Part shown: piece by piece, positions 1 to 57,072 of the stretch
Numbering within the stretch: position 1 is the first letter of the stretch
How the letters are laid out: every line of letters begins with the position of its first letter
DNA from: Emiliania huxleyi CCMP1516
Lineage: Eukaryota
Reading direction: 5' to 3'
Length of the DNA stretch: 57,072 nt
NCBI RefSeq assembly: GCF_000372725.1
Contig: NW_005201286.1
Span: forward strand, 292,105-349,176
Notes under the pieces: generated by a model
The model's input: the letters and a program-made list of their open reading frames with translations, nothing else
Told to the model about the DNA's origin: nothing
Databases searched by the model: none
Made by a program: the position numbers and the translations under genes

Positions 1-1010
1 GTCGCTGCGCCGCCTGTCCGCGTGGGCGTTGGCTCCGGTGCGCGCGGCGGCGGGGGGAGGGGGGGGGGCAGGAGGAGGGTGGGAGGAGAGGGTGGGAGGG
101 GCGGTAGGAGGGGCGGTAGTCCGCGGGCCAGCGCTGCTCCCGGTGCCGCCGCCTCGCCGTCACGCCCCCCTCCTCCTCGGCGCAGGTGCGCGAGGAGCCG
201 GTGCATTCGGTGCGCCTCTCGCGCGCCTCGCAGCTGCCCGCCTTTTGGGACGGGTGAGACACTCGCCAGACATTGCCGAGACCCGTGCCCGCCTCTGTGG
301 GTCGAGAGTCGCCTCCGAGACCACTTGTGAGGAGGCCTCTACGAGGCACCCTCGAGAGAGATCGTGTCTCTCCTCCCACAAGCTCGCGCGCGCGCGGGCA
401 GGTGCGAGCAGTTCCCGTGCGGCTGCCTCCTCTCCCTCTCCAACGAGTCGGCGCCGCCCCTCCTCTACCGCGCCCTCGCCGCCCGCCTCGGAGGCGCCTC
501 CTCCGCAGCCTCGGCCGCCAGAGGGCCCCTTGCCTTGTCCGCTCAAGCGGCCGCCCCTCGCCACGGCCCCCAAGCTCACCGCCTCCACCACTCGCGCCCT
601 CCGCCCCTCACAGGCTCGCCGGCCCGCTTCCGGCTCGGCCACGCGACGCGGCTCTCCTCGCACCGCGACCCGGTCGCACGCGCCGCCGGAGCGACCCGCG
701 TGCCCGCCCTCGCCGCTCGCCGCTCCGCCTCCTCGCCGGTGGCGCAGAGCCCCGCCGCCCCGCCTCTCCGCCTCTGGCTCGGCGGCGCCCGCCGACACGT
801 CCCGCTGTCACGTCGGACATGCCTCCGCAGGTGAGGCTCTTTGAGGGGCGCGCGGAGGTGGCCGCCGCGCTGGAGTTTGCCGAGGAGCAGTGCGTCGCCG
901 AGCCGCGCGCCGGCGGAGGAGGCGGCGGCGCCGTCGCGAGGTGGAGGTTCGGCCAGCGGGCGAGGGCGAGGTGGGTGGGGTTCCGCAAGTGGCTGAGCGA
1001 GACGTTCTAG
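1..1010 (+). CDS. 3' part of a probable multi-exon hypothetical gene; last exon ~831-1010 (VRLFEGRAEVAAALEF...KWLSETF*)
   Basis: Several cag|gtg junctions (~185, ~401, ~830). The terminal segment is protein-like, ends at TAG 1008-1010 and is followed by T-rich sequence. No recognisable domain. Confidence 0.35.
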
Positions 1011-1287
1011 TGATCGCGCACCTTTTTCTTTTTGACGCAGCTCTTTCATGTTTCAAGAAACAGCCGCGCCGGGGCAAATATAAGTGGAGAGAGGAGAGTA
1101 CTTGGGCACATTCTCGAGTGAGCGCTGCGTTTTTCTTTTGCCCCTCAACCTCGGACAGCAATTCTGGAGAGGTGTCGGCGCGCCTGCTCTCCTCCCCGCC
1201 CGCTCCGCCCGCCGCCGCTGCCTCGGCCCTGTGGTTGCCGCTCCCGAGCGGCCCTCCCGTTCCCGCGTGCAGGCGTGCATCTCTTCC

Positions 1288-1691
1288 ATGCTCTCCCTGC
1301 TCGCTTGCTCCTCCACCGCGCTGACGCTCCCGCAAGGCACGGCCGCTCCCTCACCCCTCCCTTCGCCGCTTGCTCATGCGGACCGGCTCCCTCGCCCGCC
1401 CCGTCGCCGCGTGCTCCACCTCGCCCTTCTTCTCGGTCAGGCGACGCCGTCACGACGAGGCGCGCCGCCGTCGCCGGCGCCTTCACCACCGCCTTTGCTG
1501 CCGCCTCGCCGGCGCTGGCCGCCAATCCGATCTGGAAGCCCTACCCGAGGAAGCAGGGCCTCGCGAGCGACGTGCCAAAATCCGTGCAGAAGGGCTGCAA
1601 GGTGGACAAGCCGTGCTCGAAGGGCGCCGCTTTCCCGCTGTCCGACACGGACGCCGGCGCCCGCTACGCGTACCACATCAAGGCCAAGTGA
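1288..1691 (+). CDS. Small nuclear-encoded thylakoid-lumen protein (Tat substrate); exons 1288-1336 and 1441-1691
   Basis: A GC-AG intron at 1337-1440 gives MLSLLACSSTALTLPQGDAVTTRRAAVAGAFTTAFAAASPALA|ANPIWKPYPRK...CKVDKPC...HIKAK*. This has a signal-like N-terminus, twin Arg, a hydrophobic stretch and an A-L-A cleavage site. Confidence 0.65.
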
Positions 1692-2466
1692 GCCGCCCGA
1701 CGCGCCCTTGGCGCGGGCCCCGCTGCGTCCACCGCCGCTGCCAAGCACGGCACGCGGTTCTGGGATCACGGGCTCGCGCTCTGGGCGCACAAACGGGTTG
1801 AGTCTGCTTTCCCTTTTGCGCACTGCCCGCAGAGCCGCACTTTTCCCCTGCACTTTTGGGTGTGTATGATGGGTCGCCGGTGCGTCATGCTGTGTGGGGA
1901 GCGTAGCCGCGACAAATATGTGCTCATGAGAGAAATCTCGACAATAACGACAACCCCGCACACCCCACAGTCACACACGCGGTCGCGGAGAGTCGAGAGA
2001 GAGCCAACGCACAGGAGAACAGCCGCGCCAAGAGGTCGGCGCGGCGCGCGTATGCGGGGGCCGCCGGGGCTGAGCTAGGCTAGATGAGTCTGGCTCCAGA
2101 CTCGGGTGTGAGCTGTGATCCCCGGGTGCACACCTGACGCGTCTCGCACTGCCACACGGCACCTGCCTCGGCAGCACGCCACGCCCCTTGCCCCTTAGGC
2201 TCTTCGCTCTCTCGCAGACTCTCCTCACGCAATGCCATAGTACCTCAGCCAGCCCAGGATGGTGCCGCGCTGCAGCTCCCGCTCCTTCTCGGCTCTGCGC
2301 TCGAGGATGTGGCGCTCCTGGCAGCATGGGGAATATCACATGACGGGGGGGGGGCAGAGGCAGGAGCTCGACTCGCCGCTATGAGCCCGGCCCCTCCCCT
2401 CAGCAAGTGCTTGAAGGTGGTGTGAAGACAGGGAGGCGAGGGTGCGCACAGTCTCAGTGGTGTGTC

Positions 2467-3766
2467 TCAGTGCGCTGCCTGCCCTGCGACCACGACGAGG
2501 CGTGTAGAGAGCACGGGGGGCCGAACAGTCGCATCTACGAGACGCACCAGCAACGCCCGCCACTCCGACACCTCATTGCCCGACGCTGCGCCGCCCGCCG
2601 CTGCGCCGCCCACGGCGCCGCCCCCACTCTTGCGCATCTGCTGCGACACGCGCGTCGCCTCGCGCAGCGCCGTCGCCGTCGCCTCCCTCGCCTGCACCGT
2701 CGGCGCGCGGCTCGGATGGCGGTGGAATGCCGTCTCTCGGGCACTCCTTTCGACTACCAGATGGGCAGCCATCCGCATCTCGGAAGCCCTCACCCCCCGC
2801 TCGTACGCGTGCGCCGCGGCGCGCCGCGCGCGCTGCTCCAGGTAGAATCGGCCGAGCCGCTCGCGCAGCGGCGCGGCGACGCTGGCGCTGGCTCGGAACC
2901 AGTGCTCGCGCAGCACGACCCACGACCCGTCCGCGCCGACGGCGACGTCGAGCACTTCGCCAGCCGCGATGCTCGGCTCGCCTGGCGCGCTGCAGACCTT
3001 GTCGCCTCGGCGCGCAAGCTCGGCGGCGACCTCGCCTCCGAGGCCGGCCCACTGCGACCCCTGCGAGTCGGCAATGAAGTAGGCGCCTGGAGGAGGAAGA
3101 CCGGGACGCTTCAGGGAAGCTTCCGGCGCGCGGCGTCCGCGAGCCTATGAAGATGGCGCCGCCGGGCAGCAGCCGCACGACGCCGATGGTGCCCTTTGCG
3201 TCGTGCAGCTTCCGGATCCGCTTCTGCAAGCCGGCGGCGACGTGCTCGGCGCCGCAGAAGCCGTTGTGGCCTTGCAGGATGAGCCAGCGCCCCTCGTCCC
3301 CAAACGCCACGTGCAGCCTGCTCTCGGGCAACGCTGTCCACTTGCGCAGCTGCCTCGACGCCGCAAACGCCGAGTCCCACCACGAAAAGGTGGAGGTGCC
3401 GCCGGCATCAACGCCGTGCACGAACCACTCGCCCGCCGCGCCGAAGCTGACCTCGTTGACGTGGTGGTTCTTGGTGCGCATCTTCTCGAGCTTGGCTGCG
3501 AGGGCGGCGGGGACGCCGCCCTCGCTCCACGAGCGAGTCTGCCAGTGCGCCGCGCCGTCCGTCTCCTCCAGGAGCAGCAGGAAGTCCGCGCCCGTCCGCC
3601 CGAGGAGCAGCTTGACCATCGGGCCCGCACTAGACCCTTGACGGCCGAGCGACGGCGGCGCTGGCGGGCGGTCCTGCTGAGTGCGAGGCTTGGGGCTTGC
3701 GAGGAACGGATCGCCATGAGCTCCGTTGTTGGGAGCCTTGTCGTCAGTCCAGAGGTCGAAGACCAT
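2467..3766 (-). CDS. Hypothetical protein with repeated (V/F)xFG/VG-x-x-G-x-W beta-motifs; exons 3766-3160 and 3086-2467
   Basis: A GC-AG intron at 3159-3087 joins ORFs 2573..3766 and 2467..2955 in frame. Repeated motifs: VSFGAAGEWFV, VAFGDEGRWLI, VAVGADGSWVV. Confidence 0.6.
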
Positions 3767-4036
3767 GGTCGGAGAACGCGTGGCGGTTAACGACGTACGG
3801 GTTAACCCGTGAGCTGTTTACGACGAGGTGGTGCTGCTGCTGCGGTCCGTGGCGGCGCCGCGGTTCGTTCCGGAGCGCATTTTTCTTCCGGACTGCCGGA
3901 GCCGAGTTCAAAGTTTTCTTTCTTCTTCAACGCCGAAGCTCAAACGCTGGCAGGCCGCTCAGCTAGCTAGGGCTCGGCCGACCGTCGAATCTGGCGACTC
4001 ACGACGGCGGGCGGGCCACCGCCCCCACCCTTCACT

Positions 4037-5476
4037 CTACAGCCCCGGCGCCCACGCCTCGACCTTCTTGGGCAGCAGCTGGTTCGACAGGTCCTCTCCG
4101 TGGCCTAGGCAGCCGTGTTCGCCCTGGCCCCAGGCGAAGACAGCGCCGTCAGCGGTGATGGCGATGCTGTGGTCGATTCCCGCGGACACAGCGACGACGC
4201 GCCGCCCTTCCAGCGTCTCGACCTTCTTCGGCAGTAGCTGGTTCTGCTCGTCGCCGTGGCCCAGCTTGCCAAAGGTTCCCTGGCCCCAGCTCCAGACGGC
4301 GCCGTCGGTGGTGATGGCGAGGCTGTACGCGGTTCCAGCCGACACAGCGACCATGCGCTGGTCAGCCAACGCCTCCACCTTCTTCGGCAGCAGCTGGTCC
4401 TGCCGGTCGCCGTGGCCCAGCTGGCCATCCTCTCCTTCGCCCCAGCTCCAGACGCTGCCGTCGGCGGTGAGTGCGAGGCTGTTGCCGCCTGCAGCGCTGT
4501 GGCCGCCTCCAGCTGACACAGCGACGACGCGGTGGCCGGCAAAGGCCTCGACCTTCTTGGGCAGCAGCTGGATCTGCTGGTCGCCGTGGCCCAGCTGGCC
4601 CCACTCACCAAAGCCCCAGCTCCAGACAGCGCCATCGGCGGTGATTGCGAGGCTGTGGGCTGCTCCAGCCGACACAGCGACGACGCGGTGGCCAGGAAAG
4701 GCCTCGATCTTCTTGGGCAGCAGCTGGTTCTGCTCGTTGCCGTGGCCCAGCGGGCCACAGTCACCAAAGCCCCAGCTCCAGACAGAGCCGTTGGCGGTGA
4801 TGGCGAGACAGTGGTACGTTCCAGCCGACACAGCGACGACGCGCTGGCCAGCAAAGGCCTCGACCTTCTTTGGTTGCCACTGGTGCTGCCAGTCGCCGTG
4901 GCCCAACCGGCCAAAGCCTCCATCGCCCCAGCTCCAGACGGCGCCGTCGGCGGCGAGGGCCAGGCTGTGTTTGCGTCCCGCCGACACGCTCACGGCGCGC
5001 TCGCCGCCCAGGGAGGGGAGGAGGGTCGGCGTGTTGAGCTGCGTCACGCCCTCGCCGTGGCCGAGGAGGCATGGCTGCCCGCTCGCAGCCAAGCCGCACG
5101 ACGAGAGCCGCCCCTCGCCGTCGATGAAGACGCTGTGAGACTGGCCTGCCGCCGCCCTCGCCGGCGGGTTGGCCTCGCGCAGCAGCGCAGCGAAGCACAG
5201 CCACCGCACGGCGCAGTCCTCGCCCGCTGGCTGCGCCGGCAGCTCGAAGCCGCGCTCTTGCGCCCACAAGCGGATGGCCTCTACCGCGAGCGAGGCGTAA
5301 AAGAGCAGCGAGACGGCCGCGACGCGAGCGATGTCGGCGGGGTCGCAGCGAGAGAGGGCGCGCACGAGGAGCTCCGTCGGGAGGTCGAGGAGGCGGGCGG
5401 GCGGCGGCGTGTCTGGCGGGGGCGCGGCGGAGGCGGCGCCGGCGAGGCGGCGCGAGCGGCGCGGTGGGGTGGACAT
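4037..5476 (-). CDS. F-box-like N-terminus plus RCC1-repeat beta-propeller protein (~7 repeats)
   Basis: LLDLPTELLVRALSRC (F-box-like), then repeated VSAGxxHSLAxTADGAVWSWGxGxxGQLGHGD units. Intronless. Confidence 0.92.
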   Translation of the reverse strand: MSTPPRRSRRLAGAASAAPPPDTPPPARLLDLPTELLVRALSRCDPADIARVAAVSLLFYASLAVEAIRLWAQERGFELPAQPAGEDCAVRWLCFAALLREANPPARAAAGQSHSVFIDGEGRLSSCGLAASGQPCLLGHGEGVTQLNTPTLLPSLGGERAVSVSAGRKHSLALAADGAVWSWGDGGFGRLGHGDWQHQWQPKKVEAFAGQRVVAVSAGTYHCLAITANGSVWSWGFGDCGPLGHGNEQNQLLPKKIEAFPGHRVVAVSAGAAHSLAITADGAVWSWGFGEWGQLGHGDQQIQLLPKKVEAFAGHRVVAVSAGGGHSAAGGNSLALTADGSVWSWGEGEDGQLGHGDRQDQLLPKKVEALADQRMVAVSAGTAYSLAITTDGAVWSWGQGTFGKLGHGDEQNQLLPKKVETLEGRRVVAVSAGIDHSIAITADGAVFAWGQGEHGCLGHGEDLSNQLLPKKVEAWAPGL

Positions 5477-5779
5477 CGCGAGAAAAGAATTTCCAGCGTC
5501 CACAAAAGATTTTTCACTGCTTTTTCGTTGTCAGATATAGATATATTATCACGATGCATCCGAAGGGGACCCCAGCGCCGGCATCATCCGTAGAGGCACG
5601 AGTGTTCGAAGAGAGAGTGGACCTGAGCAACGATATGACCTGGAGGCAAATGATCGGAGTGGGAGTCAGAAATGTGGTCCTTGCGCGAGGGGAGCTCGAT
5701 AGACTCGAGGGGCCAGGATACGCCGCGAGGAGGACGGAGTTGCGCCGAAAGGCGAAAGAAAAGCCGCGAGAACAAGGGA

Positions 5780-5895
5780 CCGGCAGGCGGCGGCGTCGCA
5801 GGACGAGGCAGAAGAGAACGACGCGACAGAGGAGGAAATGACAAGGGAGAGAACGACGAGAGTGGGACGACCGCGAGGTGGCATGAAGGTTGCAG
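5780..5895. repeat. Dispersed repeat; a second copy lies in inverted orientation at ~54100-54206
   Basis: caggcggcggcgtcgcaggacgaggcagaagagaacgacgcgacagaggaggaaatgaca...gaacgacgagagtggg...gcatga aligns with the reverse complement of 54100-54206. Confidence 0.75.
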
Positions 5896-6270
5896 CGAGA
5901 AGCGGCGAGAGACTGCGAAGAGAGATAGGAAGAGGCAGACTCCCTAGGGTGGGCGACGGCTAGCGCATCACACCCCTCTCCTTAAAATCCCTGTGTGGTG
6001 GCGGCGTGCCGTCCTCCCATCCCTCCCTTGGGTTGCGTGTTTTCTTTCTTTCTTTTTACTGCTTTTTCGCTCACATACCTCATACGCCCGGCCCCTCGCC
6101 CTCACCGCGGACCGCGCACACCCTCCCGACACACAAAAGAGTTTTGCGAGAGAAAGGCGGCAGAAACACAAGAAATTGCAACAGTGCAGTGAGGAGTTCA
6201 GGCCTGGGCCCGAGCCCCTAGTGCCAAACAAATCTAACACTCACACGTCATTTGGGGCCTGGAGCCCTGT

Positions 6271-7100
6271 TCACGCGCGCGCGAGACGTGCAGACAGGGT
6301 TGCCAGGTGAGAGCGAATGGCGCGGTTCACGCCTCGCACAACAGAGAGAGAGATGCGCTCTGCATGGTGGGACATAAAAGAGAGCGAGTACTTGGGCGAG
6401 TAGGCCGTGCGGTCGACGCTGCCGCGCGCGACTTTGCGCGCGAGGCGGCGCAGCTTGAGAACGGCGGTGGGCGAGAAGCCGCCGCCGAACGTCTCGTGGA
6501 GCAGCAGGTTGAAGTTGTTGCGCTTGACAAAGATCGCGTCGTGGTAGAAACCGCGATGCGCCTTGACGTAGCCGTGGCCGGTCTTGTGGGAGAAGGGTTG
6601 GCCGGGCTGCCCGCGCGCCTTGCAGCCCATGTTTAGGCGGCGGGCCTTCTCTTCGGTGTTACCAAAGGCGTAGGAGTGGCCAACGGAGGCGGGCGTGCCG
6701 CCACTCGAGGCGTTGCCAACGCCCGGCGAGGAGGTCTTGAGGAGGGGCGTCCAGAGCTTGACTTCATTCACGTCATCGCACCCTCCTGGGCCAGCGTGGG
6801 GTTCCGCGAGGTCGACCTTGTACCCCTCGTTGTACTGCCGGGTGAGCTCTGGTTTCTCCTTGTCGCCGTGCACGACCGGCGCGTTGGCCGGGGCGCGCAT
6901 CGCGTCCGCCCAGGCGGCGAGGACGCCGTCGTGGGGCCGCCGGTGGTGGGCCTTGTTGTAAAGGTAGTCGCCGAAGAAATCGACTGGCATGCCCCGCTCG
7001 AGCGCGACCCGAAGGGTGGGAAGCGCCGCGGAGAGCCAAAGGCCGAGCTTTCGCTGGAGCTCGTCCTGGAGGGTGTCGGAGGAGAGGGCGGTGGCGTACG
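6271..7100 (-). mobile_element. 5'-truncated CRE/SLACS-like non-LTR retrotransposon (restriction-like endonuclease C-terminus only)
   Basis: RPHD...VD...EVK...HETFGGGFS...RISLSVVRG resembles the RHD / PD-(D/E)xK / ETFGG / RISxxxQRG motifs of RLE-type LINE C-termini. No RT domain upstream; the ORF runs into a (TC)n microsatellite at ~7100. An A-rich tail candidate lies at ~6040-6066. Confidence 0.6.
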
Positions 7101-7723
7101 TCTCTCTCTCTCTAGTGCCTAGAGCGACAAGACAGTTGTTGTTGTTTTTACAGTTGTTTGGTATTGCTAAAAATACACACACACAAGACATCGCAGAGGG
7201 CGGTGAAGCGCGGTGGGGGGCCGAAGACGAAGAGAACGAGGCTGAGAGAAACTCCGCGATTTTTTTGTCCGCGAAAGGACACCCCGAAAAAAATCGAACG
7301 GCTCGGAGGACCCCACCGTCGCCCCCTGCGCCTTCCGTCACGTCTTCTTCTTCACAACGTGCCTCCCCGTCTTTGTTAGCTATTGTTGGCAAAACAAGAC
7401 ACAGAGCTCACACAGAATCACTTTGTAGTGGTGTTTGAGCCTCTATGAGAGTTAGGTTAGGTAGGAAGGTGAGAACAGGAGGAGTCTCTCAGTCTCTCAA
7501 CGGCGCAAAGATAAAAAAAAATGGTCAGCACTCCCGCCACTTCGGCTTATCTGTGTTTTCTTTCTTTCTTTCTTTCATAGTACTAGCACGCGCCAGTTCG
7601 CACCTGTGTCGAGTGCTGTGAGAGAGAGTTGTCTTGTTTAAATTCTTTCTTTCGGCGCGAAAGCACGGGCTCAGCATCCCGCGAAAACTTCACCGCGAAG
7701 AATCGTGCGAAAGCATCGCGTCG

Positions 7724-9358
7724 ATGGAGCTGCAGCACCCTTCCGACCTCAGCGCGTACGAGCTCGAGCGGCTCGACAACATCAAGCGCAACGCGGCCGT
7801 GCTTGCCTCGCTTGGCCTGGCCGACGGGAGTGGGCTCGGGAGCTCTCCAAGCGCTCGGCCGATCAAGCGGCGCAAGCCAGCTCAGGTGAGGCCTCTGGCG
7901 GCGCCCGAGCGGCGCAGCTCGCGGCTCGTCGACGGCGCCAAGGCCCCAGACTTTTACATCGCAAACGAGACGGCGAGCGGCAGAGTCACGGTTGGCGGGG
8001 ACGCGAGGGCGCTCCAGCAGGCCACGCAAACCGCCACCGCCGCCGCTGGCGCAGATTCGATGGACCCGCTCACCCTGTTTGGGCTCGGCGCGATGCCCGA
8101 GGGGGAGGACGACCTGCTGGAGAGCGAGCGCGCCGCCTTCGCGAGCCTGCGCGACGCAAAGCGGGCCAAGGCGAGCGAGCTCGGCATCGAGGGCTACAAG
8201 ATCGCACAGCACCGCTCGCTGGCCGAGGTGGTGCGGCGGTGCCCGACGGAGGTCGAGGCACTCCGCGCTTGCTGGGGCTTTGGCGGCTCGGGCGTCCGCG
8301 TCGACAAGTACGGCGCGATGTTTCTGGAGGCGCTGATGCCACACGTCCCGCGGCTCCGGCGGGCCCACGCGGCTGCAAAGGCGGAGTACGAGGCGGCGGA
8401 GGAGGCGAAGGGGTCGGAAGAGGGGGAGGCGGGCGGCGACGGGGCGGAGGGCGGCGGCGGGGAGGCGGGGGAGGGGAGGGGAGGGGCCGACTCGGTGGCG
8501 GCGGCGGCGAGGCCGTTTGGGCAGATGCCCTCGAGCGCGAGCGAGCTGCTTCCGGGCGAGGCTGCCGTGTACGAGGCTTTAATTGGATTTCTTTAATCAA
8601 TTTAATCTTTAATTAATTTAGGCGAGGCTGCCGTGTACGAGGCGCTCATCGCCGCGACGCACGCCAGGGCGGAGGAGCTCGGCGAAGGCTACGTCTGGAG
8701 CATCGCACCGGCGCGGTCCGTGTGCGAGATGGTGCGGCGCGCGCCAGCGAGCATGGAGGAGCTGCGGTCCGTGTGGGGGTTTGGCGGAAAGGGGTTGCGC
8801 GCACAGCGGCATGGCGCGCCGCTCCTCGTGGGACGGCTTGCCCGGCGTGACACGGTTGGCTGAGCGTGAGGGGCAGCGGTAGGCGACTTCCTCCTAACGG
8901 CGCTGGCGCCGCACCTGCCATCGCTCCGGGCGCTGCACTCTGCGGCGGGCGTGGCGGCGGGCGAGGCGGCGGGCGAGGCGGCGGGCGAGGCGGCGGCGCA
9001 TTTGTCGGTCGCCGTCTCCGGCCCGGAGGTCTCGCGCCCTGAGAGGGAGGGCAGCTCCGTGGGGCAGCGCCGCGTGCGCGCGACACCGGAGGCGGCCTCC
9101 GGGCAGCGGGAGAGCAAGTGGCGGCGCGGCAACAAGCACGCGGCGAGCGCTTGGGACGCGGCGTTGTCGGCGATGCAGTCGGTCGACCCGGACGACGGCG
9201 AGGTGGCGGCGGTGGCGGCGGCGGCGGAGGAGGAGGAGGAGGGAGGCGCCCGCAAGGTGAGGGGGCGGGGCACACCGGGCTCAAAGCCCAGAGCGGTTGA
9301 CTGCGATTCGCGGCGGACGACGCGCGCGGCGAGCAAGAAGTGCAAGTCGAGGGTGTGA
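7724..9358 (+). CDS. Tandem HRDC-domain protein; exons 7724-8555, 8622-8813, 8883-9358
   Basis: N-terminal LSAYELERLDNIKRN motif. Two HRDC-like units (AFASLRDAKRAKASELGIEGYKIAQHRSLAEVVRRCPT...GFG...KYG and VYEALIAATHARAEELG...EMVRRAPASMEELRSVWGFG...RHG). GC-AG introns at 8556-8621 and 8814-8882 restore the frame. Confidence 0.78.
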
Positions 9359-10818
9359 CGACGCTCTCGGCGGCGGCGGAAGACCGGAGAGCTGCACGGT
9401 TACGGGGTACGTTCTTTTTGCGAGGCGGTATCGGGTGGATTGGGGTATAGTGTTCGTTGACGGCGCGCGGCGAGGTCTATGCTTGAGCGTGGGAGCCCGG
9501 CGCGGCCGGTGGAAACGCTGAGAAGTATGTTGGCTTTTAGTACATGGGTCACTAATACGGAAAAAAACTCGGACCCACGAAGACAAGGAGCGCGCGCCAA
9601 TGGCCGCCTCCGTGACACTCCCACCTCCTGTGGGCCGGCGCGGGAGTTTTACTGCCGAGTTTCTCCCGGCCGGCCGCCTCCTGACACGCCCACTGACCGA
9701 GCCCATCGAAAAAAATTCGGCGCGCCGCACTGCTCTGACCCCTGCTCGCCCCTGCTCGCCCCTGCTCGCCACTGTCGCCTCGGTTGCCGAGGCTGCCGCG
9801 CACCCGCGCGCTACGCGACTACGAACTGCACCAGCTGGGCTCGAACCAACGACCAAAACGTCCCCGACCCGAACGCTGCACCAACTAGGCCACACCGCAG
9901 GCTCGATATGCAATACGCACAAAACTGGCCGCTCATAAAGCACTACTCATTTGCCGAGGCACGCGGCGCCCCTCCACAGCCAGCCTACCCTCCTATCGCG
10001 CCACTCGAAGCCCCGCGGCCGCCTCTCGCCTACCGCGCTGCCCTCGCCTGCCACCGCACCGCCCGCGCTCCAGCCTAACCAGCTCTGCATCTCGCAACAC
10101 ACACTTGACAGGGACAGACCAGGCGCAGGAAAAGGGAGCGGGGCCCGAATCCAAGGGACCACCCCGTCGGGCGGAGGAGCTGTGAACTCAGGTCCAGCAG
10201 GAAGGCTGCTGGCTCCTGACTCATCCCCCAAATCCCCCACACCTTGGCGGCCTGAAACCTTACCATTCCGACACCTCACACACACCCCTCCCCTAGGGCT
10301 AAGCAGTGCGCGAGCCCACCCGACTTCAGGCGAGACGTTGACCACTCCTTTGGAACAGTTCTGTCAGTGGCTGCACTAGACGCCCACAGAGGCGCGCGGC
10401 GCGGGCAGATGACTAGGGGAGAAAAAGCGGAGAACCTAGCTCGCTGGGAGACGTGCGCAACCTAAAGACGGGAATAGGGGAGAAGTGTCAGTGTGAGGGG
10501 AGGGCGTAGGCTGGCGTTTTTGCCTTTGAAAACTGAACAGTTTTTTTTGGGTCACTAATACGTAATGGAGGTCCCCACATACGGTGGTTACCACCTTGAC
10601 CTTCGTACACAAATCTCAAATGGAAATACTGTCGCGCTTGTGAGGTGTTGAGCTTGAGGTGGCCGCGGCCGCGCGGGATGCAAGCTTCGCCATGCACGCG
10701 CCATGGGAAACGACGTGCATCACTCCCGGGTGCACAAACGCTGCGCACGGCCGCACCGAACGCCCAAAGGACTCGGGCCCGCCCGCTTGTATGTTCCCAC
10801 TGGCTTTCACCTCTCGCA

Positions 10819-11465
10819 TCATTCCATGGCGGAAATTGCTCCCGACGGCGCTGGCTGCGATGCGGCCGCGGTCGCTGGCAACACGCCCGCGGCGGGCTCG
10901 GGCGCAGCAGCCTCGTCGGTCGAGGACGGCAGCGAGCCAGGGGCGAGTGGCGCGGCGGGACTGCCGTCGACGCCTGCGGCGTGCCTGGGCTGGGTGGCTG
11001 GAGCGGGCGCCGCAAATGCAGGCGCAGCCCCCGCATCGCTCGAGCTCTGCCCCGGCTCGGAAGGGCGCGCCTCGCCCGGTTCGGTCCGCTGGCGCTTCGA
11101 CGCCTCCGCCTGCAGGGTGGGGCCGGCCTGTCTGGCGTGAGCGGGGTGCGGGCCAGCCCGGGCGCTTTGCCGGGCGCCGCTCGCGCCTGCGCGTCCTCGG
11201 CCGCGCACCGCTGCAGGTGGCTCTTGAGCGAGTCGGTGAAGCCTCTGAAGCCCAGCGTGTTGAGCACCGCAAGCAGATCCGCCTCAGTCACCGCGTCGCG
11301 GCCCTCGCGCGCCACGCGCTGCCGGGCCTCGCTGACGAGCAGGCTGAGGAACTCGCCGGTACAGACCTGGACCGCCTCGACGGCGTCCTCCGACAGGGCC
11401 GCCCGCGGCTCAGTGCTGATGGTGTGCGCCATGACGTGGCGCACGCCGCGGATGGGAAGAGACAT
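10819..11465 (-). CDS. Histone-fold protein of the NF-YB/Dr1/DPB4 (CBFD_NFYB_HMF) family; exons 11465-11187 and 11109-10819
   Basis: LPIRGVRHVM...LSEDAVEAVQVCTGEFLSLLVSEA...GRDAVTEADLLAVLNTLGF matches the NF-YB-type fold. GC-AG intron 11186-11110. Confidence 0.85.
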
Positions 11466-11659
11466 CGATGGCTCGGCGTTCTTCGAGACTCTTGTATTTT
11501 TTTGCGTTGGAGAGACTCTTTTCCGCATCTCTTGGCTGATTCTGACCTCACTCATCAGAGGGTCCCGGCTGAGCGCTGGGGGAGAGTGAGAGGATGAGAG
11601 TGTGCGCTGTAGAGATCCAAAAAAAGATAGGCTGCAGCGCTGGATGGAGAGCGCTGGAT

Positions 11660-11800
11660 GGAGCGCGCTGTAGAGCTCTACATCCGGCGCGGGACAGACT
11701 GCGTGCGTTGTAGAGCGATGTAGACGGAAGACGCGAATTCACAGTGAATTGACAGTGAATTCACTAAGTAAATCGCGCTCTACATGCGCTCTACAGCGGT
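11660..11800. repeat. Imperfect foldback made of TGTAGAGC/GCTCTACA units around a GAATTCAC/GTGAATT core
   Basis: The left arm tgtagagcgatgtaga...cgcgaatt is complementary to the right arm aaatcgcgctctacatgcgctctaca. Confidence 0.6.
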
Positions 11801-12285
11801 CAGCGCTCGCGAGTTTTGGCATCCCTAGAGCTAGACCCCTACTGGGCAGCCTCGAGGGCGAGCGACACGGCAGCCGCTTCTCCCGCGCGCTACTCGCTCG
11901 TGGCGGCGCCATGCCTGACCCTTCCCAAGCTGCTACGAACGAACGAGTCCGGAGCCTGACTTGAGCACTTGAGCACTGGATAGGGCCGATTCCGCGTGGT
12001 ACGGGACCCCTCGATCGTCTCGCCCTCCCTCACTGACGCTGAGCGCGGCGGGGCCGCACCGGCCGGGCGAGGCTGACTGACCAGGCAGCCTCCCCCGCGT
12101 CTGCGCCAGCGCCAGGCTGGTTCGGGAGAAAAACTACTACAACTGTATGTGGAGTCTGTGGCACCTCCGGCACACCCTCCCTGGCAGCGGAGAGCCCCGA
12201 ACCCTGGGATTCGGCGTTAGGGTGCTGGCGCGACATGATTTCAGCCTTTCCGCGATTTCGGCCCGCCGCTGACGCGCGCAGTCGC

Positions 12286-13360
12286 ATGCAGCTGCTGGGC
12301 ACGGACGGCGCCGGCCTTCCCATTGTACTAATTCGCAACTATGACGGAAAACGGGGCGACGCCCTCGCTTCCGACGTCGAGAAGGCGCTCGGGATCCACA
12401 TGGTGCACCAGGACCCGCAGCGGAACATCAGCGGGTGCGGCGGTGCGGCGCAGACCGATGCGCCGTCCGACAAGTACCAGATCATCAAGGGCATCATCAA
12501 CTACGAGTTCGTGCACGGCGAAGAGTATGTGGACAGCTGCAAGGCGCTCGATATGGCGGGTCGCGATTTTGTCGCGAACGCGCTCTCCCTCATCGAGCCC
12601 CACCTGTGCGAAGCGTCGACTCTCGCCGCACTGCCCGCCCTCGACGCGCTGCCGACGACCGCCAGGCCGCTCGGCAAGGACTCGGTCGACAAGGACTCGA
12701 AGCCAAGCCGTGTCGAGACGCAGGTCCTCTCGTACCCGGCCGGTACGGCTGAGGTAGGCTACCACCCGCACGTCGACAAGACGGGCACGCGCTGGGTCGC
12801 CCTCGCCAGCCTCGGCACCGCGCCGTGCGACTTCTTCTGGGACATCGCACGCCCGGACAAGCAGCGCAGGAGCTGCGCCGCCGGCTCTTCAGGGTTCAAC
12901 GCCGGCTCCTGCGAGCGGTGGGACCCGGACGCGGCGTCGCGGCATGGCAGCAAGGGGCGGCCGACCAAGCTCAAGGGCGGCAAGGCCGCCGATCGCGTGC
13001 CGTGCCGCAGCTGCCGAACGGTGACGATGGCGCCCGGCGACGTGCTCGTCTTTTGCGGCGAGCCCTTCTCCTCCCGCGTCGTGCATGGCGTGGACTCGGT
13101 CGGCGCGTCCGACCCGCTGCGCGAGGCCGCGGTGAACGCCGCCGGGCTGGGATGGCTCCGCGGCCGGCGCATCTCTTTGCTGGCGCGCGGCGCGAACCAC
13201 CGCGAGCGCATCGTCGAGTACGACCAGATGCACGAGCACTGCACCGCAGAATACCTCCAGAGGGTCCTGCCCGGCGAGGTTCTCGCGTCCGAGCTGACGC
13301 GTGCGCGGCAACGCGCGCTGGGCGGCGGCGGCAGCGGCCGCGGCGGGTGGCGGCCACCCG
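12286..13360 (+). CDS. 2OG-Fe(II) dioxygenase, AlkB-like fold (probably the first exon of a larger gene)
   Basis: HPHVD (HxD), LASLG, GDVLVF, HGV and RISLLAR (2OG-binding RxxxxxR) occur in the expected order within ORF 12235..13407. Confidence 0.75.
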
Positions 13361-13535
13361 TGGTCACCCTTGGCGTCCCTCTTGAAAACCTCAACTGCTT
13401 TTTCTAATTATTATCACAATTATTTGCCTGGGAAGCATAATGCCTTAATCTATTTCCTTAACTAGATGTTATATCCTTGCCCAGATTGATGCTCTGGATT
13501 TGCACCGTCATGTTAACATGGCCTATCTTGGTTTT

Positions 13536-13635
13536 NNNNNNNNNNNNNNNNNNNNNNNNNNNNNNNNNNNNNNNNNNNNNNNNNNNNNNNNNNNNNNNNN
13601 NNNNNNNNNNNNNNNNNNNNNNNNNNNNNNNNNNN
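13536..13635. other. Assembly gap (100 N)
   Basis: Run of N. Confidence 1.
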
Positions 13636-14262
13636 CCACCCGCAACGAGCAACAGCCCCTACCAGCGCGCGCCCGGAAAGCCCGCTTGCCTCCACGGCGT
13701 GAACTGCTACCGCAAGAACCCGGCTCACTGGTTGGAATACGACCACCCCGCCGACCACCCGCACCTCGCGCCGCCCGCCGCGCCGCCGCCGACCGCCGTA
13801 CTGCCGCCGCCCGCCACGCCGCCGCCGCCGCCGCCCGCCGCGCCGCCCACCAAGAAGCGCGCGCGGCCCGACGACGACGGGGCCTCGCCGCCGCCGCTGA
13901 GAGTGCCGGTCGCGCGGATCGACCAGGCGAAGGAGCTCTTGGCGCTGCTGCGGACGACAGGGGAGGCGACCGAGCGCAGGCTGGCAGTTCGCGGGTCCTC
14001 CTTCTCTGGCGACCAGAAGCTGATGCAGTTCGCGAAAAAGGCGGCGGACCGCGACGACGTGGCGGCGGACCGCACGCCTGGCCGGTCGAGGCGGCAGCGG
14101 TGCGGCAATTGTGGGTTGCTCGCGACGGAGCACACGCGATCGAGCCGGGGGCAAGGGGCGAGCGCGCACGCCGGAGAGAAGTACTACTCGTGCTCTGTGA
14201 CGAGGAACTGCCACAACTTCTCCGATGACGAGAAGCGCCGGGTAGGACTGCGAGTGATGTGA
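13636..14262 (+). CDS. Exon encoding a PBZ (zf-CCHH) poly(ADP-ribose)-binding finger and a C-terminal GRF-like zinc finger
   Basis: KPACLHGVNCYRKNPAHWLEYDHP fits the PBZ pattern (C-x5-CYRKN-x2-H-x5-HP). CGNCG...AGEKYYSC...CHNF resembles zf-GRF. KKRAR is NLS-like. Confidence 0.8.
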   Translation, partial: PPATSNSPYQRAPGKPACLHGVNCYRKNPAHWLEYDHPADHPHLAPPAAPPPTAVLPPPATPPPPPPAAPPTKKRARPDDDGASPPPLRVPVARIDQAKELLALLRTTGEATERRLAVRGSSFSGDQKLMQFAKKAADRDDVAADRTPGRSRRQRCGNCGLLATEHTRSSRGQGASAHAGEKYYSCSVTRNCHNFSDDEKRRVGLRVM

Positions 14263-15745
14263 AGGGCCGTGCCCGATAGAGCGCAGCCAAGACGAAGCCG
14301 TGGGGGGGCTTGGTCTTTCACCACGCAAGCAATGTACTCCAATACAGTTGTGTTGTTTTGCACACACACGACACACCACCCGCACACTGGCACGTGGCCG
14401 TGGGGCACGGTGTGCACGGTGAAACATGCTGAAAGCTCCCTCCGTCTCGCCGGGTCGCCGCGCCGCCTCCCTCGCCATCTCCGCATCTGAGGTGTGTCGA
14501 GCCGCCTGTGAGTGAGAGAGTTGTGTCAGTTCTCTGCACTCTGGTAGAGGACGGGAACGGGGAACGAGATGAGATAGAGTAGGGAGTAGAAGAAAGCAAA
14601 GAGGAGCCCTGCGCACGCACGACTCCGCAGGAGAAGCCCCTCCCCAGACAAAACACAAGGGAGAGGTGGGTGGGTCACAGAAAAACTGCGGCCGCCAGCG
14701 ACTGAGCGTCTCGCTGGCGGACGGGGAGAGGAACACAAAGGGACGTACGGTACGGACGTCCATCCACTGGGATGAGAGTAATGGAAAGATGAGGTCGAAT
14801 CTGCTGATTCAACAGCCGCCCAAAGGAGCGCCGCCTCAACACGGGGTATCGGCTCTATCGAGCCATGCTAGCTCCAGCCGCAACCCCACCCGGCCGCCCG
14901 AGCGTGTTCCCGCAAAGCAGAGAAGACTAATTCCTGGGGGAAGCAACCGTCTCTCGAGCGTGCCGCGCGCGTCCGCCGCCCGACGAGGACGGCGCGCAGC
15001 GAGGCCAGGTTGCCCACCGACAGATCGACGAGCAGTCTCCGGCTCGTCATAGCTCCCCCCTCCCCCCCTGGACGCCCCCGTGGCCTAAAGTCTGGGCAGG
15101 TTGTGGAGGACACGTCGACACGATCCCGGCGTGAACACGACTAACTGACGGATCCGCTCCTGACAGTGGCACGCACCGCGCCGCGCCGCGTGCGACTGTC
15201 TCTTTGTTTGAAGTTAAAAAGTCGAATCAGAGCCGGGTGTCGGCGTTGTCCTCCAGTTTCCTCCTCTGGCCCCCCCGTCCGGGACCGCTCCGGGGACGCA
15301 CGGCGGCAAACCCATCAAGCTGCTATGAGGCCCCGGCATCGCCTCCCCTGGCTTAGCTCGAATGAGAGATATTGTGCACATGGTTAGTCTCTACAGTATG
15401 TACACTGACACTGAACCTCCCAGAGCTCGTCCCTGTCCGCCACGGCCATCCTCGGCCTCCGGAGGGCCCCCGGCCGCTGCGCGGTGCGGCGGCGTCACAA
15501 ATCCGACAACAGAGCACCGGGACGCGGTCGGGCGATCTGAGGCCCAACTAGGCGTATGCATTGCCTGGACCTATCAACAGGCGCCTGTGGCGCCGTGGTC
15601 AGGAGCTGCTGTTGACGTCGCCAGTTTTTTCTTGCGCGGCGTCCCGTCTCGCTCAGGAGCTGCGTTGCTTCGCCGCCGCCGCCGCCGCCTCCTCGGCCGC
15701 CCACCTCCGCCTCCGCGGCCGCCGCACGAGTTCAAAGTTCCGATC

Positions 15746-16921
15746 ATGCCGGACGACCTCCGCCTCGAGGCGCGCCTCTCTCGGCTCTCGCACGCCGCTC
15801 TGGTCAGCCTCGTCTGCGAGGCGTCGCGATCCAACCACGGCGTCGCCACAACCTCAAACACCTGCCTCGCCCGCCACTCGCCGCTGCCCGACTGGGCGGT
15901 GAGGGACGTGCTGCTTGACCCGGACCTCATCGCCTGCGTGCTCTCTCACGTCCACGGCGGCTCAGCTGCCGCCCGCGTGTGCACTGCCTGGAGGACGGCG
16001 TGGGACACGACTGACAGGCTCGTTTACGGGCTTGGCGGCGGCAGAGAAGCTGCCGGCCGGGCGTGCGGCGAGCTGCTTCGGCTGGTGAACAGATCCTCGC
16101 GCCGACCGCAGCAACCCATCGACGACAATCGTACGCGCGTCGCACAGCATCACGGCGGCATTGAGGCGCTCGTTGCGCTCGTCCGGCCCGGCCCGACAAC
16201 CGCAACCATCACCAACCTGGCCTTGCGGGTGCTGCGGAGCCTTGCAAAGACGCCCGCGGTCCCCGAGCGCATCATCGAGGCGGGCGGCGTCCAAAACCTG
16301 ATCGCCGTGCTGCGGCAAGTCACCTTCTTTCCAAACGACCCGTTCGAGAGCAAGCGGCTTGCGACGCAGTTGCTGGCGGCGTGCACGTCCTTGCACCCGC
16401 CGGCTCGCACGGCCGTCTGCGAGGCTCAAGGCATTCCGCAGCTCGCCAAGTTCGCGTTGCAGGCGCGAAGGCTCGTCGGTGAGGACACCTCCAGCGCGTG
16501 CGCGGCGGCGGCCGTCGCCGTGCTGCAGTGCGCAGCCAGCGTTCCCAGGAGCACCGAGCCGCCCGATGACCTCTGCCTCTCCGTTTCGGTTCGCCTTGTG
16601 CAGTGCGACCCGCAGCTGCAGTTCACCGACGGCCCCTTCTCCAAGCTCATGTGGAAGCTGCTGGCGGCCGACGCGCTGCTCGCCCTGGCCGCTCTGTCGA
16701 CGCCGGACATGGCTCCGCAGTGGAGGCGCGTGGGAGGCACGCAAGCCCTCGCAGCGCTCAGCTGCGACGATGCGGCGTGGGTCGATTGGAGCTCCCGCCT
16801 GAGGACCCCGAGCGGCGAGCCGAGGCCAATCGCGGTCAAGCAGCTGGCGGACCGCGGCCTCGCAAACCTGGGCGTGCGGGCGACGCGCTCGACCCTCCGC
16901 TCTGTGCGGGTCGGGGCATGA
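15746..16921 (+). CDS. F-box-like plus armadillo-repeat protein
   Basis: PLPDWAVRDVLLDPDLIACVL...ARVCTAWR (F-box-like), then ARM-like GGIEALVALV, IIEAGGVQNLIAVL, AQGIPQL and GGTQALAAL. Confidence 0.72.
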   Translation: MPDDLRLEARLSRLSHAALVSLVCEASRSNHGVATTSNTCLARHSPLPDWAVRDVLLDPDLIACVLSHVHGGSAAARVCTAWRTAWDTTDRLVYGLGGGREAAGRACGELLRLVNRSSRRPQQPIDDNRTRVAQHHGGIEALVALVRPGPTTATITNLALRVLRSLAKTPAVPERIIEAGGVQNLIAVLRQVTFFPNDPFESKRLATQLLAACTSLHPPARTAVCEAQGIPQLAKFALQARRLVGEDTSSACAAAAVAVLQCAASVPRSTEPPDDLCLSVSVRLVQCDPQLQFTDGPFSKLMWKLLAADALLALAALSTPDMAPQWRRVGGTQALAALSCDDAAWVDWSSRLRTPSGEPRPIAVKQLADRGLANLGVRATRSTLRSVRVGA

Positions 16922-17629
16922 GCGGCAGCGATCGATGACGGCACGGGGCCGCCGCCGCGGCCGCCCCGTCCAAGAGAGAGGGGCAGGCGATGGACTTGCG
17001 GCAGCAGAGGAAGGATCCTCCAGCCTGTTTGATTCTATCCAGCGGCCGGGGAACCAGAGGGAGAGTGAAGTGGGCCGGAGTGTGAGGTGTGTGTGACTCA
17101 CTGTGAGAGCACCGGACTCCGGACACCCACCTGGGCGCTCGAGGGAAATCGGCATGTGAGGAGCGGGGCAGCGGGCGAGCGCCGGCAGGGCGCACTGAAG
17201 CTCGCGTTCCAAGACCACATAAAGTTATTGCTTTCGACACACGAGTACTTGGAGTTATCGATCCCCCCCCCCCCCCCCCGAGGCCGGAGCAGAGGCCAGA
17301 GGCTTCTTTCTACACTTTTCCTTTCTCTCTCTCTCTCCATGCACACTCGCTGCAAAGCAATGCAATTATAGTAGAAAACTTAGTAGTGCAAAATAGACGT
17401 GGGAGGAGTGATGAGATTTGCTTGCGTGAGTGAGTGAGTATTCTTGATACGACCCACGTGCCACGACGGCACACCACCAGAGAGAAAGATTTTGAAAACC
17501 AACACAACAAAATTCCCTCACACAACACAGGGCACGGGACTGGCGCGCACTGGCACTAACACAGGTACATACCACGGGCGCCAACAAGAATTTTACAACA
17601 AAGCTCCCTCGCACGACACTGGGCACGGA

Positions 17630-17716
17630 TCACGACTCTCACAGTGATTGGGCTCGGCAGCTTGTTGGCTCACAGCCAATGAATTCGACGCGGTCGGCCT
17701 TGCGGAGAGAGGCTGC
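17630..17716. repeat. Dispersed repeat shared with ~54417-54558; partial copy at ~21414-21433
   Basis: tcacagtgattgggctcggcagcttgtt...ttcgacgcggtcg...ccttgcggagaga is repeated at 54.4-54.6 kb. accaacaagaaatcacga occurs at both 21.4 and 54.4 kb. Confidence 0.75.
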
Positions 17717-18165
17717 CAGCAAGTTGACGATCGCTGTGTACTTCATGGTGGGACGGCTGACTCGGCCCATACAGGATGCCACGCGACTGCCTGAAGGGGA
17801 GGGGGGCGAGGCTAGAGCGCAGAGGCAGACTCAGCTGCTCTCTCCACGCCAGTCCACTCGCATCGGTTGCCTCCATGAACGGCGGAGCTATTCTCGCGTC
17901 CACACCATACTGTGCACCACACCTACACCTGGCTCCAACTTGGACACGCCCGCATACACAGGAACACAACACAGGATTCCTACACACACTGCTGGGTGGG
18001 TGGGGGCAGGCACTAGGTCACGCATGGCATCGGAAGTCTTACTTACCTAAAGGCATCTCTAGCAGCGCCGTTCGTTACGCGTGCGGCATCCCCCCCACAC
18101 ACTTGCTTAGCCTGCATGACCGGCTCATGGTCGAGCTCTCGAAAGTTACACTAGAGACTAGAGCT

Positions 18166-19429
18166 GATCCCGGACAAAACAGATTTTCGGCCCCCGTTAC
18201 GTGACGCCCTTGGAGCACTTGGAGTGCAGTTATCAACCTCACATCCAGGGCGGGGAGCTAAGAAGCGCACCCAGCGAGCCGGATGATCGGTGTCGGGTTA
18301 CGGCTAGAGAGCCCTAGCCCCGGGGGTGCGCGTTCGCAGGGAAAGGGCCGTAAAGTAAACACGGGTCTCCGAGGGTTAGTTCCGTGTACCGGGTTTCCCC
18401 TTAACTGCAGAACGCCCCCTCTACTCGGAGCTAACGAAGCCCGGTACAGATTTTGCCCCCGTTACGCGTTGCGCCAGCGATTTTCGCTCGCGCCCGCCGC
18501 AGCGCCGATGCAAAGTGCCTACGGAGCGGCACTTGCAACCGTCTCATGCACATGCTGGCTAGGCTGCGACCACCTGCCAGCTGCCGCACGCCTCATCTGC
18601 GTGCTGTGACGGGTCGTATGCGCATCTTTGCATGCAAGCTAGTGCAAGGTCACCGACGTCACGTCTGTCAGACTGTCACGGTGTCGTGTGTCAACGGTCT
18701 AACCGCAAACAGTTTCTCTCGTCTCCGTGACCGAGTCGCGGCCCGCGGCGGGTGCGGGGTGGTGTGTGCCTGTGTGCGTCCTCGACGGCCAGTCAATGCA
18801 TTTCCTACATTTGACAGACTGGGAAGGAGCTAAGATCCTCCCTGCACCCTGGACAAGATGAAGACGTGGAGAGCTGTGTATGGTTCCAGGTGGTGCGAGG
18901 ACAAAGGCCTTGCTGTCCGAATCATGGCGCACCGCTGCACCGCACAATCTGGGCGCACCCTGGCCATCTGAGATCTGTGCGGACTGATTCCGACCTCCCT
19001 GAGGGCGAAGAGTACCTCACAGAGGAGACCGACGGTAACTTGACAGGGGCCGACTTCTCCTGCTGGCACCTTTGGCGGGTCAGACAGCCACTTGATGGAT
19101 TGATTGCTGGGCACGTGTTCTGGAAATTCGTTCTTGCGCCCGAGGTGAGAGCGCCAAAACGGAACTGGGCGGGGCTCGAACAGGGCTCGATCGATGCAGC
19201 TGGATGGGTCCACATTCGGGAGCTCGATCTAGATGACTGCATCATCTGTGACCCACAAGCCCTAATGGATGGGACGACCTCTTGCATAACGAGTTCTATC
19301 ACCTTGTGCATGACACATTTTTTTGGCTCAGCGTTACGCCTCGATGCAGATTTCGACCCCCCGTTACGCCCTCGGTACAGATTTTTCGGGCCCGGTTACG
19401 AAAATCTGTTTTGTGTTTTGTCCGGGATC
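18166..19429. mobile_element. Degenerate non-autonomous TIR element with subterminal CAGATTTT-CCCCGTTACG repeats (hAT-like organisation)
   Basis: Left GATCCCGGACAAAACAGATTTTCG and right CGAAAATCTGTTTTG(TGTTTTG)TCCGGGATC are inverted. The motif cagatttt..cccc(c)gttacg occurs at ~18180, 18447, 19347 and 19378. No clear TSD. Confidence 0.65.
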
Positions 19430-19608
19430 TGTATGTCGTGTGAGTTGGGATTACCTGCCGGACGAACGATACCGGTTGGAGGCGCACGACACACGCCTGT
19501 GACTAACTACTATAGCGGTTAGAAGTCGGTTACACAAATTAGTCAGCAGGTGTGGCGGTTTGAGGCCTTTTCCGTCCGCCCGTTTTGCAGGTCCAAAGTA
19601 AATTCATA

Positions 19609-19783
19609 TGAAAGTGCTTGTTTGAAAGTAAAGTCTTGCCACGTCTTTCCTGATATGGTGGTACGCATTTTTGCACACTAGCCAACGTCATGGCCGTAAT
19701 GAAAGTACTTTGAAAGTAAAGTCTTGCAACGTCTTTCCCTGAGATATGGTGGTACGCATTTGCACACTAACCAACGTCATGGC
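19609..19783. repeat. Tandem duplication of an AT-rich unit of ~88 bp (2 copies)
   Basis: tgaaagt...tttgaaagtaaagtcttgc(c/a)acgtctttcc..gatatggtggtacgcattt..gcacacta(g/a)ccaacgtcatggc occurs twice. Confidence 0.9.
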
Positions 19784-19918
19784 GGCCTGGTGTCGGGAGA
19801 CTTGGCGCGCTTGAGATCGACTGGGCAGGGGCTGGAGGAGAGTGGCGGAACCCGGCCGTGGCCGCTCGGATGCCGGTCTGTCCGTCGCACCGCGTCGGTG
19901 TATGGACACTGGAGTAGG

Positions 19919-20108
19919 CAGTCGCGCTCCCAATACGTGCATCACTTTTGTGACAGGTCTCAGACTTTGAGCGGCCATATCTCGGTAACTATGGGCCCCC
20001 GTTCCAAATCCGAAGAGTTTTCAGGTGGACCATCAATAGTTACCGGATATGGCCGCTCAAAGTCTGAGACCTGTCACAAAAGTGATGCACGTATTGGGAG
20101 CGCGACTG
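19919..20108. mobile_element. MITE, 190 bp, with ~63-bp perfect TIRs (CAGTCGCGCTCCCAATACG...) and a 4-bp TAGG flanking duplication
   Basis: Arms at 19919-19981 and 20046-20108 are exact reverse complements. TAGG lies at 19915-19918 and 20109-20112. Confidence 0.92.
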
Positions 20109-20486
20109 TAGGACGGTCGAACAGTATCGTATGGACGGACCCCCAAAATCTCAACCAGAACCAGAGGACAGGACCCACACCGGCGACGAACGACCTGGTC
20201 GGTGACTCACAATTTAGAGCCTGTGAGCAGTGTGTCGTCCAGCTGGTTGGTGTCGTCGTCCTGTGCCTGTGTGACCGTTCCGCGCTGTCTTCTGTCCTGG
20301 GCTGAGATGTTGGTTGATACTTTGTTGTAGGGATATTTTGGAGATTTTCGGGGGGCAGCTGCCACCATATGCACCCCCAGGCTGAGGCGGTTACAGAGAG
20401 GATCACGCGCAACCGCAATAAAATGCAAACCTGCCTCCCATCCAGGGAGCTGAAACCCTGCCTGTCAACCACACGTCACCACAGCC

Positions 20487-21126
20487 ATGAACTCGTTCGC
20501 GCGGCGCGGCGTGGAGTCGAGTCCGTTCGTGCGCATGCTGAAGCGGAGCGGACGCACGCGGCAGCGCACCCTCGTCGCAGCCGTGCTGGGCACCTTCTTC
20601 TGCTTTGCCGCCTTTTTCCATCACTACGAGCAGATCAACGACGACTCGACCGTCTTCACGTGGTTCGGCATGCGATCGGACGGACGGTGCGGCCGCGACT
20701 TTGGCATGGAGCACGTCAAGGAGATCACCTGCGGCAAGGGCGCCTGCTGCTCCTCCCACGGCTGGTGCGGCCACGGAGAGGAGTACTGCTCGGTCGCGCT
20801 CGGCTGCCAGAACGGCTGCTGGCCGGCAGACCCGAATGCACGGCCGGAGACGCCCGATGACGAGCCGGACGACCGCTACCGCCACCACATGATGGACGAC
20901 GACGGCGGCCACTACCGCGACCGCGATAGGTACGATGACTACCGACACGGCGACTACCACCACGACGACTATCACCACAGGTGACTGCCTCTGCTCCCTT
21001 CCGGGCCTGGGCGGGAGAATTGGCCCACACGCGTTCGCCTCTTCCCACAGGTACGACGACATGCACCCCGACCACGACGAGCCCGACCACGAGGTTCCTG
21101 ATCACGACGATCACGACGAGGGCTGA
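20487..21126 (+). CDS. Type II membrane protein with a hevein/CBM18 chitin-binding domain and a His/Asp-rich tail; exons 20487-20980 and 21051-21126
   Basis: TM LVAAVLGTFFCFAAFF. DGRCG...CGKGACCSSHGWCGHGEEYC...GCQNGC is the hevein consensus. GT-AG intron 20981-21050. Confidence 0.85.
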
Positions 21127-21844
21127 GGCCAAAAGGGGAGGGCGTGTCGGCGGTCTCTGGGGGCGGATTCGGCCGTGCAGTAGGTGGGCAGCTCTTCGAG
21201 CGGTGCTGCGGCCATGTCAGCGGACTCTCCCCGCAGTGTGTCGCTCCTCGATGGCGCCTCTGTTTGTAGCTCAGGGTGACAGGGAGCGCGAGAGCTTTGT
21301 GTGCCGTGAGTGCTCTCTCTTGACTTCTTTACTTCGATCTTCAGTGAATCTGTCACAGTGTATGTACGGCTTAAGTTTTTGTTATGACTCTGTCGAAGAG
21401 AGAGGAATTGGAAACCAACAAGAAATCACGACTCTTGTCGAAGAGCGAGGAGCACATATGACCTAAATGTCGTGTGACGACGATTGTACGTATCGGCTTC
21501 TATGGTTGCTGTCATCCGGATCCCCCCACACCTGCCCCTCCTTCTTCAGCTTATTGTGAGTGAGCTTCTGGCGAGTAGAGGCACACGCACGCTCTTCGAG
21601 GTCTCTTGGAGCAGAGCCCCTGCGAGCCCTCGAAAGAGCCCAATGGGTCCCTCGAGAGGGTACCCTGGGTGGGCGGGGCCTCTACTCGCAAGAGTGAGCT
21701 TTGTGTTTAGGTGCAGCACAATAAGAAATACTCGGGGGCGCTTCGCGCGAGGCTTGCGAGGCGCACCCCTGCCAATCTCTGACCAACCCCGCACTCGGGC
21801 CCACTCCAAGCCTCGAAAGCGCTGTCGAAGTTCACACACAGACG

Positions 21845-23131
21845 ATGCTCGCACGGCTGCTCGGCCGTTGGTTCGACAGCGCGCTCGCCATTCTCGGCCG
21901 CCACCCGCCTCTGGCCCGCCGCCTGCTCGGCGCCCTCGTTGCTTACCTGCGCCTAACGCCAATTCGACTTGGCCAGCGCTCGCTGCTCGCCTTCTGCACG
22001 CGCTCGCTCCTTCCTACACTCCCGCCCTTTGACGACGCGGTCGTAACGCTCCGGGCGTGCGAAGCCGTCCGGCTCCGCTGCTTCCAGCTCGGCGGCTCGC
22101 ACAAGGCAGACATTCTGTCTGAGTGGCTGCTGCTGACGGGAGTGTGGCAGCCCGCCCTCACGAGCTACCTGCTGCGCGCGCTCTCGCCGGGCGACACGCT
22201 CATCGACGTGGGCGCCAACACGGGCTACTTTGCGCTGCTGGGCGCCGCGAGGGTCGGTAGTCGTGGCAGCGTCGTCGCCGTCGAGGCCTGCCCGCGCACG
22301 CATGAGCGGCTGGTGGCGAACGTGGCACTCAACCCCGGGCTCACGGTCGAGGCGGTGCAGGCGGCCGCCGCGGACGCCGAGGGCGAGCTCACGCTCTACC
22401 AGCACAAGCGCGAGCCGCTGTACAACACGACGGTGGCCGGCGCGGGGGCAGGCGGCGTGGCGGCGGGCACCGATGTGTGGGCGCTGCTGCAGGGGAGCGG
22501 CGCGCTCGGCGCGCTCGGCGGAGCAGGCGCGAGCGGCGCCATGGGCGAGGTGTCGCGCCTGGCGGGCGGCGGCGTGTGGAGAGAGACGCGGGCACGCCGC
22601 TCCAGACGCTTCCAGAACAGCACCTCCAAAACAGCTCCCAGACTCCTCACGCGCTTCCCAAAGGGATCGGCTCTGCTGACGTGTAGTAAGGCACGTCCTA
22701 GGCCCTCCCCGGACACGCCCTTCGCCGCGCCCCGAAAGGTGCGCGCCGCGCCGCTCGACGCGCTGCTCAGCGAGGAGCAGGTGCGCACTGCGCGGCTGCT
22801 CAAGGTGGACGTCGAGGGCGGGGAGTGGGCGGTGCTGCGCGGCGCGGCTGCGCTGCTACGCGACGCACCGCCCACGCTCGAGGTGGTGGTCGAGGTGACG
22901 CCGCGGTGGCTCGCGCTGCAGGGGAGCAGCGTTCCCCAGCTGCTGCGCCACATGCGAGCCCTCGGCTTCTGGCCCTACATCCTGGCGCACGACGACTACG
23001 AGATCCGAAGAGCGCTGCCGCCGCCGCCGCCGCCTCCGCCGCCCCGCCGGCTGCGCTCCGACGAGCTGCCCGCCGGCTGCGACCAGGCTGACCTCGTCTT
23101 CAGCCGCAGGGACGTCGAGGCTTTGGTCTGA
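21845..23131 (+). CDS. FkbM-family SAM-dependent methyltransferase; probable in-frame intron 22592-22738
   Basis: IDVGANTGYF, VVAVEA, LLKVDVEGGEWAVLRGA and VVVEV motifs. The 147-nt GC..AG segment carries short ctccaga-type repeats. Confidence 0.9.
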   Translation: MLARLLGRWFDSALAILGRHPPLARRLLGALVAYLRLTPIRLGQRSLLAFCTRSLLPTLPPFDDAVVTLRACEAVRLRCFQLGGSHKADILSEWLLLTGVWQPALTSYLLRALSPGDTLIDVGANTGYFALLGAARVGSRGSVVAVEACPRTHERLVANVALNPGLTVEAVQAAAADAEGELTLYQHKREPLYNTTVAGAGAGGVAAGTDVWALLQGSGALGALGGAGASGAMGEVSRLAGGGVWRETRARRSRRFQNSTSKTAPRLLTRFPKGSALLTCSKARPRPSPDTPFAAPRKVRAAPLDALLSEEQVRTARLLKVDVEGGEWAVLRGAAALLRDAPPTLEVVVEVTPRWLALQGSSVPQLLRHMRALGFWPYILAHDDYEIRRALPPPPPPPPPRRLRSDELPAGCDQADLVFSRRDVEALV

Positions 23132-23319
23132 CATTAGAGAGATGGATTGCGCTGTGGAGGACATACAGTCGAGTCCGCCCCGAGCAAAAGAGCAGTTGCC
23201 GGGCCGGGGCTACAACTCCCGCGTCCCGGGTCTGGCCGGCGCAAGCGCGCAACAGTGGAACGTAGTTTCCGTGGAGTACGTTGGTCCGTTATACTCGTAG
23301 TCGTACTATTCCCAACCCT

Positions 23320-25074
23320 CTAGAGGCTCACGTGCATAGCCTCAAGAGGCAGAGCCTCCCCGCAGACGGCCAGCACGGCCACGACCGCCGCGGCCGCCGC
23401 TCCAAACTGCACTCCGACGTCTCTCCAGCCGACGGAGGCGTCCCGTGGCTGGGAGCGGAGCGCTGCCGTCGCCTGGTCGACAGCCCACGCCGCCGGGCAC
23501 GCGGCGAGAAAAGTGCCGCATGCCGCCGCCGTTGCCACGAGCGCAGCCAGCGGCGCGCAGCGCAGGGCCCACGCCGCGGGAGCCTCTCCGCGTCGGCTGC
23601 GCGGCATGGAGACTCGCTCGGCGGCCAGGGCGATGGCGAGGACGGCGACTGCCGCGGCGGTGCCGCCGTGCGAGCGAGTGAGAGCGGGCAAGCACCAAGC
23701 AAACAGGACGCCCCACCGCCAAAGCGCGAAGGCGTGCCAAGCGACGAGAGGGCCCAAGCGGCCGTCCCAGCCCCGCTCTCGCGCGGAGCGCGCCGCCGCA
23801 GCCAGCGCTGGCGCGAGCGCGGCGCACAGCAGCGCCTGGGCACCGAGCGCGCACCAGTCGATCCCAAGCGAAGCTCCGGAGGCTCCAAGCGACGCGCGAG
23901 CGGCGAGCCCTTGCGGCGGGTGCATCGGCCGCGCGATCTCGCTCCGCTCTGCCGTGAGCCAGAAGCTCGCCGCCGCGGAGATAGGCGACTCGCCGACCAG
24001 GTCTGCCAGCGTCGCGCCCCGCGCCAGCAGGACAAACGCACACGGGAGCAGCACGCCCGCCATGTGCAGCGCCGCCGCCGCCGCCGCCTCCAGCCAGGGG
24101 GTCGGAGGGCGGGCGCCCCGCTCCTCCGCGCCTCGCCTAAGGAGCTTAGTTCGGCCAGGCGGAGGCCGGCTGCGGAAGGGGGGAGGCGCCGGCCGCGGCC
24201 TGCCCGCTGCGTCCGCCCGCCGCCCCTCCTCCACGCGCCGGCGAGCCTCGAGTACGGCGAGGAAGGCGGCGGCGGAGGCGGCGACTAGAGACGGCTCGAG
24301 GAGGAGCGCCTGCTCGCGGGACACACGCCGGGTCACACGCCATGGAGGGGCGAGGCTCCTCTTGGGCGGCACGGCTCGAGGCGGGCGTGCCGAGCGGCGG
24401 TGCGACTCGTACGCGCGCCCGTGCCGGCTGTCCTCCTTCGGCGGGCCTCGCCAGCCTCGCAAGCCGCGCAAGCCTCGCCAGGCGCGGCTTAGGCGAGAGG
24501 CGAGCGCTCGGCCCGAAGGCCTACTGCCGGCGGGAGCAGGCGAGGGGGCGCCTCCGCTGCTGCGGCGGTACTTGTGACACCACCACACGGCTCGCGTGCG
24601 CCTCTCCGGCTGGCCGAGCGGAGAGAGAGAGCCGTATGCACGGACCGTCACTTCGATGTCCAGCCTCGCCAGCTGGCGCAGCGCCGCCGGCACCTCGAAC
24701 GAGGCGACCCGATATGGCGCCCGCTCCGGCGCGGAGGCGCACCGGCGAGGGTACGGCGCGCAGGCCGACCGGTGGCTCGCTTTCGCGGCCTCCCTCGCCT
24801 TGGAGCCCGACGGGTCGCAAAGGTCTTGCGGGAAGGTGCCGAACGCGCCGATGAATGCGTTTAGCAGAGGTGTTGAGGTGCGCACGTCAACGAAATACGT
24901 GCTCACGTTGAGTCCGCACGCAGACTCATGAGGCGACCACGGGATCAACAGGTGTGAGCCGTTGTCGATCGGCGGCGCCCACCGCTCGAGCTGGTCGGCA
25001 GGTTGCACAGGGAGAAAGCCGCTGCCCGACGCAGAGTCACAGAAGCCGACCTCGAGCCCGCCGCCGCCGCGCAT
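23320..25074 (-). CDS. Hypothetical membrane protein (Cys-containing N-terminal region, multiple hydrophobic C-terminal helices); may contain in-frame introns
   Basis: Long ORF (first ATG at 25074) with several Ala/Leu-rich TM-like segments. No recognisable family. Confidence 0.5.
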   Translation of the reverse strand: MRGGGGLEVGFCDSASGSGFLPVQPADQLERWAPPIDNGSHLLIPWSPHESACGLNVSTYFVDVRTSTPLLNAFIGAFGTFPQDLCDPSGSKAREAAKASHRSACAPYPRRCASAPERAPYRVASFEVPAALRQLARLDIEVTVRAYGSLSPLGQPERRTRAVWWCHKYRRSSGGAPSPAPAGSRPSGRALASRLSRAWRGLRGLRGWRGPPKEDSRHGRAYESHRRSARPPRAVPPKRSLAPPWRVTRRVSREQALLLEPSLVAASAAAFLAVLEARRRVEEGRRADAAGRPRPAPPPFRSRPPPGRTKLLRRGAEERGARPPTPWLEAAAAAALHMAGVLLPCAFVLLARGATLADLVGESPISAAASFWLTAERSEIARPMHPPQGLAARASLGASGASLGIDWCALGAQALLCAALAPALAAAARSARERGWDGRLGPLVAWHAFALWRWGVLFAWCLPALTRSHGGTAAAVAVLAIALAAERVSMPRSRRGEAPAAWALRCAPLAALVATAAACGTFLAACPAAWAVDQATAALRSQPRDASVGWRDVGVQFGAAAAAVVAVLAVCGEALPLEAMHVSL

Positions 25075-25221
25075 GTCAGGGAGAGCGGGACGGAGCAGCG
25101 AGCCGTCTTGGCTGGTAAACCAACTCGCCCGAACCGCCCAAGTGAAAAAAGAAAAATTCGAAAGCGGCCCTGATGTGAGGTTGCCAACTGCACTCCGAGT
25201 GCAAGTACGCCGCGCAGGCAA

Positions 25222-25298
25222 AGAGGTCGGACGGTCTCGGGCTAGCACCGCATCCGCAGCTGTGCGGTTTCGGGTGCGGCCGTCATAGAGTCGCCTCC
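25222..25298 (-). promoter_or_regulatory. Candidate form-II SECIS element in the DsbA 3' UTR
   Basis: Minus strand: GAGGCG..ATGAC-GGCCGCACCCG-AAA-CCGCA(cagc)TGCGG-AT-GCGGTGCTAGCC-CGAG..CGACCTC. This gives an AUGA/GA core, ~11-nt helix II, apical AAA and a ministem, ~55-130 nt past the stop. Confidence 0.75.
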
Positions 25299-25351
25299 AC
25301 ACGCGCGCATGCTGGGGACGCGCCCGCCCTCACGGCTCGCCGCCGATCTCC

Positions 25352-26032
25352 TCACGCCGCCGCCTGCTCGGCCAGCACCTCGGCGATGACCTCGCTCGGC
25401 TGCGCGCCAGAGAAGGCCACCGGCTCGCCGTTGCCGCTCGCCGGGTGCACGACGAAGAATGGGACGCCGCGCACGCCCTGCCGCGACCAGCCCGTCGCCT
25501 TGGCGTCCACCTCGCGCTGGAATGCGTCCGAGTGAAGCGCCTTGCCCGCAGCCTCGCCATCGAGGCCGCACGCGGCCGCGCACGCCACGAGCTCTTCGCG
25601 CCGCGAGAGGTCGCGGGCGTCCTCGAAGTAGGCTTTGAAGAGCGTCTCCATTAGTGGGTCGACCGTCTGCGGCTGCGTCGCCTTGCACCACTCGACGAGC
25701 CGGTGCGAGTCGCCCGTGCGGATGATGCGACGCTGCTTGTTGAAGCTGATGCCGACCTTGCCGGCGGCGCAGTCAAGCGGGTTGTCGGGCGCGTCGAAGC
25801 GCGCGACTGCCGCCGGCCCATACTTGGCCGTTAGGTGCTCCATCAGGTCCTCGCCTTCGGCCGGCGTGTTCTGGTTCAGGTAGAAAGGCTGCCAGTCGAC
25901 GTCCAGCGCGACCTTGGCCGACAACGCGGCCGACTCGAGGTGGCGCTTGCCGACCCAGCACCAGGGTCATATGGTGTCCGAGATGAGCGTGACGCGCAGG
26001 GCGGCGGCGCGGGCAGCGGCGGCCATATACAT
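25352..26032 (-). CDS. DsbA/FrnE-like thioredoxin-fold selenoprotein (U-P-W-C; Sec TGA at 25969-25967)
   Basis: Reading upstream in frame with ORF 25352..25924 gives MYMAAAARAAALRVTLISDTI[TGA]PWCWVGKRHLE...WQPFYLN...GVRGVPFFV. The TGA aligns with the first Cys of the FrnE CPWC motif. Confidence 0.88.
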
Positions 26033-26297
26033 GGTGTGTGGCCTCCGCGTGAAACAGCGGCGACAGGCGCTGCCTCTCGGGTTGATGATGGAATTCTTTT
26101 TCAGTGACCTGGTCGTCCGTCGTCATTACCTACTACTACTACTTGACGCTTTTCTTTCTTTCTTCCCGCTCAAAGCTCTTGCGGCGCATGAAATTACTCG
26201 TCCGGAGCGTTACACGCCGATATCCGCGCGGCGCGGGCCTCCTTCTCCCTCGAGCGACCCGTGAGGTGAGTCCAATCTCCAACATCGTCGGCAGCCG

Positions 26298-27362
26298 ATG
26301 CCGACGCCGCAGATTCCCAGCTGTCCAAGCTGGGATTGCTCGGTCCTGGGCCAGGTCTGCACGGAGGGCTCCGGCTACACCTGCTGCGCCGCGGTCCTCC
26401 CTGAGCACGTCGGTGACTGCTCGGGAAGCCTATGTTGGTTTGAAAACAGCGGCCTTCCCTCCGGAGAAGTCTGCTCCGCCTCGCCCGCAGTCCCACCGCC
26501 ATTGTTGCCACAGCTATCGCCGCCGCCACCGCCTGCGCTGCCACCGCCGCCGCCGCCGCTGCTGCCGCCGCTAGCACCAGGGCAGATTCCCAGCTGTCCA
26601 AGCTGGGACTGCTCGGTCTTGGGCCAGGTCTGCACGGAGGGCTCCGGCTACACCTGCTGCGCCGCGGCGAACGTCCCTGAAGACTGCTCGGGAATGTGTT
26701 GGTTTGACAACAGCGGCCTGCCCTCCGGAGAAGTCTGCTCCGCCTCGCCATGCTCAAATCACTGCCAGCTCAATACAACGATCATCATCGTCATGTCGGT
26801 GCTTGGGCTGCTGATCGCTATAGCGGGTATCCTAGTTTGCTTCTACATAGCGAGGAGGCGCAGAAGGCTCAGGCAGGTGGCACCACCCGGCTCGGCAGTG
26901 TCCCAACGCAAGGGCAGCGCCTGCGATGTGTTCGGCAGCTACAAGCAGAATGACGGCACAGACGGATTGCTGTTCAACCTCTTCTACACTCTGGAGATGA
27001 AAGGCATCGACCTCTGGCTCGACAAGAAGCGCGGGAGCGAGCGCAGCGAGGCGGGCATGCGGGCTGGCGTGCGGGCCTGCAAGCTGTTCTGCGCGGTCAT
27101 CTCGCCGAAATACTTTGAGTCAGCCTTCTGCCTTTTGGAGCTACGCACGGCGCTCTCCCACAAGAAGCCGATCGTTGTCTGCTTCAACAGCAGCAAGTTC
27201 ACGGTGCAGCAGGCGATGTCCTGGATCCCGGAGGAGTTCAGGGGGCGGCTGCTGAGCAATGAGGTTGTCGCGCTGCACGAGGACGACGAGTACATGCGGG
27301 TTGGTGTGGAGAAGGTCGCGGCGCAGCTCAGTCTGAGCTCGCCCGAGCAGTCACTCAGTTAA
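26298..27362 (+). CDS. Single-pass receptor-like protein: two Cys-rich repeats, Pro linker, TM and cytoplasmic TIR domain
   Basis: Near-identical repeats at 26309-26485 and 26582-26749 (CPSWDC...C...CC...C...CWF...C). TM IIIVMSVLGLLIAIAGILVCFYIA followed by RRRRR. TIR motifs: DVFGSY, LWLDK, VISPKYFESAFCLLEL, PIVV. Confidence 0.85.
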   Translation: MPTPQIPSCPSWDCSVLGQVCTEGSGYTCCAAVLPEHVGDCSGSLCWFENSGLPSGEVCSASPAVPPPLLPQLSPPPPPALPPPPPPLLPPLAPGQIPSCPSWDCSVLGQVCTEGSGYTCCAAANVPEDCSGMCWFDNSGLPSGEVCSASPCSNHCQLNTTIIIVMSVLGLLIAIAGILVCFYIARRRRRLRQVAPPGSAVSQRKGSACDVFGSYKQNDGTDGLLFNLFYTLEMKGIDLWLDKKRGSERSEAGMRAGVRACKLFCAVISPKYFESAFCLLELRTALSHKKPIVVCFNSSKFTVQQAMSWIPEEFRGRLLSNEVVALHEDDEYMRVGVEKVAAQLSLSSPEQSLS

Positions 27363-28076
27363 CACACACCACACACACACGTATGTGCCCATTGCGTCCT
27401 TATCTCTCCGACTCCGTGGCAGCTGGCCAGTTGGCACTATGACCGTGTGCGCACCCATCCGCCCTCGCCGTCGCCTCGCCGAGCGGCGAGCGCCCGTCGA
27501 GAGCCGGAGAGGTGGGGCAGGTGCGCACCTCTCGTAGAGAAAAGCAGCCACGTGTATGTACGCGTCACCCACGCCGAAGCGAGGAAAGTGAGCCACTGGC
27601 GCCCGCTGTATCCTGTAATAACTTAAGTGGAAACCGAGCTCGGCTCGCCGCCCGAAATATCGAATAGCATGCGACGTAGCTGAGAGAATAACAAAAAACA
27701 GACAACCCCGTCAGCGTGTGACAAAACGATATAGAAAAACAACCCAGTAACGAACTGACAGCCCCCTCCCTCCCCGCGGCCGCGCGCTCTCATGTATGGC
27801 CGTGCACACACACGCCCAGAGAGTGGAGCTGCATCACAGTCTAGCACGCGAAGCGCGCTGCCTCCGCCTGGTCCAGCTCGCGCGGCGCCACATGCGACAC
27901 AGCTGGCAGTGTGCCCTGCCGGCCCCCGCGACATGTACATGTACATGTCTACGCGAGTTCACCACGCCGGCCGCGTCCTATCGGTCTCGGACAGTAAAGC
28001 CGTAGCCCTCAGGGCCAACTCGTCACTAAAGTAAAGAGCAGCCGCAGCCGCGTGCACGGCCACGGGGAAAAGTAAC

Positions 28077-29396
28077 TTAAAGCAGCATGATGTCCTTCAC
28101 GTACTTGTTCTTGAGCTCAGCTTGGTCGAGCTTGAAGACGCGTCCAAAGCCGCGGTTGCCCCTGTTTTCGACCACGTTGGACTCGCCACCATAGTTGCTG
28201 CCACCGAGGACGATGTCAAGGTAGCCGCTTCCGTAGACGTCGCCCAAGGCGACCGCGCCGTCGGTACGAGGCCCGACCACTTGGTAGTAGTCAAAGAAGT
28301 CGTCGCCGTCGTGGGCGTCTGGCTTGTTCCAGAGCACCCAGTTGTCGTACGTGCCGCAAAAGACGACATCCGGGGCGCCGTCGCCGTCCATGTCGCCGAT
28401 CGCGAGGTCGGACCTGGTATCACAGACAGGAAGGTAGGTGGGTTATGGGTGAGCACATCAGTACGGGAAGGTTGTCGGTTGGTTTGCTGGGGTGGGGGGG
28501 GGGGGGGCGCACGAGCCAGAAGACGACCCAACTTTCGGGAGCTCGACAGAGGTGGTGAAATTGCCATCGCCCGGGTTGAGGAAGAGGATGTTGTTCTGCA
28601 GGTAGCACGCGAGCACGAGATCGAGGTGTCCGTCGCCGTTCATGTCGTGGAGGCCAATGGCGTTGACGTACTTCTCTGTGAGCGTGACCACGTCGAAGGT
28701 GCCGTCGCCGTTGTTCTTGAGCAGCTTCGCGCCCCCATACAGCTGGAATCCGAGGACGATGTCGTTCATGCCGTCGCCGGTCACGTCGCCAATAACGGCC
28801 GAGGTGCCATCCAACTCGCCGCCCGGCAGCACCACCGGCGCCTCAAAGACGGTGCCTCCCTTGCCGTACATGATGGACGACTCTTGTTTGGCGCCGTTGC
28901 TGCAGCCGTTGCCGTTGGCAAAGACGAGGTCGTCAAAGCCGTCCCCGTCCACGTCGCCGACGGCGACGCCGCACGTCGACAGCTTATCGGTGCCGTTCAG
29001 ATCAATCGGGTCGTCAAAGCCGCCGTCCCCGTTCCCGAGGAGGAGCTGGTTGGGTGCGTTGTCCCAGCCGGTGTAGCGGTTGCCGAGGAGCAGGTCTGGC
29101 GTCCCGTCGCCGTTGAAGTCGCCGCGCGCGACCGAGGTGGTCTCGAGCGCAGTGCCGGGCATTTCCTCTCCTGCAAAGCCGCCATTGCCGTCGTTGAGAA
29201 GCAGCACGTTGCTGGAGGAGCCGCCGGTGCCGAAGAAGAGATCGACGACCGGTGGTGGCAGCGGCGACGGAGACGGAGACGGAGAAGGGGAGGGCGACGG
29301 AGAGGGTGAACCCTCAGGGACTGAGGAGAACGCCGAAACGGAGGCCACAAGAAAAGGCACGAAGACGGAAAGCGAGCGCAGAGAGCGCATCACCAT
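28077..29396 (-). CDS. Secreted FG-GAP/VCBS-repeat protein; exons 29396-28513 and 28413-28077
   Basis: Signal peptide, (SP)n linker, repeated GDxxGDGxxDL and LLLNxGxGxF motifs. GT-AG intron 28512-28414 joins the two ORFs. Confidence 0.88.
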
Positions 29397-29547
29397 GGGT
29401 GGGAGTGATGGACCAACCAAAAGGCAGCGGGGTACCGAGGCGGTGGCGCCAGCGGGATTTTTCTTTTTTCTAAGAGAGAGAAAAGTCTTATCCTAACGGT
29501 GTGGGGGCGCGGAGGGCTTGTTGGCGAGCCAAAATGGTGTTTTCCGA

Positions 29548-29668
29548 GGCGCTGCGCTAGGCTCAGAGCGAGTTCGCGCTGCGCTAGGCTCAGACGGCGA
29601 GTTCGCGCTGCGCTAGGCCCAGACGGCGAGTTCGCGCTGCGCTAGGCTCACAGATGCGAGTGCGCTGC
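29548..29668. repeat. Tandem repeat of a ~29-bp unit (gcgctgcgctaggctcagacggcgagttc), ~4 copies
   Basis: Directly visible. It lies in the Helitron 3' subterminal region. Confidence 0.9.
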
Positions 29669-29744
29669 GATAGAAGAAAAAAACAGCTTCGAAACGACAA
29701 CCGAAGGGAGGACTGTGTAGTGTAATCATGTGTCAAGAATCACG

Positions 29745-29810
<66 letters not shown>
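29745..29810. repeat. (TGC)n microsatellite, ~22 units
   Basis: Directly visible just downstream of the RepHel stop. It produces the spurious polyA/polyC/polyL ORFs. Confidence 0.98.
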
Positions 29811-29854
29811 GCGGCGAGCGCCGTCGCCGAGGCGGGCCTCGGCGGAGAGCGCGA

Positions 29855-32800
29855 TTATGCGGCCTTTCCCGCGACCCGCACAAAGAAGAGGCGCCCTCCG
29901 TCAGCCTCGACCTGCCACCGGCTCGCGTCGACCGACCCGGCCGCGTGCCACACCTCCACAGCCCAGTGCGCCAGCCCGCAGAAGTTGCCCGTCGCCTCCT
30001 CGATGCCCCACCCCGTGGGCCACGCGGCCAAGGCGGTGCCGAGAGGCGGCGGCGGCGCCGCGGTCGCCTCGAGACGCGCCGCGACGGCGTCAAAGGCGAT
30101 CCGCCTCGCGCCCGTCGCGGCCGCCTCGGCCAGCAGCGCCTCCCCGGCCAGCCGCGGGAGGTCGCCCTCCGTCTCGAACCAGCACGACGAGCGGCCGTCG
30201 GCGCACGCCTCGTCCCACGCCTTGAGCTGGCGGACAAAGGCCGCCAAGCTCTTGAGGTGTGCATACTTGCGCTCGGTGTGCGCGCTCGCCATCTTCAGCC
30301 GCGCGTCCTCCCACCGCCGGCTCGCCATGCCGGGCGCGCTGTTGACGTACCTGCGACGGAAGGGGGGGGGGGGGGGAGCTCAAGCGACACGCGTCGCGAG
30401 CCAGGAACACAGAGCCCCGCACGTGATCCGGTCGGCGTCGATCGCCTCGCCCAGCGCCCAGTCCGAGTCCTTCTCGACGCGCGAGAAGAGCGTGTAAATG
30501 AGGCCGAGGAACAGCTTCTCCATCGAGATGTGGTTGGCGACGTGCGCGATCATGAACTCGACGTCCTTGCTGTCGCCGAAGCTCCCCCCCTGGGTCTTGT
30601 GCGCGACCGTCGCGTACCCCGCGCGCAGAGGCACGCCCGTGCGCGTCGCGTGCCTAGATCGTCACTGCACCAAAGTCAGGGCGCGAGCACTCACGGTGAC
30701 GAGCAAAGTCGGGCATCGAATTCACGGGGCTGCGAGTTTTGCCGATGCGGCCAAATGCAGTGTGCGCTCTCGAGTGCTAGTCGGAATGCACGGATCTGTA
30801 TTCTTTATCTAAGGCTGCGTTCCCGGCGCGCTGGCCCGTCGCGCCCGACTCGTCCTTGCTGAAGCTGCGGTTGACTGGAACGGGGACCCACTTCTCGCGG
30901 CCAGCGCCGCGAAAGAAAGCGGGGCCGTCGTAGGCCGGAAAGCTGACGACGGCGGCGACCGGAAAGTGCTGCGGAGGCTGCTCGCCGGGCTTGAAGAGGA
31001 AGGCGACGATCGTCCCCCGCGCGCCGTTGTTGAGCTTGAAGAAGACGCACTGGTTCTTGGTCAACACGGTGGGCGAGCCCACCGCGCCCAGGAAGGTGCG
31101 AGGGATCTGGCCAACCTCCTTATCGGGGCCTTTGGGGGGCTGGCCCTGCGTCTCGGAGGGCACCACACACACGGGGTGTTCCGTCGCCTTGCGATGCTCC
31201 TGCAGCCGCTGCGCGTTCATCTCGTTGGTTGGCGCCCACGTCTCGTAGACGTCGAGGACGCGCTTGCCCGCGGCGGCCTGCCGCTCGGCTGCCGGCAGCC
31301 GGTGCCAGAGGCGCGACATGCACTGCTGCCAGTGCTCCTGCGTCGCCTATGGTATTCGAAGAGGGCCGGTCGGTCCTGAGGGCACGCGCCGTGCTCTGTG
31401 TGACGCCAGCGCTCGCGCGTCGCCTCGCCGCGGCGGATGGCGAGGAGGCGCGCGAGCAGCGCCGCCTGGTCCGGCCCCTGGCGCATGGTCTCGTCGAGCA
31501 CGATCACGTCAAAGCCCTGGCGGCGCAGCTGCCAGCCGCGCTGCGCGATCGGGCCGCGCGACGAGCCCGGCTCGAGGTGCGCGCCGCCACCCTCGGAGGC
31601 GGGCAGCTGCCCGTGGTCGCCGCACAAGTTGGCGGCGGGGACGCCGCCAAACGAAGTCAGCTGGCGGGCGGACGGCGGCAGAGACGAGAGGCACGCCTGG
31701 CCCAGCCGCGCGTCGATCCACGCGATGTCCTCGGACGAGATCATACCGTCCTCGTCCAAGTTGAAGACGCGAGCCGCGCGCCTGCCGCGCTCGCCGGTCA
31801 GCCGCCGCAGCCGGTCCATCGGCTGCGCCCCGAGGGGCGCGTCGTGGACTGTGAAGGTGGCGCGGTGCTTGCGCGGCACCTCGCCGGCCGGCGTGATCGA
31901 GTGCCACGTCCGCCCCCCCGGGTTAAGCACCGCCGCCGACCCTGTGGGGGCGGCGTTGATCACCGCCAGGTTGTCGTTGAAGAGCCGGCGCGCAAAGAGG
32001 GTTACTCCCTACCAGAGAGGTGCGCCGTCCCAGGTCGGCCGAGGTGCGGCCGAGGCGCGGCCGAGGCGCGGCCGAGGCGCGGCCGAGAAGCGGACCTTCA
32101 CGACGAAGGACTTGCCGACGCCGGCCGTCCCAAAGATCTTGAGCCGGCTCTGAATCGGATACTCGTCCTCGTTCTCCGCAAGGCCGCCCTTCGCCTCGGC
32201 CGCACGCTCTCGCTCCCAGGCGTCAAGAAGCGCCTCAAAGTTGATGCTGAGGGCGAGACGCTGCAGCGCGTTGGCGCGGAAGAAGGAGGGCAGACGAGGC
32301 AGCGTCGCGCCCTCGCCCTGGCGGATGAACTCGCCCGCTTTCTCGCGCCCGGCAAGCGAATCAAGAGCCTGCCCGATCCCCGCCACCGCCTCCCAGTCGA
32401 GCACCGGTCCGCCGTCCGCGTTGAGGCACTGGATGCCGTAGTCGTGCCACGAGGTAGCCCACTCGGGAAGCCTGCAGTCCTCCGCATCGATGGTGCCGAG
32501 GTCGCCGTCGTCGGCTGCCGCCTCGAGCCCAGCCTCACCGAGCGCTCGCGCCTGCGCGTCCACCTCCTCCGCAAACCCCTGCCTCCACTCGCCCCTGTCG
32601 TCGCCGTCCGAGTCAGACTCGTTCCAAGCGGCCCCTGCACCGCCGGCGGCGAGGCCGTCGCCAGGCGAGGCGCCGTCGTGACCGCCGCCCGGGCGCGCCC
32701 GCCCGCGGGCAGCCTTCGCCGCCTCGGCCGCCGCCTTGCGCTCTGCACGTCGCCGCGCCCCCTCCACCTCCTCACGCACCATTCGGATGCGGCCGGCGCG

Positions 32801-35800
32801 GGTGGGGTCGGGCGGAAGCCCCTCCGACTCGAACACGGGCCCCGTGAGGACAACGTCGTCCGGCAGGAGGAAGGCCTGCCCCGTCTGCAGGCCCTCGGGC
32901 GGCGCCGCGCCGGCCGCCAGCGGAACCGCCTGCACCGGCCGCCTGCACCGGCCATCCGAGGCGCGCGGGTCGGCCACTTGCTGTACAGCCTCGCCTGGCG
33001 GCGCGTTGGAGGGAGCGCGCAGGCCAGCGTAGGGCTGCGTCGGCGGCAGGCGGCCATACCCCTCCGTGGAGGCGGAGGCCACCGGCGCCTCGTCGCCGCC
33101 CTCGCCGCCGCCCTCGCCGGGCTCGCGAGACCGCAGAGCTGGCGGCGCCGAGGGATCGCCAGCGGCGCCACCGGAGGCCGCCGGCATCGAGGCCGGCGGC
33201 GTCGACGACGGCGCCGGCCCTGAACGTCCCAGAAGCACCTCGTCGGAGTCGCCGCTGCGGCAGAAGCAGCCGTAGAGTCCCGGCGCAATCTCGATCTCGC
33301 GGATGTCCTGCATGACGAGATCGTCGAAGCGGCCGAGCACCAGCCTCGCCTCCATGGGCCACTCCGACGAGCCCCATCTGCGCACAAAGACGCGCAGGGT
33401 GTCCGACGCGAGCTGTCGGGTCTCGCGCCGCTCCTCCTCCGGCTCGCCCGGAGCCTCGAGCGCGACAGCGGCGGCCAGCAGCGTCTCGGCCTTCGCCGCG
33501 CTGAAGCGCTGTCCATTCACTCCATGGAGTGGGAGCAGCGAGATGCCAAAGAGCATCAGGCCGAGGTCGTAGTAGATCGCGACGCCCTCATCTGCGTCGT
33601 CGCAGAGGACTACACGCGGCCAGCGGGGGACCAGCTCGGCCTGCTGGCCCGCCGCTGGGTAGCGGAAGATGAGGTACCCGTCTCTCCTGGCCCGCAGCGC
33701 CGCCACCACGCGGTCCGTCGCCCGCTGGCGCGCGTGCCGCTCCGCGGCGCTGTCGGGGGCGCGACACCGGACCGTGCCGATGTAGCGGCCTCCGCCCGGC
33801 GGTGGCGACGGCAAGCGGGTGGCCGCGGCGAGGTCCGGCGCCGCCGGCGCCTCGAGATCCATCGGCTGGTTGCCGACCTTGGCACGAGGCGCATCGTCGG
33901 TGCCGCGGTCGGCGTCGCCGCCTCCGGTGGCAGCAGCGCTGGAGCCGGCGCCGGCGCCGGTGGCAGCTCCGGCGGTGCCGCGGCCGGGCGGAGGCGGCAG
34001 CGCGTCGACGGCGACGCCAAAGAACTCTCCAAAGGCCTCGCGGAACGAGCTGCAGCCGGACTTGAGGTCGTCAGCCACGAGCCAGTGCCCCGGCGCGTGA
34101 ATCCGTAGCTGGTCCCGGCAGTACTCCTCCTCAAGCGGCCAGCTCGGAAAGCAGAGGTGGCCGGTGAAGACGGGAAAGTGCGAGTGGCCGCAGCCGCACT
34201 TGTCGCCGCAGCGCGAGACCCAGTCGAAGAGCGAGATGTGCGGCGCCTCGGCGCGACGCTCGGGGGAGAGAAAGCGCTGCAGCGGCGTCTTCTTGGCGAG
34301 CGGCGCCTCCTCGTCCGTCGCGTCTCTGTCGAGCATGCGCCACCCGCTGAGGCCGCAGAAGTTGTGGCGGCGCGTGCAGCGGACGAGGGGGATGCCGAGG
34401 AGGATGACGTCGCAGCAGTGCACCGGCCAGTCGACCATCCCGACAGCGCGGCGGAGCAGCGAGCGCGCCAGCGCGCGCACGCTCGAGTTTGCGTCGGCGG
34501 CCTTTGCGAGGTCGGCGTAGACCTTGATCAGATCGTCGGTCGAAGCGGCGCCCTTGCAGCAGTACTCGTTGAGATAGCGGTCGAGCGCCTCGCACTTCTC
34601 CTCGAGGACGAGCTGCGTGTCCGAATTGCCGCCCCAATCTTCGAGCACGCACCGGATGTGCTGGATGAGGAAAGGGTTCGCGCGAGGCCCCGCCACGCGC
34701 GGGTGCTCGGCCGAGCCCTCGAGCCGCGGCTCCGCGTGCAGCTGCTTGCCGGCGCCGCACTTGGCAACCTCGTCAAAGTCGCCGAAATGGAAGCGGCAGG
34801 AGCGCTTGCGGTAGCGCTGCCCCGCGACGCCCGTGCCGCCGTCGCCGTCGTCACGCTTGCGCTTTCCCGCGCCGCGCAGCCGCACCAGCGGGCCGAGGCA
34901 CGTCGGCGTGCAGCGATGATGCGCCACGGTGCGAACGAGCTTGAAGTAGCGGCGCTCGCGCCCGCGCAGCCCGCCGCGCGCCACCTCGCCGAGCACGGTC
35001 GTCTTGAGCGCCAGCTTGGCTGCCGCCGGGTCGTCGTCGCCCGCCTGGAGCAGCGGGGGCGCCAGCGAAACGTAGCCGGGGCTGGGGGGCGAGGGGGTGG
35101 CAGCCGCCGCCGGTGCCGCATTGGGAGCCGAAGGAGTGCCGAGCGGGGCGGCGTCGCCCTCGTCGAGCGGGGGCGCGGGCGGAGGCCTCCCGTGTCGACC
35201 GCCGGCGCCACCGCCCGAGCCGGCGCCGGCGGCGCGGCGTGGCGGGGCGACCGCTGCGGAGCCAGCAGCGGCAGGAGCGAGGCGGTGGCCGGCGGCGCGG
35301 CGTGGCGGGGCGACCGCTGCGGAGCCAGCAGCGGCAGGAGCGAGGCGGTGGCCGGCGGCGCGGCGTGGCGGGGCGACCGCTGCGGAGCCAGCAGCGGCAG
35401 GAGCGAGGCGGTGGGAAAGTGTCGCAGCAGCGCGTGGCACTGTAGCCGATCCCAGCCAGCCCCACGTCGCCAGCCCGGCGTCCGGCAGGCTGGGGATGCC
35501 GCTTACGGGCGTGGTCACTATGCCGAGGAGTCCGGGGCGCTGCTGCCCGAGTTTCTGTGCCATCCCCCCCCCGAGAATGAACTGGCCATCGTCGAGCGAG
35601 GCGTTGCTCCGGTTGGCGCCCCACACGAAAACGTTGTCGGCTGAGGCCTCGCTGGCGTCGAGCCAAGCCGTGAAGCGCACCCGCCGCGGGCCGAAGAGAC
35701 TGCGAAGAGCACGAGCCCGCTCCCCGATGAACGCGACGAGCAGCTCGAGCGCGCCGGCGCCGTGCGCCCCCCACTGCCTCCTGGCGTGATTGCTACCGAG

Positions 35801-38800
35801 CGCCGTGCGCTCAACCGACCCGGGGAAGGTCACAACGGCAGCGGGGCGCGCCTCCATGTGCGATTGGAGCGCCGCGAAGCGGCCGCGGTTGAAGTCGATA
35901 AACGGCTGCACCAGGGCCGGGGGGTCGGCCGCCTGCGGCGGCGCACCCGTCGGCGCGGCGGCGCACACTCCAGGGCCTGCAGCAGCGGCGGGCGCGGCTG
36001 GCGACGGAGGGGAGGCGGCAGCGGCGGCGGCGGCGGAGGGGCGTGGCGGCGGCGCTGCTCGCATCAGACGCGCGATCAGAGGATCGCTCCGCGCGAGTCC
36101 CATGATCGGCGGCGGCGGAGACGACGGCGAGCCCGGAGGCGACGGAGGCAGGGACGGAGGCAGCGCGCCCGCGAGCGAAGACGCCCCCGCGAGCGAGCCC
36201 GAAGGCGGGCCGGCCTGAAGCAGCCTGGCCGAGCGACGGACGCCGGCCGAGGCACCGGCGGCCGAGGCGCCGGCGGCCGAGGCGCCGCCCCGCCCGCGCT
36301 TCTGGCCGCCCCGGCCGCCCCGCCCCGTCGGGGCCGAGCGAGCGCGCCGCCGCGCTGCGGGGGCACCCGGAGCCGGGGCATCCGGGGCATCCGGATGCGG
36401 CGCGCCCCCCGCCCCGTCCGCGGCTCCGGGGCCCGACATCCACCCCCAGAGCGCTTCCGCGGCGCGCGAGGCCGCGGCCTGGCTCTCCGGGGTCTTGTCG
36501 AAGAGCTCGTTGACGCTGCAGCCGGTCGAGGCGAGGAGCTTCTCACGCTGCGCGTGGTGCGAGAAGGACATCGCAAGCCCGTGCGCGTGCGCAGCGCCGC
36601 GGCCCTTTGCAAACTCGAGGCGCCACCACGCGTCGTCGTACTCGAGGACCTCGCGGAGCACAGTGCTCCAGAAGTTGACCGTGCGCGCGTCGAAGTACGC
36701 GACGACGACGTGCGAACACTCGAGCAGCAGGTTGCGTGCCCTGTCGGGCGACAGCAGCTCGGCCGCCCCCTCCGCGCCGCGTGTGGCCCAGACGTACTCC
36801 TCGAGGAGGGCGCGCATCTGCGGCCAGTGGAACTCCGCCATCGAGTTGGTCTGAAAGTAAGTCGGCACGTCGCCGTGCGCCGCCCGACGGAACTGCTGCA
36901 GCGCGCGGAGCTTGGTGTGTTCTCCGCGCCAGTACATTGGCGAATTTTTGAGGTTCGCGCCGATCGAGAGGATCTTGCGGGGGACAGACTCGTCCCCCGC
37001 CTCGAGGGCCTGCACAAGCTCGGGCACCGTACGGTGTGCCTCCGCCAGCTGCTGGGAGACGCAGTAGCCGGCCTGCTGCGACGCCTTGAGCCGCATCAGA
37101 AGATTAGTGAGGTGGATCTTGAGCACGGCGCCAAGCCGCCCATCCGCCGCAAAGACGAGATGCGAGACGGCGACGGAGAAGTCGACCTTCCGCAGCCGCG
37201 GCACCGTCGGGTCGCCGGAGCCCGCGACAAACACCGTCGGGTAGCACATCCCGAAGAAGCCCTCCGTCGCGAGCTCGCGCACCGGCGCCCCCGAGCTGCG
37301 AACCCAGTCAGCGCTGCCGACGCCGGCGCCGGCAAAGAGGGCGTCTGCCTTGGCGCTGTCACCGTCGAGCAAGTCGAGGACGAGGCGGCGCACCTGCGGG
37401 CCGGAAGCGAGTGGCGTCGGCGCAAGCAAGGAGTGGGCTAGGGCACGCGAGGCTCCGCGGCGGCACCTCGGCATCGGCGTCCTTGGAGTCGATCGGGGAG
37501 ACCAGCCCCGAGTGGCTCACCGAGCCGTCCCCGTCGACCTCGGGCGGGAGCTCATTCTGCGCCGGGGCGGGACCGCCCTCCTCCTCCTCCTCCTCGGCCG
37601 CGCCGGCGGCGCGCGCCGGCTTCTCGTGCACGGGCAGCCCAGGCAGCTCGGCGCGCTCCTCTGGCACGGCCTGCTGCCTTTGCTGCGACATCACGACGTC
37701 GGAGTAGTACCGGTTGGGGATGTGAAGGAACCAGCGGCCGCTGAGCCGCTCGCCGGAGGGGAGGTCGGGGCCGGAGTACCGCTCCCAGTCGGCGGATGCG
37801 GAGTAGAGAGCTCGCACATCATACACGTCTACGAAGTAGCTGTCGACGGTCGGCCGGTGCGGCGAGCCGCCCGGCGGGTCGCCGCGCACGAGGCCGGTCA
37901 GCGCGCCCTGCACCGATCGCCTATCCGCCGCGAAAGCGCGCCCACCGTCGTGGCGCGCGCCCGCCTTGCGCAGGATGATGAGGCCCAGCTCGCTCGCGTG
38001 CCGAGGCAGCTCGCGCGCCACCTTGAACATGTCGTTTGGTAACGTCGTGCAGCTGCCGGCGGACGAAAGCATGCCGCCCGACATCCTCCTGATGCGCATC
38101 ACGGGGATGATCCGCGCGATCAGCATGCTCTCGACCTGCGACAGGCACTTGAGCCATGACGGGGCGACGCGGAGGTGCATGTCGTTGTGCCGCATAGCGT
38201 CTGCGGGCGGCCCGAGGTCGTCCGGCAGGACGGTGCGCACACCCGAGAAGAGCTGGCAGCGGCCGCGCGACTCGCGGCGCCGGTGCTTCCGGCAGTCGGT
38301 GCACACGTAGAGCAGGCGACGGAGGTGGCGCCAAGCCAGCTCATCAGGCGACGCGCGCCACACGCTGAGCGAAACGGGCGGCGTGCCTTCCGGCCGGAGC
38401 GGCGGCTCCACGGCCGGAGTGCACATTAACATCGGACGGCACGTGTCGCAGACGTGGCAGCGCCTGCGGCACTGGGCGGCGCAAGAGTGAGGGGGACGGG
38501 TGCACTCGCCGCACCGCCGCCGCACCGCTCAACGCGCACCGGACGCGGTGCAGCTGCTCGCCGGCCTCAAAGGCGACGCCCGCCTCGCGCACGCGCGGGT
38601 TGGAGTGGGCGGAGGCGTCGCCGAGCACGCGGTCGATGGCCTCGTCGCACACTTCAAAGCCGCCGCTGACGAGGGGTGGAGGGAAGGGGACGGAGGAAAT
38701 GGTCGGATGCGATGGTGGCGGCTGAGAGCGAGGGCTAGTGGCGGTGGCTATGGTGGCCTCTCCGCCCGGGGAGAAGAGCGCATCATGCAGGGCGTGGTGT

Positions 38801-39680
38801 GCTAGACGTGAGCGGCACATATGTGTGTGCCCGTCGCCGTCAGCGGCTCCGTCGGGGACGGCAGCCCGGCGGATGCCGTCGCCGCCGGCCGGCGTCGACG
38901 ACCCGAAGACAGTGCGCAGCTCGCGGTCGCGGAGCGACAGCTGGCAGCCTGCCCACTGCGCTCCGAGTCGTTGCCGCAGCACGCGGAGGTTGCCGACGTA
39001 CGAGAGCAGAGTGGCGTCGGTGTGCGTCACCTTGTAGCGCGAGACGGCGACTACGCAACCGAGGGAAAGGGGGGGGGGGGGGTGAGCAAGCACCGCCGGC
39101 GTGCAGCGAAACGGGGCGAGCGTGCGCGACCCTGACGCTCGGCGCGAGGCGGCGTCTCCTCTCCGCCCTCCATCAGGTAGAGCGCGGCGGCCCACGAGCG
39201 GAGAGAGGCCTCATCGAGCCGGTCGGAAGCGACCGAGCTCGTCACCACCCCGGTCGCCTGCGCGTGCTCGTACGCGTCTCGTGCGACCTGCCTCGCGGCC
39301 AGTCCAAAGAAGTCCCTCGTCGTCGCGCCGGCGGCCGCCGCCGCCGGCAGTGGAGGCGGGTCGACGTGCGGCTGCGGCTGCGGCGGCGGCGGCGGCGGCG
39401 GCGGCGGCAACCCCGCAGCGGAAGCGGCCGGCCCGGTCGGCGGTGGCGGAGGGAAAACGGTAGCGACTCCGCCCGGCGGCAGCGGCACCACCGCATCCGC
39501 GCCACCACCGTCGGCGAATTGCTGACGGCAGCGCTCCAAGACGCGAGAGCCACCGGGCCGGCCTCCAACGCCGAGCGGGCGCGGAGGAGTGTTGCCGACG
39601 TCCGAGAGCGCAGTGCGTTGTCGCGGCGAGCCTCCGCCGCCACCTCCGCCGCAGGCGTGCGGCCCGCTCGACTGTGACAT
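29855..39680 (-). CDS. Helitron RepHel transposase: Zn-finger/DUF6570-like region, HUH Rep and PIF1-family helicase; about 8 spliceosomal introns
   Basis: DUF6570-like VESMLIARIIP..LPR..NRYYSDV (~37.7-38.15 kb). YPTVFVAG; SPMYW; PTYFQTNS..HWP; EFAKGRGAAHAH (~36590); YLNEYCCK (~34560). Walker A GTAGVGKS (~32120), APTGSAA, LDEDGM, FGG..GDHGQLP, MRQ, NGARG, HKTQG, YTLFSRV. Introns include 37466-37394, 32095-32009 and 31423-31347. Confidence 0.9.
35228..35413. repeat. 63-bp tandem repeat x3 inside the RepHel ORF (AAGHRLAPAAAGSAAVAPPRR)
   Basis: Three near-identical in-frame units. Confidence 0.9.
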
Positions 39681-39809
39681 GAAGCAAATCTTGCCCAGAC
39701 ACAATGACTGCCTCGCCTGCTGCTTTCGCCGAGTCACGCCGGGAGTTTGAGAATTCTTTTTGCCACTGAAACCTTTTTTGGCCGTGATACTGGTGGTTAA
39801 GCGACCAGC

Positions 39810-40511
39810 ATGGCAGCCTCCAGCGACCTGCAGGCTCTGCAGCTTGAGAATCGGAACCTGCAGCAAAAGCTCGACTGGAAGCAGCTCAAGATCAACGAGC
39901 TCGAGACGAAAGTTCGCGATCTCCGCGGTGGCGGCCTCGCCGCCGACCTCGGGCGCATCGAGCGGTCCATCGGCCGCCTCTCGCTGCAGATGGAGCACGT
40001 CCAGCTCGTCATCAAGAAGCCGGAGTGGTCGTTTCACACCTTTGCGATGCCGGAGAAGACCGCCTCCTCGGCGCACACCATCTTTGTCCGGCCGCCCAGC
40101 GGGGACCGGATCGAGGTCACCATTCCGCCGGGCAAGCAGCCCGGCGAGGTCTTCACCGTCATGCTCAAGGACGAGGACGCGTACCCGCCGGACTGGCCGT
40201 GGCACGCGGCGCCGCCCGCGGCGCCCGCGCACTCCGCGCCGCCGCCGTGGGCGGAGGAGCAGCAGCAGGAGGAGGAGGGCGAGGACGGGGAGGAGGGCGC
40301 AGGCGAGGAAGGCGCAGACGAGGCGGCCCTCCGGAAGAAAGCCAAGGCAAAGGCCGATGTCGAGCGGCGCAAGGAGCAGCGGCACGCCGCAGCCGCGGCG
40401 GCAGGCCGCGTGCCCGGCCAGCATGGCAACCCAAACTGCCGCGCGCGGCCGGCAGAGCCGGAGGGAGGCGCGGCAGGAGGTCCCTCCTCCTCGCGCATGG
40501 CTGTGGAGTGA
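39810..40511 (+). CDS. Hypothetical coiled-coil protein with a VTIPPGKQPGEVFTV beta-motif, divergent from RepHel inside the element
   Basis: Protein-like 233-aa ORF with GC3-rich codons and a heptad-rich N-terminus. Its ATG is 130 bp from the RepHel ATG. Confidence 0.65.
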   Translation: MAASSDLQALQLENRNLQQKLDWKQLKINELETKVRDLRGGGLAADLGRIERSIGRLSLQMEHVQLVIKKPEWSFHTFAMPEKTASSAHTIFVRPPSGDRIEVTIPPGKQPGEVFTVMLKDEDAYPPDWPWHAAPPAAPAHSAPPPWAEEQQQEEEGEDGEEGAGEEGADEAALRKKAKAKADVERRKEQRHAAAAAAGRVPGQHGNPNCRARPAEPEGGAAGGPSSSRMAVE

Positions 40512-40689
40512 GTCCCGAAGGTGTGCGCTGAGAGGTGTGCAGTGGTGCACCGGAGGTGAGGACGGGAGGGAGGGCTGCGAGCCACTCTTGTGTGTGTGCG
40601 GCGCCACGCCTCACGAGGTCTCCGTTTTTATTCATTTATTTGCCACGCGCACGCCGTCCCCCTCTCACTCACAGAGTGTCACACATACG

Positions 40690-41243
40690 GGGGAAGGACC
40701 GTGAGTTGACGGAAATCGGAGGACGCGACCCACTTCGCCACAGACGGTCCCGCGCCTCGCCGCTATGACGGGGACACACCCCGCACCGTCCGCTGTGTCC
40801 CCGTCTTTGTCCGGAGTGAAAAGTCCAACGCGCTCGTCGGTGACGGCTTCCTCCAACCTGCGCCGCGCTCGGCGAACCTCGACAGCGCCTTCGGTGGCAT
40901 GCAGCTCTTTGCGCCTGAAGCCTGGAGTGAAGCTCCTCTGCTGCTCACACACTCTGCACAGATGACACAGCCCACTGTGCGGCTGCCACAGCTGTGACAG
41001 CGATGGGCTCGCCCTCACTGGCCCTCAGTCACTTGTGCTGCGGCTTGTGTGAGCGACACTGCGCGGCGACTGCCGGCACACTGTGAGACCATGGGTGTGA
41101 GGTAAAACCACGCTACCAGCGCTTGGTCACATCGGCCCCGAGGTCAGATCCTTCTACTCTGTTGATGACAACACTTGTCTACTCGCTGGAGCCGAGCAGG
41201 AGGGCTTGGCGCACAACCCCTGTTCAACTCAGGGTCCTTCCCC
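40690..41243. mobile_element. Candidate small TIR element nested in the Helitron
   Basis: GGGGAAGGACCGTGAGTTGA (40690-40709) versus TCAACTCAGGGTCCTTCCCC (41224-41243): 19/20 inverted match. No TSD found. Confidence 0.5.
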
Positions 41244-42340
41244 TTTACACCACACGGCCCTGCGTGGCCGCGGGAAGGGTGTTGGTTGAGACGCGGGGCG
41301 ACTGCGGACTGGGTGGGCGGGGCGAGGGCGGAGGGGCGGAGCAGCGACGCGCGCGCGACGGAGGGGCGGAGCAGCGACCGCTGGCGCGGTCGCTGCTCCG
41401 TCTGTGCCAGAGACACGCGCTCTGCCCCTCCACAGAGCGCGCGTGAGGCAAGGTGGGGGCAAGCGTGGCGGCGCGGGGACGCGCGGCGGCGGCGGCGAGC
41501 ATCCGAGCGCTCCGTGCGCGGTGAGGCGGCCGGGCGAGGGCGCGGCGGGCGACGGGGCAAGGGAGCAGCCGGGCGAGGAGAGGTAGGAGGTGCTCGCCGG
41601 CGAGCGCTCCCGCGCCTGCGAAGGGGCAAGGCCTGAGGGCGGGCGGGCGGGCGGGCGGGCGGGCGCGGGTGGGGGGGATAAACGCTGCGCCGCCAAAGGA
41701 ACCAGCGACACTGGCCGCGGCTCGTCGCCACGCGCCGGCTCGGAAGAGGGGCTGTCGGCGGCGAAGCAGAGTGGCACGCCTCGCCGCTCGAGCCGCCGAC
41801 AGCCCCCCTCCTCGACGTGACGGCCGCTCCCGGAGCCGGCCGGTGCGCGCCCGACCCACGCCCCCTCTCGCACCCCTCCGACCCCCCCTGCGCGGCGCAC
41901 CCGTCCGCTGTGCGCCGGCTCGAGCGCCTATTGCCAAATCGCGACGTTTGAGCGCAGCGCACGCATCCTCTGGGCGCCTGAGCGCGGCGGAATCTTGCCA
42001 GAATGTGGCCGCAGGAAGAGCCTCCGGCGGGCCTCCGGCGGACGCCTGGCGGCGTGGCGCTGCGCGCCGGCCTGCGGCCCAAAGCCCGAACGAGCGGTCA
42101 AGTTAACTTGACGCGCCGAATCCCTTGGTTGGCCCTCGCAGCTGTGATACAAAAGTGGGGACGCGCCTGGCGGCGCGCCCCCAAAAAAAGAGCCGATGAA
42201 TGCGCACGGCTAGCGTCAGCTGTCATCCCTCACTGGGGTTGTCCGTTATTTATTTTTCTTTTTTCAGCCGTCACGACTTATTTGCGCCTGCATACCTCCA
42301 ATTTCTTTTCCGCGGCCCATGGGTAATTCTTTTCCTCGCG

Positions 42341-43416
42341 ATGTCGCTCGCGCATGAACGTACACATATGCGCCACGCCGCCTCGGCCTCCACCGCCGCC
42401 CCCTCGCCAGACACGCCGCCGCCCGCCCGCCTCCTCGACCTCCCCACGGAGCTCCTCCTGCGCGCCCTCTCTCGCTGCGACCCCGCCGACATCGCTCGCG
42501 TCGCGGCTGTCTCGCTGCTCTTCCACGCCTCGCTCGCGGAGCAGGGCATCCGCTTGTGGGCGCAAGAGCGCGGCTACGAGCTTCCGGCGCTGCCAGAGGG
42601 CGAGGGCTGCGCCGTGCGGTGGCTGTGCTATTTGGCGCTGCTGTGCGAGTCCAACCCGCCGGCGAGGGCGGCGGCAGGCTCCTCCTACAGCGTCTTCATC
42701 GACGGCGAGGGGCGGCTCTCGTCGTGCGGCTACGCGCCGCCTTTCTATCCAGGACTACTCGGGCACGGTGAGGGGGTGACGCGGCTCAACACGCCGACCC
42801 GCCTCCCGTCGACGCTGGGCGGTGAGCGCGTCGTGAGCGTGTCGGCGGGAGGATGCCACAGCCTCGCCCTCACCGGCGGCGGTAGCGTCTGGAGCTGGGG
42901 CCATGGAGGGGATGGCGAGCTGGGCCACGGCGACCTGCAGGACCAGTGGCAGCCGACGGAGGTGGAGGCCTTCGCTGAACGGCGCGTCGTCGCTGTCTCG
43001 GCTGGAGCCCGCCACAGCCTCGCCCTCACCGCCGACGGCGCCGTCTGGAGCTGGGGCTGGGGAGCCGGTGGCCAGCTGGGCCTCGGCGACCGGCAAACCC
43101 AGTGGCAGCCCACGAAGCTCGAGGCCTTAGCTGACCAGCGCGTCCTCGTCGTATCGGCAGGACGCGAACACAGCTTCGCCCTCACCGCGGACGGTAGCGT
43201 CTGGAGCTGGGGCATGGGAGCCCAAGGCCGGCTGGGCCACGGCGACCAGGAGCACCAGCTGCTGCCCAAGAAGGTCGAGGCCTTGGCAGGCCAGCGCGTC
43301 ATCGCTGTGTCGGCGGGAGGCGAACACAGCCTCACCCTCACCGCCGACGGAAGTGTCTGGAGCTGGGGCTTTGGAGTCGAAGGCCAGCTGGGCCACGGCG
43401 ACATGCAGAACCAACT
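42341..43416 (+). pseudogene. Truncated paralogue of the F-box-like/RCC1 gene
   Basis: Highly similar to 4037-5476, but homology stops at ...GDMQNQL (43416) after ~5 repeats. The ORF continues through unrelated sequence to 43636. Confidence 0.7.
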
Positions 43417-44677
43417 GGCGGGAGAGAAGCCGGGGGGGACCTCACTGGTGTCGAGCGGGCGGATGGCTTCTTGCCACCCGCTCAGGAGGCTTCGTTGTGT
43501 TCCCCCCGTCCGCCAGCGAGACTGGCTCAGTCGCTGGCGGCCGCAGTCTTCTGTGAGGGGCGACTTTGCGCTGGCCACTGCTCGCGCGGTCCTGACTGAC
43601 ATCGGGCGTGACTGCTGCTGCGGCTGGCTCCTCTAGCGCCTGCAGAGAGTCCAGAGAGTCTCATCAGAGACGCACCGGACGCGTTGCTACGTGTGCCAGC
43701 CGCTTCTGGCCTTCTATTCGTGGTTGTGCATGTGTCATGTGATAGGGTGACGAAGGACCGCGGTGGGGTGGGGGCGGAGGCGCCGGCGGCGCGCACACCC
43801 CGCCCGCACACGCCGTCGCCGCAGGCCCACTCCACGCTCCATATTTTCCAATACATAAGAGAGAGTACGTACATATAAGAACAGGAGGCTGGCACTACGC
43901 TCTGTCAATCTGGCGAGAGCTCGAGAGGGGACGGCTCTCGGCTGACCTGTACAGACTACGGCCCTCTACAGAGCACGGTGCACAGTGTCAGTGTCATGTC
44001 TCATGTCACATGTGTGCGGACCCCGTGCAGTCACTACTGACTCGGACTCAAGGAATTTGAGAGATTGCTCTCGCTGATCCACACACTGAGCGCTATTTGT
44101 AGACGAGAGGTTCAAAAGACGAACGGGTTCTTCGGCAACAGTCGGCTCGATGGCCAAACCGTGCCACCAAACTTCCCGATGTGCTGCTGCTTGGTGGCAA
44201 CGGCTCGGCCCAGGAGGTAGGAGGCCATTGCCGTAGTAGAGACGAGCAGCGCGTTCAAGTGCGAGGTGGGCATATTGTGACCTGCGTTGGTTGGGGTCGC
44301 ACGTGAGTGGAGCGGCAGCGGGAAAGTGGCGTGCGTGCTCAGGTGAGCGTCGTCGTGGCGAATGTCATGACTGGTGGTGTGGTGATGGTATGAGCGTCGT
44401 TTGTTTGGCTGCTGCCGGCGTGTGGTGGCAGTTGTGGCGCTGAAGCAGAGGCCGCTGCGGTGAGGGCTCTCCTTAGCGACACGCGCTGAGAGCAAGGATG
44501 ACAGGGGTATAGAAACTTCGGCCCTTTTATGATCAAACGCAGCGGGGTTTATTTTCTTCGCGCGGTGCCTCAAATCCGAGCACCTTTGGCAGGGACGAAT
44601 AGGTGTGTGTGTGTACGATGTCCGCGTCAGGACAGCGCGACCACCGCAAGGTTGATCGCGCCGCACCCTACATTACC

Positions 44678-46631
44678 CTCTGGGGGGGCGCGGGGGCCCT
44701 AGAGGGTACCCATGCGGGGGGGAGATGGGGTCCCACGGCCCGCCGCAGGCACCGATTTTTTCGGTATTTTTCTTTTTTCGCGCGATTTTGACCGCGCAAG
44801 ATATAAAGGGTGGCTAAGGGCTCTGCCCGCAAGGCGCCCGCGTCGCAGACGCGGTACCATTGACAAATCTGCAATATACCCCCACACGAACAAATAGCAA
44901 AATCCGAATACCGTGCACGAACTGCGTGATCTGGGCCGTGCAAGCCTTCAGCTGGTGCCAAGACATCGTAAAATTGAAGCCGCGACGTCCGCCAAATCCG
45001 TGCTTTCGGAGCGACTGAGGGAAAGCCGCTGATCGAGCCCAGCGTGCCCGCGGCCGCCTCCCGCGCAGCACCGCCGCTGAGGACGACACGCTGCGGAATC
45101 GGATCGAGCCCATGGAGGAGAAGGGTGCAGTCGGCGAATCGGAGGAGGAGGAGGAGGGCGCAGTCGTCGACGTTGGCGTGTCTGACTCAGAGGAGGAGTT
45201 GGAGGTGCTCCAGCAACCTAACCTGATCCAGAAGCTCGCCGACGTTGTCAGGTTACGTGCGTCATGCGTGATCGAGCTTGAGGGAGGAGCTCAGCTAACG
45301 ATTCGGCCGGCCACCCAGCGCCGCCGCCCACCGCCACCCACAAAGCGCCTGCTCTACTATCACCTGGCTGGCTGACGCTCGCCCCCCCCCGCTCCACTTT
45401 CCCCTGATCATGCCCGTGATAGCACCATCACTGTCGCCGTCCTGGTTTTGAACGTGGCAGCTAGACTCTAGGGACTCGGTAGTCGTGACCGCCCCCTGAG
45501 TGTGAGGAGCAGGAGAGAGAGAGCTTTGTGGTGTTGGTGTACGCAATAACGGGACAGGGTGGTTGTTCTCTCCATCTCCCCTTCTAGCTCTTAGCATGAG
45601 CTGCGCCCTGTGTCCGACCCCTTTTGCGCTAGCAACACCTTAAACTTTCAGGCCCTCCAAATTCGGGTCGGAGCGTAGCGGAGTGGGCCCCGAGTTTGAA
45701 AAAGGGCGACGGACGCTTGCGTCCTAGCCTCCAACAACGCCTCCCCGGCGCAGAGGGGCCCCCGGAGGGATGCACAACCGCTCCACGCCACGCTTGCGGC
45801 GGTCCTCTTCCCAGCTCTGCTGAGGGCCCACACGTTATTACTTGTTCATGGGAATTCGGCGTATTGCGGCCATGCTATCACGCCTTGCGACAGCCTGTCG
45901 GCGCTGCTGACCGTGCCCTGCTGCACAATTGATCACCTGCATAGCTCGCGGCCTTAGTATCAAGCATTCAGTGACGACCTGATCGTACGGCCAGTAGGAA
46001 GGTGTCCTTCCAACGTGTGCACGCTTCTGGCGCAATCAATGCGCGTCGCCTCGGATTGGCTGCTGGCACTCTCGAGGCTATGCCTACGCACGCTCGCGCG
46101 CATGGGCAGTCAAGAGGGACCACGCACCTTCTCAGGACAGCGCCGGTACCTCTCTCTTGGACCGGCAAACTTGGTGGTCTCGTGTCACCAATGTGGGACC
46201 AGTGCGGCATCGCGCCATCGACAGCTCTGAACTGCGCCTCACCACCGACCGGGAAGGCCGCCAAGTGGGCCAGCACAGGTCGCACATTGTGGCAGCAGTC
46301 AGCAGTGCATGTCTGATAGCTAGAGCAGCAGCGTCAGGGTCGCAGGGTCGGATCGTGTCAAGCCTCTCGCCCGGCCGGCCGCGTGCAGACGTCGGCCTGT
46401 CTGCTGTCTGGGGTGATCTGTCGGCGGTCAGTACGACCGATCAGGTCGGAGGTTTCTGATGGTTGGAGGGTCTACCTGTATGTACTCCTCGAGATCTCTC
46501 CAAATATGCCCTCTAATCAACCGTGATCATTCGGGAAGTCGGTGCTAGTAGAGACTAGTAGAGCCGGAGCCCCGTTTCCGCACTGCGGCGCGGCGCACGG
46601 TGCCTCCGGGGGCCCCCGCGCCCCCCCAGAG
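44678..46631. mobile_element. Non-autonomous DNA transposon, 1954 bp, with perfect 22-bp TIRs and an 8-bp TSD
   Basis: TIR CTCTGGGGGGGCGCGGGGGCCC at 44678-44699 and its reverse complement at 46610-46631. TSD ACATTACC at 44670-44677 and 46632-46639. No transposase motif visible. Confidence 0.92.
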
Positions 46632-47451
46632 ACATTACCTACAGACAGTCTGGGGAGAAGCCGGACCAGGCCTCGCTCGCGAGCACCGCCGGATGGGAGA
46701 GTACATACAGGACGTCTGGCGAGTAACTGTGTACGTGAGATCGGTCTTGGTACCAGGCACGGTCGAACTAGGTCCCTAGCGCGGTTTCATGTTTGTAATA
46801 TCCTCACAGAGACAGAGATGTTTGTCGCGCACGATGAGCAGGACGACGCGGAGGGTGAGCGCTGTGGTCGCCGCAGACTGGCGCCGACTTGACGGGCGCA
46901 TGGAGACGTGATGCCTCCATGCGCCCGTCGAGTCAAAATCGACATGCGAGGCGATCTTTGGCCCGCCAGAGGATAGGCGGCGTTTTGGGCGACAACAGCG
47001 CGGCGACCGCGAGGTGGCGGTGGGCATGCTCCCATGTTGCCGACGCGGCGCCGGAGTGGCCGGCGCTGCTCGCCGCGACCACGACGGATACTCTGATACT
47101 CCGGGCCGACCCGTCCTACCCGACACGGTGGCACTCTTCCAGTTCCACGTCTCGCTCACGCTGAGAAAAATTCTGAAACGGCGTGCAGCATAGTCGCCGA
47201 CGAGTCGGTCCGCGTGCCTCCTCGTGTCCCGCACCGTGGTGACACATCCATAAACTCACTTTTGCCTCACTGAAGCGATGCCTGAAATCCTGTGAATCCT
47301 CGGATTTTAGATTAGGACGCTGTCCACCCCCTATTTTCACAGCAACCCCGCTCACCCCGGTCGAAGGACACGCGCACACTCCGTCGCGCGGCTACAAGTG
47401 CGCTCTCTCCATGGCCCAGCCGAGTCCGCGGCCGGGGGTGCGCCAGGGAAC

Positions 47452-50400
47452 TCAGAGGAGGCGGTACTCGCCCGCGATGACAAAGCACATGCAGTCGACT
47501 TGCATGCCGTCCAGCGCCCGCCGGACCGCCGCGGCGTCCGCCCCGAGCGCCGCCGACGCGGCCGCCAGCTGGGCGAGCGTAGCGCCCCCGCGCTCGCGTA
47601 GCAGCGCCTCCACGTGGGAGCGGAGGGCGGGGTCGGGGTCGGGGAGCCGGCCGGCGGCGTGCGCCGCATCCCGCGGCGGCGGCGGGCGCGGAGACGGAGG
47701 AGCGCCCGACGGCGCGCGCGGAGATGGAGGGTGGCTTGGGTGCCGCAACGTGCGCAGGCGGCCGCGGTAGGCGAGGGAGCAGAGGGCGGCAAGCTCGGCG
47801 AGAAGGCGGCGAGTCTCTGGCAGCTTGCTCTCGCGCTGCAGCTCGTCGGCGTGCGGGCGGAGGTGGGGCGAGCGCTCCGCGGCGTGCGACCTGACGAGAT
47901 GTAGCCGAGATGTAGCCGAGATGTAGCCGAGATGTAGCCAGCCGAGATCTAGCCAGCCGAGATCTAGCCGAGAGACGGCGTGCGGCCTGAGCAGCGCCGC
48001 GCGGCTGCCGAGCACGTTCGCCTCGCAGAAGTGCAGAAGGAGCGCCCCCTGCCGCGCGAAGCGCTCGCTGCCCTTCGGCGGCTCGAAGCGGGTCGCGTGG
48101 CCGAGAGCCGCGTCGCGCACCGAGACGGCCTCGCCGAGCCTGACACGCGGCGGCGGGTCGTGCGCGCCTGAAACAAGGAACGCTTGCGGCTAAGACCGGC
48201 GGGGAGTGGGGGGGGGGGGGGGGGACCAAAGAAAACACGGTCGTAGGTGAGCGCGTCCAGATTCGGCGTGCCGCCCTCGGCCATGAGCTGCTCGTCGCCG
48301 GTCTTGCGGGCATTGCAGCCCACATTTGCGTGCCCGTAGTCATCCCCGAGAATAAGGACAATGTGCGGCTTGCCCTGCCTGTGGCACCGCAGATAACGCC
48401 CAGGCCACCGCCCCCCAAGCGACCAATGNNNNNNNNNNNNNNNNNNNNNNNNNNNNNNNNNNNNNNNNNNNNNNNNNNNNNNNNNNNNNNNNNNNNNNNN
48501 NNNNNNNNNNNNNNNNNNNNNNNNNNNNTACAAGAGGGGGGGGGGGGAGACAAAGAGAAGAGGGGAGGTTGGACGGCGGGTCGTGTGTGCGCGCCGTGCG
48601 TCCAGCGCACGCACAGCACGGCGCCGGTGGCGTCGCCGAGGTAGAGGGAGCGAGAGAGGCGGCCTGAAGAGAGACAGTCCTCGTGCAATTCGGCAGTTCT
48701 GTTTGTGGCGGCCGAGGTAGAGGGAGCGCGAGAGGCGGCCGAAGACGAAAACTACGCCGGGCCGCGCGTGCGGTGTTTCTTTTTGCGGCGGCCGAGCTAG
48801 AGGGACAGAGGCATTCCTGGGCCATCTGGAACGGGCGCCGTCGCGAGCAGCAGCAGCCCCACCGTGTCCACCTCCTCGCCCGCGCCGCGCGCCGCGAGGC
48901 CCGCCAGCGGCGTGAGCCTCCGCACGCGCGCTGCGGCGGCGGCCGAGACCGGCTCCGCCGACTTCATGCGCGCCCAGCTCGCCGATCTCGCTACGAGCTC
49001 GGCCTCGCCGCCCGCGCCGCGCCGCAGCCGTGCGCCGATCACCTTGAAGGCCGCGCCCTCGTCAAACTCGTCCGCCTGCCCCGGCGCGTCGAGCCAGACG
49101 GTCGCCAGACAGACCCTGTCGACCCCTCCGCCGCCTCCGCTCAGGTCGGACACGCGCAAGTTCAGCACCCATGACGCGCGAGGCCGAGCCGCCCACTCCT
49201 CTTCGGCGCCTCCCGCTCCTCCTCCGCCCGCCTCGCCGCCGTCCAAGCTCGCCTGCTCCCTGCGCCAGCTGAGCGCCTCCGCCTGCTCCTGCAGCTTCGA
49301 CTCGTACCCGGCCGCGGTGAGCCAGCCGGCGCCTGAAGATGTACTGGGGAGAGTTGAAGTGGAGCACCGTGAGAGAAGCGGTGCACAGGTAGGGGTACAC
49401 GGACAGCACTGTCATCTGGGGATAGTAGGAGTGGAGGGTGTTCCGGGTAGTCGACTCATGGTAGCGGCGGGATGTGAGGAGCGATGGACACCGGACCTCG
49501 TCCGGCCGCGTCTCCCTCGGGCCGCTCGTACACGCGCAGGCCGTAGCGGCGCTCGACTCGCACGTGGACGCACGGCGCCTGGCCGCCCCCCTCCAGCAGC
49601 GAGCCGAGTGCGACGCGGAAGCCGCACGAGGCCGTCTTGCCCAACTTCGCGTCCCAACTCGCACGCCGCACGCCATTCGCGCTCAGCTTGAGCGCCGGCA
49701 GCGGCAGCGCCGGCGCATCCACGCCGCCGCCCTCCCCCGAGCCAGCTGCGCCGCTTCCTCCCTCGCCTCCGCCGCCTCCTCCTCCTCCTCCGCCTCCGCC
49801 TCCGCCGCCTCCGCCTCCGCCGCCTTCGCCGCCCCCGCCGCCTCGGCCTCCGCCTCCGCCTCCTCCGCCGCCTCCTTCGCCGCCGCCTTCGCCTTCTCCC
49901 TCGGAGATGATCCCGCACCCGCTGAGCCGGAGCTTTGTGCCGACGGCGACCCTCCCCTTCCGGATTTGCCGCAGGAGGTGAGCGTCCGGCGCCTGCGTCG
50001 TGAACGCGCCGACATGAGGGCGGGGAGGCGGTCTTGTGCAGTGTGTTCAGAGCACCGCGTGAGTACAAGGACGAGTGTGCAGTGTGTTCAGAGCACCGCG
50101 TGAGTGTACGAGGAAGGCGAAGACAGCGGACTCCGCTGAATACGGCCGAATACAGCGGAGTCCGTGCCTCCCGCGCGAGTTGCAAGGCATGACTACGTCT
50201 TCCGCTTCTAGCGTCAAGCGCCGCCCACAGGCATCGCCACCCGTCAGTCAGCTCGAGCGCCCCGTCCTCGCACCGCACCGCTGCGACGCAAAGCACCATG
50301 CCGACGCTCGGTGGGTCGGTGCCGTCCTCGATGCGGGAGAGGACCGAGCGGTGGCGCTGCACTCGCTCGCGCCGGTGCCGGTGCGCCAGCTGGCCCACCA

Positions 50401-50938
50401 CCCCCGCGACGCTGAAACCGCCGCCGCCCAGCGCGTGCGCGAGGCAGCGCTGCTGGCTGGCGAGCTTCCACACGACCAGGCGGTGGTGGCTCTGCAGCCA
50501 GTCGAGCTCGAGCTCGGACGCGGCCCGCTCGCCGATCTCCGCGCCCAGCAGCACGCGTAGCGCCCGCCAGTACGCCGCGTCGGCGTCCGGGCCGCTCGCG
50601 CCCTCGGCGGCGGCCTCTCCCGAGCAGCGGTCGGCCACCACGCCAGCGAATCGGTATGATGCCGCCGAGCGGCTGGTCACGCCGCCCGCCTCCACGAGGG
50701 TGCTGTCGAGAGCGGTGCAGTCCCGCTGCGCGAGCTCGCGCCGCCGAGCGAGCTCGCGCGGCGACGGCAGCTCGCGGTCACCGAGCAGCTGCCTCAGGCT
50801 CTTGCGCGGCGGCGCCGCGCCCGGAGCGCTCACGGTCGCAGGCGCGGGCGGCGGCAGAGGCGGCGGCGGCACCGGGCCGAGCCGCCGCCGCTTCGGTGGC
50901 CGCAGGTACACGGCGCCGGGCTCGCAGAGCGCGATCAT
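47452..50938 (-). CDS. BRCA2: BRCA2-like DNA-binding domain protein (helical domain plus OB folds) with a C-terminal winged-helix-like segment; multi-exon, spans a gap
   Basis: WLQSHHRLVVWKLAS, RSVLSRIEDG, MVLCVA, LELTDGW, GRVAVGTKL, LKLSANGVRRASWDAKLG, LGSLLEGGG..CVHVRVERRY, LNLRVSD and EVDTVGLL follow the BRCA2 DBD motif order. Introns at 50221-49993, 48739-48664 and 47986-47891. Confidence 0.85.
47894..47973. repeat. Intronic 11/15-bp minisatellite (gccgagatgta / agccagccgagatct)
   Basis: Directly visible inside intron 47891-47986. Confidence 0.9.
48245..48428 (-). pseudogene. Arylsulfatase 5' fragment within the BRCA2-like locus, next to a gap
   Basis: KPHIVLILGDDYGHANVGCNARKTGDEQLMAEGGTPNLDAL is closely similar to 55105-55282. 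It has a 1-nt frameshift. Confidence 0.8.
48429..48528. other. Assembly gap (100 N)
   Basis: Run of N. Confidence 1.
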
Positions 50939-52332
50939 GGAGGCACTGTCCCCGTCGAGGATGGGGATCGGGGGCCGCGCCAACGGAAGCGCGGCGGGCC
51001 GCGGGTTTTCTTCTTTCTCGTGAGCCGGTGTGAGTGCCAGTCCGCGCCAGTCCGCGCCCTTGTCGTGCCAGTGTGCTGTGAGAGAGGCTTGTATCTTAAG
51101 AATTCTTCTTTCTCGTTCACCGCGGTTTTTATTTTTTAACAACATGCATGTGCATGTGCATGTGCATGCATGTCAGTCTCGCCAAATGAGGCCCGGTGAA
51201 GAGGCCACCCTCGCTTGAAGCGCCTCTCCAGCCTCGCTTTCGGTCTCGTGCGCGACGCTGGCCAGGCCATGTAGGTAGGTGCGCGCTGCCGCCCAATCGA
51301 CGCGCTCCCACATTGGGCTAAACCCCACCTGGCTTCCTCCCGCTAAATGACGCAAGAGTTCTCTTGCACCTCGAAGCGCAGAAAGGCTGCCAACCTCCTC
51401 TCCCATCTGGCGCTTGCGTCGGGCAGCGTGGGCGCGGCATCCGGGACGGATGCGGGCCGCTGTCTCGCGGGATCGCTGGAAGCCGCTCGGCTCCCCACGC
51501 GCCGCCGAGCTGCGATGGCGCAACCGCAACGGCTGCCCCTCCTCGGCTCCCGCCCCGGGGCTGCCGAAATAGGTGCCCCGAGCCACCGTTTGCAACATCC
51601 GCGCGGATCGGCGGCGCTGCCGACGCCCCCCCGACCGGCAAACACCACCAGAAGGGCGGTGGTGAAAGCAGCACCTCTCAAATGTCGTCGTCGTCGCGCA
51701 GTTCCCTAGTGTCCGCTCGGCGGCCGGCGGCGGCCGGCGGCCAAGAATCCGGATTTTCGTCTCTCGACGCGAAGATATGGTCCCGAATCTCACTACTCGC
51801 CCCTCCATCCTGTAGGTCCGGACCTTGCCTGCTCAGTAGCCGCGATGAATCGTCGCCCTCATCGTCCGCGGTCATCCTTTCAGCCTCAAACGGGCCAAAC
51901 GACTGTCTCGCCATCAGCCATCTCGCCTCTCGCGGTCGCGTCACGCCTTCCCTCGTGCCGCGAGTAGGCGCGTGAGTGATGGCCCTGCCGCCAGGTACAC
52001 GGCTACACCTCGGGACGCCGTGCTGAGACGGGTAGAGCCGCCCCGCGGGAGCGAAAGCCGCCTCGCGCGCCTCAGCCCGCCGGGCCCCTCGGCGGCCAGT
52101 GTGGGGTGGATACGGCGGTGATAAACCCCTCTGACAGCAGCGCCTCACGGCGTGGGCTGCGAGGTCACTCGGGGTGACCCAGGGGGCGGCGGGGGAGCAC
52201 TATCCCGCCGGAGCAGCGGGGTTATATTCTCGCTACTCGCTCGAGTTTGAGGTGCGCCGCGCCTCGCCTGTGCTGCCTTCCCGGCTGCCCCAGCCGCCCT
52301 CACCGTCCTCATCGCCTCCCCCACCCCCTCCC

Positions 52333-53143
52333 NNNNNNNNNNNNNNNNNNNNNNNNNNNNNNNNNNNNNNNNNNNNNNNNNNNNNNNNNNNNNNNNNNNN
52401 NNNNNNNNNNNNNNNNNNNNNNNNNNNNNNNNNNNNNNNNNNNNNNNNNNNNNNNNNNNNNNNNNNNNNNNNNNNNNNNNNNNNNNNNNNNNNNNNNNNN
52501 NNNNNNNNNNNNNNNNNNNNNNNNNNNNNNNNNNNNNNNNNNNNNNNNNNNNNNNNNNNNNNNNNNNNNNNNNNNNNNNNNNNNNNNNNNNNNNNNNNNN
52601 NNNNNNNNNNNNNNNNNNNNNNNNNNNNNNNNNNNNNNNNNNNNNNNNNNNNNNNNNNNNNNNNNNNNNNNNNNNNNNNNNNNNNNNNNNNNNNNNNNNN
52701 NNNNNNNNNNNNNNNNNNNNNNNNNNNNNNNNNNNNNNNNNNNNNNNNNNNNNNNNNNNNNNNNNNNNNNNNNNNNNNNNNNNNNNNNNNNNNNNNNNNN
52801 NNNNNNNNNNNNNNNNNNNNNNNNNNNNNNNNNNNNNNNNNNNNNNNNNNNNNNNNNNNNNNNNNNNNNNNNNNNNNNNNNNNNNNNNNNNNNNNNNNNN
52901 NNNNNNNNNNNNNNNNNNNNNNNNNNNNNNNNNNNNNNNNNNNNNNNNNNNNNNNNNNNNNNNNNNNNNNNNNNNNNNNNNNNNNNNNNNNNNNNNNNNN
53001 NNNNNNNNNNNNNNNNNNNNNNNNNNNNNNNNNNNNNNNNNNNNNNNNNNNNNNNNNNNNNNNNNNNNNNNNNNNNNNNNNNNNNNNNNNNNNNNNNNNN
53101 NNNNNNNNNNNNNNNNNNNNNNNNNNNNNNNNNNNNNNNNNNN
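52333..53143. other. Assembly gap (811 N)
   Basis: Run of N. Confidence 1.
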
Positions 53144-54089
53144 GGACGGGCGTGATGGCCCGTGTGGCGTTCGTGAGGGATTGTTTGGGCGCCCTGGCAG
53201 CCTCCCCGCCTGCGTGACCAGGCCCGGTTTGGCAGCGGTTTGGGCTGTGTGTGGGCTGGTCGCGGTAGGGGATATAGGGCTTGTTTATGGTCCCACTCAC
53301 CACTCCCGGCCAACGGGGCCTCGCGGCACGCGGGGCGTCCTCGTTTGCAGTAAAAGGCCTCTGCCATCGCTCAGAGTCCCAATCCATGTGATCATCCGCG
53401 CCGCCGCGCCCGAGTAGTCCCCAGATGCGACGTCGTCGGGGAGGGCGTCGTCGCGGGCGCCAACGTCGTCATCCGAGCCCCTACGGCTGTCCAAGGGCAC
53501 GTCTGGGTGACCAGGGGCGGGGGCCGAGCCGTGAGTGCTCCGCCGGGGCGAGCTTCTGGGTCCATGGGACCGCTGCCGGACCCATCCGAGAGCCTCTCCG
53601 GACACGTTCGCTCGATGGCCTAGTTGGCGGCCGATATTCGACGACCAAAGCTCCGGGCGCCGCGGCCAGAGGTCCGCCCACGGCCCCAGGACTCGTGGTG
53701 GGTGTGGGGTGTGCCTCACGAGGCGGAGAGGCCGCGTGAACGCCCGTAGAAGCTCGCGAAGTGCGGATTTGGAGCGCCGCGCCGGACCTCCGCCGGGGCC
53801 CGCCGGGGCGTCGTATGGGCCTCGGGGTGCCCGAGAAGCTTAGAGGTGCGGTTTTTTTTGCTTGTGTCTATCGGTTCATGTCATGGACCGGCCCTGGGAA
53901 GCCTTTGACCGCGCGCGGAGGGTGTTACGGGGCCGTGATGATTTAGCGGGAGGGAAATCGGCTGGTTTGCCCAGTGTGCCCCGCCCAACACCCCTACCCG
54001 CCGGGCAGCGCGCCATCCAGATGGCCGCCCCGACCCTCACTTCCGGCTGCGCGCCCACGCTCGGCCAGCAGGGCCGCCGAGCGCATCGC

Positions 54090-54558
54090 GGCTGTTATAG
54101 TTGCAACCCTCATGCCACCCACTCTCGTCGTTCTTCCTCCTGTCGTTTCCTCCTCTGTCGCGTCGCTCTCGTCTGCCTCGTCCTGCGACGCCGCCGCCGC
54201 CTGCCTCGATAGACGATAGTTTCGTGGTTGGGTTCTTTTTCGCCACCAAAATTCTTTTTCGCCACCTCCGTCCGACACTATCGAGCCTGTCTGCTGACTG
54301 CTGGTTGTCGAGCCTGTCTGCTGGTTGGGAGGCTCGACAAAGAAAGGAAGGGAAACTCCAAGTGCTCCAAATCTCTGAGCGGGCGGATTCTGTGTCGAGA
54401 GAGAGATTTTTGAAGACCAACAAGAAATCACGATCCTCACAGTGATTTGGGCTCGGCAGCTTGTTAGCCCTCAGCCGAAGCTGGGGCCGGTCCCGTAGCC
54501 GAGAGAGCCCGCGCCGATGAGTTCGACGCGGTCGCGGGGGGCCTTGCGGAGAGGCTGC
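54090..54558. repeat. Composite dispersed repeat (segments shared with ~5780-5895, ~17630-17716 and ~21414-21433)
   Basis: Visual alignment of the shared segments. Confidence 0.7.
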
Positions 54559-55086
54559 GGTGTCGTGCAAAAAAAGACAACACTCAAACAGGAATCAAAG
54601 GAATGTTGGAAAAAAGAAATCGCGGTACAAACAGAACGTGCCCAGCTCCCCTTTCTCCGTCTCGCGCGTGACCGCGAAGCACAGCACGCACGTGACAAAG
54701 TCGCGCGCCGCGATGCCGTTCGTGTTTCCTGCCATCGGCGGCGACCGGGTCGAGGGCGAAATCGGCCACTCAAAACGGCGCGGTCAACCCGGGTATTCCC
54801 AGACTGTGCCGAGTCGAGATGGTGCCGCGCTCGAGTGGATGGATGGATCTCGTAGAGCGAGAGGACGAGGAGCGCCGCCCGCGCGCGGGCCGCCGCGGGG
54901 AAGAGCGAGTGGCTTGCCGGCGACCACAGCGCCGCCGCCCGCCGGATCAGCGCCACCGCCTCGCCCTCGCCGCGTTTCCTCTGTTTCGTCTACTCCCTGG
55001 TTTCGGATCCGTTACGCGCCTGCGAACGCCGAACGCCCCCCCACCTCGTGTCGACCTGCTGAGGGTTGTATTGTCGCTAGGGCACA

Positions 55087-57072
55087 ATGGTTAAGGTCGC
55101 AGTCGCATTGGTCGCTTGTGCTGCGGTTGCCTCGGCGTTCTCTGCGGTGCCACAGGCAGGCAAGCCGCACATTGTCCTTATTCTCGCAGTTGACTACGGG
55201 CACGCAAATCTGGGCTACAACGCCCGCAAGACCGGCAACAAGCAGCTCATCGCCGAGACCAACACGCCGAATCTGGACGCGCTGATTGATGATGGTGTCT
55301 ACCTCAGTCAGCACTACTCGTACGCCGTCTGCGCGCCATCGCGCTCATCGCTCCAGAGTGGCCGCTTCGGCTCGCACGTGAATATGTTCAACACGGCGCC
55401 AGAGGCAGTGAACTCTGCGGATCCGATCAGCGGGTACGCTGGTATACCCGTCGCGATGACTGGCATGGCAGAGGTACTCAAGTCAGCTGGGTACCGCACG
55501 CACGGTGTGGGCAAATGGGACATTGGAATGGCAACTCCGGCGCACTCACCCTTTGGAAAGGGGTACGAAACGTTCATTGGGTATTACCAGCACGCCAACG
55601 ACTACTGGAACAAGCGAGGCTCGTTCTTAGCGACTGGCGAGGTCGACATGTGTCTCAGCCTGATGCTTGACTTCTTCTCGTACAATGAGACGTACCGCGG
55701 TGGTAACCCGAATCCTGGCCAGGTGACAGACTCGTGCAAATGCCAAGAGGGCACCGAAACCGGGTGTCAGAATGGCGGTGACGAAAATACATATCCGTCC
55801 TGCTTTGAGGAGACCATCTTTATGAACGCGGCGATGGACAGGATCCGCGCCCACGACACATCGCAACCTCAGCACCCTCTATTCCTTTTCCACTCTTTTC
55901 ACTTTCTTCACACGCCGCTGGAAGCGCCAATCGCGGCAATCCGTGAGCTCAACCAAACGATCCGTGACAAGGGCGGCGATCCAATTAATTTGGAGAGCCG
56001 ATTGATGTACAACTCCATGGTGCTGCTCATGGACAAGATTGTTGGCAGGCTCGTGCAAACGCTCGTGGGGAAGGGCATGTTCGAAAATACTCTCCTCGCG
56101 TTTCTCTCCGACAATGGCGGGCCAATCTACCTCCCGGCCGGAGCAAACAATTATCCCCTGAAAGGAGGCAAGTGGAGTGACTGGCAGGGGGGTGTGCTTG
56201 CGAATGCGTTCATCTCGGGTGGCGTGGTGCCCGCGTCGATTCGTGGAACCGTTCATGCGGGTATCTTCTCCATCGCTGATTGGTACACCACGTTCGCAGA
56301 GGTTGCCGGATTGTACGACAATGACGAGATGAAATACCCAGTGTCGCTCGACGACGGTGTGCTCGTAGACCAGAAAGCAAAGGCGGCGAATGATTGGATG
56401 GACGCCAACAGACTCGATGAAACAACCAACCCGCGCTTGCCTCCTTTGGACGGAGTCCCGCAGTGGGCAGCAATCCTGGCGGGGCGCGATGCGCGCGATG
56501 GGAATCCGATCCACATCTCACCACAGGCTCTGGTTTGGAAGCAAGACGCAGGTCTGCTTAAACTCGTCACCGGCAAACAGTATTTTGGTCGGCACGTGGG
56601 TCCAGTGTTCCCCAACTGCTCAACCTTGCAGAGCGGGCAGAACCTACAAGGACCGGCTCGCCAGACCGTCAAGTTTCTGGACATTCAGTACGAGCCCAGC
56701 ACAAACCAGGAGCAGATCGACACACTCACTTGGACAGAGGACTGCGGTGGCGGCTGCCTGTATGACCTCGCCTCGGATCCAACAGAGAGCAACGACCTCG
56801 CCTCGGATCCTGCCTTTGCCGTTGAGCTCGAGCGCATGCAGGCGAAGCTGGCGGCGCTCAACGCCACTCTGTTTTTGCCTAACCGTGGGGATCAGCCATC
56901 AACCGCTTGCGACTCCTTCATCAATCACGGCGGCTTCTACGGCCCGTTTATGGCTCTCGAGCAAACATCAGAGACGCACCAGTGGGGCTACGTCCCCGAT
57001 TTCTACAAGGGCGGAAGTCCACCCTGGCCGCTCGACAGGACCCCAGACGAGGTGCGCACAATGATCAGCATC
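55087..57072 (+). CDS. Secreted arylsulfatase (ARSB-like, formylglycine type), apparently intronless, running off the window end
   Basis: Signal peptide MVKVAVALVACAAVASA, KPHIVLILAVDYG, TPNLDAL, CAPSRSSLQSGR (CxPxR), GYRTHGVGKWD, SDNGG, NYPLKGGK and LYDLASDPTE. It is absent from the ORF track, consistent with no stop before the window end. Confidence 0.92.
   Translation, partial: MVKVAVALVACAAVASAFSAVPQAGKPHIVLILAVDYGHANLGYNARKTGNKQLIAETNTPNLDALIDDGVYLSQHYSYAVCAPSRSSLQSGRFGSHVNMFNTAPEAVNSADPISGYAGIPVAMTGMAEVLKSAGYRTHGVGKWDIGMATPAHSPFGKGYETFIGYYQHANDYWNKRGSFLATGEVDMCLSLMLDFFSYNETYRGGNPNPGQVTDSCKCQEGTETGCQNGGDENTYPSCFEETIFMNAAMDRIRAHDTSQPQHPLFLFHSFHFLHTPLEAPIAAIRELNQTIRDKGGDPINLESRLMYNSMVLLMDKIVGRLVQTLVGKGMFENTLLAFLSDNGGPIYLPAGANNYPLKGGKWSDWQGGVLANAFISGGVVPASIRGTVHAGIFSIADWYTTFAEVAGLYDNDEMKYPVSLDDGVLVDQKAKAANDWMDANRLDETTNPRLPPLDGVPQWAAILAGRDARDGNPIHISPQALVWKQDAGLLKLVTGKQYFGRHVGPVFPNCSTLQSGQNLQGPARQTVKFLDIQYEPSTNQEQIDTLTWTEDCGGGCLYDLASDPTESNDLASDPAFAVELERMQAKLAALNATLFLPNRGDQPSTACDSFINHGGFYGPFMALEQTSETHQWGYVPDFYKGGSPPWPLDRTPDEVRTMISI

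Follow-up and report, generated by a model that had tools for sequence, protein, structure and literature searches.

The window analysed here, a single stretch of 57,072 nucleotides (57 kb), is nuclear DNA of Emiliania huxleyi, with a translation 98% identical to the UniRef E. huxleyi protein P0024. It contains a gene with two HRDC domains, a gene whose introns between 47891 and 48816 can be placed with P0024, a sulfatase gene (Sulfatase domain by Pfam) and a Helitron-like element, and tandem duplications with units of 29-273 nt are abundant across it. An initial annotation had listed nine sites at which an intron appeared to begin with a copy of the next exon's start, and all nine repeats are present where it placed them. 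Eight of the nine sites are real introns or fit one, and the site at 37394 has frame support only; contigs join four of them, contig ends are consistent with two more, and protein homology fits two.

Our sample comprises 13-14 introns, ten of which were collected blind to repeats (seven by clean transcript joints, one by homolog colinearity and two by P0024 mapping). Transcript evidence here means assembled contigs, from runs presumed to be RNA. For each of the 14 candidate introns, the phase agrees with the best coding frames to either side; their donors are GC in eight, GT in five and GA in one, always with an AG acceptor, which fits the GC-AG/GA-AG major-type class of E. huxleyi (GC or GA donor, AG acceptor). 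The upstream exon ends in G in 12/12 tabulated introns, and the downstream exon opens with GY in 12 of the 13 supported introns, compared with 19.8% after AG in coding DNA.

Direct repeats at the intron junctions

The clearest repeat lies in the HRDC gene.

8555-8643, plus strand: intron 8556-8621 and its repeats; GC-AG, 66 nt, phase 1
8814-8882, plus strand: second intron of the HRDC gene; GC-AG, 69 nt, phase 1; shared bases only g|GCG, total 4

Positions 8555-8577, which include the G before the donor, are identical to 8621-8643 (23/23), and the 43-nt filler between them (8578-8620) is about 86% A+T amid 70% GC DNA, one of only three AT-rich islands in the 57 kb. Contigs X2 rec13 and X6 rec18 end at 8554 with letters left over, consistent with the intron, and the haptophyte homologs P0003-P0010 are colinear once exactly 66 nt (8556-8621) are removed. 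Each of the three genotypes compared carries this insertion and its perfect repeats: the window, another strain represented by the read-through protein P0002, and the metagenome locus L001. No empty site was seen among these three and no orthologous locus from a sister species, so the gain is read from its footprint; no source was found for the AT-rich filler. The second intron of the gene, 8814-8882, carries no repeat, its junction RHG|DFLL agrees with homologs, and it is kept in L001 with three differences.

Three introns of the gene mapped with P0024 present further arrangements, one of them (48168-48594) absent from the earlier list.

47880-47990, minus strand: intron 47891-47986; GC-AG, 96 nt; joint 47889>47986 in runs X1 and X2
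48151-48595, minus strand: intron 48168-48594, new; GC-AG, phase 1; P0024 mapping
48240-48428, minus strand: sulfatase-copy filler within intron 48168-48594; alignment (blastn, 179 nt, E = 2e-50)
48627-48816, minus strand: intron 48664-48816; GA-AG, 153 nt, phase 1; P0024 reads ...PVPDGPG|RLSRSLYLG...

At 47891-47986, a 15-nt direct repeat crosses both junctions (47990-47976 against 47894-47880; tcag|GCCGCACGCCG against TCAG|gtcgcacgccg), identical at 14/15 positions, the exception being the donor's second base, and between the copies lies a minisatellite with units of 11-15 nt. Use of an alternative donor, at 47968, turns the repeat copy into coding sequence, and P0024 maps with this 78-nt variant. 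Intron 48168-48594 spans an N gap (48429-48528) and begins g|GCGCGCAC[ACAC]GACCCGCCG, where the next exon begins gcgcgcacgacccgccg: eight exact bases, a 4-nt indel and then nine more, accompanied by an exact 12-mer pair at 48151-48162 and 48574-48585. Its filler includes about 190 nt (48240-48428, extending into the assembly gap) that are 88% identical, with a 1-nt indel, to 55106-55290 on the plus strand, 7 kb away, where the sulfatase gene starts.

Intron 48664-48816 consists of GAAT followed by tandem unit 0 (48812-48740) and unit 1 (48739-48664), and the exon after it opens with a partial third unit; the unit of 73-76 nt is thus arrayed in 2.4 copies, the last of them in the exon. Unit 1, of which the first 29 nt match the exon start at 28/29, had been taken for the intron itself (48664-48739), with a 5′ end that is wrong; the P0024 splice from 48816 to 48664 rules that intron out. 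By blastn self-matches, unit 0 is a worn copy. Contig X2 rec11, at a depth of 2.7, covers 48668-48832 unspliced. The position of a fresh repeat copy in the middle of this intron requires an extra tandem duplication or gene conversion.

The remaining repeat-bearing and comparison introns are as follows.

31328-31425, minus strand: intron 31347-31423; GC-AG, 77 nt, phase 0; helicase part of the Helitron-like gene
3074-3160, minus strand: intron 3087-3159; GC-AG, 73 nt, phase 1; joint 3081>3155 ('both' 6, 4/4 runs)
49981-50222, minus strand: intron 49993-50221; GC-AG, 229 nt, phase 0; contig ends at 50218 and 50210 with letters left over
20975-21052, plus strand: intron 20981-21050; GT-AG, 70 nt, phase 2; joint 20974>21045 ('both' 8, 4/4 runs)
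11107-11190, minus strand: intron 11110-11186; GC-AG, 77 nt, phase 0; joint 11106>11184 ('both' 7, 3/4 runs)
37394-37466, minus strand: candidate intron; GT-AG, 73 nt; Rep part of the Helitron-like gene; frame only
2318-2793, minus strand: comparison introns 2318-2547 and 2692-2793; both GT-AG, totals 3 and 5; transcript joints
49333-49496, minus strand: comparison intron without repeat; GT-AG, 164 nt, total 3; joint 49331>49496 in runs X1 and X2

The strong repeat at 31347-31423 covers 21 nt across the junction (18/21 with the preceding AG counted), and the intron is exactly colinear with the homolog P0108, of which residues 585-586 close the upstream exon and 587-588 open the downstream one, in consistent frames. 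Moderate repeats occur at 3087-3159 (12/14; g|GCGCCATCTTCAT against G|gcgcctacttcat) and 49993-50221 (11/13; g|GCGCTTGACGCT against G|gcgccggacgct). The latter intron also contains a perfect 30-nt direct repeat (50035-50064 and 50076-50105), a palindrome with 19-nt arms and an internal 41-nt tandem duplication; internal repeats within introns are likewise described for Daphnia neointrons in the available text of PMC4202315. At 20981-21050 and 11110-11186, the 8-nt repeat ccacag|GT and the 7-nt repeat gcag|GCG each contain both splice sites. At 37394-37466 the shared ag|GTGC is 6 nt, followed by similarity past an indel; its total of 6 is within chance, and a 55-nt alternative intron fits the frames equally well. 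Individually, each of the sites 11110, 20981 and 37394 is within reach of chance plus splice consensus. In the comparison intron 2692-2793, g|GTGAGGG faces G|gcgaggg (7/8), the mismatch again being the second base of the donor.

The duplications thus vary in length, at 7, 8, 13, 14, 15, about 18, 21 and 23 nt. In eight introns the donor G|GY lies within the upstream repeat copy, and in three the AG is inside the repeat. Because the repeat usually starts 1-6 nt 5′ of the donor and takes in the AG in those three introns, it is a flanking duplication and not merely a copy at the intron start.

Probable insertion with target duplication, and its alternatives

The most probable account is that these are real spliceosomal introns of E. 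huxleyi, with junction-spanning repeats of 7-23 nt, born when insertion of unrelated DNA duplicated target bases. Here, unrelated DNA would enter an exon and duplicate 7-23 nt of its target, the upstream copy, starting (A)G|GY, would act as donor, and the G of the downstream copy would complete the AG acceptor. Splicing would then take out the filler and one copy, leaving the mRNA unaltered. That the duplication supplies the donor, as initially proposed, agrees with the layout of repeat, unrelated filler and repeat spanning the junctions, and is a mechanism already described in Daphnia (PMC4202315, as far as its available text goes). Coding DNA would keep only those insertions that splicing can remove in exact register, which would leave the register G|GY ... 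AG|GY; such survival accounts for the register no less well than do the breaks aimed at G|GC that had been invoked. The inserted DNA could come from staggered-break repair or from template switching during replication, with re-entry a few bases upstream, and probably not from a single transposon family. The fillers do differ each time, as had been noted (an AT-rich stretch, a minisatellite, a sulfatase-gene copy), with no filler-to-filler match in the window, and their mutual unrelatedness together with the varying duplication length makes repair or template switching the likely source rather than one transposon family.

It is unlikely that the introns are copies of an introner-type transposon, the kind described in Aureococcus, Micromonas, Symbiodinium, Polarella and a Chrysochromulina genome bin, with target-site duplications made by its transposase. 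Such elements follow the same splice-site logic, in that the duplication gives the 5′ site and GY opens the next exon (bioRxiv 10.1101/2020.10.14.339549; PMC9860276, in the portions available), and the haptophyte genome bin with introners has a 4-bp duplication (PMC9860276, likewise). The search for sister copies covered one window, in which a Helitron-like element resides. A splice site recruited from the duplication, which leaves the mRNA unaltered, is a feature of introners that we do find, and the spliced products are colinear with homologs; near-identical copies and a fixed duplication length are absent from the 57-kb window. One enzyme should produce one length, whereas lengths here range from 7 to 23 nt. 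Further, 15 intron pieces are mutually dissimilar and match nothing else in the window except for the sulfatase copy, itself a host-gene fragment, and the intron ends showed no terminal inverted repeats, the sole palindrome being internal. Helitrons are not known to produce a target duplication, which also counts against such an origin.

It is improbable that the repeats arose with nothing foreign inserted, by slippage or tandem duplication of DNA already present, whether an AG|GY exon segment or a unit across the 3′ splice site. The Rogers model is said to derive introns from tandem copying of an exon segment that contains AGGT, which makes them homologous to the adjacent exon over their full length. 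The window is rich in tandem duplications, as noted above, and both the 2.4-copy array at 48664-48816 and the internal duplication of 49993-50221 suit this reading. However, it expects the filler to resemble the exon past the repeat, and at 8555-8643 unit identity is 0.48 despite the perfect repeats, the filler being AT-rich and the exon GC-rich. Since a perfect 23/23 repeat surrounds AT-rich filler in 70% GC DNA, exon tandem duplication cannot produce this intron, and the whole-intron homology of the Rogers model is rejected there. The remaining fillers are minisatellite, sulfatase fragment and unique sequence, and 48664-48816 is the only tandem structure in this set of introns.

Very improbable, for the set as a whole, is that the similarity reflects coincidence together with an extended splice consensus (G|GYG ... 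YCAG|GY) in coding DNA of high GC content. The repeats first listed were picked by eye, and mismatched pairs of real donors and acceptors have a mean total of 3.93 and reach at least 7 in 7-8% of cases, the level at which the 7-8-nt cases and the 37394 site stand. The duplication test used here is the same as that of PMC9860276 (in its available text), comparing intron base n with downstream exon base n against random pairs. In the ten introns chosen without regard to repeats, the junction-repeat totals are 3, 5, 8, 4, 7, 8, 12, 9, 4 and 3 (sum 63), so that a direct repeat spanning both junctions with a total of at least 7 occurs in 5/10. None of 73,693 donor/acceptor derangements reaches either the sum of 63 or a count of five with totals of at least 7. 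Same-locus decoys in G|GY..AG|G context (n = 34,958) give a probability of 0.021 for a total of at least 7, or 0.050 with the same GY, and at these rates P(≥5/10) is 1e-6 to 6e-5. The 23/23, 14/15 and 18/21 repeats lie far beyond both nulls, the maximum for mismatched pairs being 9. The excess of repeats over chance holds for the intron set, and chance with consensus, refuted for the whole, stands for single weak cases only. Reverse-transcriptase template switching between direct repeats in cDNA does create artefacts flanked by such repeats, and the RNA evidence is contigs of runs presumed to be RNA, yet we give this origin almost no credence, as all introns end GY/GA-AG, their retention brings stops or frameshifts (e.g., the TAA in 8556-8621), their removal yields proteins colinear with homologs of other species, and the joints recur across runs from different studies.

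GC donors and comparison with known systems

In E. huxleyi, GC donors make up 56% and GA donors 4% of 241 curated junctions (PMC4028052, Table 3), and the available part of that source attributes the alga's majority GC-AG share to high GC content only. Insertion duplications in GGC-rich coding DNA offer a plausible, if thinly supported, explanation for this abundance. GGC outnumbers GGT by 1220:303 (~4:1) in coding DNA of the window, and donors made as proposed would be mostly GC. A GC donor is found in 7/8 repeat-bearing introns against 1/6 others (Fisher p = 0.026, over 14 partly selected introns); in the unselected subset the proportions are 4/5 and 1/5 (p = 0.21, not significant), and the explanation of the GC-AG excess in the initial annotation is to that extent plausible but short of significance when unselected introns are taken by themselves. 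A much broader picture is possible but doubtful, in which most E. huxleyi introns might be young insertion scars. An ongoing, family-free process, whether break repair or template switching, that leaves duplications of 7-23 nt would seed introns at sites whose duplicated exon bases spell G|GY, the codon composition of a genome with 65-70% GC, rather than spliceosome preference, would set the 56-60% GC-AG share, donors would drift from GC to GT, and repeat decay would date introns.

The origin of spliceosomal introns is still argued, the clear cases so far being the break-repair gains of Daphnia and, in a few protists and fungi, families of introners. Huff et al. reportedly described introners in Aureococcus and Micromonas in 2016. 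Intron birth of the kind proposed for E. huxleyi is already described in the Daphnia neointrons and in dinoflagellate and pelagophyte introners, as far as the sources available to us extend. As in the introners of Aureococcus, Micromonas and the Chrysochromulina sp. bin, splice sites are co-opted from the duplication or flanking exon; those introners have 3-9 bp duplications and form element families, whereas the 15-23 nt cases of E. huxleyi are longer, and the species is unmentioned in the main text of that study (PMC9860276, available text). Dinoflagellate introner-like elements (Symbiodinium, Polarella) share a weak extended donor consensus, common non-GT donors and a conserved GH motif opening the downstream exon; they differ in forming multi-copy families with inverted repeats and fixed 3-8-nt duplications, where E. 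huxleyi fillers are unrelated and the duplications longer and variable (bioRxiv 10.1101/2020.10.14.339549, as available). In a broad survey of 213 chosen introns of all classes, Rogers and Bendich (2025; PMC11782384) report direct repeats 4-30 bp long (11.4 bp on average) at intron borders or close to them and read them as insertion footprints; its available text does not deal with E. huxleyi, GC donors or exact splice register. In the open-access literature on E. huxleyi and haptophyte introns, we found no paper describing repeat-flanked E. huxleyi introns.

If the pattern is genome-wide, E. huxleyi would become a second, easily cultured system for introns without a transposon family, its unusual GC-AG majority would gain a mechanistic reason, and intron presence/absence between its many sequenced strains, which have a known pan-genome, could measure the rate of gain directly. 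The first such system is Daphnia pulex, whose neointrons, according to Li et al. in 2009, reportedly arose from staggered double-strand break repair. Junction repeats in 5/10 unselected introns and mutually unrelated fillers are the Daphnia-type features found in the window. In the available text of PMC4202315, new Daphnia introns carry direct repeats of exon ends, their inserted sequence is unrelated and mostly of unknown source, with no common element family, and internal direct repeats are frequent in young introns, all as in E. huxleyi. The two differ in that Daphnia gains were shown by population presence/absence, while the E. huxleyi gain is read from its footprint with no empty allele seen, in that GC donors play no role in the Daphnia account, and in that Daphnia repeats measure 4-12 bp, whereas those of E. 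huxleyi reach 23 nt (PMC4202315, same portions).

Repeats spanning the intron borders

The initial annotation named nine sites at which an intron opens with a copy of the following exon's first bases, and all nine repeats are present in the sequence where it placed them. The repeat usually starts 1-6 nt upstream of the donor and therefore spans both junctions.

Repeats at the nine sites (a slash marks the junction; fractions are matching positions)
Intron 8556-8621, plus strand: 8555-8577 repeated as 8621-8643, 23/23
Intron 47891-47986, minus strand: tcag/GCCGCACGCCG versus TCAG/gtcgcacgccg, 14/15
Intron 31347-31423, minus strand: repeat spans the junction, AG included, 18/21
Intron 3087-3159, minus strand: g/GCGCCATCTTCAT versus G/gcgcctacttcat, 12/14
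Intron 49993-50221, minus strand: g/GCGCTTGACGCT versus G/gcgccggacgct, 11/13
Intron 20981-21050, plus strand: ccacag/GT, 8/8
Intron 11110-11186, minus strand: gcag/GCG, 7/7
Candidate intron 37394-37466, minus strand: ag/GTGC, 6, with further similarity past an indel
Interval 48664-48739, minus strand: start of the supposed intron versus start of the exon, 28/29

As a pattern these repeats are real, with two corrections: one intron was mis-bounded, and three cases are weak, the 7-8-nt repeats and that at 37394 being singly without significance. The mis-bounded intron is 48664-48739, whose 5′ end is wrong. P0024, an E. huxleyi UniRef protein 98% identical to the translation of the window, maps from 48815 to 48664 (...PVPDGPG/RLSRSLYLG...), and an AG acceptor is available in one register only, that of a GA-AG intron of 153 nt, 48664-48816. 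It consists of GAAT followed by a 73-nt and a 76-nt tandem unit, the second of which is the interval first taken for the intron, and the next exon opens with a partial third unit. GA donors are known in E. huxleyi, at 11 of 241 curated junctions (PMC4028052, Table 3). The protein of another strain, P0023, reads through the start of this intron with different residues (GPGAPLPL versus GPGMPLSL*), and the strains therefore differ at the donor.

Splicing evidence and other genotypes

Intron status was judged from the single 57-kb window, transcript-like contig sets of public runs, taken to be RNA, protein databases and one metagenome contig. The G+C content of the window is 57-74%, falling to 0.41 at 52-54 kb (52001-54000). 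This stretch, its sole AT-rich region, surrounds 811 N at 52333-53143, one of three N gaps in the window. An 88-nt unit (x1.8, 90% identity) lies at 19621-19783 on the plus strand, in a stretch without transcript cover in four runs, and a tandem duplication of ~270 nt, whose exact blocks measure 27-48 nt (26309-26749, plus strand), lies at the start of a TIR-domain protein gene (26265-27359). The nearest named homolog of another window gene comes from the haptophyte Chrysochromulina tobinii.

Clean contig joints, in runs from several studies, cross 3087-3159 and 20981-21050 (four of four runs each) and 11110-11186 (three of four), and contigs of two runs join 47891-47986. This last intron uses two donors: these contigs splice at 47986 and P0024 at 47968, 18 nt further in, which makes the repeat copy part of the protein (RPHAVS ahead of RSHA). 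Joints for 8556, 31347, 37394, 48664 and 49993 are absent among the 30 joints listed (15 of 69 and 15 of 50). Contig pieces at 49993-50221 break off at 50218 and 50210, each with surplus letters. Two contigs likewise end at 8554, the place where a joint at 8556-8621 is expected because 23 bases are ambiguous. Intron 8556-8621, the first of two in a gene with two HRDC domains, leads to a TAA stop when retained, and P0002, a protein of another strain, terminates in exactly that manner. Seven haptophyte homologs (P0003-P0007, P0009 and P0010) run ungapped across the site (...LLPGE..AYEALIAATH...), hence exactly 66 nt are removed.

Intron 31347-31423 and candidate 37394-37466 lie in a Helitron-like Rep/helicase gene of ~7.7 kb (30780-38528, minus strand; Pfam DUF6570 and Helitron_like_N), which carries a perfect 63-nt x 3 tandem repeat within the open frame (35225-35414) and whose C-terminal part is 38-42% identical to P0108, a homolog of 901 aa. 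The exons around 31347-31423 align to consecutive P0108 residues (to 585-586; from 587-588), so 77 nt are removed; for 37394-37466 the only support is frame consistency. Pfam places no domain across either junction. In all 14 candidate introns the best coding frames of the two flanks stay in phase. Another intron, 49333-49496 (minus strand), is spliced in contigs of two runs and unspliced in contig X1 rec5 (49305-49525); part of it scores as coding in a different frame. The unspliced form may reflect intron retention, reportedly frequent in E. huxleyi (PMC4028052).

The metagenome contig L001 is identical to the window at 417 of 421 positions across the 8556-8621 locus and keeps both introns of the HRDC gene, and is therefore genomic DNA of another genotype. 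It matches the window exactly in the 66-nt intron and the two repeat copies; the second intron (8814-8882) differs at three places. Scanning metagenome contigs with a protein pattern for the HRDC gene gave no match. The insertion is carried by three genotypes (the window, P0002 and L001), with no empty allele seen among them. Its presence in all three leaves the intron undated and does not refute a recent origin within the species.

Excess over chance and the GC donors

Ten introns were assembled without regard to repeats: seven clean joints from the 30 listed (15 of 69 and 15 of 50), 8814-8882, placed by homolog colinearity, and 48168-48594 and 48664-48816, placed by P0024 mapping. Joins with 20-25-letter sides across kilobases were dropped as non-clean introns, as were joints 1957>2069 (154 letters between), 4482>4663 and 4482>4820 (within RCC1 repeats), 9897>10327, 41390>41580 (opposite strands), 45070>45154 (3 letters between, side 25) and 45114>45470. 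False long-range contig joints arise from a pair of paralogous genes, each combining an F-box-like domain with RCC1 repeats, at 4040-5530 (minus strand) and 42200-43633 (plus strand); they lie 37 kb apart and each carry 156-nt coding repeats. Our own Viterbi gene finder set both ends correctly in two of seven known introns, mis-setting one end, usually the donor, and its output was excluded. A protein search with the FG-GAP exon reached 37% identity at best; it yielded no E. huxleyi protein of near identity and added no introns. When every GY..AG pair was scanned without annotation, coding tandem repeats overwhelmed the output.

Junction-spanning repeats were scored without gaps (+1/-2), extending in both directions from the junction. 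The totals for the ten introns were 3, 5, 8, 4, 7, 8, 12, 9, 4 and 3. Donors re-paired with the acceptors of other introns gave a mean total of 3.93 and a maximum of 9, and neither the observed sum (63) nor the observed count (five with a total of at least 7) was attained in any of 73,693 derangements. In a same-locus null of 34,958 decoy G/GY..AG/G pairs, drawn at spacings of 40-400 nt outside masked tandem arrays, totals of at least 7 occurred in 2.1%, or 5.0% with the same GY on both sides; five of ten introns at this level has a probability of 1e-6 to 6e-5 under these rates. The comparison with re-paired junctions, run within the window, thus bears out an excess over chance. GY opens the downstream exon in 12 of 13 supported introns, versus 19.8% after AG in coding DNA.

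Duplication had also been proposed to explain the excess of GC-AG introns. With GGC:GGT at 1220:303 in the window's coding DNA, donors drawn from G/GY exon sites would be ~80% GC at birth. GC donors occur in seven of eight repeat-bearing introns versus one of six others (p = 0.026) and, in the unselected subset, in four of five versus one of five (p = 0.21). The proposal is plausible, on thin support. In two introns donor and exon copy differ at the second base only (GC versus GT at 47891; GT versus GC at 2692), a thin fit to birth as GC and drift to GT.

Origin of the introns and known systems

In essence, a repeat, a foreign filler and a second repeat follow one another, with the donor in the upstream copy and the acceptor G, or the entire AG, in the downstream copy. 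As initially stated, the fillers differ each time, and they share no similarity with one another within the window. That of 8556-8621 is 43 nt of ~86% A+T; the window has three such AT-rich islands in all. This filler matched nothing in two exact-pattern scans of viral contigs; that of 47891-47986 is a minisatellite of 11-15-nt units; and that of 49993-50221 is unique sequence enclosing a palindrome and a tandem duplication of 41 nt. A further GC-AG intron missed initially, 48168-48594 (minus strand, phase 1), opens GCGCGCAC[ACAC]GACCCGCCG, and the next exon opens GCGCGCACGACCCGCCG. It contains a ~190-nt copy, 88% identical, of the start of a sulfatase gene 7 kb away on the other strand. This copy (48240-48428, minus strand; source 55106-55290, plus strand) is frame-broken, inverted in genomic orientation and runs into an assembly gap.

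The anatomy follows a known logic, in which splice sites are co-opted from a target duplication. A staggered break could be repaired with duplicated target bases around unrelated filler; alternatively, a replication template switch could re-enter a few bases upstream. We infer that either is favoured over a single transposase, which is disfavoured by the variable duplications of 7-23 nt, the unrelated fillers and the filler copied from a nearby gene. The perfect 23-nt repeats of 8555-8643, which enclose an AT-rich filler unlike the exon that follows (unit identity 0.48), are beyond what tandem duplication of an exon can produce. The exact register is most simply explained by a survival filter, whereby only insertions spliced out precisely would persist in coding DNA. 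As an interpretation, duplication-driven intron birth holds in outline; its mechanism has been described in other organisms.

The E. huxleyi transcriptome paper ascribes GC donors to genome GC content, with no mention of repeats in its accessible text (PMC4028052), and the open-access literature searched gave no account linking E. huxleyi or haptophytes to introners, intron gain or intron repeats. Rogers and Bendich (2025, PMC11782384) report, for introns at large, direct repeats close to the borders. In dinoflagellate introners, one duplication copy (GHNN, GHN6 or AGGH) forms the 5′ site and a GH motif is left opening the next exon (bioRxiv 10.1101/2020.10.14.339549). Introner duplications of 4 bp are described in a Chrysochromulina genome bin (Gozashti et al., 2022, PMC9860276), by exactly the duplication test used here; E. 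huxleyi is absent from the main text of that study. The novelty lies in the organism, in duplications that are long and vary in length, in the lack of any element family within the window, and in a connection to the GC-AG majority that can be tested. In Daphnia, neointrons bear repeats of 4-12 bp that copy the end of the neighbouring exon, and internal repeats are frequent (PMC4202315); the duplications here are variable and 7-23 nt long.

What the first reader, a model, noticed from the sequence alone, without database searches (positions are those of the whole stretch)
8555..8643. Apparently newborn 66-nt intron: perfect 23-bp exon duplication around an AT-rich insert
GGCGAGGCTGCCGTGTACGAGGC occurs at 8555-8577 and 8621-8643. 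Between them is a 43-nt, ~85% AT filler made of TTTAAT-like units, in a very GC-rich gene. Splicing GC(8556)..AG(8621) removes the stop and restores HRDC2 exactly. It is the cleanest case of the pattern above; the filler looks like iterative templated synthesis (inference).
Basis: partly seen in the sequence, partly recalled or inferred. Interest (0 to 1): 0.78.

Follow-up and report, generated by a model that had tools for sequence, protein, structure and literature searches.

The report
Young candidate intron in Emiliania gene
A 66-base insert (a perfect 23-base copy of the neighbouring coding sequence plus 43 AT-rich bases) interrupts a conserved HRDC-domain gene of the alga Emiliania huxleyi in every DNA copy examined, and it is likely cut out of the RNA as a GC-AG intron that was probably born from a DNA-break repair, although no RNA read yet shows the splice.

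Summary
GGCGAGGCTGCCGTGTACGAGGC lies at 8555-8577 and 8621-8643 around a 43-nt, 88% A+T filler with an in-frame TAA.

The window is Emiliania huxleyi CCMP1516, gene EMIHUDRAFT_110126, a two-HRDC-domain protein.

The insert is not an artefact. All 4 DNA versions examined carry it unchanged: the window, two run assemblies and a JGI metagenome contig.

Removing any 66-nt register gives one product. That product is colinear with haptophyte orthologues and scores best against their profile. Three registers are GC..AG and none is GT..AG. GC donors are the majority in this alga (PMC4028052).

Exon 2 is transcribed, correctly spliced at the next 69-nt GC-AG intron, and far less variable than that intron. 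So the stop-bearing insert is most likely removed from the RNA.

No RNA contig bridges or covers the insert, so splicing is inferred, not shown. "Newborn" is overstated, because I found no insert-free allele.

The origin is unresolved: break repair with duplication, or a mobile element.

The scan noted similar duplication-plus-filler candidates in other genomes, also without RNA proof.

Verdict: a new member of a known kind, of moderate interest.

The parts
7724..8555 (+). Exon 1 of the HRDC-domain gene (EMIHUDRAFT_110126). It runs from the ATG to the last base before the predicted donor and holds HRDC domain 1 (about 8129-8335).
   Evidence: ORF and Pfam HRDC E 2e-8. Identical to the start of P0019. 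RNA contigs cover 7652-8392.
8555..8577 (+). Copy 1 of the 23-nt duplication. From 8556 on it is predicted to be intronic and supplies the donor G|GCGAGG.
8556..8621 (+). Predicted 66-nt GC-AG intron (preferred register; 8561-8626 and 8576-8641 give the same mRNA).
   Evidence: Register table. Orthologue colinearity with a 22-codon gap. Best profile score, 504.5 bits. Splicing was not observed.
8578..8620 (+). 43-nt filler, 88% A+T, with four TTTAAT units. It ends in TTTA, followed by the G of copy 2, which gives the acceptor TTTAG|G.
   Evidence: No other copy in the 57-kb window.
8590..8620 (+). Internal tandem repeat of the filler: 16-nt unit TCTTTAATCAATTTAA, 1.9 copies, 93% match.
8594..8596 (+). 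In-frame TAA stop that would truncate the protein at 290 aa if the insert stays in the mRNA.
   Evidence: ENA ORFs P0001 and P0021 end here.
8621..8643 (+). Copy 2 of the 23-nt duplication. From 8622 on it is exonic and codes for (G)EAAVYEA.
8622..8814 (+). Exon 2, which holds most of HRDC domain 2.
   Evidence: Pfam HRDC E 0.003, below the gathering score. RNA contigs cover 8621-8812. One of 60 amino-acid columns varies among 12 alleles.
8815..8883 (+). Intron 2: 69 nt, GC..AG, 74% G+C. It is spliced in RNA contigs.
   Evidence: Joint 8812->8882 with 4 ambiguous letters in X11 and X13, two runs of one study. 23-codon gap against orthologues. G+C content.
8884..9358 (+). Exon 3: the end of HRDC2 and the C-terminal tail, up to the stop codon.
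   Evidence: RNA contigs.

Best explanation
The 66 bases at 8556-8621 are most likely a lineage-specific GC-AG spliceosomal intron of the Emiliania huxleyi HRDC-domain gene, probably created when a repaired DNA break duplicated 23 bp of the exon and took up 43 bp of AT-rich filler.

Shown:
- The duplication and filler exist in all DNA versions examined.
- Exact removal restores the conserved protein.
- The exons on both sides are transcribed.
- The next intron is spliced.
- Exon 2 is conserved among alleles.

Inferred:
- The spliceosome would use the donor G|GCGAGG, which lies in duplicated copy 1.
- It would use a TTAAT branch-like motif 16-25 nt upstream of the acceptor.
- It would use the first downstream AG (TTTAG|G), formed by the last filler base plus the first base of copy 2.
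- One period of the duplication would therefore be removed and the mRNA would be as before the insertion.
- The duplicated target already held AG|GC proto-splice motifs, and this alga accepts GC donors, so the insertion would have been tolerated at once.
- The filler's 16-nt tandem repeat points to slipped or repeated short-template synthesis, during or after the repair.
For: - **Anatomy.** The 23-nt repeat is exact with sharp edges, the spacer is 88% A+T and it carries an in-frame stop. A repeat this long is not expected by chance: 0 of 100 simulations exceeded 15 nt.
- **Real DNA.** Contigs of runs X1 and X2 hold 8486-8830 in one piece with 1 substitution and no gap. JGI contig L001 is identical over its whole overlap with this stretch, about 8484-8643.
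- **Orthologue colinearity.** All 5 full-length haptophyte orthologues laid by tblastn are colinear in one frame. Each has one gap at the insert (22 codons with P0004 and P0007; 21, 7 or 13 with P0002, P0005 and P0006, where the alignment spreads it) and a 23-codon gap at intron 2.
- **Profile score.** Against a profile of 9 orthologues, 66-nt removal scores 504.5 bits. The alternatives score 499.1 (60 nt), 491.5 (75 nt), 472.1 (147 nt) and 354.7 (unspliced).
- **Splice ends.** Three of the 24 equivalent registers are GC..AG. GC donors make up 56-65% of E. huxleyi junctions and AG acceptors about 100% (PMC4028052, passages read).
- **Downstream exons are in use.** RNA contigs cover exon 2 and join it to exon 3 across the 69-nt GC-AG intron 2.
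- **Selection on exon 2.** Among 12 allelic versions, 1 of 60 exon-2 amino-acid columns varies, against 4 of 15 in the read-through of intron 2 (Fisher p = 0.005).
- **Weak hint.** RNA contigs of X11 and X13 (one study) begin at 8621, or 5 unmatched letters before it, while DNA contigs run on.
- **Composition.** The filler is 12% G+C against 74% for intron 2 and 72% for exon 2. That is far from this gene's composition and suggests a young insert.
Against: - No RNA contig bridges 8555/8622, and none covers 8522-8620, in the RNA runs laid: 4, and 2 of those again.
- No spliced, cDNA-type protein of E. huxleyi turned up in 3 database searches.
- The direction of the change (gain) rests on the duplication footprint and on orthologue proteins alone. 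I had no genomic DNA of a sister species and no insert-free allele.
- A 23-bp flank repeat is longer than the 4-12 bp reported for Daphnia neo-introns (PMC4202315) and the 3-9 bp reported for introner target duplications (PMC9860276).
- The source of the filler is unknown.
- Whether other copies exist in the genome could not be tested, because no genome is held.
- Intron retention is common in this alga: 89% of 535 inspected introns showed reads throughout (PMC4028052). Part of the transcripts may therefore keep the stop.
Confidence: 0.6

Rival explanations
1. The insert is a small mobile element, and the 23 bp are its target-site duplication. It could be an introner-like non-autonomous element, or the tail of a 5'-truncated retroelement put in by target-primed reverse transcription. 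It would still be spliced as an intron.
For: The duplication-plus-insert layout is that of a target-site duplication. Introners exist in haptophytes: a Chrysochromulina sp. family of about 70 nt with 4-bp duplications takes one splice site from the target (PMC9860276, passages read). On the minus strand the insert is A-rich with ATTAAA-like units. That target-primed insertions can give long, variable duplications is recalled knowledge, not tested here.
Against: The window holds no second copy of the filler. I saw no terminal inverted repeats and no stable fold (z 0.15). The reported introner duplications are 3-9 bp, not 23. The paper's main text does not mention Emiliania (0 occurrences; supplements not read). 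Similar cases noted by this scan in other genomes have unlike fillers, but those notes are unchecked.
Confidence: 0.17
2. The insert is a fixed disabling insertion that is not spliced. The gene would then make only a 290-aa protein with HRDC1, and HRDC2 would be a decaying remnant.
For: No RNA contig shows the splice. Gene callers on metagenome contigs end the ORF at the TAA (P0001, P0021). Intron retention with premature stops is common in this alga (PMC4028052).
Against: Exon 2 is intact and nearly invariant at the protein level in 12 versions, while the adjacent intron varies. Exons 2 and 3 are transcribed at depths like exon 1 and are joined in the HRDC2 frame. The 66-nt excision fits the orthologues exactly. 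Indels in exon 3 between alleles are in frame, for example a 9-nt one.
Confidence: 0.1
3. The region is an intron but is spliced in another register, as in the public gene models. These use GT(8567)..AG(8641), 75 nt, which loses Val-Tyr-Glu, or GT(8495)..AG(8641), 147 nt.
For: JGI models EMIHUDRAFT_238262 (P0035) and EMIHUDRAFT_110126 (P0019) read ...GEAA|ALIAAT... and ...GGADS|ALIAAT.... Both introns are in frame with GT-AG ends.
Against: Both score lower against the orthologue profile: 491.5 and 472.1 bits against 504.5. Both delete the conserved aromatic residue of the A-[YF]-x-A-L motif. JGI models are known to force GT donors (82% GT against about 37-40% in transcript-based sets; PMC4028052). 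Both would have to skip two earlier AGs, including the one that follows the AT-rich tract.
Confidence: 0.06
4. The AT-rich insert works as an internal promoter or transcript boundary, so RNA starts at about 8621 and the gene is split into two units.
For: RNA contigs of X11 and X13 begin at or 5 letters before 8621. The filler is TATA-like in composition.
Against: Contigs cannot define RNA ends, as the tool's own text says. Both runs come from one study. Depths of exon 1 and exon 2 are similar: 18.7 against 16 and 12.1 against 10.9. The first in-frame ATG after 8621 lies deep inside HRDC2.
Confidence: 0.03
5. The duplication is an assembly or sequencing artefact.
For: The window is a draft with three N gaps.
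Against: The same 89 nt occur in two independent run assemblies and in a JGI metagenome contig of another allele. They are also implied by ENA ORFs from further contigs.
Confidence: 0.01

Closest known systems
Neo-introns of Daphnia pulex made by repair of staggered double-strand breaks (PMC4202315; abstract and passages read)
   Same: An insert of unknown source sits inside a conserved exon. A direct repeat of the adjacent exon's end lies at the far end of the intron. The insert is AT-rich relative to exons and old introns, and it has internal direct repeats.
   Different: The flank repeat here is 23 bp against 4-12 bp. The donor is GC, not GT. I found no presence/absence polymorphism. Splicing is not yet seen. 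The host is a haptophyte alga.
Introner elements, including the roughly 70-nt Chrysochromulina sp. family (PMC9860276; passages read)
   Same: A short insert with a flank duplication. One splice site comes from the duplicated target and the other is carried by the insert, so the mRNA is left unchanged. Introners occur in haptophytes.
   Different: Introners are multi-copy families with 3-9-bp duplications and often inverted ends. Here the duplication is 23 bp, there are no inverted ends, and no second copy occurs in 57 kb. Genome-wide copy number could not be tested.
Intron gain by tandem duplication of an exon segment holding AGGT (Rogers 1989; Hellsten et al. 2011; both recalled, not read here)
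   Same: Duplicated exon sequence supplies a splice site, and exact removal of one period restores the message.
   Different: Only 22 of the 66 intron bases are duplicated exon and 43 are foreign filler. The motif used is AG|GC, not AG|GT.
Ordinary GC-AG introns of Emiliania huxleyi (Feldmesser et al. 2014, PMC4028052; passages read)
   Same: GC donor and AG acceptor. Its length is close to that of the verified 69-nt neighbouring intron. It is mis-modelled by GT-biased public gene models.
   Different: It is 12% G+C in the filler against 74% in the neighbouring intron, and it carries a perfect copy of the exon beside it.

Membership tests
U2-type GC-AG spliceosomal intron (E. huxleyi type) | G[C/T] at the 5' end and AG at the 3' end, in a register that keeps the reading frame | tested here: met
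   Three of 24 equivalent registers are GC..AG. The preferred one is 8556-8621, with donor cgg|GCGAGG and acceptor TTTAG|g.
U2-type GC-AG spliceosomal intron (E. huxleyi type) | Removal restores a protein colinear with intron-free or spliced orthologues | tested here: met
   All 5 full-length orthologues laid by tblastn are colinear with a gap at the insert (22 codons with P0004 and P0007). The profile score is best for exact removal, 504.5 bits.
U2-type GC-AG spliceosomal intron (E. huxleyi type) | Branch-point motif at a suitable distance from the acceptor | tested here: inconclusive
   TTAAT occurs at 8593 and 8602, which puts the A 25 and 16 nt before the AG. The YTRAY consensus is recalled, and the E. 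huxleyi branch consensus was not available.
U2-type GC-AG spliceosomal intron (E. huxleyi type) | Absent from mature mRNA | tested here: inconclusive
   No RNA contig bridges or covers it in the RNA runs laid (4, 2 of them again). Contigs of X11 and X13 start at about 8621.
Neo-intron from staggered double-strand-break repair (Daphnia type) | [quoted passage not shown] | tested here: met
   Exact 23-nt repeat. This is longer than the published 4-12 bp.
Neo-intron from staggered double-strand-break repair (Daphnia type) | AT-rich relative to flanking exons and established introns | tested here: met
   The filler is 88% A+T. Exon 2 is 72% G+C and intron 2 is 74% G+C.
Neo-intron from staggered double-strand-break repair (Daphnia type) | Derived state: absent in other alleles or in sister species | tested here: inconclusive
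   All 4 DNA versions carry it, and 13 further ORFs imply it. Orthologue proteins lack the extra residues, but their gene structures were not available.
Introner elements | Many similar copies at intron positions across the genome | not testable with these tools
   No genome is held. There are no other copies in the 57-kb window.
Introner elements | Short target-site duplication (3-9 bp) and/or terminal inverted repeats | tested here: not met
   The duplication is 23 bp. No inverted ends are seen in the sequence, and the fold is no better than shuffles. The range comes from PMC9860276.
Tandem-duplication intron (Rogers model) | Intron made wholly of duplicated exon sequence | tested here: not met
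   43 of the 66 nt are filler with no match to the flanks.
Known structured RNA families (Rfam) | Match to a covariance model | tested here: not met
   No match at E up to 1 in 8300-8950 on either strand.

The most novel reading that the evidence does not exclude
Emiliania huxleyi gains introns by a transposon-free route. A break repair duplicates about 20 bp of exon and builds an AT-rich filler by repeated short-template synthesis. The filler supplies the branch site and the AG. Because this alga accepts GC donors, the AG|GC motifs that abound in its GC-rich exons act as ready-made proto-splice sites. GC-donor tolerance would then itself raise the rate at which insertions survive as introns. 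The similar duplication-plus-filler candidates noted by this scan in other GC-rich marine protists would be products of the same process.
Probability: 0.2. Interest if true: 0.75.

Novelty: new member of a known kind. Interest (0 to 1): 0.5.

Why it matters
Where new spliceosomal introns come from is a long-standing question, and few cases keep their birth marks.

This locus keeps all of them: an unmutated 23-bp duplication, a filler with its own 16-nt tandem repeat, and splice signals split between the duplicated exon and the filler. It lies in a globally important alga for which my searches found no reported intron gain of this kind.

The claim is directly testable with one RT-PCR, or by mapping raw RNA reads.

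There is also a practical point. Both public gene models of this gene are wrong at this place, because they force GT donors. This is a known weakness of the E. huxleyi annotation.

Tried and rejected
**RNA evidence**
- I laid contigs of 4 metatranscriptome runs on 7400-9700, and 2 of them again on 8486-8830. None bridges or covers 8522-8620. This is not evidence for or against splicing.
- The joint '8516->8643' in X12 has 1631 letters between its sides and also occurs in the DNA runs X1 and X2. It is another locus, not a splice.

**Protein searches for a spliced E. huxleyi product**
- The searches used exon 1 at near lengths, exon 2 at near lengths and exon 2 at longer lengths. They found only genomic-type ORFs, the two JGI models and orthologues.
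- Cluster listings gave no cDNA-type member. One listing timed out.

**Other searches**
- The whole genome is not held, so copy number of the filler was not tested.
- The exact 23-mer in JGI metagenome contigs gave one contig, which carries the insert, and no insert-free allele. This search has low power.
- I did not search the filler against viral or organellar sequence. No tool takes it by reference, and I did not type a stretch adjacent to one already typed.
- Templated copying from nearby DNA: the best matches of the filler elsewhere in the window are 8-10 nt and far away.
- RNA structure and known RNA families gave nothing.
- The gene identifiers do not appear in the paper library.
- Searches for introners or intron gain in Emiliania or haptophytes found nothing on this alga. 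Supplements of PMC9860276 were not read and may list haptophyte genomes.

**Weak comparison**
- Window against L001: 0 differences in the 66 nt against 3 in intron 2. The numbers are too small to use.

**A second candidate**
- An 11-nt repeat at 7083-7093 and 7195-7205 flanks a 101-nt AT-richer spacer. The repeat holds no AG, so no register has G[TC]..AG ends, and I dropped it.

Full report
**Observation.** The 23-mer GGCGAGGCTGCCGTGTACGAGGC lies at 8555-8577 and again at 8621-8643, and identity stops sharply on both sides. The 43 nt between the copies hold 14 A, 24 T, 2 G and 3 C (88% A+T) and four TTTAAT units. The flanks are 77% G+C. Of all exact direct repeats of 14 nt or more with spacing up to 400 nt in the window, this is the only one with an AT-rich spacer. 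None of 100 first-order Markov simulations gave such a repeat longer than 15 nt. The frame open from 7622 ends at a TAA at 8594-8596 inside the filler, and the same frame reopens at 8606.

**Organism and gene.** The exon-1 translation is identical to the start of EOD36655.1 / XP_005789084.1, EMIHUDRAFT_110126 of Emiliania huxleyi CCMP1516. A second model, EMIHUDRAFT_238262, lies on another scaffold. Pfam finds one HRDC domain in exon 1 (E 2e-8). It finds a second in the frame after the insert (E 0.003, below the gathering score when scanned as this fragment). Orthologues of 42-60% identity occur in other haptophytes, among them Chrysochromulina tobinii.

**The insert is real DNA and is widespread.**
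- Contigs of a marine-metagenome run (X1) and of a run labelled with the organism (X2) hold 8486-8830 in one piece, with one substitution (T>C at 8795) and no gap.
- A JGI metagenome contig (L001) of another allele is identical over its whole overlap with this stretch, about 8484-8643. It differs from the window in intron 2 by two 1-nt insertions and one substitution.
- So all 4 DNA versions examined carry the insert unchanged.
- Two ENA open reading frames from other alleles end in ...GEAAVYEALIGFL-stop, that is, inside the filler. P0001 has 4 amino-acid differences in 290, and P0021 has a 5-residue deletion.
- All 11 gene-caller ORFs that cover exon 2 begin at the GTG at 8633 in copy 2, as expected if a stop lies just upstream. 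These are P0031, P0032 and P0036-P0044.
- The second JGI model reads ...GEAA|ALIAAT..., which also needs an intron here.
- I found no insert-free allele. 'Newborn' in the sense of a polymorphic, strain-specific gain is therefore not supported.
- The perfect duplication sets only a loose age limit. With roughly 23 weakly constrained positions and no difference, divergence is below about 0.13 per site at the 95% level. This is my own estimate, an inference.

**Does it behave as an intron?**
- Removing 66 nt starting anywhere from 8555 to 8578 gives one and the same product.
- All 5 full-length orthologues laid by tblastn align in a single frame. Each has one gap at the insert (22 codons with P0004 and P0007; shorter or spread with P0002, P0005 and P0006) and a 23-codon gap at 8815-8883.
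- Against a profile built from 9 orthologues, exact 66-nt removal gives a 499-aa protein scoring 504.5 bits. A 60-nt GT..AG alternative scores 499.1. The 75-nt intron of model 238262 scores 491.5 and the 147-nt intron of model 110126 scores 472.1. The unspliced, truncated 290-aa protein scores 354.7.
- Three registers have GC..AG ends (8556-8621, 8561-8626, 8576-8641), and none has GT..AG.
- In E. huxleyi, GC donors make up 56-65% of verified junctions and acceptors are essentially always AG. The JGI models are biased to GT: 82% GT in the prose at character 31031, although Table 3 prints the two columns the other way round. The paper used a minimum intron length of 30 (PMC4028052, passages read).
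- I prefer 8556-8621. Its donor cgg|GCGAGG matches the usual donor consensus at -1, +1, +3, +4 and +5 (consensus recalled). Its AG is the first after the AT-rich tract (TTTAG|g). TTAAT motifs place a possible branch A 16 and 25 nt upstream (branch consensus recalled).

**RNA.** Contigs of four metatranscriptome runs from three studies were laid on 7400-9700.
- Exon 1 (7652-8392) and exon 2 (8621-8812) are covered at similar depths: 18.7 and 16 in X11, 12.1 and 10.9 in X13.
- In X11 and X13 (one study), a contig joins 8812 to 8882 with 4 ambiguous letters. That is the 69-nt GC..AG intron 2, at 8815-8883.
- No RNA contig covers 8522-8620, and none joins across the insert.
- The X11 contig begins exactly at 8621. 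The X13 contig begins 5 letters earlier, with letters that do not fit the genome, while the DNA contigs run on. This fits a fork in the assembly graph where a spliced and an unspliced form part, but it is a weak hint from one study.
- The splice is therefore inferred, not shown.

**Selection argument.** Among 12 versions (the window plus 11 ORFs), exon 2 has 1 variable amino-acid column of 60. The read-through of intron 2 has 9 different versions and 4 variable columns of 15, even leaving out one frameshifted version (Fisher p = 0.005). Between the window and L001, the exon-2 difference is synonymous, and the indel in exon 3 is 9 nt, in frame. HRDC2 is therefore kept as coding sequence. That requires the stop-bearing insert to be removed from at least part of the mRNA.

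**Origin.**
- The layout is exon copy, filler, exon copy, with sharp edges. This is the footprint of an insertion that duplicated its target.
- The closest documented process is repair of staggered double-strand breaks with inserted DNA, as described for Daphnia neo-introns. Those are AT-rich, have exon-end repeats of 4-12 bp at the far end of the intron, and often have internal direct repeats (PMC4202315, abstract and passages).
- This case has all three marks, but with a 23-bp repeat.
- A mobile element is the main rival. Introners occur in a haptophyte (Chrysochromulina sp., about 70 nt, 4-bp duplications), and reported introner duplications are 3-9 bp (PMC9860276, passages).
- Against a mobile element, I found no second copy of the filler in 57 kb, no inverted ends, no fold and no Rfam match. 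Genome-wide copy number could not be tested, because no genome is held.
- The filler has no template nearby.
- Its 16-nt tandem repeat, and the CTTTAAT motif that recurs from the very junction with copy 1 (8577-8583, 8591-8597, 8607-8613; read), fit repeated short-template synthesis or later slippage. Which of these it was is open.
- The target 23-mer holds two AGGC motifs, and a third is formed with the last filler base. An insertion here got usable GC-type splice sites at once.

**Public annotation.** Both JGI models mis-handle the place. Model 110126 skips 8495-8641 and model 238262 skips 8567-8641. Model 110126 also skips most of HRDC2, reading ...SVCEM|AAGEAAG.... Model 238262 reads through intron 2 to a stop.

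**Earlier notes of this scan.** Similar exon duplications of 16-27 bp around fillers were noted in other genomes (e1-7379343, e1-9966787, e1-7378211 and others), all without RNA proof. They are unchecked leads. None shares sequence with this insert.

**Verdict.** The intron reading is well supported by indirect evidence but lacks the direct RNA junction. 'Newborn' should read 'young but apparently fixed'. The kind of event is known, and this is a clean new member in a new lineage with an unusually long duplication.

Noticed in passing
window 8495-8641 and 8567-8641: Both public E. huxleyi CCMP1516 gene models of this gene (EMIHUDRAFT_110126 and EMIHUDRAFT_238262) force GT-AG introns here and lose conserved HRDC2 residues. 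Intron 2 is also mis-modelled: one model skips it too widely and the other reads through it.
   Followed up: yes
window 8815-8883; L001: Intron 2 (69 nt, GC-AG, spliced in RNA contigs) is highly polymorphic among alleles. It is 71 nt in L001, and 12 sequences give 9 different read-through versions. The 66-nt insert, by contrast, is invariant in all 4 DNA versions.
   Followed up: partly
window 7083-7205 (minus-strand ORF 6271-7407, no Pfam match): An 11-nt direct repeat (CACCGCCCTCT on the minus strand) flanks a 101-nt AT-richer spacer. The repeat holds no AG, so no register has G[TC]..AG ends. Its nature is unknown.
   Followed up: partly
window 50035-50105: A perfect 30-nt direct repeat that ends in GCGTGAGT (donor-like), with an 11-nt spacer. 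It may be a small tandem duplication at a splice donor.
   Followed up: no
window 35225-35414: Three perfect tandem copies with a 63-nt period (64-nt reference copy) of a GC-rich unit.
   Followed up: no
window 26309-26749: Two copies of a 264-273-nt unit at 96-98% identity, probably a repeated cysteine-rich coding module.
   Followed up: no
window 47892-47979, 32036-32090, 9739-9774, 29549-29654: Short tandem arrays with periods of 10, 11 and 29 nt.
   Followed up: no
window 4037-5530 (-), 42825-43413, 10488-11738 (-): Neighbouring genes. The first is an F-box-like plus seven-repeat RCC1 protein (Pfam E 1e-103). The second is a 156-nt-period repeat region of similar sequence, not scanned against Pfam. 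The third is an NF-YB/histone-fold protein (E 7e-7).
   Followed up: partly
window 13536-13635, 48429-48528, 52333-53143: Runs of N (100, 100 and 811 nt), so the window is a scaffolded draft.
   Followed up: no
L001 558-637: The JGI metagenome contig ends in an 80-nt run of a single base (G on the strand read), where the window has a G-rich GGAGG-type stretch. It is probably a sequencing artefact.
   Followed up: no

What the first reader, a model, noticed from the sequence alone, without database searches (positions are those of the whole stretch)
26298..27362. Toll-like topology in an alga: Cys-rich ectodomain repeats, TM and TIR with the catalytic Glu
Two recently duplicated 8-Cys modules that I do not recognise precede a TM helix, a basic stop-transfer and a TIR domain. 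The TIR retains C-x-x-E-L, the Glu used by NADase TIRs (known). This suggests a ligand-clustered surface receptor making nucleotide signals or triggering death, possibly in antiviral defence (inference). No signal peptide is visible; GTGAGT at 26266 and CAG at 26310-26312 hint at an upstream exon.
Basis: partly seen in the sequence, partly recalled or inferred. Interest (0 to 1): 0.75.

Follow-up and report, generated by a model that had tools for sequence, protein, structure and literature searches.

The report
Membrane TIR protein with rare Cys-modules
A gene of the coccolithophore Emiliania huxleyi encodes a protein with one or two copies of a rare cysteine-rich module, one membrane helix and a TIR domain that keeps the catalytic glutamate, so it likely acts as a surface sensor that would cleave NAD+; receptor-like TIR genes of this alga were already described in 2025, so this is a new member, not a new kind.

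Summary
Window 26298-27362 (+) is Emiliania huxleyi CCMP1516 gene EMIHUDRAFT_226185. It has two near-identical 8-Cys modules joined by a proline-rich linker, then a 24-residue hydrophobic helix, RRRRRLR, and a TIR domain. The TIR passes both Pfam cut-offs and the fold matches solved TIRs (Z 14). Glu281 aligns with the catalytic Glu of SARM1 and plant TIRs.

New here:
- The public gene model has only one module, because it skips exactly one 273-nt repeat period.
- Records from other sources carry one module, two without linker, or two with linker. One allele is frameshifted before Glu281.
- The module has no Pfam family and only six relatives among 1.84 billion representative proteins. One relative sits behind a signal-peptide-like N-terminus.
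- The TIR belongs to a small subfamily shared with Ank-, CHAT- and Hint-fused proteins and with a giant-virus MAG.
- The proposed upstream exon would not supply a signal peptide, and one transcript keeps the supposed intron. The 156-residue N-terminal part has no Lys or Arg, which fits N-out insertion without a signal peptide.

Ectodomain-TM-TIR genes with the catalytic Glu were published for this alga in 2025, and this gene is not among them. Enzyme activity, localisation and virus response are untested.

The parts
26298..27362 (+). ORF of EMIHUDRAFT_226185 as it stands in the window, 354 aa with two modules; the public model P0002 is 263 aa with one module
   Evidence: P0002 is 100% identical over 73% of the ORF and lacks 91 aa (273 nt, one repeat period)
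26310..26483 (+). 8-Cys module A (aa 5-62), loop VLPEHVGDCSGSL
26484..26582 (+). Proline-rich linker (aa 63-95, contains SPPPPP); absent in allele P0018 and in one RNA-library contig
   Evidence: (joint 26481>26587 in X12)
26583..26765 (+). 8-Cys module B (aa 96-151), loop ANVPEDCSGM, plus extra CSNHC; this is the module kept in all one-module forms
26355..26627 (+). 273-nt stretch with GT..AG ends that can account for the one-module public model; its placement inside the repeat is ambiguous, and it could be either an intron or an allelic deletion
   Evidence: unresolved
26772..26780 (+). N-x-T sequon (NTT, aa 159-161) just outside the helix
26781..26852 (+). Hydrophobic transmembrane helix, aa 162-185
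   Evidence: KD 3.09; AF2 helix 155-193, pLDDT 75-87
26853..26873 (+). RRRRRLR basic stop-transfer
26913..27332 (+). TIR domain, aa 206-345
27138..27140 (+). GAG codon of Glu281, aligned with the catalytic Glu of SARM1 and plant TIRs
26188..26265 (+).
26266..26312 (+).

Best explanation
EMIHUDRAFT_226185 of Emiliania huxleyi encodes one or two copies of a rare 8-Cys module, one hydrophobic helix, an Arg run and a TIR domain that keeps the catalytic Glu; it is predicted to sit with the modules outside and the TIR in the cytosol, and would likely cleave NAD+ when an unknown ligand brings copies together. Shown: the domain order, the TIR family and fold, the position of Glu281, the lack of an N-terminal signal peptide in every form seen, the variable module number, and near-identical pieces in RNA libraries. 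Inferred: N-out/C-in topology. This rests on the positive-inside rule (seven Arg in the first eight residues after the helix), on 0 Lys/Arg, 12 Asp/Glu and 18 Cys in the 156 residues before it, and on an NTT sequon. Also inferred: insertion by the helix as a reverse signal-anchor (type III). Also inferred: the module is an extracellular binding unit, because one relative follows a signal-peptide-like N-terminus and the conserved Trp/Tyr/Phe positions suggest a glycan- or surface-binding face. Also inferred: TIR self-association on clustering builds the active site, as in SARM1, plant TIRs and bacterial TIRs, giving NAD+ loss or ADPR-type signals used in defence or cell death.
For: - TIR family: TIR_2 at 39 bits (cut-off 28) and TIR at 27.9 bits (cut-off 21.3).
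- Fold: the AF2 TIR region has pLDDT about 75-90. Foldseek gives 91 PDB matches at E<=0.001, with SARM1 7cm7_A on top at 1.5e-6. VIA-align gives SARM1 9mw2_A Z 14.2 (rmsd 2.7, 128 aligned, 24% id), RUN1 Z 14.2 and RPS4 Z 14.0.
- Catalytic Glu: Glu281 aligns with the Glu of 'WCLDEL'/'WCLEEL' in RPP1, ROQ1, AtTIR and SNC1, and with 'KEIVTAL' in SARM1. That these are the catalytic residues is recalled knowledge.
- Conservation: Glu281 is invariant in 5 of 5 aligned sequences and in all 10 rows of the family alignment.
- Module relative P0035 starts MKSTLLALALAGSSA (9-aa KD 2.17), followed by one module at 61% identity.
- RNA libraries: 4 of 4 laid hold contigs on the TIR exon or 3' end with 0, 0, 1 and 5 mismatches. 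X12 also holds pieces of modules A and B. A transcriptome ORF exists (P0009).
- Literature: PMC12489294 (section 20 read) reports ectodomain-TM-TIR genes with the conserved Glu in this alga that respond early to virus.
Against: - No enzyme assay, localisation or ligand exists.
- The fold comparison does not separate enzyme TIRs from scaffold TIRs: MyD88 Z 13.7, Hydra TRR-2 13.7 and IL-1RAcPb 13.5 lie within 1 Z of the top.
- The phmmer E-values to solved TIRs are marginal (0.0017-0.02).
- No signal peptide is seen for a Cys-rich 156-aa N-terminal part, which is long for a signal-anchor-translocated domain.
- One allele (P0009, P0014) shifts frame after MRAG and stops before Glu281, so the gene is dispensable or decaying in some strains.
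- Neither the gene id nor seven of its TIR motifs occur in the searched supplement of the infection time course (0 occurrences).
- The RNA-library contigs could include DNA carry-over (caveat printed).
Confidence: 0.5

Rival explanations
1. The TIR works as a protein-protein scaffold, as classically described for TLR, IL-1R and MyD88, recruiting other TIR or death-fold proteins rather than cleaving NAD+.
For: Scaffold TIRs (MyD88 7beq Z 13.7, IL-1RAcPb 13.5, IL-18Rbeta 13.1) tie with the enzyme TIRs. The topology is that of TLR and IL-1R.
Against: The Glu is invariant across the subfamily. The highest sequence identities among the fold matches are to SARM1 chains (23-26%, against 14-17% for most other rows). 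The best sequence hits are plant TIRs and SARM1. No MyD88-like partner was looked for or found. A 2026 preprint reports that even TLR TIRs make cADPR (10.64898/2026.04.20.719644, passages read).
Confidence: 0.15
2. It is a membrane protein with a non-immune role, such as adhesion, mating or life-cycle recognition, or sensing of the cell covering. It may sit in an internal membrane (ER, Golgi or coccolith vesicle) rather than on the cell surface.
For: The module also occurs between lipase-like domains in another eukaryotic contig (L004). It also occurs in small secreted-type proteins, so it is a general extracellular module and not a dedicated pathogen sensor. The gene is not listed among virus-responsive TIR genes. 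No signal peptide was found.
Against: In every kingdom studied, TIR domains with the catalytic Glu are chiefly linked with immunity or cell death (established knowledge; PMC12489294 passages). Polymorphism of the ectodomain and a loss-of-function allele are typical of immune receptors, which is an inference.
Confidence: 0.2
3. It is a decaying or dispensable gene without a current function. The module-number variation and the frameshift would then reflect relaxed constraint.
For: A frameshifted allele occurs in a transcriptome and in metagenome contigs (P0009, P0014, P0010). One, two or linker-less forms are seen.
Against: Full-length forms from several sources are nearly identical in the TIR (P0011, P0012, P0017-P0020). 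Of the 4 listed differences in RNA-library contig X13, I read 3 as synonymous and 1 as Ser>Ala (my reading). The flanks of the two modules differ by 3 synonymous changes and 1 conservative change. Metagenome contig L003 keeps the whole ORF at 99% identity.
Confidence: 0.1

Closest known systems
Receptor-like TIR genes of Gephyrocapsa (Emiliania) huxleyi, e.g. cogent1101_i1 (PMC12489294, New Phytol 2025; section 20 and Table S9 part 234 read)
   Same: Same species. Both have an extracellular region, a TM helix and an intracellular TIR with the conserved Glu. Both are proposed as receptor-like signal producers. Of the 8 Table S9 rows I read, 7 have at least one predicted TM helix.
   Different: Their ectodomains are periplasmic-binding-protein-like, EGF-like or C-type lectin, and their TIRs are of the 'F[LI]SH.W' type. 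This gene has the undescribed 8-Cys module and a 'CDVFGSYKQNDG' type TIR. It is absent from their tables by id and by seven motifs, and no infection response is known for it.
SARM1 and plant TIR-NLR or TIR-only proteins (RPS4, RUN1, RPP1, ROQ1, AtTIR): NAD+-cleaving TIRs
   Same: Same fold (Z 14.2-12.5). The Glu aligns. The betaA motif D-V-F-x-S-[YF] is shared.
   Different: Those proteins are cytosolic and are activated through ARM/SAM or NB-LRR parts. Here the TIR hangs on a membrane helix below a small Cys-rich ectodomain. Activity is untested.
Animal Toll-like and IL-1 receptors, and Hydra TRR-2 (short ectodomain-TM-TIR; PDB 4w8g)
   Same: Single-pass topology with a C-terminal cytosolic TIR. 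Hydra TRR-2 TIR scores Z 13.7.
   Different: No LRR or Ig domain, no signal peptide, and no evidence of adaptor partners. That Hydra TRR has a short ectodomain is recalled knowledge.
TIR proteins of haptophyte-infecting giant viruses (mentioned in PMC12489294 and 10.64898/2026.10.11.758280, passages read); here the 218-aa ORF of GVMAG contig L001
   Same: 53-54% identity over the TIR, with the same FC[LI]LEL Glu motif.
   Different: The viral forms have no module and no TM. They carry a short N-terminal part of unknown kind. They form their own clade (98/97 support). The direction of transfer is not resolved.

Membership tests
TIR domain superfamily (Pfam TIR_2 PF13676 / TIR PF01582) | Profile match above the curated cut-off | tested here: met
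   39 bits (cut-off 28) and 27.9 bits (cut-off 21.3)
TIR domain superfamily | Flavodoxin-like alpha/beta TIR fold | tested here: met
   AF2 pLDDT about 75-90 over aa 206-345; Foldseek top hits are all TIRs; VIA Z 14.2, rmsd 2.7, 128 aligned
NAD+-cleaving TIRs (SARM1, plant TIR, bacterial TIR type) | Glutamate at the catalytic position of helix alphaC | tested here: met
   Glu281 aligns with the Glu of RPP1, ROQ1, AtTIR, SNC1 and SARM1 and is invariant in the subfamily. The identity of the catalytic residues is recalled knowledge.
NAD+-cleaving TIRs | NAD+ hydrolase or cyclase activity dependent on that Glu | not testable with these tools
   Needs an enzyme assay
NAD+-cleaving TIRs | Self-association of TIR domains to form the active site | not tested
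   The complex prediction could not be run because the queue was full
Toll-like receptors | Leucine-rich-repeat ectodomain | tested here: not met
   No LRR family up to E 1 in Pfam; the ectodomain is 8-Cys modules plus a Pro linker
Toll-like receptors | Signal peptide, single TM and C-terminal cytosolic TIR | tested here: inconclusive
   The TM and C-terminal TIR are present. No signal-peptide-like core occurs in any of 6 N-termini of this gene. The topology itself is predicted only.
Virus-responsive receptor-like TIR genes of G. huxleyi (PMC12489294) | Extracellular region + TM + TIR with conserved Glu | tested here: met
Virus-responsive receptor-like TIR genes of G. huxleyi (PMC12489294) | Differential expression during EhV infection or recovery | tested here: not met
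   0 occurrences of '226185' and of 7 TIR motifs in the xlsx supplement. A different strain and transcript reference were used there, so this is weak.
Any described Cys-rich domain family (Pfam-A) | Profile match of the 8-Cys module | tested here: not met
   No family for the module in the query or in 6 of 6 relatives. The fold could not be modelled (pLDDT 48.5), so a structural relation to known small disulfide domains stays open.

The most novel reading that the evidence does not exclude
The 8-Cys unit is a new glycan- or virion-binding fold on a polymorphic surface NADase receptor. Its TIR subfamily has been captured by giant viruses of haptophytes as a decoy or counter-defence. The locus would then be a direct interface of the coccolithophore-virus arms race, with module number and loss-of-function alleles under balancing selection.
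Probability: 0.12. Interest if true: 0.75.

Novelty: new member of a known kind. Interest (0 to 1): 0.4.

Why it matters
Emiliania huxleyi blooms and their collapse under virus attack matter for ocean carbon and sulphur cycling, and the alga's immune genes are only beginning to be described. This locus adds three things:
- A receptor-like TIR protein with an ectodomain type that has no family name.
- Natural variation in the number of ectodomain modules, plus a broken allele.
- A TIR subfamily that cellular genes share at 53-69% identity with giant-virus-type genes.

Each point can be tested with ordinary assays. The general idea of an ectodomain-TM-TIR with the catalytic Glu in this alga is already in print, so the gain is incremental.

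Tried and rejected
- Own genome: none is held, so paralogues in CCMP1516 could not be surveyed directly.
- Word-based search with the module ('longer' lengths): only the gene itself among 3 candidates.
- ESM Atlas with the ectodomain and with relative P0035: no usable hit.
- AF2 of module B with an 8-row alignment: mean pLDDT 48.5. It is unusable and no fold search was made with it. In the full-length model the ectodomain is below pLDDT 50.
- Module in IMG/VR: none with alignment A4 or with P0036.
- Viral TIR ORF against the phage collection: no match.
- PADLOC: only a weak hit to PDC-S66 (E 0.0045), which is not informative.
- RNA-library contigs gave no cover of 26028-26411. This says nothing about the 5' end.
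- TIR-TIR complex prediction: not available because the queue was full.
- Tree of 9 TIR rows: only the AT-rich, viral-like clade is supported (98/97). The cellular rows are unresolved, so no donor can be named.
- Earlier scan notes: nothing relevant.
- Low-GC stretch near 52-53 kb: it is an N gap, not biology.
- P0037 was set aside as a chance match to a repeat protein (my reading).

Full report
**Identity and observation**

The window is Emiliania huxleyi CCMP1516. The ORF 26298-27359 is 100% identical to the NCBI/UniProt protein 'hypothetical protein EMIHUDRAFT_226185 / TIR domain-containing protein' (P0002, 263 aa) over 73% of its length.

- Module A is 26310-26483 and module B is 26583-26750. 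Each has 8 Cys.
- The DNA copies are 98% identical over the first 86 nt and 96% over the last 53 nt. Of 180 aligned columns, 150 are invariant.
- A profile built from the module and its relatives finds only these two copies in the six-frame translation of the 57-kb window. tblastn with the whole protein finds no second TIR there.
- A 33-residue proline-rich linker (26484-26582, with SPPPPP) lies between the modules.
- After module B come CSNHC, an NTT sequon, a 24-residue hydrophobic helix (aa 162-185, Kyte-Doolittle 3.09) and RRRRRLR.

**The TIR domain**

Pfam TIR_2 and TIR both pass their gathering scores (39 against 28 bits, and 27.9 against 21.3 bits). An AlphaFold2 model made with a 5-row alignment gives pLDDT about 75-90 over aa 206-345 and a helix at 155-193. 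The ectodomain is below 50.

Foldseek against the PDB gives 91 matches at E<=0.001, headed by SARM1 (1.5e-6), RPS4, L7, RPP1, RUN1 and AbTir. VIA-align gives Z 14.2 for SARM1 (rmsd 2.7, 128 aligned, 24% id) and for RUN1, and 14.0 for RPS4. MyD88 (13.7), Hydra TRR-2 (13.7) and IL-1RAcPb (13.5) are tied within 1 Z. The fold alone therefore does not say enzyme or scaffold.

Sequence alignments put Glu281 (GAG 27138-27140) on the Glu of WCLDEL/WCLEEL in RPP1, ROQ1, AtTIR and SNC1, and on KEIVTAL of SARM1. From recalled knowledge, these are the catalytic glutamates. The E-values of these alignments are marginal (0.0012-0.02). The Glu is invariant in all relatives.

**Gene model and the missing signal peptide**

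The public 263-aa model lacks exactly 91 aa, or 273 nt, which is one repeat period. A GT at 26355 and an AG ending at 26627 would allow this as an intron, but the placement within identical sequence is arbitrary.

The two-module-plus-linker form is real DNA:
- Contigs of three of the four DNA runs laid bridge module A, or the linker, into module B: 26365-26649 in X2, and 26456-26649 in X1 and X8.
- An independent metagenome contig (L003) matches 26276-27609 at 99% without a large gap.

Members of the 90% cluster show other forms:
- One-module ORFs starting MPTP[QH] are P0009 (from a transcriptome), P0012 and P0020.
- A two-module form without linker and with another N-terminus, MPHLKTMIARQV, is P0018.
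- One-module forms always keep the B-type loop.
- P0012 carries B-type residues (PDWEC, TGG) upstream of the model's splice point. This suggests a true one-module allele and not a splice product.
- In RNA library X12 a contig joins module A to module B across the linker (26481>26587), so module A is present in that library's assembled contigs.

Module number and linker therefore vary between records. Whether CCMP1516 also splices the repeat is open.

**The upstream-exon hint**

GTGAGT (26266) and CAG (26310-26312) would join MKLLVRSVTRRYPRGAGLLLPRATRE in frame.

In favour: in L003 a 3-nt deletion keeps that frame, and a 35-nt insertion lies inside the supposed intron.

Against:
- The peptide has no hydrophobic core (best 9-aa KD 0.90).
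- Position 26271 reads G in 4 of 4 DNA runs.
- The ORFs P0009, P0012 and P0020 include residues encoded inside the 'intron'. P0009 has His in place of the Gln encoded by the CAG.
- The region 26030-26230 is full of 1-2-nt indels between strains, as expected for non-coding DNA.

None of six N-termini of this gene is signal-peptide-like, whereas the relatives P0035 and P0040 are. The 156 residues before the helix contain 0 Lys/Arg, 12 Asp/Glu, 18 Cys and 30 Pro. The helix is followed by seven Arg in eight residues. By the positive-inside rule, and by the known intolerance of N-tail translocation for positive charge (established knowledge, recalled), this fits an N-out, C-in protein inserted by its own helix (type III). 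This is prediction, not observation.

**The module**

There is no Pfam family in the query or in 6 of 6 relatives. An exhaustive phmmer search of 1.84 billion representatives gives 7 hits at E<=0.001, and I set one aside as spurious. The other six are:
- P0035: a signal-peptide-like start plus one module, 61% identical.
- P0041, P0038 and P0040: one module each.
- P0036 and P0039: three and four shorter 6-Cys versions.

Invariant positions are C5, W8, C10, G14, C17, G22, C25, C35, C39 and W40. A metagenome contig carries the module between a GHSLG lipase-like region and a patatin-like region. The patatin match is below cut-off (23.8 against 27.7 bits). It was not found in IMG/VR.

Between modules A and B the flanks differ by 3 synonymous changes and one Glu/Asp change. 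The loop between the CC pair and Cys6 is 13 against 10 residues and largely different. Both loop types recur in P0018. I read the module as a small extracellular disulfide-rich binding unit. The conserved aromatic residues suggest a glycan or surface ligand, which is inference.

**The TIR subfamily**

Relatives are few:
- P0003 (Ank repeats + TIR, 62% identity over the TIR).
- P0004 (CHAT + TIR, 56%).
- P0005 (TIR + Hint, 53%).
- The AT-rich P0007, P0008 and P0025 (53-59%).

IMG/VR yields a 218-aa ORF at 54% identity (53% over my trimmed columns) on a giant-virus MAG contig. It lies beside Pox_A32-like, topoisomerase II and YqaJ genes, directly after a RelA/SpoT-domain ORF. The AT-rich rows form one clade (98/97). 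The rest is unresolved, so no direction of transfer can be given.

**Expression**

All 4 RNA libraries laid hold contigs on the TIR exon and 3' end:
- 27186-27410: 0 mismatches.
- 27045-27288: 0 mismatches.
- 27221-27467: 1 mismatch.
- 26940-27320: 5 mismatches.

These are assembled contigs, and DNA carry-over cannot be excluded. P0009 comes from a transcriptome collection. P0009 and P0014 shift into the window's other frame after MRAG and stop before Glu281. This is a loss-of-function allele.

**Literature**

- PMC12489294 (passages, section 20, the xlsx searched, and Table S9 part 234 read) reports 15 differentially expressed TIR genes in G. huxleyi during EhV infection. Among them are ectodomain-TM-TIR proteins with the conserved Glu, proposed as receptor-like signal producers.
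- Neither '226185' nor seven motifs of this TIR occur in that file. The TIRs I saw there are of another type.
- A search for four identifiers of this gene found 0 papers.
- A 2026 preprint (10.64898/2026.04.20.719644, passages) reports cADPR production by TLR TIRs, and a Chlamydomonas TIR making 3'cADPR in a clade that includes haptophytes.
- Another preprint (10.64898/2026.10.11.758280, passages) and PMC12489294 note TIR genes in haptophyte viruses.
- Supplements of the preprints were not available to me and might list this gene or its subfamily.

**Verdict**

The specific gene is an unstudied member of a kind already described in this alga. What is new is the undescribed module, its copy-number and linker polymorphism, the broken allele, and the subfamily shared with viruses. 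Neighbouring genes suggest no functional link: a DSBA-like gene at 25355-25966 on the minus strand and an FG-GAP repeat gene at 28080-29492 on the minus strand.

Noticed in passing
L001:5234-6411: On the giant-virus MAG contig, a RelA/SpoT-domain ORF (165 aa; Pfam 42.6 bits, cut-off 27) lies 24 nt upstream of the TIR ORF on the same strand. The pair may form a nucleotide-signalling or anti-defence unit.
   Followed up: partly
L004:3-3954: A metagenome contig of a eukaryote carries the 8-Cys module (48% identity) in a long reading frame between a GHSLG lipase-like region and a patatin-like region. The patatin match is below the Pfam cut-off.
   Followed up: partly
window 52333-53143; also 13536-13635 and 48429-48528: These are runs of N (assembly gaps). 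The first one explains the apparent low-GC stretch in the composition profile.
   Followed up: yes
window 29745-29810: A 66-nt (TGC)n triplet run lies in the region upstream of the FG-GAP gene.
   Followed up: no
window 26030-26230: The shared upstream region between the DSBA-like gene (minus strand) and the TIR gene is highly indel-polymorphic between strains. It includes a 60-letter replacement at 26066-26087 in two DNA runs.
   Followed up: partly
window 26751 (loose end in DNA run X8) and 26482 (loose end in RNA library X12): Contigs continue from the end of a module into other sequence: another Pro-rich stretch in X8, and unrelated coding-like sequence in X12. This hints at further module-bearing alleles or paralogues.
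   Followed up: no

Follow-up and report, generated by a model that had tools for sequence, protein, structure and literature searches.

The Rep nuclease of a Helitron in Emiliania huxleyi CCMP1516 carries, between its metal-binding and tyrosine motifs, a domain belonging to a circularly permuted family related to the phage family DUF7831. It lies in a window of 57,072 nucleotides (NW_005201286.1, positions 292,105 to 349,176; Table 1), the whole stretch of DNA analysed here. The reading that we somewhat incline towards is that this is a folded, in-frame accessory domain, likely derived from a macrodomain, which would act as a non-catalytic ADP-ribose binder tethered to Rep and which is possibly weakened or retuned in this copy.

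Table 1. Features of the RepHel gene and of the inserted domain, in positions of the window.
Feature	Position	Strand	Basis
Helitron (HLE2-type) RepHel gene	29855..39680	-	model: 8 exons, ~3,065 aa, without stop or frameshift
DUF6570 region (HLE2 marker)	37977..38186	-	Pfam PF20209, E 2.5e-9, over cut-off
Rep N-terminal half (Helitron_like_N)	36575..37117	-	PF14214, E 1.1e-5, 26.1 bits, slightly below 28.9 cut-off
HUH motif HAH, end of Rep N-terminal half	36581-36589	-	sequence reading
Ala/Pro/Gly low-complexity linker, ~170 aa	35930..36436	-	entropy profile
Circularly permuted DUF7831-related (macro-like) domain, ~144 aa	35492..35923	-	profile, fold and alignment evidence
Domain first half: helix, strand, LG-x-G loop, helix	35693..35923	-	equals C-terminal half of DUF7831/DarG
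VVTFP..ALG, first island motif	35836-35783	-	sequence reading
LGSNHA loop in first half	35783-35800	-	LG-x-G loop
Domain second half: RVRF strand, VWGAN strand, GGGMA loop and helix, GIVTTP strand	35507..35680	-	equals N-terminal half of DUF7831/DarG
VWGAN (in NVFVWGAN)	35612-35626	-	after VVTFP..ALG, then GGGMA
GIVTTP, last island motif	35507-35524	-	sequence reading
Low-complexity linker, ~140 aa	35072..35491	-	entropy profile
Three perfect in-frame 63-bp repeats in downstream linker	35225-35414	-	sequence reading
Rep His/Cys cluster HHRC..C..CRFHF	34784..34921	-	sequence reading
Rep catalytic tyrosine motif YLNEYCCK (YxxxYxxK)	34553..34576	-	sequence reading
Pif1-type helicase	30476..32131	-	Walker A (GTAGVGKS) to motif VI, complete once spliced

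The RepHel frame is open after splicing, according to the exon model. Contigs bridge both sides of five introns (30351-30422, 30654-30822, 31347-31423, 37394-37466 and 39051-39130); for those at 32009-32095 and 38464-~38533 RNA places the acceptor and the donor was deduced. In this single spliced frame a Rep with HUH and two-tyrosine motifs, its Helitron_like_N match falling just below the cut-off, is joined to a Pif1 helicase. A Pfam scan of the single helicase exons gave no match, and the labels from Walker A to motif VI are those that we take to apply to this segment. The His/Cys cluster presumably represents the Helitron Rep motif that it resembles, and we assume that YLNEYCCK corresponds to the Helitron tyrosine consensus. 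DUF6570, which is specific to HLE2 in the excerpt of PMC11417382, is present upstream of Rep, and the gene agrees with the Helitron order of HUH, two-tyrosine motif and helicase in the excerpt of PMC6213432. Comparison of candidate end regions gave no inverted match longer than 11 nt and the element ends were not found.

The inserted island is in frame between HAH and YLNEY, within an 1835-aa open frame (32009..37516, minus strand) that contains all the motifs quoted in the initial annotation, in the order given there. The ~135-aa domain proposed at 35507..35918 is real, though it runs slightly further, over 35492-35923. Its description as a globular island in low-complexity linkers is borne out by the family matches and predicted structure below and by the contrast in entropy: the island has ~3.4-3.7 bits and a hydrophobic fraction of ~0.2-0.35, while the cores of the flanking linkers (~170 and ~145 aa) go down to 2.4-2.8 bits. 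Codon-position GC in the island resembles that of the Rep cores; the linker at 35930..36436 has a GC of 0.83 and no coding-type codon-position skew. RNA contigs from two runs of one study cover 35385-36004 unspliced, in keeping with the expectation that the segment is exonic. They do not reach 35012-35220 and ~36040-36311, gaps that cannot be read as an intron or as absence. A deletion in the G9 run at 35580 may be either an allele or an error of the assembly. Marine metatranscriptome runs, with small shares and short pieces only, were excluded from the evidence. The sole joints across the island, from 35294 or 35357 to 36333, would splice it out and were rejected as chance GC-rich matches, because their sides are 21 nt, their loose ends are unrelated and they occur in DNA runs too.

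Among 1.84 billion cluster representatives searched, 103 match the island at E<=1e-3 and 20 at E<=1e-10, and in 81 of these 103 the match extends across the domain without a change of order. The family is unnamed and without a Pfam model, and a literature search found no published description of the domain. A profile made without the RepHel copy recovers the island with 99 bits (E 7e-32) as the sole match when all six frames of the window are searched. The predicted structure (pLDDT 92.5, pTM 0.88, from 109 sequences) has four strands of at least three residues. Its best match in BFVD, with the same fold and permuted order, is a ChoanoV1 giant-virus 'WWE domain-containing protein' (A0A5B8IHI9; E 3e-8, TM 0.78, rmsd 2.0), a multi-domain protein whose matching domain carries no name in the record shown. 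Searches of Pfam, PHROGs and NCBIfam with the island returned nothing useful, a word-indexed search gave no homolog and tblastn against phages gave noise only. A CbiG match at E 0.1-0.2 was discarded as noise.

The suspected relationship to phage proteins with the pattern VFVFGxN..GG.A..GIPT leads to DUF7831 (Pfam PF25176; PHROG 2072), phage proteins of uncharacterised function, and to the A1S_2505 family phage protein (NCBIfam NF049995). All the DUF7831 motifs are matched in the island family (FGDN by WGAN, GGQA by GxGQA, GIPTK by GIVTTP and GIGTGLA by LGxGLA), but while DUF7831 has the order FGDN, GGQA, GIPTK, GTGLA, the halves are swapped in the island family. With HHalign, island residues 6-78 align to DUF7831 67-127 (P 87-88%) and residues 94-140 to 15-52 (P 82-84%). 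The re-ordered island profile matches DUF7831 with P 96.3% and a score of 56.6 over 107 columns, as against P 73.6%, 33.4 and 59 columns in the native order, and the maximum score for 40 column-shuffled templates was 21.1. On these alignments the island family is circularly permuted with respect to phage DUF7831, as had been proposed, and because the halves are swapped and the re-ordered profile scores so much higher we regard it as a permuted sister of DUF7831 rather than a member. The family further differs from phage DUF7831 in an 8-residue insert after the Asn, in the loss of the TK lysine and in where it occurs: in giant viruses and in mobile elements of eukaryotes, mostly as part of large proteins. 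The island gave nothing at E<=1 against Pfam including DUF7831, and the DUF7831 HMM (107 members) scores it at less than 1 bit. Two tandem A1S-like half-units were considered instead of a permutation and rejected: the LGSNHA..GAHG likeness does not hold in relatives (consensus LGxGLA..QW), and the island halves match different halves of DUF7831.

The route to macrodomains goes through A1S_2505, which is not permuted. DUF7831 matches it with P 95.2% (HHalign) and it in turn matches, profile to profile, a DarG-like set with P 95.6% over 102 columns. This set is anchored to the solved ADP-ribosylhydrolase macrodomains DarG and TARG1 (OARD1; PDB 5m31 and 4j5r), and as a positive control it matches MacroD with P 96.3%. 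The direct match of DUF7831 to the DarG-like profile has P 72.8%. For the island domain direct matches to macrodomain profiles are weak (P 16-44% over 38-47 columns; first half against DarG-like P 44%, E 2.4e-4), and that of its family to A1S_2505 does not rise above noise (P 7%, score 21, null maximum 22). Atlas neighbours of DUF7831, taken as leads only, were A1S_2505 and a cluster in which Macro makes up 11%. The macrodomain kinship first proposed has indirect support, through the chain of profile matches. Order-dependent fold searches with the island showed no macrodomain among the matches listed; the macrodomain core is alpha/beta with a six-stranded mixed sheet, as against four strands in the island model. 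It would seem likely, from profile comparison, that the island family and DUF7831 descend from DarG/TARG1-type macrodomains via A1S_2505. The term 'macro-like' is one that we infer, because of the weak direct match to DarG and the outcome of the fold searches.

Residue roles were mapped from DarG as given in the excerpt of PMC5179494. The inferred pocket shares with DarG/TARG1 an equivalent of N22 (N106, kept in 102 of 108 relatives and in the RepHel copy), a glycine loop after the second strand (G120 and G122, 97-99% in the family, present in the RepHel copy) and an LG-x-G loop followed by Trp. In the last of these the G117 equivalent, G45, is Gly in 95/98 family members and retained in the RepHel copy, and the G119 equivalent, G47, is Gly in 87/98 and Asn in the RepHel copy. 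Apart from the permutation and fewer strands, the family differs from DarG/TARG1 in lacking a K80 equivalent, the position being Thr in 90 of 106 members and never Lys, as against Lys in 92% of DUF7831. It also has a separate conserved pair, H13 (86/90 relatives; Phe in the RepHel copy) and R17 (89/90).

If the domain is a non-catalytic binder, the VWGAN strand, GxGxA loop and LGxG loop would form the ADP-ribose pocket. TARG1-type hydrolysis would be absent because the K80 position is Thr, and sensing an ADP-ribose mark appears likelier than erasing it, given the kinship to phage relatives of likely ADP-ribose-handling descent. The long flexible linkers would allow Rep to fold around the insert, and the module may bind host ADP-ribose marks on nicked or single-stranded DNA, or on nearby proteins, during rolling-circle transposition, which could help the transposase to remain at marked sites or to shield them.

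Relatives of the island are found in giant viruses, a few bacteria and other Helitrons. The domain does recur in related Helitrons, as anticipated, but it sits after the helicase in the others found; no further copy inside Rep was seen among 137 proteins and the Rep of Helitron L453 is without it. Because its position differs between Helitrons, the domain may have been picked up repeatedly as mobile cargo, or relocated. Some giant-virus relatives are fused to PARG, NADAR, WWE or deubiquitinase domains: of 140 family proteins scanned, 12 carry OTU, Josephin or UCH, two PARG, one NADAR and one a weak WWE. A broader proposal, which we regard as tentative, is that giant viruses, several lineages of algal Helitrons and large proteins of bacteria share an undescribed family of permuted macrodomains, whose active or binding site of His, Arg and Asn is its own, and that Helitrons recruited it repeatedly, in this case within the nuclease itself, to counter host ADP-ribosylation. 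If this were true, it would point to ADP-ribosylation as a defence of microbial eukaryotes against transposons.

Among the 93 copies in a quick tree, from which 16 gap-rich rows out of 109 were omitted, that of RepHel has diverged furthest (longest branch). Most forks of this tree are open, so that no donor or event order is claimed. With six of 28 conserved sites altered the RepHel copy is the fourth-worst of 94. This divergence, the lack of another inside-Rep copy, the L453 Rep and the view in the excerpt of PMC11417382 that captured domains are non-essential would all fit a passenger that has lost ligand binding: a loop of Rep that tolerates insertion would have taken it up from the tail of another Helitron or from a gene of the host or a virus, and it would stay folded and in frame solely because the transposase frame has to be kept open. 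We consider this unlikely, as the copy is identical to relatives at 22/27 conserved columns compared with 26-36% of other columns (p<=3e-5), including N106, N109, R17 and the glycine loop, which do not look structural, and only two family columns are missing.

Alternatively, the family could be an active ADP-ribose eraser or processor, in which His13, Arg17, Asn106, Asn109 and Trp53/Trp103 substitute for the lost lysine and with which Helitrons and giant viruses free proteins or the ends of DNA from ADP-ribosylation by the host. Conservation of H13 and R17 is of a polar kind typical of enzymes, PARG and NADAR fusions are hydrolase fusions, and TARG1 reverses ADP-ribosylation of DNA in human cells (excerpt of PMC8501950). 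However, DarG K80A is inactive and the activity of DarG G119E strongly lowered (excerpt of PMC5179494), while here the K80 equivalent is missing and the RepHel copy has H13F and G47N. The enzyme countering ADP-ribosylation that was initially suggested finds no support in these residues; active removal of the host's ADP-ribosylation is conceivable but lacks support, and as an account of the family we judge it improbable. Least probable is that DUF7831, A1S_2505 and the permuted sister family are lookalikes or no longer ADP-ribose-related and that they bind nucleic acid, a different nucleotide or a ligand bearing phosphate. The weak direct match, the fold searches, the four-strand core and the GxGTG loops, which often serve to grip phosphate (the profile of DUF7831 has a weak match to triosephosphate isomerase, E ~0.08), might suggest this. 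Against it, N..G.G.GxA, xxPTK and PxxGxGxxG align in order between A1S_2505 and the DarG-like profile, and relatives are fused with PARG, NADAR and WWE.

Should the domain bind or remove ADP-ribose, it would become directly testable, with a 16-kDa protein, whether ADP-ribosylation is a host weapon against rolling-circle transposons and giant viruses. The comparison gives access, at the level of the fold, to three families that lack annotation (DUF7831, A1S_2505 and the permuted family), and an example of natural circular permutation that ordinary Pfam and Foldseek searches do not catch. For Helitron-like elements, the accessory domains in the excerpt of PMC11417382 are OTU, EN, RPA, UCH, 2OG-FeII and DUF6570; a macro-like domain is not named among them there, so that this would be an additional class of Helitron cargo. 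Like those, the island is a captured, virus-shared domain in the RepHel frame of an HLE2-type element, but whereas they lie up- or downstream of RepHel, it splits the Rep nuclease itself, whose metal-binding and tyrosine motifs are separated by ~460 aa, a split that is tolerated in an intact, expressed gene.

The island lies within an 1835 aa minus-strand frame of the Helitron RepHel (see table), and translation of that frame gives its motifs at the positions and in the order that the initial annotation had claimed. On its 5' side are DUF6570 and then Helitron_like_N, which ends at HAH. On its 3' side are a His/Cys cluster, YLNEYCCK and then the helicase, labels that we take from motif consensus as generally understood. 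With HAH upstream and YLNEYCCK downstream, the proposed placement between the HUH and Tyr motifs holds, as does the description of a globular island amid low-complexity linkers, since a complex hydrophobic segment is flanked by two Ala/Pro/Gly linkers. The codon-position GC of the island (0.72/0.54/0.85) is like that of the Rep cores and unlike that of the linkers; the island is therefore coding-like and adapted to the host. A high GC content, N gaps and non-canonical splice donors (GC and GA) may indicate that the DNA comes from a haptophyte alga.

The RepHel gene is intact and transcribed. Its spliced frame (~3,065 aa) has a complete set of Rep and Pif1-type motifs, and the window stretch is present in 16 of the 19 public runs listed. 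The RNA evidence comes from contigs, rather than reads, from two runs of one study; five introns are spanned from both sides, and for two others the contigs give the acceptor. The island is covered unspliced, by one contig in RNA run X11 and by two abutting contigs in X12, so its exonic status is confirmed. RNA contig depth is 30-40 over the island, compared with 37-38 towards the Tyr motif and 45-70 towards HUH. No credible island-skipping splice joint was found among the RNA contigs, which leave the GC-rich linkers unbridged. A nine-G run at 35580 has a 1-nt deletion in one DNA run and is without it in the other three. In DNA contigs the HUH side is deeper than the island (132 vs 33 in run X7; 91 vs 52 in X1); this excess might come from sister copies that are truncated or lack the insert, depth here not being copy number.

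Positions of features (window coordinates unless stated)
Feature	Position	Strand	Remarks
Island	35492-35923	-	~144 aa
Frame holding the island	32009..37516	-	
Spliced RepHel frame	39680 to 29855		ATG to stop
Unspliced RNA coverage	35385-36004		X11, X12
DNA depth comparison	34900-36700		
In-frame repeats in linker	35225-35414		three perfect 63-bp copies; single copy in one DNA contig
Helicase introns	30654-30822; 31347-31423	-	RNA-supported; ends GA-AG and GC-AG
Second globular island of RepHel	33260-33856	-	~200 aa, between Rep and helicase
Repeats directly downstream of RepHel stop	29549-29654; 29745-29810		four 29-bp repeats and CTG run
Divergent gene	39810-40511	+	233 aa; 130 bp from RepHel start
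Host-like neighbours	4040-5530; 42200-43633; 26265-27359; 28461-29492		two F-box/RCC1 genes, TIR_2 gene, FG-GAP repeat gene
Predicted helices (AlphaFold)	3-27; 48-79; 123-127		island residues
Predicted strands (AlphaFold)	32-38; 84-87; 99-105; 134-138		island residues
Element at locus L453	881-6370	-	L453 coordinates

The island is a real, exonic, permuted domain of an unnamed family common to Helitrons and giant viruses. Searches of the Pfam, PHROGs and NCBIfam libraries did not find the family. Unindexed searching with HMMER yielded 103 representatives that match the island, 81 of them covering the domain in the same order, and a profile that leaves out this copy still finds it with a score of 99 bits. 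The AlphaFold model, from 109 sequences, has a pLDDT of 92.5, and a fold search of predicted models showed that a ChoanoV1 giant-virus protein shares the fold.

The suggested relation to phage macro-like proteins was borne out through the phage family DUF7831, first pointed to, as a lead, by Atlas. Its profile used 107 of 120 phage loci fetched by motif, and all five tested were confirmed as PF25176. The halves match crosswise (island 6-78 to DUF7831 67-127; island 94-140 to DUF7831 15-52), and with re-ordered island columns the match rises to 107 columns at P 96.3%, the best cut being at ~81-91, while 40 shuffled templates score ≤21. On these profile alignments the family is a circular permutation of DUF7831; a permuted order had been proposed.

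The link to macrodomains is indirect and runs through intermediate families. Profile-profile comparison links DUF7831 to the phage family A1S_2505 (95.2%), A1S_2505 to a DarG/TARG1-like profile anchored to solved DarG and TARG1 (95.6%, 102 columns; DUF7831 itself reaches 72.8%), and that profile to MacroD (96.3%). Directly, the first half of the island matches the DarG-like profile at 44%, with LGxGLAxxQW on LGCGxGGLdW, and the whole domain scores 24, where the null reaches at most 16. PDB fold searches with the island listed no macrodomain; these align in sequence order, so the permutation could hide one. From the profile chain, we consider macrodomain ancestry of the island quite probable.

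The two phage families, both unannotated (loci L001-L120 for DUF7831, L196-L315 for A1S_2505), can be aligned to macrodomains of the DarG/TARG1 type and retain the xxPTK catalytic-lysine motif. Their products may act as anti-DarT or ADP-ribose hydrolases of phages. DUF7831 is commonly carried by Caulobacter and Rhizobium phages (88 records).

Recurrence in related Helitrons was seen for the domain and not for its position. The domain directly follows the helicase in other Helitrons, as in L453, a complete DUF6570 - Helitron_like_N - Pif1 element, and at three further loci; a helicase tail precedes it in eight proteins from six clusters. None of 137 proteins checked has Rep flanks like those here, so the inside-Rep position is observed only in the window element. 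A motif scan picked out 62 loci, of which 46 come from metagenomes, 13 are viral (8 of them labelled as giant-virus MAGs) and 3 are contigs of bacterial MAGs; 60 of the 62 match the family profile. Among 140 family proteins scanned, near-duplicates included, ADP-ribose-related domains occur in four (PARG in two, NADAR in one, a weak WWE in one) and deubiquitinase domains in 12; most have no recognised domain. Large virus-like proteins combine the domain with UCH and PARG (L438/L442), with NADAR and DUF1810 (L467) or, in three tandem copies, with Josephin (P0023). In L453, ~400 aa after the domain resemble a cysteine peptidase (UCH-like) by eye, with no Pfam match.

Residues were mapped by way of the alignments above, with the roles of DarG residues taken from PMC5179494. 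DarG N22 corresponds to island N106 and is kept, the G117-x-G119 loop corresponds to G45-x-G47, and the catalytic K80 falls on T140. The K80-equivalent lysine is present in 92% of DUF7831 and never in the permuted family, whose new chain ends fall right after this position. By default we infer that the permuted family binds ADP-ribose; the main alternative is a rebuilt enzyme, and His13 and Arg17 are near-invariant and particular to the family. This copy stands apart by its position and also by its sequence, which has the longest branch of 93 and is changed at conserved sites (H13F, G47N, G87T, G92A, Q123M, F135L). It keeps 22 of 27 conserved columns against a background of 26-36% and has therefore been under constraint; its ligand binding is perhaps weakened or changed. 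Nicks, phosphotyrosine links and displaced single strands all arise during rolling-circle transposition (PMC6213432). DNA can itself be ADP-ribosylated, and in human cells TARG1 undoes this modification (PMC8501950). A tethered ADP-ribose reader could therefore work where the element transposes. The island is likely macro-derived, and its role is putative.

Subscription papers and bioRxiv supplements lay outside the literature search, and the novelty of the family is therefore provisional. No paper was found with "DUF7831", or with "helitron" and "macrodomain" together; "macro domain" with "helitron" gave one preprint, on Arabidopsis chromatin by its title, and "A1S_2505" two papers, on Acinetobacter by theirs. 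Broader searches gave no description of the family among the matches listed. The captured Helitron domains named in the text examined of PMC11417382 include none that is macro-like, and two of the three occurrences of "macro" in its supplement are species names. Viral Macro domains are covered in PMC9503650 and PMC7824862, with the family unmentioned in the portions examined, and those of PMC12487901, PMC6431247 and bioRxiv 2021.11.30.470311 hold nothing on it.

The second island of RepHel, also flanked by low-complexity linkers, has no Pfam match. The divergent gene, whose product starts with a coiled coil and has an acidic/basic tail, is possibly part of the element. Its sequence departs from that of the RNA contigs at many positions, which suggests related copies.
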